Source: Stylophora pistillata (taxonomy: Eukaryota). Taken from it: a stretch of DNA of 64,000 bases. The translations under genes and the position numbers were made by a program. Numbering within the stretch: position 1 is the first letter of the stretch; each line of letters opens with the position of its first letter. The stretch covers positions 297,739 through 361,738 of the forward strand of contig NW_019217867.1 of NCBI RefSeq assembly GCF_002571385.2, written 5' to 3'. This document shows positions 1-64,000 of the stretch, in pieces. A model generated the notes under the pieces. It was not told the DNA's origin. It did not search any database and worked only from the letters and a program-made list of their open reading frames with translations.

Positions 1-1262
1 GTGAGGGTGGCGAAAGCAACCCCATTGCTTTGAGGGATGAAAACAAGTCTCTATTCACCAGAGGGTCGACGAATGAATTCCTTGTATCACTTCCTGATAA
101 TCTTGGGAAATTGTTGTACCTTACAGTATGGCATGATTTGTCAGGCATAAATTCTTCTTGGTATCTCAGTTACGTCATTATTCGCGATAATAAAACAGGG
201 GAACAGTATATTTTCGCATGTGATCATTGGCTCGCCTTGGAGAGAGGAGACGGCTCTGTAAGGAGGGTTCTGCTAGTTAGCGACAAAAAGGAACTAACAA
301 GTTTTGGGGTCCTTTTTCGCACTAAGACATCGAAAGACATATTTGATGGCCACCTTTGGATCTCTGTTGTTGGTAAACCCTCAAAGAGTAACTTTACACG
401 TGTCCAGAGATTGACTTGCTGTATGTCGCTTCTATTTAGTGCTATGATAACAAACGCAATGTTTTACAACATTGCAAACAGGCCTGACGAATCCACTGTT
501 TCCATTGGACCACTTACATTGAGTCTCAAGCAAATCATTATTGGAATTCAGAGCAGTCTTATTACACTCCCAATCAACATCATAGTCTTACAGATATTTC
601 GAAATCTAAAGCTTAAGAAAACAGCTAGTTCAAAATATAGAAGGCCATGTTCCTTCCGAAGAAACGCAGTGTTTGTCAGTGATGAGTGGTCGGACAAAGA
701 TGTTCCAGTAAAACCAAACCAGGAAGCTTCAGGGGGACGCTTACCTCACTGGTGGATCTACATCGCATATCACCTGTGTTTTCTCATAGTGATGACTTCC
801 GCCTTATTTACTTTGTTTTACAGTATGCAGTGGGGAAAGGAGATATCCAACAAGTGGCTGTCATCAATGCTTATCTCATTCTTCCAGGACGCATTTATAA
901 CACAACCCCTAAAAATCTTCCTTGCTGCCTTAGTTGTCTCATCCATTTTGAAGAAACTACCCAGTGACTTAACAGTAGGCTCATCTGCGAGTAGGAAAAC
1001 AAGCAGCGTAGACGCCAAACCAAACTTATTTGACAGAGAAGAGGCAATTAAACGACAAACCTACATATCTGAACCTCCAGACGAGACTCTAGTGGAGAAG
1101 GCCAGGAAGTACAAATTGAACGAGATGAAAGCTCTCAGGATACTGAAAGAAAACTTCTTACATCTGCTATTTTTGTCGTCGTTGCTGGTGATAAGTTATT
1201 CTATGAGAGACCCAGACGCTTTCGCTCAGAGCAGACATCTCAGAAACGTGTTCGGTGAACAG
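1..1262 (+). CDS. PKD1L2: Polycystin-1-like (PKD1L family) gene, internal exon, partial at window edge: PLAT/LH2 domain plus TM2-TM6 region
   Basis: Frame is open from the window edge. PLAT motifs LTVWHDLSG..SSWYLSYV..FACDHWLA; PKD1-family motifs DGHLWISV..SNFTRVQRLTCC and FFQDAFITQPLK. Donor CAG|GTACGG at 1262/1263, phase 0. The exact paralogue assignment is uncertain. Confidence 0.9.
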
Positions 1263-1552
1263 GTACGGTAAGAATTCAAGTTTACCAACCCTAATACATT
1301 CATCCAATCTTCGCCACTTTATGTCCAGCATTTTTTCCTCAATGACGTTTTTGTGCTTTAAATGCCATCTCGCTAGTTATAGTCTTTCATGTCCCTCATC
1401 CTGTAAGTTCTCGCAAGGGACAATGCCACTCGACGCCAATAAGAGAGACCTAACTATTTTGGTGGATACACACGGGATGATGGCTTTTATGTCTTACTGC
1501 TATTAGTTAACTTATTATGTAAGTGGTGTTAAACCCGGTTTCAACATGAAAT

Positions 1553-1672
1553 AGAGTGATTTGATCGTTCGGGTGAGCGTGGCCCTGAGAAGGACTGTTG
1601 TCGGTAGTAGTGACTTACACTTGAACAACGAACTTTCTCAGAACTTCACTTACCTGAAAGATCAGACTACTT
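1553..1672. repeat. Degenerate inverted-repeat interspersed element, probably derived from a Penelope-like terminal repeat
   Basis: GATCGTTCGGGTGAGCGTGGCCCTGAGAAGGACTGTTGT is imperfectly complementary to ACAACGAACTTTCTCAGAACTTCACTTACCTGAAAGATC. Confidence 0.35.
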
Positions 1673-1860
1673 TATCATTAACTTATGTGTCCTTCCCTTG
1701 TATGGCCGAAGCTTTTAGTCCCTTGTTGGCTGTAGTATTCAGGCCCCTTCATATGTGAGAAACCTGATGAAGATAGAACGAAAGCGCCACGTTTTGTTAA
1801 ACACGTGCGAACGATTACATGCGGTATTTGTTATTGGTTTTATATTTTTACTTTATCTAG

Positions 1861-2029
1861 ACTAACGATATCCAGAGTCTTTGGTCTTTCTTGGAAAATG
1901 GTTTGTTACCTTTTGTCTTTGACAAGAAGTGGTATAACGGTGATGAGGACAAATCAGATGGCTTCACTGACGACAAGTACTTGTATGTTATTGGTATGCC
2001 ACGCCTTAGACAACTCAGGTCCAAGAAAG
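1861..2029 (+). CDS. PKD1L2: PKD1L gene, penultimate exon (start of the TOP/polycystin domain)
   Basis: Acceptor TTTATCTAG|ACT; translates TNDIQSLWSFLENG...VIGMPRLRQLRSKK (conserved GxPRLRQxR); donor G|GTATG, phase 1. Confidence 0.88.
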
Positions 2030-2233
2030 GTATGCCATTGAAATGCTTTTCTATGACTTCCATATTGTTTTAAACTATTTTTAGGACTGTTTGATTTAAA
2101 AGGCCGTTGCACTAGGGACGTTGACAAGATTAATTGAATTCAAATCCGCTTCGGAATAAATGTAGCACAAACTAGTTGCTGTTACATTTGATTTACTACA
2201 GCGGGTGAAGCTTTCCCTTTTTTTTGTTTGAAG

Positions 2234-3759
2234 GAAACTGTACAAGCGAATACTCTATAGACCTAAACATGAGCTGCAGTGGTTCTTACTCCATTATCGA
2301 TGAGGAAAAAGACTTCTATTTACCGGGATGGATAAAAAACTCCGACATGAGCTATTCGGCATGTCCGGCTTCGTGGCGATATCAAACAGCTTTAAAACTG
2401 GACGGACTGCCTTTTTGGGGCAGCAAAGCGATTTACAGTGGTGGAGGATATACTGCTGACCTGGGTTACTTCATGGACCAGGCAAGAAAAGCGATGAGCG
2501 ATTTACAAACCTACAACTGGTTTGATGAGTACACACGTGCAATCTTTGTCGAGCTTACTGTGTTCAATGCTCCAGCCAATATATTCAGCAGTGTTACTTA
2601 CTTGGTGGAGTTTGCGGGTACTGGGGGTTCTTCAACGCACTTGAAAGTTGATACTTTCCGCCTATATCAGCACATCGGTCCGTGGACTAAAGTGGTTGCA
2701 TTTTGCGAGTTTGTGGCCGTTGTGACTGTTGCAATAGTTCTCTACGTTACTTGCAGGAAGATAGTAAGGGAAAGAAAAGGATTTTTCAAAAAGGCTTGGA
2801 ATGTTGTTGATGTTGCACAGATTGGGTTATCCATCTCTGCTATAGCATTGTTCTTCATCCGACTGATGAACACAAACTGGACTATCGAAAAAGTTCAGGA
2901 GAACCCATTTATATTCGTAAGCTTTCATTATGCAGTGAAGTGGGACGAAGTTAGCATTTATGTTATGGGTGCCATTGTATTCATTGCTACCTTAAAGTTT
3001 CTCCAATTGCTGAGTTTTAACCGTCACATTGCTGTCCTTTCGCATACAATTTCTCGTGCCGCAGCAGAGCTGCTACCACTAGGAATGCAAGTGTTACTTA
3101 CTATTTTTGCTTTTAATATCTTTGGTTACGTTGTTTTTGGAAGTGAGATCGAAGGATTTAGTAACTTTTTCACGACCTGTGAAACTACACTGGCTATGAC
3201 ACTAGGAAAGGCATACTTTATGGAGCTGAGTGATTCGGAGGCTATACTGGGGCCATTGTTTTTTGCTCTGTTTGTGATAGCTATGCAATTTTTTCTTATC
3301 AACATGATCCTGGCCGTCATAATGGACACTTACAATGACGTTAATGCTGAGATTGGCGAGAAGTCTTCCGAGTACGAAATGGCTGATTTCCTATTATCTT
3401 ATTTGAAGTCTTCCTTTGGTAGTCACTCTGAGTTTAAAGCTGGAAACGAAGTCTGGAGGAGATCTGGAGGGAATGGAAACGGAACCGTGAAAAGTAAAAG
3501 TGTTAAAGAAAATCTTCTTGTTCTCAAGAAGCAACGTAAATTACTTAGGGAAAGGCTAAATTCCTTGCACAATTTGGACAAAGATGTCGCTGATTCGGAG
3601 CTTTCCTTTGTAGAGCAGTGGCATGCCATCTCCATTTCTGGTTATTGTGAGGCGGATGCGAAGATGTTAGAAGTGATGACGTTCTACCTAGGCCGCGAAC
3701 CCAAATTGTCTTTCGAACTTAATGTTTCAGATCGTAACGAAGCCGACGCACTTGCATAG
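2234..3759 (+). CDS. PKD1L2: PKD1L gene, terminal exon: polycystin cation-channel domain and C-terminal coiled coil
   Basis: Acceptor TTTGTTTGAAG|GA completes the phase-1 codon. Motifs FWG..YSGGGY and WFDEYTRAIFVE, TM helices, LGPLFF..LINMILAVI; stop TAG at 3757-3759. Confidence 0.92.
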
Positions 3760-4209
3760 CTGGGGACATGATGATGCTTACTGTTTGGAATGACGGAAAA
3801 ACTCGAAGCTGTATGCATTTTGTCGAAGTTGTAGTTTTTAAAGCGCTTGTAGATAATGTTTTGATTTCACTGATAGTTATTAATATTCATTGAAAAGATA
3901 TTGACAATTGCCGGATTCCGAGAGTCAAGCTTAAGATATTTTTGTCAAAAATTGCGATTTATAGGGCCAGTGTCGGTTAGGAAGGTATTACTAAATTATA
4001 CGTCTCTTAAAACTACTGTATTTGAAGGTGAAAGTGAAAGGTTTAGGTGAAAGGTTTATACGATACCTTAATAGCAGCATGGGCTGAGTTGCTAAGGTTT
4101 TACAATGTTATTAAGGTTGAGATAGGACGTCAGCATTCTCAGGCGCCTCTGGCAGCCGCTTCAGTCCATATAGATCTCACCTTCCCAACCATCCCACCCC
4201 AGGGGAGGA

Positions 4210-4462
4210 CATCCATCACACAGTAATCTTGTGCATGGGGAATTAACGTCTCCTACCCCTAACCCTGCAGGAGACGGGACCTCCATTTATTTGTCCCTTT
4301 CCGAGAAGACTAGAGTATCCAACCATTTCTTGATTTTATAGAAAGGTAGTATATTCTTCTCACTTGTTTTAAAACCTTGAGTGTTGGTCCGGCCGGGGTT
4401 CGAACCCTCGACCTCCCGCACAACAGTCCAGCGCTTTGTCCATTGAGCTAACCGGGAGGCGG
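4210..4462 (-). mobile_element. tRNA-derived SINE
   Basis: Minus-strand head with A box TAGCTCAATGG and B box GGTTCGAACCC runs directly into a non-tRNA body (CCGGACCAACACTCAAGGT...CTAGTCTTCTCGGAAAGGGAC). Confidence 0.7.
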
Positions 4463-4499
4463 TTATTATTTGAATGAAATGGAATCTCACTGAAACTTG

Positions 4500-4800
4500 A
4501 ATTTGTTTCCAAGCATAGAATAAATGTGATAAAAATATTTTTATACATGGCGCTTATAGATGAAACTTTCAATATAGAGGGACCTCTCTGTGGAATGAGT
4601 TGTAGCATGTCCTCGAACTTAGTCCATCCATAACGGAGTACAAGCGCCTACTCAAGCGAAAGCTTTTTTATGGCTGTTTTATTTAATTTTTAGTCAACCT
4701 TTGTCCTGTGTTAAGCTTTCTGCGTTTTATTTTTTTAATTTTGAACTGTAACATTGACTCTGATAAGCCCCGTGGGGACGAGCCAATAAAGTACTTAAGT
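4500..4800 (+). mobile_element. 3' end fragment of a CR1/L2-type LINE
   Basis: Decayed, frameshifted FQYRGPLxWN-like ORF2 C-terminal motif near 4568; terminal stem CCCCGTGGGG followed by CAATAAAGTA. Confidence 0.45.
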
Positions 4801-5529
4801 AATGTTGTGTGAATTCATCTGCATTCATTGGCTTTAGACAAATATTTCCAACCGAATACAGTTGGTGCGCGATACCAAATAAAAGCATTCTTTACCTAGC
4901 AAGCGTTGATCTTTTCTTCGTTATTTGTTTCATTAGCTACTTACTCCGAAAAGTTTTATACACGGTTTTGGTTTCATTAGATAGATGCCAGCCTAAATTG
5001 TTGACATTTTTCTATCAGGATGCTGCAGCAGAACAAACTTAGTGATGGGCAACGGAGGTGCGAGATTCTAGGAGGTTCCGAAAGCATGCGCGGGAAATTT
5101 TGAAAAATTGCGTTGCTTAAGACTGCTTTTCTTGAGTTTGAAGGCCGTAACATTGAGAAAAAATTTCTGGGTCGAAACGGATTTTGTGCTTAACCATCGA
5201 GCGGTGTGCCAATTTCAAGCATTCATCGATACTTTTGAATGTCCGGTATCTAGAAAACGGACTTTCGCGGCATAAGGGTCACTCCTCTTAATCGTCGCAC
5301 CCTACAGGCCATTAATTTAAGTTTAACTGATCCTTTAACTCTTAAGATCTGAGTGTTAATTCTTCCCTAGAGCTGCTATGCAATTCCTTGTAAACTAGTT
5401 ACGGGAATTTTGTTTCAAATCGAGAACAAAAAATTTTTGGGGAAAAGTCACATTTGGATCACTTCTGGGTGTACCAGTGTTAATACCAGCAAAGTCGCAA
5501 GCTCAGGTTTTAGCCTATTAGAGGAAAAC

Positions 5530-8500
5530 ATGTGGCTGACGTTTTGTGATTGTTTTAGTAAGAATAAATAAGGTGCCGGATTAATTTCCTTTTCAGCAAA
5601 GGAGTCCTTGATCGGGGATGTGAACTAATTGTTCTAGTACTGAGGACCGATCACAGCTGAGTCCACTCCTAAGTCAGTAGGCACCAAATAGTGCCACACA
5701 AATGAGGATTCGACACTAGTAGAGTTAGTCAGCTGTCGTAATTTCTATTTCTAATTAAATTCAGCACCTGCCTTGTTCGAAGTCCTGGTTACCAGTTACA
5801 AAAACATAAGTTGATCGAACCATCGCCGGTGATGCGAGAAATTACATTGCTGTGATCTTCTGCATTATTGATAAAATCAGCTTGAATGGTTGTGTGTTTC
5901 GAAAATAAATCACATCTTCAATCAATATCAGCACAAAACTGATGAATGATTTTCCAGCTCTTATCTGGAATCCATAGATCTCTTTGCTTCTAGTTTTTAT
6001 CACAAGCGTTTTTAGATAGGGTTTCTTATCCTACGACGATTTGTAGGGCGTCTTTCACTTTCTATGTTTCCTTTCAATAATTCTAATGCATAAACATAAA
6101 CTGATTAAGTCAGCCCGTGCTGTTTGTCACTCCTGATAATTCAGTTTCGTGCAGTGGAGTCCTTAATCGTATGGCAAAGCAGCGCGTTTTCCTCTGATCA
6201 ACGTTTAGCCATTGAGTCCCACATTTTACAAATGACATCAAGGCGAAATGATTTACATCACCTTCTCATTGCATGGGTAAACATTCTAGTATCTTAACTA
6301 CCAATGTCATGCTAACGTAACAAACCTCGAAAAAAGATTTTTTTTTAAAAACTTGAACATATTATCCCATTGAAATTTACGTTTATCAGTTAATTAGTGT
6401 TGAGTATGCTAACATTAATTCTATGACTTGCCAATTCTTAAACCGTCTTTTTTACGCGATTTACTCAGTGCCTTTCATTATGTTTCAGATAAACGCTGAA
6501 AAATTATTGATTCGACTCGCTAGCGAGTAAATTGGTTATATCAACTGAGTTCAAATTGTAAATTGGCCACCGTTAAGAGTTAAATAGCTGACGTTTCGAG
6601 CGTTAGCCCTTCTTTAGAGCGAAATAATCGCTCATTCATTCGCTCTGACGAAGGGCAAACGCTCGAAATGTCAGCTATTTAACTCTTTATGGTCGGCAAT
6701 TTACAATTTCAACTTGGTTGATAAAACCAAATTACCTTGTTACCACCGGCACAGCGCCACAGTTTCTTTAGAAAGTTACCCCATTTATTCATTTGTCTTT
6801 TGACCGCTAGCGAGTAGTCTAAGCAGATGATTTTATTAGAAATCATATGGTGCATTCTTTACAATGAGGCAACTTTGTTGAGTGCATTCTTTACATTGAG
6901 GCAACTTTATTGCAGTAGTTAACATTGTTATTCTAGAACCAGTGAAAATTATCCATATTTTATAGACGCCCTGTATACATCGACTGAAATATCGGGTCTT
7001 CAATAAAATACCTTTTGTCTTTGAGGAAAATTAAAGTCATGAATGACTTAATTTACCTAATAAAAGGGTACCAAAACAAATCAAAAGATAGGTTAAAGGA
7101 TATCGCCCAATGACTTCTTTAGTCCTTGTATGTTAATAGAACGATAGATTCAAAATATACGCCGTTAAATTGTGGTAATCCTCTTACATTCTTGCTATTT
7201 ACGACTGATAAGTCTTCGGCAATGTTAACCGAAAATGCATTGGTAGTTAGTCAAATTCAATCGAAAGCTTAATTCACCAGTCTGTGTAATATTATGGACC
7301 TTGTTGATAAATTAGCTGAAAAATAGTAGACCCTCTCTATATAAAATATCTATTCAGTTAAACTATTAAGTTTCATTTTTGTTTCAGATCGGTGTGATTC
7401 CCTTGCTTATTCGAGGTAAACCCCTTACAAAATTAATACCTTTCACCAGATCAGCCTGACATATGCCAAGTAACCAGATCAGGAGAATGTTGTTTCAAAA
7501 CGCAGCGTCAACAAAGTTCTCGAACGAAGTCACATGGATGCACGCTGACATGACTCAAACCATCTAGTAACGTAGGCTGACTTTAGTCCTCTGAGCATGC
7601 ATTTGCGTTGAAAGAATAGGGTGGTTTTTTCGAGAAAAGACACGGATAGGTCTGACCTTTTAACGCGGAGATGTTGAGCCATATTTCCTCTTTAAACTGC
7701 AACTAAATTTTTGAACAAGCCTCAGAGTTAGTTTAGTCTAGTGAAGGAGAAGTGATAGGAAAGAATAAAGAAAATAATAAAGAAAATAATAAAGAAAATA
7801 ATAAGGGTTGTTGTAATGGGGCCCGGCCATCGATTCCTTATTTGCAATCCTTAAATTTTTCATAATTGATTAACTGTGTTTTTGGTCTCTTTTTTGTATT
7901 CTCTTGCTGACGGAAATCTTTTGAAACAGGGAATATTGCGAACTGTTCAGATGCGTTAGGTCTCTCAACCAATAAAATCGCTGATGACTCGATATCTGCC
8001 ACCACTTGGCAGCCTGGAAGGAGTGATCCTTGGTATGGTCGGTTGAACAACCAATCACGACGCAGTTGGTGTGCAGCTGTGGTTGATGATATGCAGTATC
8101 TTCAGGTTATTAAAACATTAAGAAAACGTTACTAGTGACTTTAGTACATGTTACAGCATTTCAATACTAATAACCAACCGGATATCTAATGACTAAACGA
8201 TCAATAGAATTACATTGGGATGAGATTTTGCAACCATCATAAACTTGCAGGCGAAAGCATTAGCTTCGCAATTTAGATTAAAAGTATCTATTTGCATATA
8301 GATTGATTTGGGTCCTAAACTGCGGTTAATAACTGCGGTAGCCAGTCAAGGAAGTCATAACTATGACGAATGGGTGACTAGTTATAAACTCTCATACAGC
8401 ACAGATGGCGGGAAATGGAAATTCTTTGGAAAAGGCAACATACCGGAGGTGAGACGTTACCATGTTACGGCGTGTATTCGCGAATGACGCGTTTCACTTT

Positions 8501-11500
8501 TTTGCCGTTCGAGAAACAGCACAAACTCGTTCTCATGGTCCTCCCCCCCTCCCCTTTGAGAAAGTACCCTAGTAAGGCGAAAGTTTATCGGAAATAAGAT
8601 ATATTTTACCAGGCACCTGGTAATGTTTAGGGTTTCGTAGCTTTGATATTATCGCTTACACGTTGTGAATCTAAGGCTTAGTTGTACATAACATCTTTGT
8701 TCATCGTTAAGTTAATTCATACATTTTGAGTTACCTTTTTAAAGTAACTTTCGATTTAGATTGATTCAATTTGAAGTCCGTCATTTTCTCGATCTCGTTT
8801 GTCTTATTGTCGCCTTTCGTTGTAGTTCTCATTGTGTTTATTTATGATTTACTTTGGGCCGAATCAAAAAATCCCATTTTCAATGTACTTTCTTCGCACG
8901 ATTCGGCCCCGTTCGTCCTTAAAATCGCTGCTTAAAACCATTTTTCTTCCAGTCTTGAAATCTGGTCGCATATGAAGGCGTTTAACTGAAAATAAAAAAA
9001 AAAAAAAAACTAACACTACCGACTTACACATTGAGCTTGGAGAACATGTGCGCTATATCCCTTCCCTTTCACAACCATAAAAAACCATAAAAAATCAGAA
9101 AAGTTAGCGATGTACTGACATTAAATTGTTATTTAGATATTAGGCCTCTAGAAAAATTCGTTGTTTAATTTTAAATCGATATCTGCTAAATGTCTGTATA
9201 ACTAGTCGAATATCGAGCTAGTTGAGGTCTACTCAGGAACGTTACTGCCATGTTGAAAATGCACTCGAGATTTAAATTGTCTATTGGTCGAGAATCCATC
9301 CTCCCTATGGCGTTCTTTGTTTTACAAGGGCACGTAACCAGCTGCAACCAGGGTATTTTCTCGAGGGAGGGAGAGAGAGGACACTGGGAACGAGGCTGAA
9401 AACAGCAGGATAGTGAGTTTGCGATGGCGGTCAGCAGTATTTCTATATCGTTAGAAAAGGCTACTCTGTATTCAACCTCGTTCCCAGGGCCTTTTCCCAT
9501 GATTGGGGGTCCCACCCCCAGGTGAGGGAAAAAGCCCTGGGAACGAGGTTGACTCTCTATTGCCGCTGTCCGCTTTGAAGAAACGTAGCTTCTGATATTT
9601 TTTTAATTAATAACGATTTATGTGATGTGGTTACTGCATTACCCGATTAAAGGGAATTTTTTTTGAAAGACTCCTTCGTGATACAACGGCTTATGCACAA
9701 ATCTATGCTTAATTATTGGAGCCAAAAACCGTTCAATCGTTCCAAGGCGATAAATTTGTTCTGATGATACAGATTAATTTACCATGAACCCAAAAGGGAT
9801 ATAAAATTAAAAGATACCAGTGAAAATAAGGTAACAACGTTACGATATCAGATGAGATAGAAAACAATAAGGGAAATACTCTTGGGAACGTTTATGACGT
9901 GTATACGTAGGATGGAAAATGATTCGAACGCTCACTTCTATCAGGTGAGAAAAAAAAGATCAAACTAAATCATAATTAGGACGATGTGTATCCTCTCAAT
10001 TGTTGATTCATTTCTTTACTCTTTCGTCAATCCATTGATTTATCAGAAATGAAAGGCAACTACACCCGGAAAAGTTTATGACGCTTACACGAAGATAGGA
10101 AACGATTCCACATCTATTATTGACTTACTATTTATCCAATTGCCTGCTCTCATATTGTCGGTTTTTTTCCAAGATATTTGATGCAAATAAAAATCGGGGA
10201 ACTGGAGTGAAGCACCAAATAAATCCGCCTATCGTAGCTGCGGCCCTACGGTTCTACCCAGTGACGTGGGAGGGTGATATGTGTATGAGGGTTGAAGCAT
10301 TTGGATGCGATGGTGAGTTTACCACATTTATATCGCTCCATTTATATAGTGAGTAATCGAAAAGATCTTTCAATTTAGGATAATAAGAGGACTATCTTAA
10401 AAGAAAAAGACCGACAACCTCTACTTTCGTATCACAAAAGAAGTTGTCAGACTGGGAAAATTATAGCAATATTCAATTCTGAAATGTCAAACTAAAGCAT
10501 TCGATGAGTAGCACTGAGTAATGGGATATATAAGTGAATGATATAAAACGATGACATAGACTGATTGCAAGCTGTGACAGGCTGTGCACTGGATTAATCC
10601 TAATTGGTGATTAAAGGATCATCCTTTAAAACCATCACCTTTGCAAATCACCCTAAGCGATTTACTTTGCAGACATAAGCAATTTATTTTTAGACATAGT
10701 GAGATCGGATCTTGGCTACGCAACACCAACGGAGACTATAGGGGACAATCACAAGAGCTTAGTCGCAAATTATGTTTCTACAGCTTACTCAGAAGCGTTA
10801 GGGGTGGAAAATAGTAGTGTGATTCAAGATAAATATCTGACAGCGTCTCACCATAAGTACGCTTACGATGCACGAAAAGGAAGACTCTATAACTTGGAGA
10901 ACGCATGGTCAGCTTATCCAAGAGCGGGAAACTTCTTTGAAATCTCCATCGGAAGACAGCTGAGCATTATTACAGCTGTAGCCACACAGGGTTTCAAGAA
11001 TAAATATCACGAAGCCTGGGTAATAAGTTACAAGTTGAGTTACAGCTTGTGGGGAGACGAATGGATGGAATACATTGATGATGGCGAAGTTAAGGTCAGT
11101 CTGGTCTATCAGAGGCGGATACAGGAGTTTTTGATTGGGGGGGGCCCAAACTTTGGTTCAGAAAGGACTGTTGGACTCTTTGAGGCAAATTACTTCTCCC
11201 CCACACACCCTCCCACCAGTCGCGGTTACACGTTATAATTCCTTGGCCGCTTACCGTTTATTTGGATTCATAAAAAAGTCAGCCAGTTAAAAGTGATATA
11301 CGATCATATCTCAAAGTTGTAAGCGTCAGGTTTGATAGGGGGGTGCGGACCCCCAGACCCTCCCCCTGGATCCGCCACTGTCAATCCAAAATTAAAATCG
11401 AAAACGAGTGATCATTTTGATATTGAATAACTGATAAATGTTGGAATGAAATTTTTGAAACGTACACCATTCTAGGAGATTTTTCCGATTTGTTTCCTTT

Positions 11501-14500
11501 TAGGGGTAGAAATGTCTGGAAATTTCTCGGCTGGTACACCAGTTATTTTAATTAATCACAAAAGTATTTCGCGCGCTCTCTAAAGACTGAAGATTTCTTT
11601 ACCACAAAGAGATACTAAGTTTACAGTGGTAACGATTGAAATATTAATACAAAACTTATTATCGGAGAAATTAGGGTCCTAAAAGCGAGTAAAATTTGAA
11701 AATAAACACAGATACCGTTCAACAATAAGTCAGTCCCTATCACCTTAACTTTTAAAGCTGGAATGTTAGTTGAAAATTCAGAATCAAAGTTTTCCTCTCC
11801 TTTTTTTTTTTCAGATATTTCGTGGCAACAATGATCCCAACACAGTAGTAAAGAATTACCTCCGACATAATATAACAGCATTATGTGTACGTTTTTGGCC
11901 TGAAACGTATTATAATCGCCCTGGATTGAGAGTTGAGTTGTACGGCAGTAAAGGTGACTCAATTCATATTTTCACAACAAATTCAGTTTAGTTTAGTCAG
12001 AATCCAGTTCTTTGATAATTTTTGGGACTATTATAATGGCATCGTTGTCTCCAGGATAGCCATGAAAAGACGAGACTGTCATTCTTAGCGCCGTATGCCA
12101 TTCGTCCTCATTAGTTTCTAGATATACTGGTGGAAAGAGTCATCTGTGCGTAAAGCTTTACTATTCATATACTTAGCGCCAATCTTTCAAACCTTCAATT
12201 CTCATAAAAATCTTTTGAATTAGATTTGTAAGATGAGAGTTATGTCACATTTTCATCCTCCAATGCTCATCAATTACGCGGGATACCACAATAATAGGAT
12301 GTATAGACAAAATTTTCCTAAAGCCTTTTGTAAAATGTGCAGATGTTTGCCAAAACCCTCTTGGCGTGGAGAGCGGAGACTTATCCAATGTACAGTTCAC
12401 TGCATCGAGTCAATCACCAGCTGAAAGTGATGCCTGGAATGGTCGCTTAAACAAGGGGAAGGCCTGGTGCGCGGGAAGAAATGACGATAAACAGTATCTT
12501 CAAGTAGATTTAGGAAGAGTTTATACGGTAGCGCGAGTCGCCACCCAGGGTCATCCTGTCAATCTGCAGTGGGTGATCCGTTATGAAGTGGCTTACAGTA
12601 TGGACAACATATTTTGGAGGAAAGCTCTTGACGAAAGCAAGTCAAAGGTTGGATTTATGATTCATAATAGGTTCAATGATTCAGCACAGGAATAAAATAA
12701 GGACTAACAAACATCCTGGTTAAGAGAAGTATCTCTTGTGCAAGTGGGGTAGCACCGAGTCTAAAGTTTAGTGGTGTCCAACTTTTCTCTCTCTTGGCTC
12801 AGGTGAAAATATGTCTTGTCCAGTCTGACACTATATCTCTTTCCTTCTGTAACATTCTCCTCACTAGAAAATTAATTAACATTCAACGAAAAAAGTTATT
12901 AAATTGCATTAATTAAGACCCACGTTTCCATTCCCTTTATGAAAAGGAAGTTTTTGTCTTATTAATTCCGAATGGTGATGAAGGAGAAATATTATGATTC
13001 ATTAGCGTTTTACGTATCGCCTTACGTCTGCATGTTTTACAGACCCTGAGTGGCAATACAGATCACAACACGGCGAAGGAAGTCCAATTCTACAAACATG
13101 TAACGGGCAGATTCCTGAGATTCCTTCCTGTGGAGTGGAATGAAGCAATCTGCATGAGAGTAGAGGTCTACGGTTGTGAAGGTTCGTGATTCCTGAACAC
13201 AAAGTGGCTCAGTGGTTCGAATCCCGTAAAGGCCTGATTTTTTTTAGGTCTGATTTTCGCTATTGCATAAATAGCGCTCTCTACTGCGAGGATCGTGCAT
13301 CATACGTATGTTTCCGTATGTTACGCAAATTTCTGTTGAAAAGTAAGAGTCTTTTCCCGAGTCTTTTTTTCTGTTGTCTGTTTGGAAACTGCCTTTGCTT
13401 GAATTTCCACACAATGTGATGTGAAATACGAGCCCGAAGTACGTCCTGTATGTACATAAGGGCACATGATCACAATACAATTCCATTATCAGTAGATTAC
13501 GCACATTGCTTACAGTGCATCACGCCATAATCAATGGATGGCCGCTATTCATCTCAGTATCTATGAAAGCTATATCAAAACCTAACATTTAGAAACATTC
13601 CTGGCAATGCGTTTCCCCTAATTATAACAATAACAGTATTTAATGAGGGAACAGACCTGGCAAAAACGGTTTCAGTGGGGTCCCTCCAATTTTGCCGTTT
13701 CATCTGTTATGAATGATATATGATGTTGCTGGACTGTTGGTGTGAGCCAGCTCGATCACCGCGCGCAAACGGGACGCACCAAGAGTCTGATGGGTAACTT
13801 TTATTCGAGGCGATGGTCACTCTTTTCTTAATGACTCATTCAACCCTAAGCAGACGTTCTTAGATATCCTATCGGTAGGCGTGTGTGGACTTACGGGACT
13901 ACTGACCTCGGTTGATTAAATAAAGAAGACCGCTCGTTGAGGACTCTAGGCAAGGTCAGAAGAAAAATCCAAACACAATTGGCGATGGCAATTACTGTCC
14001 GAGAATGAAACCCTATTATAATGGTCAGGGGAAAAATCACTCAAAAGCAAAACTATATTTGTGGTCTTCGTCACATGACAAAACAAGGTTCAGAAGACTC
14101 GTATTAGGACTTCAAGATAACCTAACAAGCCTAAAAAATCCCAAACGCTTTTCCAGAACACTTCTAATTTTAGTAGTTCATCAGTGTCGTCACATTCCGC
14201 CCAATGACTTAATTACTTAGCGCATGTATTTCCAGAATGCGCACATCCAGTTGGTATTGAGCGTGGAGTGGTACCAAATCAAGCCTTTTCAGCCTCGTCA
14301 TGGTATGACGTGGACCATGAGCCTTGGCTGGCAAGACTCTACAGTAGAGACGGCGAGGGAGCCTGGTGCGCACTGGAAAATGATGGGAAACAGTACCTAC
14401 AGGTCGATCTGGCTCAAATACATATCATAACGGGCGTTGCTACTCAAGGAAAGTACGAAACATCTGAATGGGCAATTCGTTTCAGAGCTTGGGTGACAAA

Positions 14501-17500
14501 CTTTAGCTTATCTTTCACTGACGATCATATGCTTTGGGTTAACTACACTGAGGATGGAGTTTCTCCGAAGGTGAGCGTAACTTAGAAATCAAGATCAGAT
14601 TCAAAGATCCATACGAATATAATTTTTAGCAGATAAAATTATCAGCTGTGCTTTGTCTTTGATACCCCTGTCCTGTTTTCCCACATTAAAAAGTGCCATT
14701 CTTGTCTGATATCTGCGTGAAAAGAGAAGTCTGGCTCGTTATACTTGCAGATGCCTTGCAGAGGGGATTTCCTTTCTAGAAGAAAGAGTGTAGGAACAAT
14801 CTTGTATTTTCTAAAATAACATTTGCAAAGTAACTCTTTTTTTCAACCTTTTAGGTCTTTGATGGAAATTCACAGAGCATTCAAGTTATTCGACATACAC
14901 TTTTGAAAAGAATAACTTCTCGACAAATAAGGTTTCTTCCGGTTACGTGGTTTGGATGGACATGCATGCGGGTTGAAGTTTTTGGATGTAAAAGTTAGTA
15001 AGACGTTCTTGAACAAATTTAGTTAGAAGAGTGGGGCGGATTATTACTCCACCCAAAAGGCACCATGGGAGGCCTATATATGTATATCTATGGAACAAGA
15101 GACAAACATTCATGACAATTATTACAATGCCATGTCATTTTTTCATGCAAAAAAATCAAAACTCGTCTTGTTTCGTGGCAGATTACAAGCAAATTACAGT
15201 ACCTTGGTCCACAATAAAAATTGATTGTAACTTCACTGGCGATATAATTAGTTCAGATACATCTAATCGGAGTGGAGTTGACTCCAAAAAAAATAAAATG
15301 AATAGGAAAGACTCGAAAATAAGTATTAACTAGCATTTCAAATTATACTCTGGCTATAAAAGTGCCTGGTGGCCGGGCAATTTTTAAAGAATTTCCGTTA
15401 AGATTTTTTTTGACAAATCTCATGAGGATATAAATATTTGTTGAGAAAAATTTATGTTTTTTTTTTGGTTGATCTTCATTTTACTCAGCTTGCTCTTCTG
15501 CTATTGGCATGGAAGATTTTCACTGGCCATCTGAGTCGATTCTAGTTTCGTCCGTTAATTCTGGACATGATGCTGCAAAAGCCAGACTTTTCAATACATA
15601 CACATGGCTTCGAGGCCATAATGATAAGGACTCTTTTCTGCAAATTGGAAATGGCATAGATGAATAGCGCTTTACTGCTGTTGCAACTCAAGGCCACTCG
15701 ACCATAAAGTCTGCCGTGGTCAAATTCCAATTGTCTTTTTCCAGAGATGGTTTACATTGGTTTTACCACCGAGAGAATGGCGAAGTCAGGGTAAAGAAGT
15801 TTTTATTCCTCTATTTATTTTGTATCCTGGGGCTATATACGACGTGGGGCAGATAAATGTTTGTGATACGTAGGCTACGAAACCCAGTTAGTTTCATTGA
15901 CTGCGCTGATCATGATGAGAAGTCAAGGCTTTATAAAGATCCAGGCACTTCGTGATAACAATTCACGACCGTTTCCACGAAAACAGAGATATATCTAAAT
16001 CTTAATCATTTTATTTGATTTTATGATACTGTAGTTCAATGATATTTTGTCATTGGTATTTTTTTCCCATTAGTTCAAAATATTTTATTTTACTTTATTT
16101 TAGATGTTTATTGGGACGCCGCTCGTCAACACTGTGGCAAAACATTACCTTGAGCGGACTGTCACGGCAAGCTTCGTGCGCTTTTGGCCCAAAGAATGGG
16201 TTGGGAGACCCAATATGCGGGTTGAATTATACGGATGCCAGGGTTAGCTTTTATTTTTCTAGTTTATCACTCTAGTATTGATTATTAAAACTACAAGGTT
16301 GAATTCAGAGAATAACTCTCTTAGCTTTCCAGCATATTAGCTCCAAATTAAAAGCCTTTCCAAGATCTCCCAGCGAACCGACGATGCAAAATGTTCATGT
16401 CTTTCCAGCTGTACTTAGTTTCTTTCTTTAAACTTAATTCTAACAAAAGTTCATACAAATTAAGTAGGTGAATTTTTCTTTTCAGTGTACTCGAGATCTG
16501 TTGATTTCTCAAACCTGACTAGTATGGCAGACGGTTATCCTAATTTTTATACTTGCGACGGATCTGTTTTAACGCCCTGGCACGGACGTTTGGCGATACA
16601 CAACAACTCCCATGATGGCCCCGGATCAGCATGGTGTGCAAAAAGCAATGAAACAAACAACAACCAGTTCCTTCAAATAGATTTGAAAATGACCAAAGTT
16701 ATTCAGGCCATCGCAGTTCAATCTCATTTACCAGGGGACAAATGGGTGAAAACTTTTAGCATTAGTTCCAGTCTTGATGGGCTGTTTTGGAAGCAATACA
16801 CAGAATGGGGAAACGTGAAGGTGAGCTTAAACTGAAGAGAGCATCCAATGTCGTGACGGAAAGAGGTACTCGTGTAAACTTTCAAAAGTGATTTTCATAA
16901 TGCAGGTTACACCTAGCTGTTGTTTTAATAATAACAAGATTACAATACATTTCTCTTCAACAGAGTGAAAAATGTTGGTTTTCCATACCTGAGGAAATAT
17001 TGATTGGAAGTAACCGTATTATGTGATCCTCTGTATAGGTATTTAATGGGAACACACATCGACATAGTTTGGTCAAAGTGAGTATTAAATATAATCTCCG
17101 TGCAAGATATCTTCGTTTTCACCCAAAAACCTGGAACAACCACCCTTGTTTAAGGCTGGAAGTATTTGCTAAAGAAGGTAAGGAATCATGATTTATCACG
17201 AAGGCCATGAGCCACTCCTTGGTTTTTGAATTTTTATGGACCACAGCATCAAATGATCATTTATCAAGGAATAGTACAGTAAACTATGCCATATAGCTAC
17301 CTGTTTTACGCCCATTCGTACGTCGTTCTTCACGTGTTGATGCATGGTCCATCGTTATGAATACAGTGGACGTTCGTAGTAACTTCCCTTTGCCCCAGGA
17401 AATGGGAAAAAAGTGACTGCAGGTTGAAATTAGCACAGAACACAAATTTAACTTTTTGATCACTTTGTGTGATTACTTTGTTGTGGTCAGTGTTCTGTGA

Positions 17501-20500
17501 CTCTATCCATGTAAGCAGATATGAAGTGAGGATCGGAATTAATTTTTCTCTTGCAAGTGGAGAAGAACACGACACCGTAACTCCAATGTGTTAAACTGAC
17601 CATAATATGATACAAGTCTGACAGATATCTTGCCCTTCGGTGCCTTTTCTTTCCAGACTGCATTGATCCCCTGGGAATGGAGAGTGGTCAAATATCTGAT
17701 AAGGATATTACAGCGTCAAGTGCTTTGAGGGTGAATTACGAACCTTGGCTGGCCAGGTTGCACAGTCGGCTAGGAGAAGGTGGATGGTGTGCAGGGGTTT
17801 GTTGGCACTTTAAGCTTTCCTCATAAATAAAAGCTGGGTGTAATAGTCATGAGAAAATCAGGATCTCTTAGAATGATTGCTCTGGTAATTTTAGAGAATA
17901 CGTCGATTCTTGCCACCACAATCCCTTGCGTGATTATCATAGTTGATCGCAGCTGAATTTCTGAAAAGGACGAGTACCAAAGGAAACTTAGCTAGAATGA
18001 AACGAAAGGTGTAAAATGTTAGTTTAGGCCCGAACATGAGACAAAGGCAGATGGTAGACACCATTGAGTTTTGGAACCAATCTGTTGAATTCTCTGTTGA
18101 ATTGAATGCTCAGTCAATACGCCATAAGGAAGGCATTGGGGAGCCTTGCCATGAATTACAAATATGTCGACATAACTAGCGCAGATAGCCCATCTTATTC
18201 TGCTTTAATTTCTCTTTCACCGTTGATTTTCTTTTAAAATATCAATAGTTTTGCTAATACAATACAAGAGTCGGTGTCAAGGTCGAGAAACTCGATGTAT
18301 CATCATATTAATGTCTTCAGAGAAGCGATGAGAATCAATATTTGGAGGTTGATTTGAAACACCCGTACCACGTGAGACGAGTAGCAACGCAAGGAAAGTA
18401 TTCAGTACACGGATGTACTATCCAGGACGCATGGGTTACAAGCTACATGATGCAGTTCAGACGTGATTCACTGGACTGGTGGAACTACACCGAAAATAAC
18501 GCCATAAGGGTAAGGATCCCTTTGTTGCTATAGTTATACATCAGCAAGGACTGAATATAGTATCGTATAGCTCTTTTATTTGTCTTCTAATTCATGGAAG
18601 ATACTGTACTAATCCAATTAGATAAGTTGGTATTCATGTTGCCCTTACACCTTTGCCATNNNNNNNNNNNNNNNNNNNNNNNNNNNNNNNNNNNNNNNNN
18701 NNNNNNNNNNNNNNNNNNNNNNNNNNNNNNNNNNNNNNNNNNNNNNNNNNNNNNNNNNNNNNNNNNNNNNNNNNNNNNNNNNNNNNNNNNNNNNNNNNNN
18801 NNNNNNNNNNNNNNNNNNNNNNNNNNNNNNNNNNNNNNNNNNNNNNNNNNNNNNNNNNNNNNNNNNNNNNNNNNNNNNNNNNNNNNNNNNNNNNNNNNNN
18901 NNNNNNNNNNNNNNNNNNNNNNNNNNNNNNNNNNNNNNNNNNNNNNNNNNNNNNNNNNNNNNNNNNNNNNNNNNNNNNNNNNNNNNNNNNNNNNNNNNNN
19001 NNNNNNNNNNNNNNNNNNNNNNNNNNNNNNNNNNNNNNNNNNNNNNNNNNNNNNNNNNNNNNNNNNNNNNNNNNNNNNNNNNNNNNNNNNNNNNNNNNNN
19101 NNNNNNNNNNNNNNNNNNNNNNNNNNNNNNNNNNNNNNNNNNNNNNNNNNNNNNNNNNNNNNNNNNNNNNNNNNNNNNNNNNNNNNNNNNNNNNNNNNAG
19201 GGGATATCGCGACGTAAACGGTTAATAAATATCCTACTTCAAGTTTCCCAAAGAAAAACTCGCGAGAAAGCAATGGCTTCATGCAATCCGTCGAGAGGAA
19301 GGAAAAAGCTTCAAAGTCTTGGACTCAACCATGGTCTGCTCGCACCATTTTAAAATGGAAGACTTGAAGAAAAGTATTGCGGGCAAAATATGCCTTCAAA
19401 CCAATGCTGTACCTTCGGTATTTCAGTGGCGTACTTCGCTGCGCAAAAAAAGCCTCCACCTCAAAGATTCACTAGTAAAACAACTACTCATCAATCATTC
19501 AGGGATTTATTCATGGTGTGCACACTCGGAAAGCAGCGTAAATGATAAATCGAATGAACAGCTAGAGAGTCAGATTACAACTGTAGAACCTAATGAAAAG
19601 AATGTCGAAAATTAGGCAAAGACAAAAGATGTCGAAACTCAGACCGATTTGGTCGAGTCGAAGGATGCATGCATTCAGAGTGATCAGAGTGTTGTCGCGC
19701 TTGTGAAACAGTATGAAATGAGAATAGAAGAGCTCTAAAGAGAAATAGAAAGCATTTCAAAGAAGAATGAATGTTTAAAAAGTAGACTTTTTCTATTGAA
19801 AGATTTCGCGCCGACAATTCTGCTGTGTCCTGCTACACTTCGTTTCCTAACAACGCTATTTTAATGGAAATCTACAATTATCTAGACCCCAGAGCGTGTT
19901 ATATGATTGTTTTATTCCGCTCTGGTAAACAGAGGCATCTTCTGAAGTGAGTAGTTCCACATACTAGATTCAGAGAATTTGACGGGAACATGTCGTTTAG
20001 CGGCGGAGTGTGAACTTGTGTTGTTTGCCGAGCGCAGTTGTTTTCGTTTAGAATAAAGATTATTGGGATCAGGATCAATGATGTTTTTAACCTTTCCGCT
20101 CTTGATGTATTAAAGTATAAGAAATTAGGTCAATTTAAGTGTAAGTAATCACAATTGACAATTTTCTCAAGCAATCAAAACACCTCGAAGTACGCATCTT
20201 GTGCTCGAAACTAGCCTTGTCACAAGCTTGCTTTTGTCTTTAAACCTTTCGCTGGGTCACCTCTGCCCTTCAACCATAGTCTCAAGTCCTCAGTCTTGAA
20301 TTGTGAGAGATTTCTATCTCCTAAGGAAGCTCCAGGAATGTCATTTTCGGTTAAAAAGCTCGAGGAATTGTGAGAGTTTGTCTAGTCGCGTCGCCATGTG
20401 TTGCCCGGGTGGCCTCGCTTTCGTGAAATTATTCATAACCAGTCTCAGACCTCCATCAGATTTTCCGCCATTATGGCAAAGGTGTATGATGTTGTCATTT

Positions 20501-22674
20501 TTATTTTATGATAATTGCGACCAATTAGGGACCTTGAGCAGTCGGGACGGCAAGGCTGAGGACGAAGTCGGTTGAAAATTTTATATTCTTAGTTAGAATT
20601 TCGCGAATGGCTGGATGTGTTTACCTCCTCGTACTGCCCCACACCTCAACTTCAGTATAACGTATATTATATAAGTTGCGGTGAGTTCCAAATTGAAACT
20701 CAAGTGATTTGTCGTCGGGGTCTCCGTTCTTTCACGCATAGTTTTGGTGATTTCACGTTGTTGTTTTGCAGATGACTGCTAAGAATTGTACAAGGTTTTA
20801 AAACGCAGATGCTGAGTTATCCTTCTGCCCTTTAGATCTTCTGTTTTCCAGAGCCCTTGTTACTGGTAGGAACTATGCGTATCAACTCAAGTTAAAACCA
20901 GTAAAACAATCCATAAACAAAATTCTAGCATGGTTTTTTGGAGCCCCGAGTTGTCATTCCCTTGAGTTCTAGCTTAAATGGTTGGTAAATGCTCACTCTC
21001 CAGGGTGTTAACTTTGTTAGAATATATGGCATTACCGCAACAAAAACCTCAAAGTTTTTTTTATCTAAATTACTATTTAACCAATTTGTATGCAGGATTT
21101 CTCTGGAAATATCAATACCACCCATGTTGTCACTCATCATTTAAAGAACCCTGTCATTGGTCGCTATGTGAGATTTCGTCCTATAAACTGGTTCCGAAGA
21201 ATTTGCATGAGGGTAGAAATATATGGATGCAAAGGTATTTCTTCATATATTTTTAGTAATTAGATGAAACTCACTTCAAAGGCCAACTATATAGTTATTA
21301 TGGTCAGATTGCATTAGTTTCCTATGTCTTCCGTGTCGATAATTTTCTTGATTTTTATTAAGGGTTCACTACCTAGAGTACCTAAACTCAAACATTTTTA
21401 TTTTGTCCTTTATAGTGAATCATCATCAATTTGCGAGAAATTTCTGCGTGACACTGTCAAACTTGCGCGCTTACATTATCGCTTTAAAACCTTGCTTGCG
21501 AACAAAATTTCTGATTTGTCTTTAATCAGTTGAATTCTGAGAAATAATTCATAATTTATCAGCCGGATTTTATCTTATTGTTGTTGTTCAATACAAAATA
21601 GCTCAGGAAATTTCGGATCGGGTTAGTCTTGGGGTTTGTTTTGTTGTCTTTGCAAAAGCACATGAGACGCGAAGGAAAATTAATGGTCTAAGTACTGGCA
21701 GTTTGCAACTATGAATCAAAGCTCATATTAACTAATCCCCCGGAACCGGGCTGAGTGAATGTGTTTTGGCCCTCGATCTAAGTTGTGCGGGCCAAGCTAA
21801 AGCAAGATTCGTGCTGCCACTTGCTAACACTCTCACAGTGTGGCAATCGCTTGGATAGTGAGATATATTTAAAGTCTGTGATATTATGGAACCTTTCTAG
21901 CTCACTCTAAAGCTAAAATAGCCGTTGCTATTGAAATAAGCAACATTATATTTATTCCTTCCGGACCGCCTCAAAACTTTTTCAATGTACTAACTCACCC
22001 AAGCATGTCTATCTATATAGTCTTTCCAATTAGATTCTTAAAGAATAAGCAGAAGTAATAATAATAATAATAATAATAATAATGATAATAATAATAATAT
22101 ATTGATATAGCTCTTTGGCATACAAAGCTCTGCTTTCATGTCCAAATTGAGCACTGTGGGATGAGTCATCGCCGCTAGCATTGTGCATAGCTCACTAGGC
22201 TCTTCTAGTTTGAGCACTCTGGCATGGCTTAGACGATACCACAAATGTGGGATCGTTCGGGGTAACCATATCGGTTCTCTCCCATCCTAGCATCAGCACT
22301 GCACTGATGAGGCCCAGAAGGCCGAAACAGTACTGTCTGCAGTTAGTTATATACATATATATATTTTTAAATGATATAATAACTTTATTTCAAAACTTAA
22401 AACATTACAATAACTTCGCGTAGGTAATGGTTTTTCCTCTCGTACATTTCCAAATTAATTGATACGGAACACATCTGTTAAATTCGGTTCTCTAGGATCA
22501 GACTCGTATCAGACCCAAACTAACTTTGATAACAAAAACGACCTACATATAAAAATCGCGAAAGCAACTACTAGTTCGTATTAAAAGAATTTCAAAAAAC
22601 GTGCATCGAAATTACCCTTAAGAAAGTAAATTACATTAAAAAAATATAGGAGAAGGGAAATGACACTCTTAATC

Positions 22675-22706
<32 letters not shown>

Positions 22707-25700
22707 TAATAATAATAATGATAATAATAATACCTGGTACTCACCCGACAGGCCTAAGCCTATGTATGCGGTTTATATAGCGTCATATAAGGAACCGCGC
22801 AGCCAGTCAGATTGCTGGAAACTCTTTGCTCAGCTCTGAAATTCTACTAAATACATATATTATATCCTGGTACACTTTGACTAGGGTTTGCCCGCAATGA
22901 TGTTGATGTGTACACTGAATTATTTTACCAATAAAGTCTACCTTAATAATAGTGTCGAAACTAATGATAACTACAACAGTGATATTTACAGTGATATTTA
23001 GACTTTTTTATCGTTTCTCCTTCTCATCTGCAGCTTGTTTCCAACCTTTGGGAATGGAAGACTTCTCAATACCGAGCAAGAACGTTGATTCTTCTGTAGC
23101 CTCAAACATATACAACGTAAGACTGAACTATGCACAAAGAAACCAGTTCGTCGGAGGTATGTTACGATTCAGTCACTTATTAGTGACTTTTCCTTGTGTG
23201 CCATTTCTTTTCTTGTTCTTACTCCTTTCTAACGTCATCTGTGATCTATTACTGTACAGCCGCATAGCAATATGGAGGCTATTTTACCAATGGATGGCAA
23301 ATGTTTTTTCTCAGAAGTCACTTTCTTTTCGTTAGGGAACTTAAGTTCACAAACCTTGATGGTTTCAGTTAGTTTTCATACCTACTCGTCTCACTTCTTC
23401 TTCATTAATCCTATAGAGAATGATACATGGGCGTGTGTAGATATGGAATTTCTTTTCGAGTGTTCAACCTCATGGCTCACGAGTGAGACATCGAGTTGAG
23501 CGCGATTTTGATTTCCAAAAGGAATTCTACATAATTGTTTTTGTTGTTGAATAAACATAGTAGGCCTTTATTGACAAGAAAAGTTGGCTTTTATTAATGA
23601 ATGAAAAAAAGGTACCACAATCTGCGGAAAAAAAATTCGTAAAGTGTTGTGAAGTTGTCTATTTTCGTCAGTTCTCAGCCAGGAGAAATGCTATTGCCAA
23701 ACTGTTGGTTTTTTCATAAGTATTTTGGTTTTCTTCAGCTTCTCGAACATTTTGAACGTCACTGCATGTCTGTAAGCGATGCGAATTCTTCAGCGTTGTT
23801 AGCAGCGACAATCCGAGAAAATTTCGATAAACTACCTCGGATTGGGCATAGTGAAGGCTTTCCCATTGATTTACAAACCTGACAAAGTGGCGCGAAGGCG
23901 AGTGACGTGTCAGCAGCTGATTGGCGATGTACAACAAGTGAAAAAGTATCGTAATTCTAACGTGTTCCAATTACGGCTTTTCTAAGGGCTGTAAATCCTT
24001 GTAAAACACAACAGTTTAAATGGTAATACATTTCATATCCACGTGTATTAGCAAGTAGATAAACGAAAAATCGATTATTCCAAGAATCTCTTTGTTCAAA
24101 ATTAGTATTTCTGGACCTTCTCCGTCCGAATGAAATTAGTACATTACATTCAAGTAAGTTTTCATGCTTTTCCTCTTTTTAAAGAATACTGTCTCTTCGT
24201 TCCAGGGCGAGACAAATTTATCTTACAGATCGACTTAGGGCATTTTAAGACTGTCGCTGCAGTCGCTACACAAGGCAGATATCGTGGATCGCATTTTGTT
24301 AGAATCTATCGACTGGCGTTTAGCAGACTTGAGGGTGAATGGTTTTATTACAAAGAAAATGGAGAAGTAAAGGTACCTCACGCCTCATTTTTGAATAACA
24401 GTCATCAAAGTTGCTTCTGTTAGGGCCAATTATGCGTCTGAGAACTTTCATATTCAAAAATGAATCGCCAAATGCGAAGTGATTATTGTTAATTAAATTC
24501 AGTCTGAAAAACTCCACATATCCTTTTTTGAAAAGAGTCACGCCAAAGTTGGTAGCATATTTTGTGCTCTCCAGAATTGAATTTTTCTCTATCACGTTTA
24601 TCATCACTTCCTCAGAAGCATTGACAAAAATGCGAGGCAGTCATTTGGAAATTCAGCACGCCTGCTATAATCAGCTAGCGCGAGGTGAATAGCGAGATCA
24701 TTCCTCGACCAATCAGAGCGCGCACATCTTTAAATCATCGCAACAAATATAATTATTTTTATTCTTTATGTAAAAATCACCTTTCAATCAACTGTTTTTC
24801 TATAAAGGAAATACAAGGCAACACTAATGCTGACGGAACAGTTCTAAAAATCCTGCATTATCAAGTTGTCGCCCGTTATGTCCGTTTTGTGGCAGTAGAG
24901 TGGGTCGATAATGTTTGCTTGAGGGTGGAAATTTACGGTTGCGAAGGTAAATTTACCTGGACGAGTTGTTTTTGTTTCATTCTCTCAGTTTGATTTTTTT
25001 TCCAATTTATCGGTAAAAAATGAACTTGTTTGGTACAATTCTAACCCTAATTCCATAATTTTCATACACTCGAGTACAGGAAAGGCGTAATAAACTCAAT
25101 GTCTGTCTTGTGTATTGATCATTAATTTTTAAAGAATCGAAACAATGTCTCATCTGAAAAAAAGTACTTGGAGGTCATTCTCACCAACTTAGTGAAGAAA
25201 CCTCAGTTTATCTGTAGAAAAGAAAAAATAAGGCGAGAGAGAGAGAAAGAAAGAAGGAGGCGCGCGCACGCGAGAGAGAGAGATCGGCAGTTGAATTGGG
25301 ATGGGAGAAAAAATTTTTTTCACAGTGGTAGTATTAATATCTCTATACTATAATCTTAGCCTGGTCAGATCCCCTTGGAATAGGATCAGGATTAATAAGC
25401 AAAAGCAAAATGACCTCATCCAGTACCTCAGGACCTGGGCATGAGCCATGGTTGGCAAAATTAAATACTGTGTTTGATACCATGGGCTGGTGTGCTGCCC
25501 CTTCTGATACATCACCTTACCTCCAGATAAACATGGGACGAGTTGTATCTCTAACCCAAATCGCGGTGACAGGAAAGAGCGGTAAAGGAATGGTGTGGAA
25601 ATTTAAGTTTTCTTTAAGCGTCGATGGTGGCTTCTGGCGCATTTATAAGACAGTCTCTGGAGAAAAGGTGAGTAACTTAGTTTAGTACTTACTCTCCTCA

Positions 25701-34700: not shown

Positions 34701-36903
34701 TTAGGTGAAAGGAAAACTATTACAGCTATCGCAACTCAAGGAAATTCTCACACGTATAAAGACTCTCGTTTAAGAGAGTATTACATACAGTACAGCGACG
34801 ATAGCTCCAACTGGCTGGACTACACATTTGAGGGCCAACAAAAAGTGAGTCACTGTAATGCTAGACAAACGAAGGGGAAAAAATCAATAAAACAAGTAAA
34901 CTTAAAGGATAGACTAAATTAAGTGGTAAGGTATACCATGATTGAGCCCGTATCGAGGATTTGTAGGACACATCGATCTGTAGTATGATGTGAGAGAATG
35001 TGTAAATGTAAATGACACTGGCATTCACTGGAGACTAGTGGCAATCTAGGCCACTTAACCTAATAAGGGTCATCGAGAAAAACTTCCTGAATACCCCAAG
35101 GAGAAGGATGTCGATATGTGATGCTTATACGTACTGATGATGTAAATGAAAATGGTAAAATTTCAAGCCTAGTACTTCAAACGTTTTATCATAAACCTAT
35201 ATAATGCTTGTGGTAAGCTATACTGTTCGACGAGGTACATAGCGACAAACTCCCTGGTAAATTTTAAGCCTAGTGATTTAAGTAGGGGAAAATGTTTTTC
35301 AGGGGATAATACAGACAAACTCAGATATCGAAACAAAAAAAGACTCCGAATGCTTCAATAAGGCATTGGGATTAGTATTTCCGCACGCTCTTTCACTGAC
35401 TGGGCTATAGTAGACTGTTAAAAGCTGATAGTTTCGAAAGAAACTTTTAGAGGCTGCGTCGGTGGGAGTACCGAAATAATTTGGATATATCAACAAAGTT
35501 GAAATGGTAAATTGGCCACCGTAATCGCTTTTGTAATCGTTACGCTGGCCAATTTACCATTTCAACTTTGTTGATATATCCAAATTATATAGTAGATTGT
35601 TGGCAAGTTTAGCTGCTGAGGTGTATGGAATCAAACTTCCTGCATACTGCGAGGACAGGAATGTCAATATTTGTCGCTTATGCCCCATGATGGTGTAAAT
35701 GAGGGTGGTAAATTTTTCGGCCTCGTGATTTAAGTAAAGGAAGATGTTATTCAGTGAATGACACGGGAAAACTCGAAAAAGAAAAAACAAAAACAAAAAC
35801 AAACAAATCTCCGAGCTCCTAGTGCTCCCAGTAGGAGTCGAACTTACCACCTTTCGAGCAGTACTTGGGAAGTTCTACCACTGAACCTTAGCAAACTTAT
35901 GGTGAGATTAGCCGTTTGACAGGTGACAACGTTCCTGCATACGGTGAGGGTAGGGATGTCGAAATTGAAATCTTTTTGAGTAATGATTATGAAGATGGTT
36001 ATCGTAATTACAGAGGATGTTAGTCAGTTAATGACACAGGCACATTTGGCGAAAAAAAAATCCTATTGCCCCATTATGAATCGAACCTACGACTTTTCGA
36101 ACAACACTTTGGTAGCTCTACCACCAAACTATTGGAGACTCGAAGGCCGTTTAACTAACTAGGCCGTTTAACTAGCGCGCTGTGACAGTATTGATAACAA
36201 TTATAAAAACTGATATTCCGCAGCCAGAGAACGTAAGTATTACATAATGCTGAGTGTAGTTTTTAAATTCCATTTCATCTTTAAGGTATTTGATGGTTAC
36301 AAAACGCAGGGGGCTGATATAAGAAGGAAGTTTTTTCCTCAGGCCATAAAAGCGAGGTACATCAGACTACGAGCCACTAAATGGTACGATTATATTGCCA
36401 CCAAATTGGAAATTTACGGTTGTGAAGGTAGGAACAATAAGTTTTAAAATCAGCAAAGCAACGTTGCCACTTTAACTAAACAGTACTAACTTAACTCATT
36501 TCGAAGGACATGTCTCTTTCGCGTTAATGATAAAGCTGTTCTTTACGCTGTCGCGCATTTAACGAGTTGATTCATCAACTGTGTAGAAGTGATCAGTGCA
36601 CTAAGGAAAAAAATTGTTTTTACGTCCGTAAAAGGCAACCAAAAAAAAATATATATATATATTTCTGTAGGTATGTATGTATATGTTCATTTACGAGAGA
36701 ACAAGAGGTCAGGTACTCTTGTTGAATTTTTTTTTATCTATTTAGCATGTATTTCCTCATTTGTTACGGAATTTCTCGTGGAATATCTTTTGATAAAAGT
36801 TGATGCAATCAAACATCGGCGTCAGTGCGATAAATCCCTCGTTGAAATACGGAAGGATGACGTCAGCAAAGTGAATTCAAAGTCAAGTCAATTTCCAAGC
36901 TAA
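5530..36903 (+). CDS. Large multi-exon gene for a predicted secreted protein of 14 tandem F5/8 type C (discoidin) domains, ~2,190 aa; carries disabling lesions in this assembly
   Basis: Exons from 7388 to 36903 have GT-AG boundaries and join in frame. Each domain is bounded by phase-1 introns. Domain motifs: C..PLG.E, PW.ARL, WCA, YLQIDLG, VATQG, WVT.Y.L.YS.DG..W, C.RVE.YGC. In-frame TAG at 15665-15667. The first exon (5530-5557) is tentative. Confidence 0.85.
6529..6790. mobile_element. Palindromic non-autonomous element derived from a Penelope-like terminal repeat, with minimal hammerhead motifs
   Basis: ~95-bp inverted arms at about 6529-6623 and 6639-6734; related copies at 35420-35590, 55800-55970 and 57460-57690. 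Confidence 0.7.
6642..6675 (+). ncRNA. Minimal type I hammerhead ribozyme motif
   Basis: GCT-CTGACGA-A-GGGC-AAAC-GCTC-GAAA-TGTC-AGC: stem I GCT/AGC, stem II GGGC/GCTC, GUC cleavage triplet. Confidence 0.6.
7388..7415 (+). CDS. 28-nt micro-exon encoding the end of a putative signal peptide (IGVIPLLIR-G)
   Basis: TTTTTGTTTCAG| acceptor and GAG|GTAAAC donor; the phase-1 end joins exon 7930 in frame. Confidence 0.6.
7930..10312 (+). CDS. Discoidin domain 1 (exons 7930-8105, 8302-8448, 10174-10312)
   Basis: NCSDALG..PWYGRLN..SWCA..QYLQ|IDLG..AVASQG..WVTSYKLSYSTDG|IFDAN..CMRVEAFGCD; GT-AG sites. Confidence 0.9.
9473..9551. mobile_element. 79-bp MITE with terminal inverted repeats and a near-perfect 10-bp flanking duplication
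   Basis: CAACCTCGTTCCCAGGGC...GCCCTGGGAACGAGGTTG; flanks ACTCTGTATT and ACTCTCTATT. Confidence 0.7.
10784..11953 (+). CDS. Discoidin domain 2 (exons 10784-11094, 11815-11953)
   Basis: AYSEALGVE..AVATQG..WVISYKLSYS|IFRGNND..GLRVELYGSK. Confidence 0.9.
11110..11380. mobile_element. Non-autonomous DNA element (hAT-like termini)
   Basis: CAGAGGCGGATACAGG ... CCTGGATCCGCCACTG imperfect 16-bp terminal inverted repeats; no clean target-site duplication. Confidence 0.55.
12343..13181 (+). CDS. Discoidin domain 3 (exons 12343-12647, 13043-13181)
   Basis: VCQNPLGVESG..AWCA..YLQVDLG..VATQG|TLSGNTD..CMRVEVYGCE. Confidence 0.9.
13203..13300 (+). mobile_element. Internally deleted tRNA-derived SINE fragment
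   Basis: GTGGCTCAGTGG (A box) fused to GGTTCGAATCCC (B box), followed by a T-run and SINE-like body. Confidence 0.45.
14236..14993 (+). CDS. Discoidin domain 4 (exons 14236-14570, 14855-14993)
   Basis: ECAHPVG..PWLARL..GAWCA..VATQGK..AWVTNF|VFDGN..CMRVEVFGCK. Confidence 0.9.
15489..16242 (+). CDS. Discoidin domain 5 (exons 15489-15790, 16104-16242), with an internal in-frame TAG
   Basis: CSSAIGMEDF..FLQIGNGIDE*RFTAVATQG..FSRDGLHW|MFIG..MRVELYGCQ; TAG at 15665-15667. Confidence 0.85.
16486..17177 (+). CDS. Discoidin domain 6 (exons 16486-16820, 17039-17177)
   Basis: PWHGRL..AWCA..FLQIDL..WVKTF|VFNGN..CLRLEVFAKE. Confidence 0.88.
17657..21234 (+). CDS. Discoidin domain 7 (exons 17657-17796, 18321-18509, 21096-21234)
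   Basis: DCIDPLGMESG..PWLARL..WCAG|RSDENQYLEVDL..AWVTSY|DFSGN..CMRVEIYGCK; the N gap lies in the second intron. Confidence 0.88.
18660..19198. other. Assembly gap (N run)
   Basis: 539 consecutive N. Confidence 1.
19199..19895 (+). mobile_element. Decayed THAP-domain DNA transposase fragment (Harbinger/ISL2EU-like)
   Basis: SYFKFPKEKLARKQWLHAIRR..VCSHHF..NAVPSVF is a THAP C2CH finger with its AVP(T/S)xF motif; disrupted FSIERF..YTSFPN follows. Confidence 0.75.
22056..22100. repeat. (TAA)n microsatellite
   Basis: Direct reading; a second tract lies at 22675-22731. Confidence 0.95.
22102..22344 (+). mobile_element. Retrozyme-like ~240-nt non-coding element containing a hammerhead ribozyme, embedded between (TAA)n and (TA)n
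   Basis: More GC-rich island between microsatellites, ending in a canonical hammerhead; its 5' start TTGATATAG extends stem I when joined to the 3' end. Confidence 0.7.
22298..22343 (+). ncRNA. Canonical type I hammerhead ribozyme
   Basis: ACTGCA-CTGATGA-GGCC-CAGAA-GGCC-GAA-ACAG-TA-CTGT-C^TGCAGT; all core nucleotides and three stems intact; predicted cleavage after C22337. Confidence 0.9.
23034..24946 (+). CDS. Discoidin domain 8 (exons 23034-23156, 24206-24372, 24808-24946)
   Basis: ACFQPLGMEDF..|..LQIDLG..AVATQG|EIQGN..CLRVEIYGCE. Confidence 0.88.
25360..25889 (+). CDS. Discoidin domain 9 (exons 25360-25667, 25751-25889)
   Basis: AWSDPLG..PWLAKL..WCA..YLQINMG|TFIA..CMNVELYGFD. Confidence 0.88.
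26352..27191 (+). CDS. Discoidin domain 10 (exons 26352-26683, 27053-27191)
   Basis: ECTMPLG..PWMGRL..GAWCA..LQIDLG..AWVKNF|VFPGN..CMRLELYGCQ. Confidence 0.9.
27469..28481 (+). CDS. Discoidin domain 11 (exons 27469-27767, 28340-28481)
   Basis: ACESPLGMEN..ARLN..YVQVDTG..WISKF|IFQT..IQLELYGCE. Confidence 0.88.
28710..28815. repeat. (GAT/GAC)n trinucleotide low-complexity repeat, intronic
   Basis: Direct reading. Confidence 0.9.
29326..29778 (+). CDS. Discoidin domain 12 (single 453-nt exon)
   Basis: ACSKSYG..SWCA..LQLDFG..GIATKG..YSVDC..CLRVQVFGYK; phase 1-1, no internal intron. Confidence 0.88.
30185..31376 (+). CDS. Discoidin domain 13 (exons 30185-30516, 31256-31376)
   Basis: GCDKDLGME..PWNARH..GAWCA..AWVTKF|ELTGN..CLRMELYGCQ. 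Confidence 0.9.
31544..32111. mobile_element. Truncated Penelope-like element with an inverted terminal duplication and a 13-bp target-site duplication
   Basis: ~217-bp near-perfect inverted arms at 31557-31773 and 31855-32073 encode a GIY-YIG C-terminus (FKVLKKC..FDCLVNEMLYIKQLTPSLN); AGGGCATTAAATG at 31544-31556 and 32099-32111. Confidence 0.85.
32008..32046 (+). ncRNA. Minimal hammerhead ribozyme variant (U3-A8); mirror copy on the - strand at 31584-31621
   Basis: CCC-TTGATAA-T-GGCG-TCATGAAGT-CGCC-GAAA-CGTC-GGG. Confidence 0.6.
32314..36427 (+). CDS. Discoidin domain 14 (exons 32314-32471, 34695-34844, 36286-36427)
   Basis: ACLEPLGVENF..QFLQ|IDLG..AIATQG..YSDD..W|VFDG..KLEIYGCE. Confidence 0.9.
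32520..33800 (+). mobile_element. Decayed Ty3/Gypsy LTR retrotransposon, 5' part (LTR, PBS, gag, protease)
   Basis: Putative LTR TG..CA at 32520-32773; PBS-like TGGTGTTAGAAGTGG at 32776-32790; gag from ATG 32802 with stops and frameshifts; knuckles CRCCGRKH..CPALGKKCNRCRKDNHFAKKC; protease FEIDSGS*CNV. Confidence 0.85.
35420..35590. repeat. Palindromic Penelope-terminal-repeat-derived element, hammerhead centre deleted
   Basis: AATTTGGATATATCAACAAAGTTGAAATGGTAAATTGGCCA ... TGGCCAATTTACCATTTCAACTTTGTTGATATATCCAAATT. Confidence 0.7.
35690..36190 (-). mobile_element. Two tandem degenerate tRNA-derived SINE copies
   Basis: Minus-strand heads GGTTCAGTGGTAG..GTTCGACTCC (~35825-35890) and TTTGGTGGTAGAGC..GGTTCGATTC (~36068-36133); shared ATGACAC.GG flank. 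Confidence 0.5.
36746..36903 (+). CDS. Probable terminal exon of the discoidin gene (collapsed 15th-domain remnant)
   Basis: Polypyrimidine tract with TTTAG|CA TGT, phase 1 like the other domain starts; ACISSFVTEFLVEY... ends at TAA. Confidence 0.5.
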
Positions 36904-38910
36904 AAACTTAGTTAATCAAGGCCTCCATGAAAAGATGGTTAAAGACCATTTTTATGATGTTAGAACCGTTTTCTTTTTGTCTCTTAGCTTAACCACGTGA
37001 AGTTAGAGGCCGAGAGGAAAATAGTCATGCTCAATCAGTGAGACGACACTAGTATTGTCAGATTCTGTCACAATGCAACAACTCTACATTCTTGTTTTCA
37101 TTTACAACGGGATACATCAATATAGTTAAATTCCTGAGTATTCGATGAAGATAATACTTTTATTCGTTAGGGCACATAAATTACACTGACCGTGTGAATT
37201 CTTAGGCAGGTCTGACGTTTTTGATACCTATGGTTACAGTGCAAATAGGTCCAATAAATGTAAATGCAGATCCTGTACAAGATTTTTTTTTGATAGAATT
37301 AATAGACTTAAGAATTTCTTAATTTTCTTTGGCTGTACGGGTGCAATAAAAATAAGTTCCTAGACAATCAGGGCGCTTGTAGTATCTCATTTTATCAAAA
37401 AGAGAAATAAAACTGGTAATAATCATGGAATACTAAATGTGTTCGATCTGGCTTAGGGATAGATTTGTAGTCACTCATTCTATCTAGTACGATCTCAAAT
37501 GGTTTCAATTTATCCACATATCTTCTTACGCCATCCGGGCTGAAACGTGGAGTCAACCCATGGAGAGTTCAGTTTGCAGGCAGGATTCAAAGCTCTCGCA
37601 TCAAATCGACGCGAGTAGTCAGCCAGTCCAAGATGGCGCCCCAAACCTGAAATCGCACCACTACTAGAAAGAAGCGATACAGATAGTATGCGTTCTCCTA
37701 GCGTTGCGTAAGTTTGGATTTGCATGAGCTAAGACTTGCAAATACTCGAGACAATCTTTTACCATGTGTCACTATACCGCCCTAACAAGATGCGGCCTTG
37801 GTTGATAACTCAGACCTCGGTTTTGATATTTAATGATATCATTTATTCAACAAGGAGATAAAAAAAAGTCTGAAAGGTGCTATGAAAATCCACTATTTTT
37901 TTTGCTCGATTTATCCCGGCGAGAGTTGTCTGCTCTGAAAACTTCTGGTGAATCTTTCTGTCGTACCCGCTGTCAACGTGCGAGGTCTTTTCAGCCTCCT
38001 TATCCCCCTTATTATGACCTCATCGACAGCTTTCTTGTCACAAGGCACTAACTACTTGACGGTTTATACGTGACCGCCGCGCACGTGGCAATCTCGTTTC
38101 GCGTGGTTTGACTGGAAGATAGCAGATGTACTCGTTTACTCGATTCCAGCACTTCGAGATGAACTTGTGCCGATCCCGAAAAAACGGATTACCGCCGTAC
38201 AGATTTCGGAACTGTCCACCGAAAAGCTACAACATCTGTCACGCCTAACTAACACCTATCGACAACTTAATAATGTCATCATCCAACACGCACCAAGCGT
38301 TGATCACGCACACAAGTCACCCCATCCATTTTCAACTAATTGTCACGAAGCAATCACGAGAAAAGGCGAGCGATAAAAACCTCATCAGAACACTAAGATG
38401 ATGAATAAAAGCTTTCGCATATCTTGCAATTGCAGTCAAAACCAAACAGAAGTCAGAACAGAACGGGTCTGTTCGCTCAAATAAAACCGTCAGAGTTCTT
38501 ATATTGACATTTATGTTAATTGTTAAATGACAGCTCACCCTTGAGAAATATCATTAACTTACGATATAACCTGCTGCACCTGGGGTTCGTGTTGTTTGCA
38601 TATTTCAAGTAGGATTATAGAATGGCGAACATGGGCCGGTAAGAAATCCTCTGAAGGCCGGCTGACGTGACATTTTGATCAGTTAAGCCGCAGTGACAAG
38701 ACACAAGTCTATTTACGTACATTATGAACATTATGAAATTTAGAAACTTGATATGCATGCGTGAACTATCGCGGGGCTTCGGACTGAAGTTACGAACAGC
38801 CGCTCATTGATTACAGGGGTTTAAAGTAAATGGAAACTGACAGATCCACAAGGACATTTGCAGCTACATTTGAATAATGTGTTTCTGGTTTATACATTTA
38901 TTACAATTTG

Positions 38911-40032
38911 ATGATTGTCAACTATGAATGCTATATCGAAGAGAAGAAAACTAATATTGGAATGCCGCTTCTCAAAGGCAGATCCAGAACAATAAAAGTG
39001 GAACCTTCGATTCATAACAAGTCAGGGAATATTCCGTCAGAGGAAGACGTAAATTCTAAAGAAGTAGGCAGCGACGACGGGACAACAATGCCACCATATT
39101 TATCAACTTTGAAATTTCAGCTGAAGCACTTGGACGCCGACATGGTTCGGCAATCGGACTATTTGGAGGAAGGAATTGAATACACTTCTCTTCCAGCGCA
39201 TAAAACTAAAGGAACACAAACCATCACTTTACCATTGAACATGCCTGTTGTGAGGAGCGAGAAACTATGCTTTCGTCGAAAAGGCGACAGCTCACCTAAT
39301 TTTAAGCACCGGCTGAATAGTTCAGTTACGGACGATTGTTCTACGGTTTCACTTGCTGGGTCACACACGCATGGACAAGAAAACGACGTGAGTAAAATCA
39401 TAGATGGTTCCGACGATACTGGTTCAACAGCAGGAAAATGGTTCAGTGACATCGATAAATTAACGAGCTTCAAAGCCAAGCACAAAATTGAATTCTTCTC
39501 CAGAGAAAAGAAGGAAATAGAAAGAGAATGGACGTCGACTCCAAAGAAATTTTACAAGTGTATTTTGAATTGTAGACAAAAGCAATTATCTCAGTGTAAT
39601 CGTTTCCGAACCTCTAAGCGCGATCCTAGTCAGGGATCGAAAAAAGTTTCCTTCCCTGCTGATGTTATATTATTTTCTGCTATCGAGGAAAATGCGTCGA
39701 AAGAATTAATTGAAATAATAAGGATTCACAAGATTGATGTTAATTTAAGTAGAAATGCACGCGGACTTCCTCCCCTTCATCGAGCAGTACAGCGCGGAGC
39801 TGTTGAATGCGTTCGAGTTATTCTGAATCATTCGGCGGATGTGAATTTGAGAGACTCCTTAAATCGCCCAGCTATCAATCTAGCGATTTCAATGCGCCAA
39901 TTTGAGTGCATTGTGCTTTTGATCGAGTCAGGAGCTAGCGTAGCTGAGTACACAAACCAACGCTTACAGGATTATGAAAACGTTCAGACTTTATCGAAGA
40001 GCTGTTATCGATCTTTCGAGGCCAATGTTTAA
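38911..40032 (+). CDS. PPP1R27-like PP1 regulatory subunit (disordered N-terminus, KVSF RVxF motif, ankyrin repeats), single coding exon
   Basis: 374-codon ORF. KKVSFPADVILFSAI..GLPPLHRAVQRGAVECVRVILNHSADVNLRD parallels the RVxF+ANK module of PPP1R27/MYPT proteins. The start is uncertain (ATG 38911 or 38962). Confidence 0.82.
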   Translation: MIVNYECYIEEKKTNIGMPLLKGRSRTIKVEPSIHNKSGNIPSEEDVNSKEVGSDDGTTMPPYLSTLKFQLKHLDADMVRQSDYLEEGIEYTSLPAHKTKGTQTITLPLNMPVVRSEKLCFRRKGDSSPNFKHRLNSSVTDDCSTVSLAGSHTHGQENDVSKIIDGSDDTGSTAGKWFSDIDKLTSFKAKHKIEFFSREKKEIEREWTSTPKKFYKCILNCRQKQLSQCNRFRTSKRDPSQGSKKVSFPADVILFSAIEENASKELIEIIRIHKIDVNLSRNARGLPPLHRAVQRGAVECVRVILNHSADVNLRDSLNRPAINLAISMRQFECIVLLIESGASVAEYTNQRLQDYENVQTLSKSCYRSFEANV

Positions 40033-41869
40033 CATGAATGATATTCGAACTCCTCGAGTAGCTTAAAATCGCCGCTCAGTTACAAGGTCATTCTGTATTT
40101 TTAGCTTACAATAGCGTCAAAGCCGTTTTATCGGTTGATAATAAAAAGAACCCACTGAAGCATATTTTTGTGGTTTTGTGGCCCAGTATTTTACCGTTAT
40201 TTTCTCCTTGAGACACCGAATAAAGATGTATTATTATACGAAAAAAATTAGGACAAATTTTGGCTAAGTAAACGATTGTTCCTTTAACACGTGTATTGTT
40301 TACACTATTGAGCATCACCACATTTAGCATTATAATTTTCTTTCGCAAAAAACAATAGATCTCAAAATTGACACGTGCCATTTTTGTGATATTAACATAA
40401 CTTTTTTTTATTATCGTTTTTAACATTATCATTTTTTCTTAGTATTTGATCGATTGCCTAAATATTCGGCAAACTAATTTTGCAAAAGAAATGTTCAACA
40501 GAATTATCTTCAACTTTCAATTTGATGAACGTGTCGAAACGTATGCCACGACTAGATAGCAAACCTTCAGTTTCGAATCCATACCTTTCCATCTTTTTTA
40601 GTGTCAGCTCCGACGAGCCAATGTTAATAAGGCGAAGCTTATGAAATTGATTTTCAGAACGGGGAAAGCAAATTTTCTCTGCATGAAAGCGTTTCAAAGA
40701 TGGAAAATTTAAATGCGTTTGTTATTGAAATGAATATTGTACAAGAAATACTGATTCAATTTTCAGATGAATCTGTCATCACATATCAGTTAGCACCCGA
40801 GAAGCAAGTAGTTGTCCTCTCTCCAATTTGAGATTGAAAATATTACAGAAGAAAAAACCAGGCAGCGAAGTCGAGTAATTTCACTTTTTTTAGTCGGGTT
40901 AGTCCTTGGTCTATCGTCTAAAATAAGATGTTCATTCATACAGGACCAAAACAAAGCAGTATATTGGATTATTCGAATGATATTCGCGATATTTTAAGAA
41001 CTCTTAGCAAATTGCTAATGATTGCTTCTTAGCGGACGGTATAAGATTTAAATATGTACATTTTTTAGCACTATCCCATATCGTCTTGCATATTTTGAAT
41101 TTCTGTTCCCTATTGGATTAGGTACGCGGCTAAGTGATCGACAATGGCCTTCGAATTGATCATGGTGTTTCGTTTGGCTGATAATTTGATGATGTTTTTG
41201 AGGAAAGAGTACACCCTCCTAACAGGCGGACGTTTCTTTGTATAACGTCTATTTCATTTGCCTTTCACTCCAGCTCTTCCTTATGATTATCTTAGCGGCA
41301 AGAACACAGTGACTGAATTCGCACGCTATCAGAAGCCTAAGTGAAATGTAACAAACCAGGTGTGAACCCTTGACAGTAGAATATTTCGAAATATTTGGCG
41401 CATATACTAAATGAATAAGTAGTCATAAAGGAGAACATTCTCTTGTCATAAATCATGAGACCGGCGGTATATCGTTACCTCAATTCATTATTTTTTTCCG
41501 AATAGAGCAAATGTTGAGGATTGGAGTTAAGCCGGACTTATGAAATGCACGCGATTATACTGAGATGGTTTCCGAGTAGTCCTTGTTCTAAGTGTCGTAC
41601 ATTTACCTACTGAGATTAACTTCCACGGACATTAGATTAGAGAGCTTTCGATTTTTCGACAAGTTTGACCACAAGGATGTGAGGTTTGACTCCTCTCCTG
41701 CTTGAATGAAAAAGTTTGACCGAAAGAATGTGAGATTTCAGACTCCTCTCCTGCTTGAGTGATGAGTGAAAAAGATATATATATATATATAGAAAAAGGT
41801 TAATTATTAAAGGGAAAAATTTAAAACAGATATAAAGCAAAACCCGCTCTTTAATGGTGAGAGCTTAGG

Positions 41870-42480
41870 TGTGGGCTTATTGTCACCAGGAGAAGACCCA
41901 CAAAGCAGGTTCCGTGCGGGCCAACTGTTCGATGATCTGTTAGCAGGTCAGTTTATACTCTTGGTCGTACTCGTCTTAGATCTCAAAGGCCACAAGAAGT
42001 CAGCATTTGAATGGATAGATTTTGAGTTTGTCCGAGTTAAAGCTCGTTATCAAAGAAAACTGCGAATGATAGGCCTAAATCTATGAGGTGTATCATTAGT
42101 AAAGAGACAGTGGTCTTTGTATTAAACGTGAACGGTCTCACAAGCGAAGGATTATACTACGAAAAAAATATCTTTAAATGTAAGATATTCTTATGGATTC
42201 TAAATCAGATAGCATAACTGGTGTTTTTTCGTGACCGATTGTTGACCTCATTACCATTACCTATTATTAATCTTGCCAGATGTTCTTTCCGTGTTTTTAA
42301 GCTGTAAATCTGCGGTTTTCAGATTGGTGTACGGTGACGACATTCCGGAATTTTCAAGCAAGGACAGAACTGGCTTGAACGGATTTTCTCGACTTTTTCT
42401 TTAGGTTGGCTACCTCAAGATAACGCGTGGCAAAAGTTATCTTTGATCGCAGATGTTACAGATATCACTAGATTCGTAGT
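41870..42480 (-). mobile_element. Very decayed reverse-transcriptase fragment, possibly Penelope-like
   Basis: Only faint motifs (CLFTNDTP resembling SLFTNxP). Confidence 0.25.
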
Positions 42481-43705
42481 TTTAAACATTTGGTATTGTT
42501 GGACTCAAAGAACTGTTCGTACATTATTATGATGAATGACAACTAGCAGAGTTACATTCTTGCAGACGTCACCAAATACAAAGACTTCAGGAGCAGTGCC
42601 ATTAATCAACTATTCAGATAACCTTGTACAGTCTGCCAAGTCTCACCCCACTATTGGCATACCTCGAAAATTTGAGCTCGTGTTATCTTGTGCATACTGT
42701 TGTTTCAGAAATTATCTTTTTGGACTATCCCAGGTTCGATATCGACACCTGATTATAGTCAAACTACATCTGTTTAATTTTGGAATATTTCAGGTAAAGA
42801 CGATTTACACACTTCTGACGTCCAACCACACATGATGCGCGACTGCGGCATTTAGCAACTTTTAACCTTTTTTAAAAAAGCACAATGAGAGAAGTAGGTG
42901 ATAACTTTGGGGTACTGCTTACTCCGAACTTTTTCTGGGCTTCCGATGTTTTCCGGGCGTGAGTTAAGTATAGTTGAATGCAAGTATATAGTCAATTCCA
43001 TGTCACTCCGTCTAGATCTCTAACTAGGGATAAGAAAAAAAATAACTGAACAGCTTCTTGAAACTTCCTCTCATTTATAATACATTAACACCGGTTTCGT
43101 CCAATGTACAGAACAGTTTATTGGATCAGTCACAAACCGGTTTCGCAGTCATTGCCGGTCTGCATTTCACAAGTAGGTGACGATGGACGAGGATTATTTT
43201 TAGACCTTTGAACATCGACAATTGATAGCGACGTGAAGCTACTCAATAGGAAAATACGGCTTTTGGATGATATGTGTAAACATAAGAACATGCTGGGATT
43301 GAGAAATGCAACTCTAGACAAGAAGTCAAGACTAGCTTAACACCACAATCGGCTATGAGCAAAAGCCATTTATAGTTTACTTTACGTGTTCCTTTCTTTA
43401 AAGCGCTAATCTACTTCGCATCACCGCGCATGACTTTGGTCACAATAGGAGGGCTGCATGTGTCCCATGAGGATCAAAGCCAACGTCTACGATGATCTTT
43501 CTGACTTCAGCAGTCGAACTCAAAGATGCGGACTGGAAGTAATACCATGCTACTAAGAAAAAGGCACCTCGGGTATGGTGAAACTCTCGTTTACTTCTTG
43601 AGGTTTTGGTCATCGAAAGAAGATCACTTTATGTTAACATGAATATTCATAACCTGGTTTGAGCTTTTGGTGGATTGCGGATTTAAGTATATTTCCACGC
43701 GAAAG

Positions 43706-46700
43706 ATGGCCAGTGACGAAAAGATTCTCGACGAGTTACACTTCCTTTCCTGGAAAATCGACACGTTAGAAAGGAAACTTGAATCAAGTATGTCTATACA
43801 AAGGGACTTAACTGTTAGCTTACTCCAGGAAGACAGTTCATTCGCCGGTTCAGTATCACCGTTCAAGAAATTTGAGCGGAGAAAATTTTCCGGCTCAAGT
43901 TGTTCAGAAGCGGTGTCCAGCGACGATGAACATAACAGTTCACACCTGGATGGCACAAACTTTTCGGTTCCAGAAAAGGAACCCGAACGCAGCACTTCAT
44001 ATCTTATCATACCCGTCGGCCGCTACAAAGACAATGACTCTTGTTCAATTTCAACGGAAAAACAAACTTTCAGATGGTCAGAAATGGATGACAATGCTTG
44101 TAAATATTTCACCTCTGACGACGCGCTGAACGGTGACAAAGACGGTGACTCAAAGGGAAAATTAGATGTAAACGCGAGGGATTTGAATGCTTGTGATACC
44201 CCAAAATCGTTTGCAAATCAGGTAACACCGCCACCGAGCCAAAGCAGATTTGATACAAGCGGAAAACAAATGTGTACTCAGTGGAATGTACGTGTTTCCG
44301 AGATAATTCCTTCAGGAAACTGTTTACTTAGCTCAAGAGGATCACATTCCATTGCCGACGATCAATTTGAAGATCAACTTAATGTAGGGAGCGCTTTTGA
44401 CATTAACTACGATGAGGAGGAGAACTTAGACTTACCAAATGGCAACTCAAGCTCTTAATATGGCCTTACGATTGGCATGACAACGGCAAAAGGGTTACCT
44501 CAAGGTGTTAGCTCTAATCATTTAGACTCAAAACAAGATGTTGATGAACAGAATTATCTACAATTTTACAATTCAGAGAAATTTAAAAGCAACTTTTCAA
44601 CGGGCGAAGTTGAGGAGAAGAGGGCTGAAGTGCAGCAATTGAGGCCTTTGTTCGAAGAATCAACAACTCAATCAAGTCATTCTTCCAATGAGACAACATT
44701 TGATCAGATTTACAATCACCCTCCAGAGTCAACTGACTGTAACAAAGTAAATTACAAACAGAGCTCGTTTGATTTTACTTCTGAAATCGATGTTTGCAAC
44801 CCGGAGAAGGAAAGTAATCCTTCTTTTAACGTGATTTGCATTGATTCAGAGTCATCTGAGGTCGATGATAGAAACTGCGATTTTGTTGACGTTGTGCGAC
44901 GAGCTTCTTTGTCTTGTCAGGAGAATCTTGACACATCAAATGCAAATTGGGTCGAAGGATTTGAGCAGCCATCATCGGCAAACATCGATCCAGAAAAGAA
45001 GCAAGCAATGCCAGTTTATTCCCTACCTGTGAAAAACAAAAATTCCGAAATGGATGTTTATTTACCTCAACAAATGGAGCCATTATCGAACGGAAACCGC
45101 CGACTTCAACAAGGCAAATTAAATTGCAACGCTACTGCGAGTAATAAGGTGATTGAAATGCAAATAGGTGGCTCTCCAGATGAACAAAGACACGAGCATT
45201 CTTATTGTGCTCGAAAACCATTTGAAGTTGAGACTCTTTTAACAAACAATGGAGCCAATAAACAAAACGACAGCACGAGAAGTAGTACACACAACCAAGG
45301 CATCCCGAGAAATGTCAACAACTACGGCGACAGTTCAAGGGAGGCGCTGAAAAGAGTAAACAGAACAAAGCCCTCGCAGCGAGCGGTTGATGGCCTTATT
45401 TCACAGTTTGAGGACCAAGCTTATTGCATTGTCGGATATAGCAATGATTACAAATTAATTAACACTGATAGCATTAGAAGGACCGCTGTGCACAAACCAA
45501 AGACCAAAATCTACCCAGTACCCCCTAGTTATGAACAAGTTATTGAAGAACGTGTCCGTATTCTAACGCGAGGACCACGCGCGCATTTAGGACAAGAATT
45601 GTTCCAGAACTACCTCCAGACAGAAGGAAAGTCATATGTTGATGGCACACAAACGAAATTTCGTTTCGGTTCAGAAAGCAGATCTTCTGAGCCGTCAATG
45701 TCAGCTATAAGTGACGACGTGTTTTTTGACTCCGCACCAGATCCAATTTCGGTCAACCAAACGTCATCCAAAAACCATTCAGCAACCTACGATGTATCAG
45801 AATCAGACAGCTGCTTCTCTTCTATTACAAGTGTCAGTTCCACCAACGAAGGAATCTACCCCTGGAAAATCCGCAATGACTCGCTCTCTCGTGATCATGA
45901 ACATGATAAGAAAATAATTTCTCGACAGCCTCAAGATTCCTTAAGCATCACAAAACAGTTATCTTCCACCAGGTCGTACCAGAGGGATAGTGACTCTTCA
46001 TCAGACAGCGAGTCCTGTGTGCGTGGTTTCAAGCTCTCTCCGTTATCACGCTCTCTTCGTGCTCAGTCTCTCCAAGAGGAGCTCGTACAACGTATTGTTC
46101 CTCCGAGAGAATTCATCCGAGGCCACGATAGGGTTTCATCACCAACCTCAAGTTTAGACACAAGTGAGCTCTCTATGAATGACAGTGTCTGTGGATGCTT
46201 GTATCAGTGCGAGTGTCAAACAGGAATTCCTTCGGCTGAAGACTTCAGGGACGAATTAAAAGCTATTTCTACTTGTGTCTTGAAGGCGCGCATCGAGTCT
46301 GCATCTCTGTACAAAAAGCCCCCGGTGAAATACTTCCTAGATGAAGAGCAAGGAGAAATGGATATTTTCCATGGTCGTCTTCAAAAGAAAGAAAGTAAAA
46401 ATGTTCCAGTGTTGGTGAGAGTTATTCTTAGGCTTCGAAAGCACTTTTTTGGTACATTGGAATCAAAATCTGCCCATGATAACAAAACTCGAAGCGATGC
46501 TAATAACAATGAATTCAACCCAGTGGGAAAAATCGGAGACCAAACATCGGGAAGGAAGCAGCGAGACCGTAAAATTACCTTTTCTCCTTCTGCTATGCTC
46601 CTTAGCGCAATTGGAGAGAATTCAGCCGCTGAAGTGAAAGAAGTCATCGAAAGGGAGAGAATAGATGTCAATCAGCTTAGTCCAAGTGGTCGCTCGTTAT

Positions 46701-46960
46701 TGCACAAAGCGGCAGCAGCCGGAGATCTTGAAAGCATTCATACACTCATCCAGTATGGCGCCATGGTGAATATCATAGACCAAGATGGCTTTCCACCCAT
46801 TCATTCGGCACTCAAAAAAGCTCACTTCAAATGTGCCATTCTACTTATTGAATACGGCACTGACGTTACACGGTACACAACAGAACGCATCCGGGAATTC
46901 TTAGAAATTAAGGAAATGTCATTAGGACACTTGCCGGTTCTTCTTAAAACAACTTTGTGA
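43706..46960 (+). CDS. Second PPP1R27-like gene (~1,080 codons: N-terminal coiled-coil-like segment, Ser-rich disorder, PPSY motif, KITF motif plus ankyrin repeats), with an internal TAA at 44456-44458
   Basis: ORFs 43667-44458 and 44477-46960 share one frame and are separated by a single TAA; RKITFSPSAMLLSAI..SGRSLLHKAA..GFPPIHSAL. Confidence 0.8.
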
Positions 46961-48002
46961 CTTTGTGACTTTACTAGTTAAAGCCAAGATTAGACTCGAA
47001 TGCTTTACTCGACTAACAGCAGCCATAAATTTACAAACTGCAAATTTAACGGTCTGCTTGATGAAATTAATTATGCGTTAGTCAGTTATGAATCTGATTT
47101 ATTACAGTTGGCTTTAGTTGAGCAATTAAGTGTTTGCGCTTTTTGGAAATAAGTTTTCTCTATTGAAAAAAGGAATTTTCATTGGGCATAGATCACAAAC
47201 ATGAATAACGAAATAAAAATGGAAAAATATTACGAAAACTGAAGATAAAAAATCGAATTATACTCTCAGAAGAGTTCGAAATCGCGCCATCATCATAAGT
47301 TGTAGGCGAAAAAAAGCGCTTTACCAAGCATCACAGGAGTCAAAAATAGCTTGACGACATGACATATAATCCCACATCTGTCAGCAACGTACCTTCTGAC
47401 AAGCGCTGGTTGGCTTGTTTTCATGGGATTTCAAGTTTCTCATTCTGTTGCTTTAGCTGTGCCTTTCTCCAAATCAGGCTCTTTTCTAAATTTCCATGGC
47501 TTTGACGACCATTTCATCAAACTTTGTGTCTCGAAAACTTTGTGTCAGTATTTGAAGAACTACAGAATCTGAACCCTTCCCTAACCCATAGTTAACCTAC
47601 ATGTAACTTGTTATCAGTTGACTGTTGTTTGGTCGGGGAGGGGTAGATGCGCAATTGCTCAGCGATACTGAATTTGATGCGCAGCATATAAAAGCTTGGT
47701 AACCACTTGCGATGCATTCAACATGGGTATTTCAATTTCGATAAGAAAATGCTGCGGCGACTTAGTTTTGAGAAATCGCTGCAAATTAGTAGGCATAACC
47801 TACTTGACGTTGTCTATCGAATGAACCATTCAAATAAAAATGTAGTCATTATCTGCCTCGATTAATTTCGTTCAAGAAATTCCCTTTTTTCATAGAAGTA
47901 ATTCAAACCTGTTGTAGGGGAATTTAACTGAGGTAACGAAAGCTATGCATGTTTATACTGTTGGTAAGGCGTCCCATTTGGATTCAATCTCAACACAATT
48001 AG

Positions 48003-49360
48003 TTTAGTAAGTGATTTTAGTTAACCAGGGTAACCCATTAAGAAACGAGGCTGGTATCCATAGGGGCCATGGGGAATAAAGATATGTACAATTTAAAAAT
48101 TTTAAATTGGAGTAAAAGTTAGAAAAACTCTAAAGAACATTTAAAAGGCTAAATTATACAAATATGATAAAATGTTTATAGATTTCATGAGGACAAAATT
48201 ACAAATAAAAATGTTAAATCTTCAAACTTTTAAAGTAACTCATGGAGGGGGGCACTCTTAATACAAGCTGTTAAAATAGATTTTTCCTGCTTACTTAAAA
48301 GTTCTCTTTCCCATATTGTGTTTCGACTTTGGTGGGTGCAGGTCGTTTCTTCTTCGAATCGCATGATCATGAAAAGCCTTATTGCTTGTAAAAGACTGAG
48401 TAAGATATTTTGGAACCAAACTATTTAAGCACTTAATTAAAACTAAAATACATTCATGCAGTGTCCTTCTCTAGCCTAAACTTAACCAGTTAAGCACGCG
48501 GAGAGTGTCTTTTGAAGTATTCCTTCGAAGAATAATTCGAGCCGCACGGTTTTGAAAAATTTCACCCATCAGCATAGTCAAATAACGGCTGCACGAGCGA
48601 AGTATGTACCTTTTTAGAGGCTTCCAGTGTGAGACATGATCGTATACGAGTCAGAAACCCAAGTCGACTGTTGGCTTTGCTACTCACATACTCGACGTGA
48701 TCTTTCCAAGAAAGTGTTCCGTTCAACACAACACCCTAATAGTTAGATTTGGCTACCCTTTCTAAGACCTTTCCGTGTAGCTGAATAGAAAAGTTAGGCG
48801 ATTTGCAAAGACTTCGAAAGAGCATTTATTTTGGTTTACTCTGATTTAAAATAAGCTTGTTACTTTCCGTCCATTGCGCTACTCGATTTAAATCATCCTG
48901 TACTACCTTATTCATCTTCAAAGTACAGGGACTTGTAGAGTATAATACAGTGTCATCTGCATACATATTAAGAAAACAGTTTTATAAGCACTGGGGCAGG
49001 TCATTTATGTATAAAACAAAAAGAGGCCCTAGAATTGAGCCCTGCGGAACACCAAATTGGATGGCTTAATTAGCTGGAGGACAATTCCTTTCCAAAATGT
49101 ACCCAAAGTGTTCGTGTCATAAGATAGCCTAACAACCAATCCAGGGTATTTCCTCTGACTCCGTAGTGTTCTAGTCTGTAGAATAAACATTCATGGTCTA
49201 CTAAGTCAAAAGCTTTTTTCAAGTCAATAAACACAGCGCCAGTGGCTATTTGTCCATCCACGGGATCCAAAATATGATCGGTGAGATAAGCCACTGCAGT
49301 TTCCGTGGAGTGTTTCTTGCGGAAACCTGATTGGTGGATTGACAGTAAATCATGCATAGT
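48003..49360 (-). mobile_element. 5'-truncated CR1/L2-group LINE (RT domain and 3' end), decayed
   Basis: HQSGFRKKHSTETA..AVFIDLKKAFDLVDH..GVPQGSILGPL..YINDLP..MYADDT with stops and frameshifts. Confidence 0.9.
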
Positions 49361-49539
49361 TAAAAGAGCGAAGAATTGAGGTGACGATCACTTCATTTGA
49401 CGAAAATCGTAGAAAAAAAGCTGCGATATTCTAGTGTTTACCTTTACTTAGACGTTCCTACTGATAGTCTTGACAGCAGCAAGAAAAAGGAAAAAAATAT
49501 AAAGTTAACGAATGTCTTCGAATCCATGAACCATCTTGA

Positions 49540-49900
49540 ATCATTGTTAAATAAAAGCAAACGGAATCAGTTCACTTGCCTCCCCTTTGGTCTGGCTCCA
49601 GTCCCTATTTTATTCGTAAAGCTGCCACCACCAATCGAGTCTTGGTAGAAGATATAATTGTGCTCAATCCGACTCCGAGAAAAGAAGGACACAACCCTTT
49701 GTAGTTGCAATCTATGGAATACCCGGGCCTTGTGATAAATTCTTTGGAAATGTGCTTTGGCAGAAGACTACCTCAGTGACAAACCCAGCCAAAATCATTG
49801 GAAAACTGGCTTCAAGTTCATCAGTTCAGAAAATTCTCCCAACACCTCTGCATTGCTACACTCACAAATGTGCATATCAAAGAACGAATAGCAGGGATGA
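49540..49900 (+). mobile_element. Decayed DIRS-like retrotransposon RT fragment
   Basis: QFTCLPFGLAPVPILFVKL and QSMEYPGLVINS resemble DIRS RT motifs (FxxLPFGLxxAPxxFTK and YLG). Confidence 0.55.
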
Positions 49901-51486
49901 AGTTTAAACATCATTGATGCTTCTTTGAGAAATAAAATTTGATTTTTATGGGCTGGAGAGGTACTGTATTAAGCAATGGGCTTATTTCTCGACTTCCCTT
50001 ACATTTAGTCTCTGTTTGTATAGATATTTTCCCTTGGTGATAATTAAACCTATATAACCACTGACTTATTAGGAAGAACACAAGGTGAAATTCTCAACAT
50101 TGTCAACCCTGACGAGGGCTCTTACGAAGCAACGAGAGGTTTACATTAGCAACGACAGGTTTACATTAGCTCGTGTTCATTTGTGCGATGGCCATGTTTG
50201 ATTAAGAGTTAGAGTGGATAGTAGGGGGAGGGGTAGGGAAAGGCGGAAAGACTACTTCTTTTCTATTACCGTACCACCTCCTCCTCCCTCCTACCTTTTG
50301 ATTGTCGTTCGCTCACCACCATTGTACAAATTTAACTTTTTCTCCCTAACCTTCCTCTGCTGTTAAAATGAAATATGGCGGCTGTTGAATAACATTCCAA
50401 CGATCAGCTGCGAAAGAAACTATTGAGGATACCTGATGGTATATACTCTTTGCCAAATATTATCATAGGTTTACTACTGGCTACTTCAGATGTTTGATTG
50501 ATTTCTCTTCAAATGGTCGAAATCAATCAATATCCACAGAGAAGCCCTCCCTCTGTGAGAAGTATGATCACGTTGAAACACGAGTTTAATAATTAACACA
50601 GTTCAGTGGTGAACGAATTGATTTAAGTAGTTTAGCTTTTAATGCAGATGAGGTATAAAGGATTATAAAGTTAGTTAGTTCATCGAAAGAGGAATAAAAA
50701 GCTAACTTCCACGAACACTCTCAGCTAGGTAGATCTTTTAGAATGGACTCAATTAGGGATTGCGCGCGCATTCCAACGAGGATGATGTTTATTTCAAACC
50801 ACACTTAGTATATGACTATACCCTTATGCGAGTGGGTTAAATATGCATAAACACTCACGTTTAGTAAAGCAAAATTTGCCCAAAGCTATGCTGGAAGGTA
50901 GAGTTGTCATTGCTAAAATATAAAAACTTGCAGAAAAAACAATGAACTTTGTAGGGCCTCTTCGAAAACGTGATCCAATTTACATGATATCTAGATGACG
51001 GCCTGACAAGTATGATTGATTGCGTGTATAGTTTGAAGTGTGATATTTTAAATGAAGTGACAATTTTTTTTTAATCGTTAGAAACAGGTTAGGATTTATG
51101 ATAATAGTTTCTTTTTTTCAATTCAACGCTTTAAACATGGTAAGCGTTAAAGATGAAACTCCTGGGTTGATAAAAATTGATGACGATGCTACAATTTCGC
51201 CAAACGAGATCAATGTTTGCAGCTAATGAAAAAATTTCACGATATGAGAAATTTGTAGGAGTTTGCCTTTACAAGAGTCGAAATAACTATTCAAAACCCC
51301 TCTTACGTATCGTTGAGTCGAAACTAATAGCTGGTCCCAAATATAGTTCTAAAATTAAAACGAGCTGATTTTTTCCCTTTGACTGTTACATTTACTCCAA
51401 TTTTTTTTGGAAAGCGATAGACTATGAACATAATTTTTTCAAAGTAAATGGAGACTTCTGAAGAGAGTTAAAAATAGAGACAAATT

Positions 51487-52700
51487 GGAGCAAATTTTGA
51501 CTGTTCAATGTGGGGTAAACCGACCCTCGAACGTTGACATCACTTGTTATCACAATCGCTTATATCCCTACTTTTGTTTTATGAATGAATTCAAGAAGGA
51601 TACACGTCACCCGGCTTTATAAAAATATCAAGAGATGTTGAGAAATCTATAAATCAACTCCTTCAATCCACCATGTTAGCGGGTGATATGTGAAACGGAG
51701 CCGGCTTTCTGGATTTTTATGACGCAAAAGTGCCTGGAAATTTTCACTGTGTTCTTTTCATGGTTTGGATCCTAAACGAAGATTTTATTCCAAATTTCGG
51801 TCAAATGGGTGCGAAGTGGCCGAGATATACTGAAATAGGTTAAATCTTACAGACTATTTCTCATTAATATGACATAAAATTTAAAAAAAAATTTAATTGG
51901 AAGCAGACAAATTGGTCCAGTCACTGACCCGCCGGATGGCAATTGGCTGAATACACCAGTTCTACCTGGTTCGATTCATTTCGCCTCAGGACAAAACCCA
52001 ACGTCACATGCCAATCATGTGAGTACAGCAGCTCGTCATTCCGATTCAAAAATTTGGGCTTGTTCACACCTCTTACCTCTTACCTCTACATGGTTTTTCT
52101 GAGATTACACTGCAATAGCATTGTATTTTTCCATCGTGGTGAAAACAACTAATTTGTTTTCATACAAGTAAATTGCGTCTTTCAAGTGCTCACGTGATAT
52201 TTTAATCATGCAGACACATTGCTGGTAGCATTTTTGGATCCATGGATCCCTTCGTTCAAGAAACAAACCCTCAGAAAACCTGTTTAACAGCGAATAAACA
52301 AATCATGATACAAAAGAAAAAAACTCTTTACGCAGTATATGATGTTAGATCTACCTGATTTGCACTTGTGGTGAGAGACACCATTTTTATTGTCTGTTCT
52401 TCGTTTTGTTCATTCCAGTCGACCAATGATACGATGCAAAGGTCAAAATTTATCATGATAGTCAAACTAATTTGCCCTAACGGTCATAATCTCAGATAAC
52501 ATACGATAATGGGCATTTTAAGGGCATTAATTACAAATAGATGTCTGTTTTTTGGGGGTACAACAGAACGCCGCTCTGATTGGCCCAAGTTGGAGTGAAT
52601 TCATACAAAAGTATTGGTTGATTTATAGAGTTTCGCTGAAACACTTGCAGTTCAGTCATCTGCGCTGCTCGGTCAGGTCAGGCAAGATACCTTGGTGAGT
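51487..52700 (+). promoter_or_regulatory. Promoter-like block, copy 1, with a putative non-coding first exon
   Basis: Colinear diverged duplicate of 53480-54369; ends in TCAGTCATCT (initiator-like) and donor TTG|GTGAGT at 52694/52695. Confidence 0.45.
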
Positions 52701-53479
52701 AAAGTTTGAATCATTGAATCTTTAACTAACGTAAGCGACCTACATTGCGAGCCGAGCACTTCGTCAAGTGTTAATGTGTATCACTGATCCTTTTCGCAGT
52801 AGAAAGAACATACTGAAAAACCGAAAAATCAGGGCGATTTGATGTAAGAGCTACTATCATTATCAAGAATCATTATTGTTTTTAGTTAGAATTATAAGTC
52901 ATGATCAAAATTATAGATTGGCTTAATTGCTACAATCTTTGATTCCACCTTCGTCGGTGCAGTGGGCTCATTTGCTGTAATGAAATTGTTCACGCTGTCT
53001 GAGTACATAACATCTCGTAGGAAAAGTAGTCAATATGAGAATACGTGGAGGTTTTCGAAAGTGGATGATGATTTGTTTAATCAGAGGCAGACCATCCTGC
53101 AAGTGCGTCGTGGGAAAAATCTAAGGGAATGTTACGATTAATGCAGTAAATTAAATGATTTTCAACACGTCGCGTTCTGGAAACCTTTACCAGACGAAAA
53201 AAGAGGCTTTTTTGCCTCCCCGAGCAGTTTAAAAGGCGTGTTTTCCTAACCACTCCCGACTTTTAGCTTTTGACGCAATGGACTTAGAGTGGGCTCCTTA
53301 CTGGGCACCGCTTCACAAGCTACATAACATGTGAAATTCGAGGCGGATAGCGAAGTAAGCATGCCAAAGGCCTATGAGAGGCCAAGCAGCTTCATTTAAG
53401 TTAGACATTTAAATTCTTAAGCAAAGAACTTCTATAAAGACCGAAAAGTTAGGGTATCAGTTAATATTGGAGGTGAGCT

Positions 53480-54550
53480 GGGGCAAATTTTGACTGTTCA
53501 AGGCTGGGTAAAGCATCCTTCGAACGTTGACTTTACTTGGTAACAAAATCAAACATTTCCCTTCTTTTTATTTATGAATGAAAATAAGAAGAGTACACCC
53601 TTATAGAATTTCAAGAGGTGTTGCATAAAATTTCGATTAATACCTTCAATCCACCATGTTAACGGGTGATAAATCACACTGCGCCATCTTTCTGAATTTT
53701 TACTTAGCAATACACCCTGTGCAACATGGCATTGTTGCAGGCAAAAAAACGATGAAACAATGAAGAGATCTCAAAGGCAGATTTCACACAAACAGTATAA
53801 AATTTGAATTAGTAATAAGGTTGTGTTAATTAATCATTGTAAAAAAAACTAATTTGATTTCACAAGTGACAATCGAATCTTTCGAGTGCTCACGTAATAT
53901 TTCGTCCTGCAGACAGTGATGATATCATCGCTGGAAGCATGGATCCCTTTACTCAAGAAACAAAACAGCAGGAAACCTGTTCAACAGCGTATTAATAAAT
54001 CGTGATACAAAAAATATCTCTTTATAATAACTGTTATGTTAAGTTATTCCATGTGCTTGCGGCGAGAGATGGCGCCATTTTCATCGTCTGTTCTGTGTTA
54101 TGTACACTTAGTCGACTAATGATATGCAGCAAAGGTCAAGACTACCTTTCATAATCACACTAATTTGCACTACCTGTCATAAAATCAGATAAAAGTACAA
54201 TAATGGGCATTACTTGCCAAAAGATTGTTGTTTTGTGGGTTTTTTTTTTTTCGGATATACAACAGACCTCACTGTCTCGCCCCAATGGAGGTGAATTCAT
54301 CGAATAGTATTGTTTGATTTATAGAGTCTCAAAAACTTGCAGGTCAGTCATCTCTGCTGCTGAGTCAGGCTTTTAATGTCTTCAAGGGGTAAAAAAGAGC
54401 TTACTTCAGCTTTCGGAAGGACAATGCAGCTCTCTCTCCTAATTTGCTTAAGTTACTTTCATTTCTGTTAGTCACAACTGAGATAGCGCGGTGTACGAGA
54501 CTCAAAAAAATGGCGAGTGAGGCCAGTTCAGACGGAAGATCCAGGTAATC
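53480..54550 (+). promoter_or_regulatory. Promoter-like block, copy 2, with a putative non-coding first exon
   Basis: Shares many blocks with copy 1; candidate donor CAG|GTAATC at 54544/54545. Confidence 0.45.
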
Positions 54551-54799
54551 ACGTCCAGCGTGCCCACCATACATTTCGATGAAATTCCTCAGTGCATAGA
54601 CTCAGTTCACGGGAGCGTTGTTGTTTGGAAAACATCACCGAAGCGATCTTTGTCTCAATCATATTTTTTTTTCTATGCACACTCAATAATCCATCTGTAG
54701 TGCCGTTTTACCGACAAAAGTTAAATGTAAAAAGGTCATATTTTGATGGTTATCTTCACTTACCGAAATATGAAAAGTTCACAATGAATAATTAATAAT

Positions 54800-55070
54800 T
54801 GGTTCACACCACACCGTACACTATTGAGTTATGGATGCACGCGGGAGGTTGCTACGCACGAAAGAAGCGTAAGTGTCGCCAGAGACGATAGCCGAGAGCA
54901 ACTCTAGCTTCTCGAGCGTTTAGTCAACCTCCCAGGTGCATTCACAGCAGGCAATTTCTTGCGAAACATTTGCTTATCTGGAAAAATTTGCTCATGTCAG
55001 CAGCGTACACCCATGGGCAAATAGTAGACACTGAATTGACCAATCAGAGCACGCACTTTTGAGTTGGGTT
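54800..55070. repeat. Hairpin-type interspersed repeat, partial copy
   Basis: Similar to 58845-59225, including TTTGCTCA.GTCAGCAGCGTACACCCATGGGCAAAT and TGAATTGACCAATCAGAG. Confidence 0.7.
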
Positions 55071-56062
55071 TTGAGTTAGGCGGGAATCGAACACATGTCG
55101 CTTAAAGTGACAACCAGACGACAAGATCGAAGTAACAAGTGCACATTCCACAAATGATCGAATAAAAATTACTAAAAAAGGCTAACTTTTATCCTAGTTC
55201 TAGGTACCTTCCGAGGGTTGTGACGCTATTAAAACTTGAGTCGCACAACCGCTCCACCGCACAAACTCACGGTTTTCCGCATACTTCCTCAAAATTAGCA
55301 ATCTTCCATAACACTTCTCTCTGTTAGTATGGCTTTCCAAACAGTTGGTCGCTCCCGACAACAGCAACTACTTACTGTTTATCACTACAGAAGATGGCAA
55401 TACTCAAGGAGACGAACGACAGTGAACGAAGCCATGCTTTTAATAATATGACTCCTGAGGGATTCTGGGGAAGCACCAAAAACTACTTCATCTAACACTT
55501 ACTACTACACGACAGACCTTGTAGAAATTTTTAAGGTATTCCAGAACACTCCAGAAGCTTTCAATACAGCTATCTTGGTAATGTAAAATCATAACAATAA
55601 AACCTAACGAAATGTTCCAGAAAGTTCCATGAAAAGTTCATGTATGCAACTCAGCAGGACTACATAGGCATTCTAGAAATTTCTATTTGATTTTGTTTTC
55701 TGTTTGTCCCTCGAGATGCTATAGCTATAGTAATTTTTTAGCTACCCGGTTTGAAATGGTGCATCAAAATGAAGTGCTACTATTAATATAAAAAATGAAC
55801 GAAGGGGTAAGAATCTAAAGAAACTGTAGTGATACGTTGGTAGGGGAGTTACACAAGATGATTTGGTTTTATCAACTGAGTTTACAATGTAAATTGCCCA
55901 CTGTAAAGAGTTTCAAAGTAACTTTGAAACTCTTTGCGATGGCAAACTCAGTTGATAAAACCAAGTTAACATATTACCATTACATCGTTCCCTGTCTTTC
56001 TGTCTCTTATTATCATTATTTTTTATTCCTTTTTTAGACTGTTGGTATTTGCGGGTGTGAAT

Positions 56063-59000
56063 ATGGCGGTCGAGAAAAAGCGTCGAAGAGGCTTATCTTC
56101 CCTTCAGTTATTTTTCTGTGGAGTGGGGCATGTGATCAATGACAACACTCGCCGCATGCTACATTCATTCCGCATGATTTTTCTCATGAGGGTGGTTGGC
56201 ATTTCTGCAACCAATGCCGGCTTGATATCTTCTTACAATTATTTTGTCGGTGGAATCATTTTTGCTCCAGTAGCAGGTTTTTTATGTGATAAGATTAAAA
56301 TTCCAGTTCTGTCGCGCCGGCATGGAAAAAGAAAATCGTGGCATTTGATTGGATCTTTGGCAGCAGCTATAAGTATTCCACTCTTTTTCAGCAAATGTTT
56401 TGTTTGCGGAAGTGGAACCAATGATTGGGTGGTGCTGTTATATTACTTTATCGTAGCCACCATAATCTCATTTTCCATCAACTTCGTTGACATCTCCCAC
56501 TTGTCGGTTATTCCTGTTTTGGCAAAGAATCAAAGTGACGCCGCCAAGCTTACTTCTTTAAGGTTTGGAAACCTATTTCAATCACTAAACTCACTATTAT
56601 GTTGAATAAGCTGAGAAGATGGATTTTAGCTAAAAATCATGTTAATTAGGTCAAAATGATAGTGTTCATTGCGCAGACTGCGTGGAAGCACGTGTGATGA
56701 CCAGATACACTCTCCCTGCCGCACGGATTGTGACCGGAGAATTTAGTCAAACAGTACAGCAGAGTTACCATGCTGGACGTGTGTTTTTCTGTGAATTAGC
56801 TGAGAAAAGATGTCAAGGAATTTGTACCATTGTAATTTTTTTACTGCCCTATTGTGCACTCTGATTTTCCATGTTTCGTTCCTTGTCATCATATCAGCAA
56901 AACGGCCAAACCTTCATTTTGCTTCAGAGAACTCTTCATTATCTAGTTTTAACCTTCTAGAAGTTTCGACGGAGTTGATTTCTTTCCAGAAAGAGTTGCA
57001 ATTTATTAATCGTCAGCAGACCATTAGGCTGTTCTCGCCTCTACAAAGCTGACTTGCAGTTGATTTCTTATCCACAGAACGGCTTTCACGTATTTAACTG
57101 GCGTCGTTTGCTATCTTGTGGCATGGCTGATTCTTGGACAAGATAGCCGTGATCAGTTATCAAAAGAGAGCTCAATGGATTTTATGGTAATTAGTAACAC
57201 CCACATGCATCCCATTGCTGCTATTAAAAACTACTTTTCCACTCTTTCTCTTTCTCCACCTTCTTGCTTATAGTGTTTCTTCCTCATATTTTCGTTTCTT
57301 TCTTTCTTAACTTCTTCTTCTATAACCAGTCTTCCTAAAACTTCCCTCATGATTAGCTGAGAAGCAGAGCATCATAGAGGATCAACGCAATGTGCTTGTT
57401 GTAGATGGGTTCATGTCCAAAATTCCGCTTGAAACATACATTTATTTCAAACAAAATCCCAAATTCCCAATAAATGTGTGCTTTTCATTCCACTAATTTA
57501 TTCATGTTTTTCTCGTTGCCATGCACCCACCAATAACGTAGCTCCATTTTCTGCCTTTAAAAGCACACACAACCCACAATTCCTCTATTCGCTCCGACGA
57601 AGGGCTAACGCTCGAAACGTCAGCTTTTGTAATCATTACGGTGGCCAATTTACCATTTCAACTTTGTTGATATATCCAAATTATCCCAATAAATGAGACT
57701 AGCCTTAAGGAATTATTTAACTTTAAAACTTTACAAACTCATGTTTTGTCTTATGGATCTTCTTACGATCAATGTGAGGGCGTCGCGATGGGATCGCCAT
57801 TGGCAGCTATTTATACTTGCTACTTTATTCATGGAGTATTATGAGAACCTATGGTTAAAGAATTTAAATACTCTAATGTTCTATTTTATCGTAGATATGT
57901 GAATGACACGTTTTATTTATCATACAACGAACAGTATGCATTAAAATGTTTACGTTACCTCAACACCAGACATCCCAATATTAAGTTTACTTTCTAAACA
58001 CAGGTTAATGGGAGACTTCCATTCATGTCAGATGTTTTGCTGAACAACGCGGGAAAATTTTGTGTTCTATTTACAACAAAAGCACATACTCAGGGCTCTT
58101 AAATTTCTTTAGTCTTATTCAGTTCAAATGTAATATAGGTCTCATTTAGTCGTTTGGAATTTTGAAGATAAATGGTACAACCCAAATGGAACAATATTTT
58201 AAAAAACCTTTCTAAAACTAGTCAACGCAAATCCTTACCTAATATCATTGACAAAACCATGTGAATATTTAAAAACAGATTTGCCTCACATTAACCTCGA
58301 GCTGGAGGTGTACACTCTGTGCAGAGCACTGAGTGTAATTTATAACACTAAGTGTTTCAAACTTCCTATCCTAGGTGACTATGCTAACGTCGAAGCACGG
58401 TTATCAACAATTTTTTGCAAGGATCTTGACATAAGGATTGTCTTCACCCCTTCCAAAATTAAGAGCTAATTTAGCCTTAAAGGTCCAACTTCAGATGCCT
58501 TAAAAAATCCCTAGCTACTTATCAGTTTACTTGTACGGGATGTAATTTCCGTTACATTGATGAGAAATATCATTATTTTTCCACTAGGGTTAAGGAAAAT
58601 CTGCCATTGGAGAAAAACTCTCATGTTGACAAGCACATGTATTCTTTCCTTAGTTGTAAGAAAAAATGTTCAACCGAGGATTTTTAAGATTATAGACTCA
58701 ACCAAGAACACTTATTGCTTCAAATTAAAGGAAGCGGTGTACATAGGCCACTTGCAACCTAAGCTGAAAGCTCAGATGAAACATAACTGTAATTTTTCTT
58801 CGAACAGATTCATTTTCCAAGTGTCACATTCGCGCGCGCTATTTAACAAATGGTAAACACCACAGCGTACACTCTTGAGTTATGGATACACGCGGGAGGT
58901 TGCTAAGCACGAAAGAAGCGTAAGAGTCGCTCGAGGCGATAGCCGAGAGCGACTCTAGCTTCTTGAGTGCTTAGCAAACCTCCCAAGTGCATCCATAACT

Positions 59001-60884
59001 CAATAGTGTACGCTGTGGTGTTTACCATTTGTTTTATAACATAACATTAACACATTGTAGCTAAAGGTTCCCTTTTATTTAACAAATCTTACGTGACCAC
59101 AAAAAACAAGCGCGCGCGGAAAAATAGTCTTTGCATTTGCTCACGTCAGCAGCGTACACCCATGGGCAAATGGGGGACGCTGAATTGACCAATCAGAGGG
59201 CGCGCTTTAGTTTGGTTATGTTATAATGTTTACTTTACCACAGTAACGTTATTCATTTCAAATACTGTATTCGAGTTAAACTTAGGAATAGATATTATAA
59301 ATGTCTACCACCGATCAGCCTTAACTGAAGCTCTTTTGTCTGTTCATCTACAGTTGATAGCTCTCACCCTGACAGGAGTAGGACTGGTATGCTCTGGTAT
59401 TTTCCATGTTGGAACCAAAGAACCTCCACACAATTCACCAGAGGAGAGGAAGCTGTCCAATTCAATTACAGATTATGTGGTAAATTTTGGTAAAAAAGGA
59501 GCAGCAGCTAAAAGAAACTTACTTTTCCCGATAAATCCAACCTAAAGTTATTTGCAATTATTAAATACTGATCAATTCCTTTTAAGTTTAATCATATGAT
59601 CAATTACCACTTCAATGATCAAAAGTAATTCAAAATTTGAAACTACTTAAAGAAAAAATACTCAGAGAAGGTACTCCAAAATCCACTCTGGAAATGAAGT
59701 TGAATTTAGTAAAAAGTTTCTCCGGTTTTCCTTTTAAGTTTTAGATTTTTCGAAGTATTTATTTGCAGCTAGATGTTGTATCCAGTTTGATAGGTTTATA
59801 ACATTCTTATTGGAGGAGTTAGATCTAGATAGATTATCATGACAACTCATTGTCTCCAAGCCTTATTCCCTGGGCCTCTTTTTGGCTGGTTCGAGTAAAA
59901 TGCTAGCAAACACCCTAGGTGGACATCAACGAATACACAAGTATTGAGAGAAATGTGCACTTCGGGGAACTAAGAATATTTTAAATATTTACGCTGTGTT
60001 CTTTGCTGGTTAGTTTTTTCATATTAATATTTTGTATGGGTGTACTGCTTTGTATTGGTGTATCTCTCGTAGAGAAAAACTTCCTTCATGCCAACACCTG
60101 GGATTTTACAATCAGTCCTGTATTTTGAAGGATGTAAGTTTTTATCCATCATTTACAAGGCCATGCACCAACTTCACCTGTTTTGTTTTCCAAAACTTTT
60201 GTTCATATTTTCTTACTTTCTTCTTAATTTTACAACTTTTTAGCAGCTATGCGATAGTTTCTAAGTTTAGGTGTAAGTGTTTAGAAAGAACTCGTTCTCA
60301 TTTTGTATTTTCACATAGATCAGCAACGAAAGAAAAATATCCGAGACAGATTCGTCCACAGTCTGCGATCATCGCAGAACGATAAATTAACCAACCAGCA
60401 ATCAGGTGAAGAAAAAACAAGCCCTGCGAGAAAAACCAGTTTCTTTGACCATTTTCTTGAAGCAATATTAGAAGGAAATAAAACTGATGAACCCGATGAA
60501 AGTACGACCACAGAAAAAGAGGTTCTGGATTCACCACTGAACATGGCTGTTACCCCCATGGCAGTCACAAGTGGGGAAGACTTGACGTTTGTTAAGACAT
60601 TACCAACAGAACGAAAAAAAAGCCTTATGATGAGCATCTTTGATAGACTGATGACAAAGCAAGAAGATTCTGAGGAAGAAATCGATTCTAAGAAAAATAA
60701 TAACAAACCTATAGATGACAATGAAGGATCTGATGCAAATGAAACACAGCTCGGCCAACATTCCTTGGATGTTAGTCAAGATGATGGAAAAGTTCTACTA
60801 TCTGTTGCTTCTGATGTTGTACCCAATCCTCCACCGAAGCCAAAGACAGTGATAGCCTGGTTCAAGGATCCTCATTTGTACAAG
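56063..60884 (+). CDS. MFSD12: MFSD12-like major facilitator transporter, 5' half (coding exons 56063-56562, 57078-57186, 59354-59489, 60319-60884); continues beyond the window
   Basis: GVGHVIND, GKRKSWHLIG, FSKCFVC, ISHLSVIP, LTSLRTAFT, IFHVGTKE and WFKDPHLYK match the MFSD12 motifs GHFLND, GPRKAWHLVG, FSPCLGC, ISHLSLIP, LTALRYAFT and WLREPAFYQ. Splice phases 2, 0, 1, 0 are consistent. The acceptor at 56037/56038 implies an upstream UTR exon. Confidence 0.88.
57460..57690 (+). mobile_element. Penelope-like terminal-repeat fragment with a mutated hammerhead (CCGACGA)
   Basis: GCT-CCGACGA-A-GGGC-TAAC-GCTC-GAAA-CGTC-AGC at 57591-57624, then the same arm as at 6676-6734 and 35545-35586. Confidence 0.65.
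57730..58790 (+). mobile_element. Decayed Penelope-like element (RT plus GIY-YIG)
   Basis: YDQCEGVAMGSPL, RYVNDTF, LNTRHPNIKFT, YQFTCTGCNFRYI, FKIIDS..KLKEAVYIGHLQPKL, with many frameshifts. Confidence 0.8.
58845..59225. repeat. Hairpin-type interspersed repeat, full ~190-nt palindrome plus tail
   Basis: AACAAATGGTAAACACCACAGCGTACACT... is complementary to ...AGTGTACGCTGTGGTGTTTACCATTTGTT (58845-59033). Confidence 0.75.
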
Positions 60885-60941
60885 GTGACTTTAAATATAT
60901 AAAGAGAGGTTTTTGACAAGAAAAACTATAGCTTTTTTCTT

Positions 60942-61215
60942 TACCTTTACCATTGCCATTACCATTGTGATTTCCGTTACCATAGCCATTGCGTTTACCA
61001 TTACCATCGCCAATGCTCTTGCCATTGCCGTTGCTATTGCCTCTGCCATTGTCATTGCCATTGCCATTGCCATTGCCATCACCATTGCCACTGCCATTGC
61101 CGCCGTTATTATCACTGCTGTTGCCATTTCCGTTGCCAATGCCACTGCCACCGCCATTGCTATTGCTATTGCCATTGTCATTGTCGTTGATGTTGCCATT
61201 TCCATTGCCAATGCA
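60942..61215. repeat. (TTGCCA)n degenerate hexanucleotide repeat, intronic
   Basis: Direct reading; it produces spurious ORFs in several frames. Confidence 0.95.
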
Positions 61216-61699
61216 TTTGCGAGGATAACAATTGCGACAGCCTAAGCAGTTTCTGGTTTTCAACCGTTTTTTTATGATTTTGGGTGCACTGCCTGTTAAC
61301 AGAGGTATTTTGATAGGGCCGGGGTCCACAGTACTTCAGTTTTTTTGTATTCGACGAAGTTGAAAAGTGAGACGTATTCTGCCATCTTGGCCGCTAAATA
61401 ATTGTTTAGTTCATGGAGGATCTTTCCAATACTGCCGCCCCAAATTATTCGGGTTCTTTGTGCGCATTGGGAGACTGTGCCTTCTGTTTTGAAAACCACC
61501 CGAGATTGCAGGCCGAGGGCTTTATTCAAGATCTCGGGTACATTTCTCCGTATAGGGACCTCTCGGCCTGTAAATAAAACATGTTTATTGTTGCCAGTAG
61601 TGAAACAAAATTTCTTGAACAGATTGGTGTGAACTTTTAAAGATGTTTAAAAATGGAAAAAGTGTAGTCAGGATATGTCATGAGTTTTATAGAAATTGG

Positions 61700-63800
61700 T
61701 TGCCTCTGACTGTTGTTATTTCTGAAACAGACGTTTCGGCTAATGCTTAAGCCTTCATCAGTGATATGAAAACTGAAGATCGTTATCATACGCTATTTAA
61801 AGTTAAAAACGTGACGCGAAGCTTGCGCGCGTAACTATGTATTTGATGCTCGCGCGAGGTCTTTATAGGCTTCTGGAAGTACGATGTGATCGTTCCCCGC
61901 ATTCGGATCCAAAGTAGAGTACCAGGCTTCAAGGAAAAGTCTCTCGTGGTAATTAGTTTCGAAACGAACGACCCTGACGTTTATGAAATCCATGTTTTGG
62001 TCGAAAAGGTGGACATGGCTTGCGACTTTGGAGTTTAAGTCAAAACCTGCAACTGCCTTTTTGTGCTCCGCAATTCTGGTCTTTAATGATCGTTCTGTTT
62101 GGCCATAGTACTTAAAATTACACTGTGTGCAATTGATTTTGTACACCATGCCTGACTTCTGGCGGTCAGGTTCGCCTAGCTCCTTGGAGCGTGGAAGAAG
62201 GCTGTTGACTGTTTGTTGGGGTCTGTAGGCTACTTTGACCTTTTCTTGTTTCAATATGCGACTTATTTTCTCGGAAACACCCTGTACATACGGCAGCACT
62301 ACAAAGCCATTGAAGTTGGTCTGGGCGGGTTGTTTAAATAACACTCTCTCACAGTTCTGTACAAAAGGCAATGGATAATTGTTATCTCGCAGAACGGCCT
62401 TTACTCGTTGTATTTCTTCCCGTCTGCCTTTATTGGTAGATGGAATGTTGTTTGCTCTTTTCAGTAAGGTGTTGACAACGGATCTTTTATGCCACATAGG
62501 ATGACAGGAAAAGAAATCGAGATAAGGGTCGTTATGTGTCGGTTTTCTGTAAACATCTACCTGAATTTTTGTGCCGAGTTTACTTGTTATGGTGTCTAAA
62601 AAAGGCAAGCCTTGTCCGTTGGTGTTTTCTAATTCTAAAGTAAACTGTATGTTCGGGTTAATTGAGTTCAATTGTTTGTGGAAATTGTCGACTTGATCCT
62701 TTTTGATACAAGAGTGACTATCGTCAACATACCTAAACCACCATTTGGGAGGGCACGGGAACGTGGAGATCGTCGTTTCCTCAATTTCTTCCATAATCAG
62801 GTCGGCTAAAACAAGACTAATGGGAGAACCCATTGCGCATCCAAAAATCTGTTTGTAGTGGTCGCCATCATATTTAAATTAATTGTGGTTGAGGACAAAT
62901 TCTGAACTGAGTCTCAAAACGTTGTCAACAGAAAGATTGGTACGTTCTGCTAGATTCTGGTCTCGTTGTAGTCTCTCCTTGGTTATCGTGAGGGCTAAGT
63001 CCACAGGTATGGAGGTGAACAGGGACTTCACGTCGAAGGAGATCATGACTTCATCGCTGGAGATGGAAAGCTTNTTTTATTTGTTGCGTGAAAACGGAAC
63101 TGTTTTGGACTGTGTAGGTTTTCTTTCTCAGAGGTGACAGGACTGAAACTAGATATTTGGAGACCGCATGTGTCGGGCTACCGATACTGCTAGTGATGGG
63201 TCGCAATGGCCTTCCAGGTTTATGAACTTTCGGAAGACCGTAAAAAGACGCTGGCGTTGAATTACCGCAGTGTAGTTTTCTGTATAAACTTGGGCCAATT
63301 CGCGGTGCTGTGCCGTTATTCTCGTTTTTGATAGGAGGATTTTGTTAAGATCTTTTTCAACACTTGTTGTGGGTTTCAATCTCTTATCGGTCAATTTCAG
63401 GTAGGTTTTGGTGTCGTTTAATAAAACGGCTACTTTCTCTTTGTCTCATCACTATCCATCACAACTATGGATCTTCCTTTATCGGCTGGAAGGATCTTCA
63501 CAGTCTCATCCTTTCTCAGGTTTTGTAGCGCATTCTCCTGCTCTTTCGTTATATTGGCTGTCGTGTGTACTTTGCAGTTCTTAAGAATATTAGTAACAGA
63601 AACGCGTATTGTGTCTTTTAAAAATGTGGCTGATTCTTTTCTTTTCAGGTTGCAATTATTTACTCGTGTTCAAAGAGTTTACAAAGTGTGCTTTTCTCCT
63701 ACTTGCCCCTGCTCCTTACCGACGAACTAAAATTGGAAAACGTGAGTGAAATTTGTCAATTATTTTCTGGGTTTGAAAGTTTGAATACTGAAAGTCATAC
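61700..63800 (-). mobile_element. Penelope-like retroelement (RT plus GIY-YIG endonuclease); 3' 332 codons open, upstream part frameshifted
   Basis: [78 protein letters not shown]. Confidence 0.92.
61728..61763 (-). ncRNA. Minimal hammerhead ribozyme in the Penelope 3' terminal repeat
   Basis: The minus strand reads CA-CTGATGA-A-GGCT-TAAGCATT-AGCC-GAAA-CGTC-TG, about 70 nt after the ORF stop. Confidence 0.7.
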
Positions 63801-64000
63801 TTGACGTTCTGCAATGGTTAACCAATTATCTTGTAACACACCTACCTTCGTTTCCTTGCTTTCCTTTCTCCTTTCCCTGTCAATCCGTCAGCTTTGCAAT
63901 AATTAGGTGGAAGAGACAAACAGGCAGAGGGAAAGAGAGACAGATAGACGGATAGAAAGAACGACCATTTGGTAAATCATGAAAAATTTCAGAGAGTTGA

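What the first reader, a model, noticed from the sequence alone, without database searches (positions are those of the whole stretch)
7388..36903. A 14-discoidin-domain secreted protein with no other domain
Seen: the exons splice in frame to ~2,190 aa made only of 14 diverged F5/8C domains after a hydrophobic N-terminus; no transmembrane exon was found. Established: F5/8C domains bind phospholipids, glycans or collagen and usually occur as one or two copies alongside other domains (factor V/VIII, MFGE8/EDIL3, neuropilin, DDR). Inference: this could be a highly multivalent extracellular lectin or adhesion protein (mucus, skeletal matrix, or microbe/symbiont recognition). The ORF track fragments it completely.
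Basis: partly seen in the sequence, partly recalled or inferred. Interest (0 to 1): 0.7.

Follow-up and report, generated by a model that had tools for sequence, protein, structure and literature searches.

The report
Coral fourteen-discoidin protein beside a polycystin
A stony coral gene encodes a likely secreted protein made only of fourteen discoidin binding domains in a repeating three-domain pattern, kept in the same order in another coral and two sea anemones and echoed in the neighbouring polycystin-type gene, so it likely works as an ancient many-handed extracellular linker whose partners are untested.

Summary
Real, with corrections. The locus is one gene of Stylophora pistillata (exon identical to RefSeq LOC111326318): predicted signal peptide plus 14 F5/8C domains, 2,144 aa, no transmembrane segment. 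That stop splits the RefSeq annotation in two, but another dataset reads TAT there. An Oculina orthologue is 68% identical and collinear in 14 of 14 domains; Actinia and Nematostella (two copies) keep the same architecture. New here: the domains form an (ABC)4-AB triplet repeat (p=5e-5), every third domain is the most conserved, domain 7 keeps an unpaired cysteine, and the F5/8C array directly upstream, likely the ectodomain of a PKD1-like polycystin, shares the triplet phase. Discoidin-only secreted proteins are known (sea-urchin nectin, six domains), so this is a longer, independently built variant. Bulk RNA shows only traces of the 5' half; spliced RNA supports the 3' end. Skeleton- or symbiont-specific roles look unlikely as the ancestral function. 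No ligand was tested. The scan had not noted this gene; it noted an unrelated octopus discoidin mucin.

The parts
6232..6276 (+).
   Evidence: same start as RefSeq XP_022785987.1; Oculina N-terminus
7388..7415 (+). Second exon, rest of the predicted signal peptide (IGVIPLLIR)
   Evidence: helix 2-22 in the model
7930..10312 (+). Domain 1, class A (exons 7930-8105, 8302-8448, 10174-10312)
10784..11953 (+). Domain 2, class B (exons 10784-11094, 11815-11953); RefSeq uses an earlier acceptor adding 30 aa that Oculina lacks
12343..13181 (+). Domain 3, class C (exons 12343-12647, 13043-13181)
14236..14993 (+). Domain 4, class A, the most conserved; Trp-bearing extended loop (exons 14236-14570, 14855-14993)
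15489..16242 (+). Domain 5, class B (exons 15489-15790, 16104-16242)
15665..15667 (+). In-frame TAG (codon 694) in the reference; null allele or assembly error; the point at which RefSeq splits the gene
16486..17177 (+). Domain 6, class C (exons 16486-16820, 17039-17177)
17657..21234 (+). Domain 7, class A, with a fifth cysteine in the loop kept in 5 of 5 orthologues (exons 17657-17796, 18321-18509, 21096-21234); its second intron holds a 540-N gap and a THAP transposon remnant
23034..24946 (+). Domain 8, class B (exons 23034-23156, 24206-24372, 24808-24946)
25360..25889 (+). Domain 9, class C (exons 25360-25667, 25751-25889)
26352..27191 (+). Domain 10, class A (exons 26352-26683, 27053-27191)
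27469..27767 (+). Domain 11, class B, first exon
28340..28481 (+). Domain 11, second exon
29326..29778 (+). Domain 12, class C, single exon
30185..31376 (+). Domain 13, class A (exons 30185-30516, 31256-31376)
32314..36427 (+). Domain 14, class B (exons 32314-32471, 34695-34844, 36286-36427)
36988..36992 (+). Coding part of the last exon (completes Ala, then TAA); AATAAA at 37253, 37345, 37406
1..3759 (+). 3' end (PLAT, polycystin domain, channel) of the upstream PKD1-like gene, whose likely N-terminal F5/8C array lies outside the window and shares the triplet repeat

Best explanation
This is a single conserved gene for a 2,144-aa protein of 14 discoidin domains in an (ABC)4-AB repeat, predicted to be secreted, that likely acts as a multivalent extracellular linker in a specialised matrix made by few cells or at a particular life stage. 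Shown: architecture, orthology, triplet repeat, class-specific loops and cysteines, kinship with the upstream array. Inferred: the very short linkers hold the domains in a compact chain; the class-A domains (1, 4, 7, 10, 13), which are the most conserved and (4, 7, 10, 13) carry an extended loop, likely provide the main binding sites at regular intervals, for glycans or proteins rather than phosphatidylserine; the unpaired loop cysteine of domain 7 would tie the chain to a second chain or a partner; the gene likely arose by tandem duplication from the same triplet array as the ectodomain of the neighbouring PKD1-like gene.
For: Orthologue 68% identical over the whole length, 14 of 14 domains collinear. 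Domains group by position across four species at 13 of 14 positions in the tree (support weak for domains 3, 5, 8, 12). Period 3 p=5e-5 by permutation, period 6 p=0.03, periods 2, 4, 5, 7 p>0.7; positions 1, 4, 7, 10, 13 are the five most conserved (1 of 2,002 combinations). Class-B domains 2, 5, 11, 14 mostly lack both cysteines of the inner pair; domains 2 and 9 lack both of the outer pair; domain 7 has five cysteines in 5 of 5 sequences. Fold matches lactadherin C2, factor VIII C2 and neuropilin b1 at TM 0.89-0.93 per domain. Spliced Logan proteins cover domains 13-14 and the stop. Upstream domains 5-18 are in phase with the triplet (p=0.002), as is Actinia P0010 domains 8-20 (p=0.0003); 5 of 5 control arrays are not (p 0.44-0.96). 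Precedent: nectin, six domains only, in an adhesive secretion (passages).
Against: No ligand, location or secretion was tested; the signal peptide rests on hydropathy, a predicted helix and orthologues, and the Actinia model lacks its N-terminus. No RNA joint was seen for the 5' exons: three RNA runs gave zero or trace depth over them, and no transcript linking domain 1 to domain 14 was seen. The reference allele is a null. The three classes are not all recovered in any one tree: class C is missing, class A breaks up. The upstream sub-range was chosen after looking (bounded by the lectin exon and TSP1); all 18 domains give p=0.078.
Confidence: 0.55

Rival explanations
1. It is the soluble partner (tether or decoy) of the neighbouring PKD1-like polycystin in a sensory cell, the two triplet arrays binding each other or a shared ligand.
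For: Adjacent, same strand, shared triplet phase and shared class-B clade that excludes nectin and a transmembrane paralogue; the Actinia counterparts lie on scaffolds of identical length, 1,055,466; trace bulk expression; in Nematostella the three POU-IV targets exclusive to the hair-cell metacell are a coagulation factor/neuropilin-like gene, a CD59-like gene and polycystin 1 (passage), and a Ly6/CD59-like ORF lies 7 kb before the upstream array here.
Against: Tandem duplicates are neighbours whether or not they work together. The hair-cell gene (JGI 202575, scaffold_36) could not be mapped to these orthologues; the described hair-cell polycystin 1 has WSC, PKD and REJ domains with no F5/8C mentioned and lies on scaffold 353. 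That the upstream array belongs to the polycystin is itself inferred from a compatible splice phase; RefSeq ends it at an alternative exon.
Confidence: 0.2
2. It is a nectin-like galactoside lectin of adhesive, mucus or egg/larval coat, or a microbe-agglutinating lectin.
For: Same discoidin-only design as nectin; an Exaiptasia gene with five galactose-binding-like domains is up in the pedal disc, and a Nematostella coagulation-factor-like gene peaks in oocytes (neither mapped to this family).
Against: Nectin domains form their own clade and show no triplet; near-zero depth in bulk RNA is unlike a bulk mucus protein (tissue and stage of those runs unknown); fixed domain number and order across corals and anemones is unlike fast-turnover immune lectins (inference).
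Confidence: 0.15
3. It binds anionic phospholipid like lactadherin or factor V/VIII C domains and bridges membranes or vesicles.
For: Closest solved relatives are factor V, factor VIII, neuropilin and lactadherin domains; domain 4 has conserved aromatic residues in two tip loops.
Against: Domain 4 lacks the four-residue first-loop extension bearing the WW pair of factor V C2 (its membrane role is recalled); no EGF domain or RGD. Only domain 4 was aligned to these structures.
Confidence: 0.06
4. The locus is two shorter genes or a decaying pseudogene in this species, as the RefSeq split suggests.
For: In-frame TAG in the reference; RefSeq annotates LOC111326286 and LOC111326318 separately; RNA support seen only for the 3' end.
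Against: X2 reads a sense codon at the site; the second RefSeq half starts inside domain 5 with no signal peptide; one other coral and two anemones have full-length models; no frameshift in 34 exons.
Confidence: 0.04

Closest known systems
Sea-urchin nectin (Paracentrotus lividus, UniProt Q70JA0/A0A182BBB6; echinonectin recalled as its counterpart)
   Same: Secreted protein made only of tandem F5/8C domains (984 aa, six domains, 94% covered); described in an adhesive secretion and as able to bind galactose-bearing molecules (PMC7037938, passages).
   Different: 14 domains instead of six; nectin domains form a separate clade (support 97), have no triplet and 11 cysteines against 42-46.
Lactadherin/EDIL3, factor V/VIII C1-C2, neuropilin b1-b2, DDR, retinoschisin
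   Same: Same fold (TM 0.89-0.93 for single domains) and about 30% identity per domain.
   Different: No EGF, A, CUB, MAM, kinase or transmembrane part; two-domain superpositions give about 16 A rmsd, so the predicted packing differs from these pairs, with uncertain inter-domain confidence (pTM 0.61).
Unnamed anthozoan orthologues: Oculina XP_078358334.1, Actinia LOC116286593, Nematostella LOC5515249 and LOC5504709, Porites lutea fragment XP_073240261.1
   Same: Same 14-domain order; 68% (Oculina, whole length), 58% (Porites, domains 1-3), about 35-55% per best-matched domain (anemones).
   Different: All are automatic 'uncharacterized' or 'lactadherin-like' models; six accessions searched in full text gave 0 papers.
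PKD1-like polycystins (upstream neighbour; Nematostella hair-cell polycystin 1)
   Same: The neighbour's likely ectodomain has 18 F5/8C domains with the same triplet phase.
   Different: This protein has no PKD, REJ, GPS, PLAT or channel part.

Membership tests
F5/8 type C (discoidin) domain proteins, PF00754 | Profile match and beta-sandwich fold | tested here: met
   21 of 32 exon pieces hit PF00754; orthologue P0006 gives 14 stretches; model pLDDT 82, TM 0.89-0.93 to solved C2/b1 domains
Nectin / echinonectin | Signal peptide plus F5/8C domains only, no membrane anchor | tested here: met
   98-99% of the model covered by domains, hydrophobic N-terminus, ends at the last domain; signal peptide by hydropathy only
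Nectin / echinonectin | Six domains, orthologous to the nectin repeats | tested here: not met
   14 domains; nectin domains form their own clade and match no position specifically
Nectin / echinonectin | Galactoside binding and presence in adhesive or embryonic matrix | not testable with these tools
   needs glycan arrays and proteomics
Lactadherin / EDIL3 | EGF domains with RGD before the discoidin pair | tested here: not met
   no EGF family hit in exons or orthologues; RGD count 0 in all five 14-domain proteins
Factor V/VIII and the venom factor-V-like subunit that lends the GenBank model its automatic name | A-type (cupredoxin) domains before C1-C2 | tested here: not met
   only F5/8C families; the name reflects C-domain similarity only
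Neuropilin / DDR / discoidin receptors | Transmembrane helix and further domains | tested here: not met
   no transmembrane segment; spliced Logan proteins and orthologues stop after domain 14
PKD1-like polycystins | REJ, GPS, PLAT and channel domains | tested here: not met
   present only in the upstream gene

The most novel reading that the evidence does not exclude
Corals and sea anemones keep an ancient gene pair: a giant PKD1-like polycystin whose ectodomain is a triplet-repeat discoidin array, and next to it a secreted copy of that array, which serves as the channel's extracellular tether or ligand in a sensory cell, a cnidarian counterpart of a gating link.
Probability: 0.2. Interest if true: 0.8.

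Novelty: new variant of a known kind. Interest (0 to 1): 0.5.

Why it matters
A 245-kDa protein whose 14 domains have kept their number, order and three-step pattern since stony corals and sea anemones split (about 500 million years, recalled) is under a structural constraint that no paper found here describes, and it is hidden in the Stylophora annotation by one stop codon. Its kinship with the array in front of a PKD1-like channel offers a concrete candidate for an extracellular partner of a polycystin, testable by knockout in Nematostella. If it is instead a nectin-like glue or lectin, it is a candidate for cnidarian adhesion studies.

Tried and rejected
RefSeq's 30-aa extension before domain 2 and GenBank's Asp-rich exon between domains 11 and 12: absent from Oculina; the first has pLDDT under 50, the second is a microsatellite. 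A two-copy fold of domains 6-8 of the Oculina orthologue gave no answer (score 0.00). Mapping Nematostella NV2.19396/19400/3648/997 and JGI 202575 to the orthologues failed: no RefSeq ids in 10 supplementary files of PMC12549020, 0 papers for six ids; their expression rows are leads only. Best-identity pairing of upstream and Actinia P0010 domains fits the tree's register in only 7 of 18 cases. The promoter scan is bacterial and uninformative. No full-length Acropora orthologue appeared, which is no proof of absence. Scan look-ups by place and sequence returned nothing.

Full report
Observation. Reading the region and splicing by coordinates gives 34 coding exons, all GT-AG; every domain starts with a phase-1 acceptor and 13 of 14 end in a separate 121-142-nt exon. 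An exon of domain 10 is 100% identical to RefSeq XP_022786019.1 of Stylophora pistillata. The corrected model runs from 6232 to 36992, 2,144 aa, 98-99% covered by 14 F5/8C domains. A profile of the domain finds 32 + strand ORFs among 1,571 in the window, all inside the gene.

The stop. RefSeq splits the gene there into LOC111326286 (723 aa) and LOC111326318 (1,409 aa, starting inside domain 5); GenBank skips the exon. A contig of run X2, which covers introns and so is DNA, spans 13284-18650 with 11 differences and reads T at 15667, making TAT (40 of 184 substitution rows were shown). Oculina has His at that column. It is a null allele or an assembly error; I cannot tell which.

Expression. Over 3600-18650, raw RNA runs X21 and X24 (about 2% and 6% of each run read) and contigs of X10 gave no depth over most exon bins, traces in two (0.06 and 0.44 in X24), and no exon joint among the 15 of 59 joints shown. 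P0003 (295 aa, on 9 Logan contigs of at most 1,463 nt) runs through six exons that span 6.8 kb of DNA and differs at 4 of 295 residues, so it comes from spliced RNA of this gene or a close relative. A transcript through all 14 domains was not seen.

Conservation. Among 57 hits of 1,084-3,450 aa, Oculina XP_078358334.1 is 2,143 aa, 68% identical end to end, each of 14 domains matching its own position. Actinia LOC116286593 and Nematostella LOC5515249 and LOC5504709 also have 14 domains and stop within 3 residues of the last (longer X1 isoforms of the Nematostella genes add 16- and 64-residue tails). By best pairwise match 10, 8 and 7 of 14 positions agree; in a tree of the 70 domains 13 of 14 positions form a split, with weak support at four. 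A Porites fragment matches domains 1-3 at 58%, and many unnamed genomic fragments match the domain-4 exon at 64-87%. Other anthozoan, amphioxus and protist proteins carry 5-20 copies in other orders, so long arrays are common; this one is a fixed orthologous family.

Triplet repeat. Domains three apart are more alike than chance (3.3 points, p=5e-5; periods 2, 4, 5, 7 not). Class A (1, 4, 7, 10, 13; support 91/86) are the five best-conserved positions (1 of 2,002), and 4, 7, 10, 13 have a longer loop after the TQG motif, in domain 4 with conserved tryptophans. Class B (2, 5, 8, 11, 14; 84/66) mostly lacks the inner cysteine pair. Class C (3, 6, 9, 12) is not a split but groups at 87, where class A breaks up. 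Domain 7 has a fifth cysteine in its loop in 5 of 5 sequences. Linkers are typically C-x-x-C. AlphaFold on the N-terminal RefSeq half gave pLDDT 82 and pTM 0.61; single domains match solved C2/b1 domains, two-domain pairs do not superpose.

Neighbour. The window opens on the PLAT and channel exons of a PKD1-like gene. The 80 kb before the window (4,417 N) hold, on the same strand, 18 F5/8C domains, one further lectin-like exon, TSP1, PKD repeats and REJ. The TSP1 exon can splice in phase to the PKD exon, so this is likely one giant polycystin that RefSeq cuts up; no transcript shows it. Its domains 5-18 are in phase with the triplet (p=0.002; all 18, p=0.078), as are domains 8-20 of Actinia LOC116308982 (p=0.0003), whereas five control arrays are not; both sub-ranges were chosen after inspection. 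Trees put every third upstream domain with class B and pair upstream with Actinia domains in register, and separate nectin and a transmembrane paralogue at 96 (one short Actinia fragment dropped in 75). The two Actinia genes are on scaffolds of the same length; adjacency there is not shown.

Mechanism. Shown: architecture, orthology, triplet, class features, kinship with the upstream array. Inferred: secretion; a compact chain in which class-A domains present binding loops at regular intervals; covalent linkage through the domain-7 cysteine; restricted expression. I commit to a multivalent extracellular linker (0.55). Rivals: partner of the neighbouring polycystin (0.2), nectin-like lectin or glue (0.15), phospholipid bridge (0.06), split or dying gene (0.04).

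Literature. Passages read: PMC7037938 and PMC12472103 (nectin, six discoidin domains, adhesive), PMC6626399 (five-domain gene up in the pedal disc), PMC8846589 and PMC11811123 (hair-cell genes), PMC12549020 (passages and supplementary rows listing several discoidin-repeat and coagulation-factor-like matrisome genes, none mapped to this family). Coral skeletal proteome papers were seen only as listings. Ten searches showed no description of this 14-domain family or its triplet; supplements are not covered by those searches, and LOC111326286 was not among the ids searched.

Verdict. A real, conserved, uncharacterised gene; a longer, independently built variant of the discoidin-only secreted type known from nectin, with an internal triplet and a polycystin connection not found in print here. 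Interest 0.5.

Noticed in passing
G000:C84 about 245,000-301,494 (L003-L008 and window 1-3759): Likely one giant PKD1-like polycystin: 18 F5/8C domains, a further lectin-like exon (F-type look, label recalled), TSP1, PKD repeats, REJ, PLAT and channel; RefSeq splits it (LOC111326284, LOC111326285).
   Followed up: partly
L003:2-298, - strand (G000:C84 237,662-238,036): Ly6/CD59-like ORF (PF00021, E 7.5e-9) about 7 kb before the upstream array, on the opposite strand.
   Followed up: partly
window 43643-46957, +: Ankyrin-repeat gene whose 271-aa and 833-aa ORFs are in one frame, separated by a single stop at 44456-44458: a second possible null allele or assembly error. A shorter ankyrin ORF lies at 38878-40029.
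   Followed up: no
window 28581-28838, +: GAT/GAC microsatellite that the GenBank model reads as an Asp-rich exon between domains 11 and 12; absent from RefSeq and Oculina.
   Followed up: partly
window 18660-20050: 540-N gap followed by a THAP-domain transposon remnant (PF05485) inside an intron of domain 7.
   Followed up: no
window 32500-34100 and 31470-32110: Broken gag-like retrotransposon remnant (by eye, no Pfam hit) in an intron of domain 14, and two oppositely oriented fragments of a Penelope-like element (by eye) after domain 13.
   Followed up: no
window 55970-60900 (+), 61838-63700 (-), 49073-49387 (-): MFS transporter gene (PF13347); a retroelement with a weak GIY-YIG hit; a reverse-transcriptase fragment (PF00078).
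   Followed up: no
G000:C84 266,875-268,451, - strand (L005/L006): Fragments resembling a TRIM/NHL-repeat gene (by eye; the one piece scanned had no Pfam hit) nested in an intron of the upstream array.
   Followed up: no
P0185, P0182: Long F5/8C arrays also occur in the protist Fabomonas tropica (10 domains) and in amphioxus (19 domains plus a transmembrane segment).
   Followed up: no

What the first reader, a model, noticed from the sequence alone, without database searches (positions are those of the whole stretch)
22102..22344. Intronic retrozyme-like monomer whose hammerhead stem I extends only on circularisation
Seen: a textbook type I hammerhead (6-bp stem I ACTGCA/TGCAGT, CTGATGA, GGCC/GGCC stem II, GAAA, palindromic stem III ACAGTACTGT, GUC site at 22335-22337) at the 3' end of a ~240-nt non-coding island between (TAA)n and (TA)n. 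The island starts TTGATATAG and ends TGCAGTT. Joining end to start gives TGCAGTTGATATAG, which pairs with the upstream CTAGCATCAGCACTGCA (ACTGCA/TGCAGT, then ATCA/TGAT, then CTA/TAG with small bulges). Established: non-LTR retrozymes of animals are 150-400-nt hammerhead-bearing units that yield circular RNAs. Inference: this is an integrated unit-length copy of a circular or multimeric RNA. It lies in sense within an intron of the discoidin gene, so it could cleave that pre-mRNA.
Basis: partly seen in the sequence, partly recalled or inferred. Interest (0 to 1): 0.8.

Follow-up and report, generated by a model that had tools for sequence, protein, structure and literature searches.

The report
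Known coral retrozyme, solo intronic copy
This is one stranded, single-unit copy of a small mobile repeat with a self-cutting hammerhead ribozyme that is already described in stony corals; it sits in an intron of a discoidin-domain gene and is ordinary for this genome.

Summary
The hammerhead is real and fully intact (window 22298-22343, cleavage after C22337). The ~242-bp island (22104-22345) is one copy of a repeat with at least 783 first-look matches in this 397-Mb coral genome.

The head-to-tail junction GTC|TGCAGTTA|GATATAGCTC occurs 454 times, in tandem arrays of 244-245 bp period.

The family is the published stony-coral non-LTR retrozyme (Cervera & de la Peña 2020, PMC7229834). Their Acropora millepora clone has a near-identical ribozyme and junction, and their primer 108R matches the window with no mismatch. 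That paper already shows fast self-cleavage and circular RNA. This scan has also met the family before on other DNA of this genome (s1-771612, s1-771606).

The copy lies in sense in intron 21236-23032 of a multi-discoidin gene. It has only one ribozyme and lacks the distal stem I partner, so it cannot make a circle, and cleavage of the pre-mRNA is untested.

One extra observation: 19 of 27 insertions begin within 14 nt downstream of the ribozyme cleavage site, and 3' ends abut TA-rich DNA.

The parts
22104..22345 (+). One unit (242 bp) of the coral non-LTR retrozyme, non-coding. The G at 22346 is the first base of a 'next' unit, and TT at 22102-22103 may be the remnant of ...GTTA.
   Evidence: 92-97% identical full-length copies elsewhere in the genome begin at GATATAG and end at TGCAGTTA(G). 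Published primer 108R matches 22206-22232 with 0 mismatches.
22298..22343 (+). Type I hammerhead ribozyme: stem I ACUGCA/UGCAGU, core CUGAUGA, stem II GGCC-CAGAA-GGCC, GAAA, short palindromic stem III, GUC.
   Evidence: Sequence. Rfam alignment to a hammerhead model, 24.6 bits. Identical to the commonest dispersed-copy hammerhead sequence.
22337..22338 (+). Predicted self-cleavage site (after C22337; the 3' product would start UGCAGUUAG).
   Evidence: Position of GUC relative to the core. The cleavage site is marked at the same place in the published A. millepora clone. The 5' ends of genomic insertions pile up from this position onward.
22289..22294 (+). 5' strand of distal stem I (AGC, AUC). 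It pairs with GAU/GCU at the start of the next unit (equivalent to 22104-22106 and 22110-22112) only in a tandem or circular context.
   Evidence: Constrained fold and duplex energies, -11.9 against -7.4 kcal/mol. The array subfamily has AUU here, which keeps a G-U pair.
22056..22103 (.). 5' flank: (TAA)n microsatellite then TATATT. Part of the AT-rich target.
   Evidence: A target-site duplication cannot be proven in this low-complexity DNA.
22346..22370 (.). 3' flank: G + TTATATACATATATATATTTTT, the family's usual TA-rich 3' junction.
   Evidence: CTGTCTGCAGTTAG|TTATA occurs 217 times in the genome. Flanks of 50 insertions.
21236..23032 (+). Host intron (GT...AG) of a multi-discoidin (F5/8 type C) gene, with the element in sense orientation.
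   Evidence: Exon ORFs hit PF00754. Donor AAAG|GTATT is at 21235/21236 and acceptor TCTGCAG|C at 23032/23033. Repeated discoidin exons run from 14 to 31.5 kb on the + strand.

Best explanation
Window 22104-22345 is a solo, unit-length, retrotransposed copy of the stony-coral (Acropora-type) non-LTR retrozyme. This is a ~242-bp non-coding repeat whose RNA carries a type I hammerhead. In tandem loci, transcripts are cut by successive hammerheads after GUC into monomers that host ligases can circularise; this step is published, not shown here. These RNAs are then copied back into TA-rich or microsatellite DNA by a borrowed reverse transcriptase, most likely from a Penelope-like element (inferred). 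This copy landed in an AT-rich microsatellite inside an intron of a multi-discoidin gene, in sense. It has a consensus-perfect hammerhead but only one cleavage site, and it lacks the next-unit sequence that closes distal stem I. It therefore cannot release a monomer or a circle. It is most likely an inert passenger that at most nicks the intron RNA.
For: Copies and arrays:
- At least 783 first-look matches; 40 scored at 92-97% identity.
- 454 exact head-to-tail junctions and arrays of 244-245 bp period.
- Insertions consist of a full unit, often preceded by a 5'-truncated unit.
- Target-site duplications are visible where flanks are complex: L006 TTATTTATC, L011 ACTACAA, L025 (TACA)n.
- The 3' end TGCAGTTAG|TTATA occurs 217 times.

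Link to the published family:
- The published A. millepora clone Amil224 carries a near-identical hammerhead and the junction GTC|TGCAGTTAGATATAGCTCTTTGG. That paper reports repeats of about 225 and 245 bp, kobs of about 0.8 per min, and circular RNA by northern blot and RT-PCR.
- Primer 108R matches the window exactly.

Other support:
- Sequencing runs holding the stretch are labelled coral.
- RNA reads of the family exist in two raw RNA runs.
- The partial-tandem geometry and (TA)n bias are the published Penelope-like insertion signature, and a Penelope-like element lies in the same window.
- 19 of 27 insertion 5' ends start within 14 nt after the cleavage site (p 4e-18).
Against: - No gathering-level Rfam hit.
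- A target-site duplication for this copy cannot be shown in low-complexity flanks.
- The reads gave only 2 RNA junction reads and no pile-up of ends at the cleavage site. The tool masked 22339-22450, and about half of the + oriented reads came from one other locus. In vivo cleavage and circles are therefore not shown here.
- The Penelope-like family in the window does not share the retrozyme's 3' end or its TA targeting, so the helper is unidentified.
Confidence: 0.92

Rival explanations
1. The copy has been co-opted as an intronic ribozyme that lowers output of the discoidin gene by cutting the nascent pre-mRNA before splicing, like the mammalian CPEB3 or HH9/HH10 intronic ribozymes.
For: The core is consensus-perfect while many sister copies carry core mutations. 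It lies in sense, about 700 nt upstream of the 3' splice site. The related coral ribozyme cleaves at about 0.8 per min. There is a precedent for an intronic ribozyme competing with splicing (PMC10919898 abstract).
Against: It is one of hundreds of dispersed copies, and 92-97% identity to them implies a fairly recent neutral insertion. The distal stem I that supports the loop-loop contact is lost in this context. There is no evidence of conservation or of cleavage at this locus.
Confidence: 0.04
2. It is a fragment of the pseudo-LTR of an autonomous Penelope-like element rather than a separate non-autonomous element.
For: Penelope-like elements carry hammerheads in their pseudo-LTRs and insert with partial tandem copies. 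A preprint derives animal retrozymes from such pseudo-LTRs.
Against: No reverse-transcriptase or GIY-YIG ORF adjoins this copy or the sampled copies. The arrays consist purely of 242-245-bp units. The Penelope-like family in the window has a different 3' end and a different, minimal hammerhead-like core.
Confidence: 0.03
3. It is plain satellite DNA spread by DNA-level processes, and the hammerhead is a relic without a role in spreading.
For: Long homogeneous arrays exist.
Against: Dispersed single units have unrelated flanks, constant 3' ends, variably truncated 5' ends and target-site duplications. This is a retrotransposition pattern. The 5' ends pile up just after the ribozyme cut site.
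Confidence: 0.01

Closest known systems
Acropora millepora / stony-coral non-LTR retrozyme (Cervera & de la Peña 2020, NAR 48:5054, PMC7229834; clone Amil224)
   Same: Near-identical type I hammerhead, the same cleavage site and junction sequence, and the same unit size class (about 225/245 bp). Tandem arrays are present. Primer 108R matches exactly.
   Different: Only local sequence divergence in the spacer and loop 2 (CAGAA here, AGAAA in the clone), plus one base fewer in distal stem I. The window locus is a solo unit, not a tandem.
Plant LTR retrozymes (Cervera et al. 2016, PMC4918200)
   Same: Non-autonomous retroelements whose hammerhead-cut RNA circularises.
   Different: Plants use type III hammerheads inside LTRs, with PBS/PPT, 4-bp target-site duplications, 600-1000 nt circles and Gypsy helpers. 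None of these applies here.
Amphibian satellite 2 / axolotl retrozymes and Schistosoma Sm-alpha hammerheads
   Same: Type I hammerhead in short tandem repeats, with a short palindromic stem III.
   Different: Amphibian motifs need dimers for good cleavage. The coral motif cleaves efficiently as a single motif according to the paper.
Penelope-like elements (Craig et al. 2021, PMC8557442)
   Same: Insertion geometry of a full copy preceded by a truncated copy, (TA)n microsatellite bias, and occasional inverted pairs. Such elements are present in this window.
   Different: The retrozyme has no ORF. The local Penelope-like family shares neither the 3' end nor the target preference.
Mammalian intronic ribozymes (Rfam HH9/HH10; CPEB3 HDV-like ribozyme, PMC10919898)
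   Same: A self-cleaving motif in sense in an intron.
   Different: Those are single-copy and conserved across species. This is a recent copy of a mobile repeat, and the Rfam HH9 score is far under the gathering threshold.

Membership tests
Metazoan non-LTR retrozyme (coral family) | Type I hammerhead with intact catalytic core (CUGANGA / GAAA / RUH) and three helices | tested here: met
Metazoan non-LTR retrozyme (coral family) | Non-coding unit of about 150-450 bp occurring as head-to-tail tandem copies in the genome | tested here: met
   242-bp unit; 454 exact junctions; arrays of at least 12 units. The window locus itself is a single unit.
Metazoan non-LTR retrozyme (coral family) | No LTRs, PBS or PPT; target-site duplications, when present, longer than 4 bp | tested here: met
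   Homology stops at unit boundaries with unrelated flanks. Target-site duplications of 7-11 bp are seen in L006, L011 and L025. PBS/PPT were not searched for explicitly. A target-site duplication for the window copy is unprovable in low-complexity flanks.
Metazoan non-LTR retrozyme (coral family) | Sequence homology to the published coral retrozyme | tested here: met
   Primer 108R matches with 0 mismatches at 22206-22232. The hammerhead and junction of clone Amil224 were read against the window by eye.
Metazoan non-LTR retrozyme (coral family) | Expressed as monomeric linear and circular RNA | tested here: inconclusive
   Family reads are present in RNA runs X21 and X24, with 2 junction reads. 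The junction zone was masked and many reads come from embedded copies. Shown experimentally for A. millepora.
Metazoan non-LTR retrozyme (coral family) | Self-cleavage at the predicted site | not testable with these tools
   Published kobs of about 0.8 per min for the homologous motif. Indirect support here: insertion 5' ends begin at the site.
Metazoan non-LTR retrozyme (coral family) | Co-occurrence with Penelope-like elements | tested here: met
   ORF with the YVDD motif of reverse transcriptases (no RT domain hit in Pfam) and a weak, sub-threshold GIY-YIG Pfam hit at 61835-62833 (-), with at least 137 first-look matches in the genome
Rfam Hammerhead_HH9 (RF02275) | Score at or above the curated gathering threshold (52 bits) | tested here: not met
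   24.6 bits and no gathering hit. Not filed as HH9; the hit only shows the generic hammerhead architecture.

The most novel reading that the evidence does not exclude
The insertion anatomy records the template. The 5' ends of 19 of 27 insertions start in the 14 nt from the first base after the ribozyme cut (U of UGCAGUUAG) onward, with none in the 28 nt before it. The 3' ends lie inside UUAGAUAUAG next to TA-rich DNA. This would mean that hammerhead-processed monomers are what gets reverse-transcribed, primed by microhomology between a nicked (TA)n target and the UUAGAUAUA motif 5-13 nt past the cut site. The template could be a linear monomer with end-to-end template jumping, or a circle copied once round. 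I did not find this mechanistic detail in the papers I read.
Probability: 0.4. Interest if true: 0.4.

Novelty: already known. Interest (0 to 1): 0.15.

Why it matters
It matters little for this locus. The family, its ribozyme activity and its circular RNAs are published, and solo monomers are the expected dead-end offspring of active arrays. The case does show that a blind reader can recognise a retrozyme from sequence alone. The one piece with some value beyond annotation is the family-wide pattern of insertion ends. If confirmed on all copies, it would give genomic evidence that ribozyme-cut RNA is the retrotransposition template, and it would point to a (TA)n-targeting helper.

Tried and rejected
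- **Rfam at gathering thresholds:** nothing in the whole window.
0 hits in the genome, so I replaced it with TGCAGTTA|GATATAG.
- **Unconstrained MFE folds:** they do not recover the hammerhead. The circular unit gave z = -2.2 only, so I used constrained folds.
- **Reads:**
  - The tool masked 22339-22450, so ends at the cleavage site and most junction reads could not be scored.
  - An RNA-specific haplotype that looked like editing or RNA replication turned out to be a single genomic locus, C189 at about 90.9 kb. That reading is rejected.
- **The Penelope-like element in the window as helper:** its copies end ...CCATTTTTAAACAT in varied, non-(TA)n flanks and share no 3' end with the retrozyme. 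Its hammerhead-like core gets no Rfam hit.
- **Metagenome scan for orthologous hammerheads, to test covariation:** 0 hits.
- **Fetching 80 more insertions selected by their 3' end:** The 5'-end statistic therefore rests on 27 insertions.
- **Compensatory changes in the stems:** none seen. Dispersed copies only show random decay.

Full report
**1. Observation**

The sequence at 22298-22343 (+) reads ACUGCA / CUGAUGA / GGCC-CAGAA-GGCC / GAA / ACAG-UA-CUGU / C / UGCAGU. All conserved hammerhead core positions are present. GUC is at 22335-22337, so cleavage is predicted after C22337.

Stems II and III are closed by loops and stem I is open, which makes it a type I motif. Stem III can form only 3 bp with a GUAC loop.

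- The core pattern occurs twice in the window, against 0.27 expected.
- Rfam gives no gathering-level hit in the window.
- A local scan aligns the whole motif to a hammerhead model (HH9, 24.6 bits against a gathering score of 52, E 7e-4).
- The motif ends a ~242-bp non-coding island between (TAA)n and TA-rich DNA. It is the only copy in the window.

**2. It is a repeat with tandem and permuted copies**

A search of the window's own genome (397 Mb, 5513 contigs) gave 783 first-look candidates. The 40 that were scored were 92-97% identical.

Most copies span GATATAG...TGCAGTTA(G), exactly like the window copy. Many are preceded, head-to-tail, by a 5'-truncated unit that starts at variable positions.

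- The junction GTCTGCAGTTAGATATAGCTC occurs 454 times and 0 times in the reversed control. It forms arrays of 244-245 bp period with at least 12 units, including one array on the window's own contig.
The unit is therefore 22104-22345 and the junction is TGCAGTTA|GATATAG.
- Two subfamilies exist. Dispersed, mostly solo copies are 92-97% identical to the window copy. Array units are 87-89% identical.

**3. Identity**

Cervera & de la Peña (2020, PMC7229834) described this family in Acropora millepora and eleven other stony corals. They report:
- tandem repeats of 220-240 bp, with major variants of about 225 and 245 bp;
- canonical type I hammerheads;
- co-transcriptional kobs of about 0.8 per min;
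- linear and circular RNAs shown by northern blot and RT-PCR.

Their clone Amil224 (Supplementary Table 2) contains ...CCTAGCTATCAGCACTGCACTGATGAGGCC-AGAAA-GGCCGAAACAGTACTGTC|TGCAGTTAGATATAGCTCTTTGG.... This is the same ribozyme, the same cut site and the same junction as here, apart from the loop 2 sequence (AGAAA there, CAGAA here) and one extra base in the distal strand.

Their degenerate primer 108R matches window 22206-22232 with no mismatch, with 0 matches expected by chance. Runs that hold the stretch are labelled 'coral metagenome' or a coded organism.

Earlier notes of this scan (s1-771612, s1-771606) reached the same identification on other pieces of this genome. I reached it independently from the paper.

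**4. Stem I extension**

I fixed the canonical helices and folded the motif in two contexts.

- In the junction context, stem I continues past a small internal loop (AGC / UA). AUC 22292-22294 pairs with GAU, and AGC 22289-22291 pairs with GCU of the next unit. The duplex energy is -11.9 kcal/mol.
- In the solo genomic context only the 6-bp proximal helix remains plus a marginal extension (3 further predicted pairs in the duplex fold, none in the constrained fold), at -7.4 kcal/mol.

The array subfamily has AUU instead of AUC, which keeps a G-U pair.

It is the normal architecture of a type I hammerhead whose loop 1 lies in stem I, as the paper draws it. No compensatory changes were seen. Dispersed copies show random hits in core and stems, which is neutral decay, while the window copy is consensus-perfect.

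**5. How it inserted**

*3' ends.* These are nearly constant...TGCAGTTAG|TTATATA occurs 217 times exactly, alongside ...TGCAGTTA|TATATA and ...TTAG|ATATATA. The boundary therefore lies inside UUAGAUAUAG and abuts TA-rich or microsatellite DNA.

*Target-site duplications.* Where flanks are complex, duplications of 7-11 bp are visible (L006, L011, L025).

*5' ends.* Of 27 informative insertions, 19 start in the 14-nt zone from the first base after the cleavage site to position 8 of the unit. A twentieth lies 2 nt before that zone, where the flank makes the boundary ambiguous. Apart from that one, none start in the 28 nt before the site. The rest are scattered (binomial p 4e-18 against a uniform phase).

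The sampling favours insertions of at least one unit, but it does not favour any phase among them.

*Inference.* The template's 5' end is usually the hammerhead cleavage product. Priming uses microhomology between a nicked TA-rich target and UUAGAUAUA just past the cut site. The template would then be either a linear monomer with end-to-end template jumps or a circle copied about once.

The geometry of a full copy preceded by a truncated copy, together with the (TA)n bias, is the published signature of Penelope-like elements, Naiad and Neptune in particular (PMC8557442). A 2026 preprint argues that animal retrozymes derive from Penelope-like pseudo-LTRs, and it finds Hydra and Naiad elements in A. 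millepora.

A Penelope-like ORF lies at 61835-62833 (-) in this window; it carries a YVDD reverse-transcriptase motif and gives a weak GIY-YIG hit. Its family ends ...CCATTTTTAAACAT in varied flanks and shares nothing with the retrozyme's 3' end. The helper is therefore not identified.

**6. Host context**

The + strand from about 14 to 31.5 kb carries repeated F5/8 type C (discoidin) exons. The exon that ends ...EIYGCK has a donor AAAG|GTATT at 21235/21236. The next exon starts after TCTGCAG| at 23033.

The element therefore lies in an intron of about 1.8 kb, in sense, with the cut site about 700 nt upstream of the acceptor. An intronic ribozyme can reduce host mRNA if it cuts before splicing, as in the CPEB3 precedent (PMC10919898 abstract).

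Here the copy has lost the distal stem I partner, it is one of hundreds of such copies, and nothing shows cleavage at this locus. With a single cut site it cannot release a monomer or a circle.

**7. Reads**

Two raw RNA runs of the species gave 719 and 260 family reads over 22102-22341. The tool masked 22339-22450, so ends at the cut site and most junction reads could not be scored. Only 2 RNA reads with a head-to-tail junction were listed.

A haplotype carried by about half of the + oriented RNA reads, and nearly absent from DNA contigs, looked like editing. It matches a single genomic locus, C189 at about 90.9 kb. That locus is a 1.65-mer with a dead upstream hammerhead and a 6-nt insertion in stem III of the downstream one.

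Much of the RNA signal therefore comes from copies embedded in other transcripts. In vivo cleavage and circles are not shown by my data and rest on the published experiments.

**8. Verdict**

The element belongs to a family that is already described in detail, and this scan has met it before. The window copy is an ordinary solo insertion.

Noticed in passing
window 61640-62833 (-): Penelope-like element: a 332-aa ORF with a YVDD reverse-transcriptase motif and a weak GIY-YIG hit. A hammerhead-like core (CTGATGA...GAAAC GTC) lies at 61733-61761, about 75 nt after the stop. The family has at least 137 first-look matches, and copies end ...CCATTTTTAAACAT at about 61643. The core gets no Rfam hit and I could not draw a convincing stem I.
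   Followed up: partly
window 31689-31940, both strands: Near-identical short ORFs on opposite strands ending ...NEMLYIKQLTPSLNVQTDSIRAKVFV. They look like GIY-YIG endonuclease tails of an inverted pair of Penelope-like fragments.
   Followed up: no
L061:1313-1712 (G000:C189, about 90.7-91.1 kb): A 1.65-unit retrozyme copy that supplies about half of the + oriented RNA reads of the family in two runs. Its upstream hammerhead has lost the cleavage site and the 3' strand of stem I. Its downstream hammerhead has a 6-nt insertion that lengthens stem III, and a mismatch in stem II.
   Followed up: partly
G000:C81:577655-577967 and G000:C236:120058-120141: Pairs of retrozyme 3' ends in opposite orientation, 65-300 bp apart. 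They resemble the inverted-copy insertions typical of Penelope-like elements.
   Followed up: no
window 14000-31500 (+): A long gene made of many repeated F5/8 type C (discoidin) domains, each split over two or three exons. An N gap lies at about 18660-19210 inside it.
   Followed up: partly
G000:C84:292141-292159 (-): Another retrozyme 3' end with the same TTATA flank lies 5.6 kb before the start of the window, in the opposite orientation.
   Followed up: no
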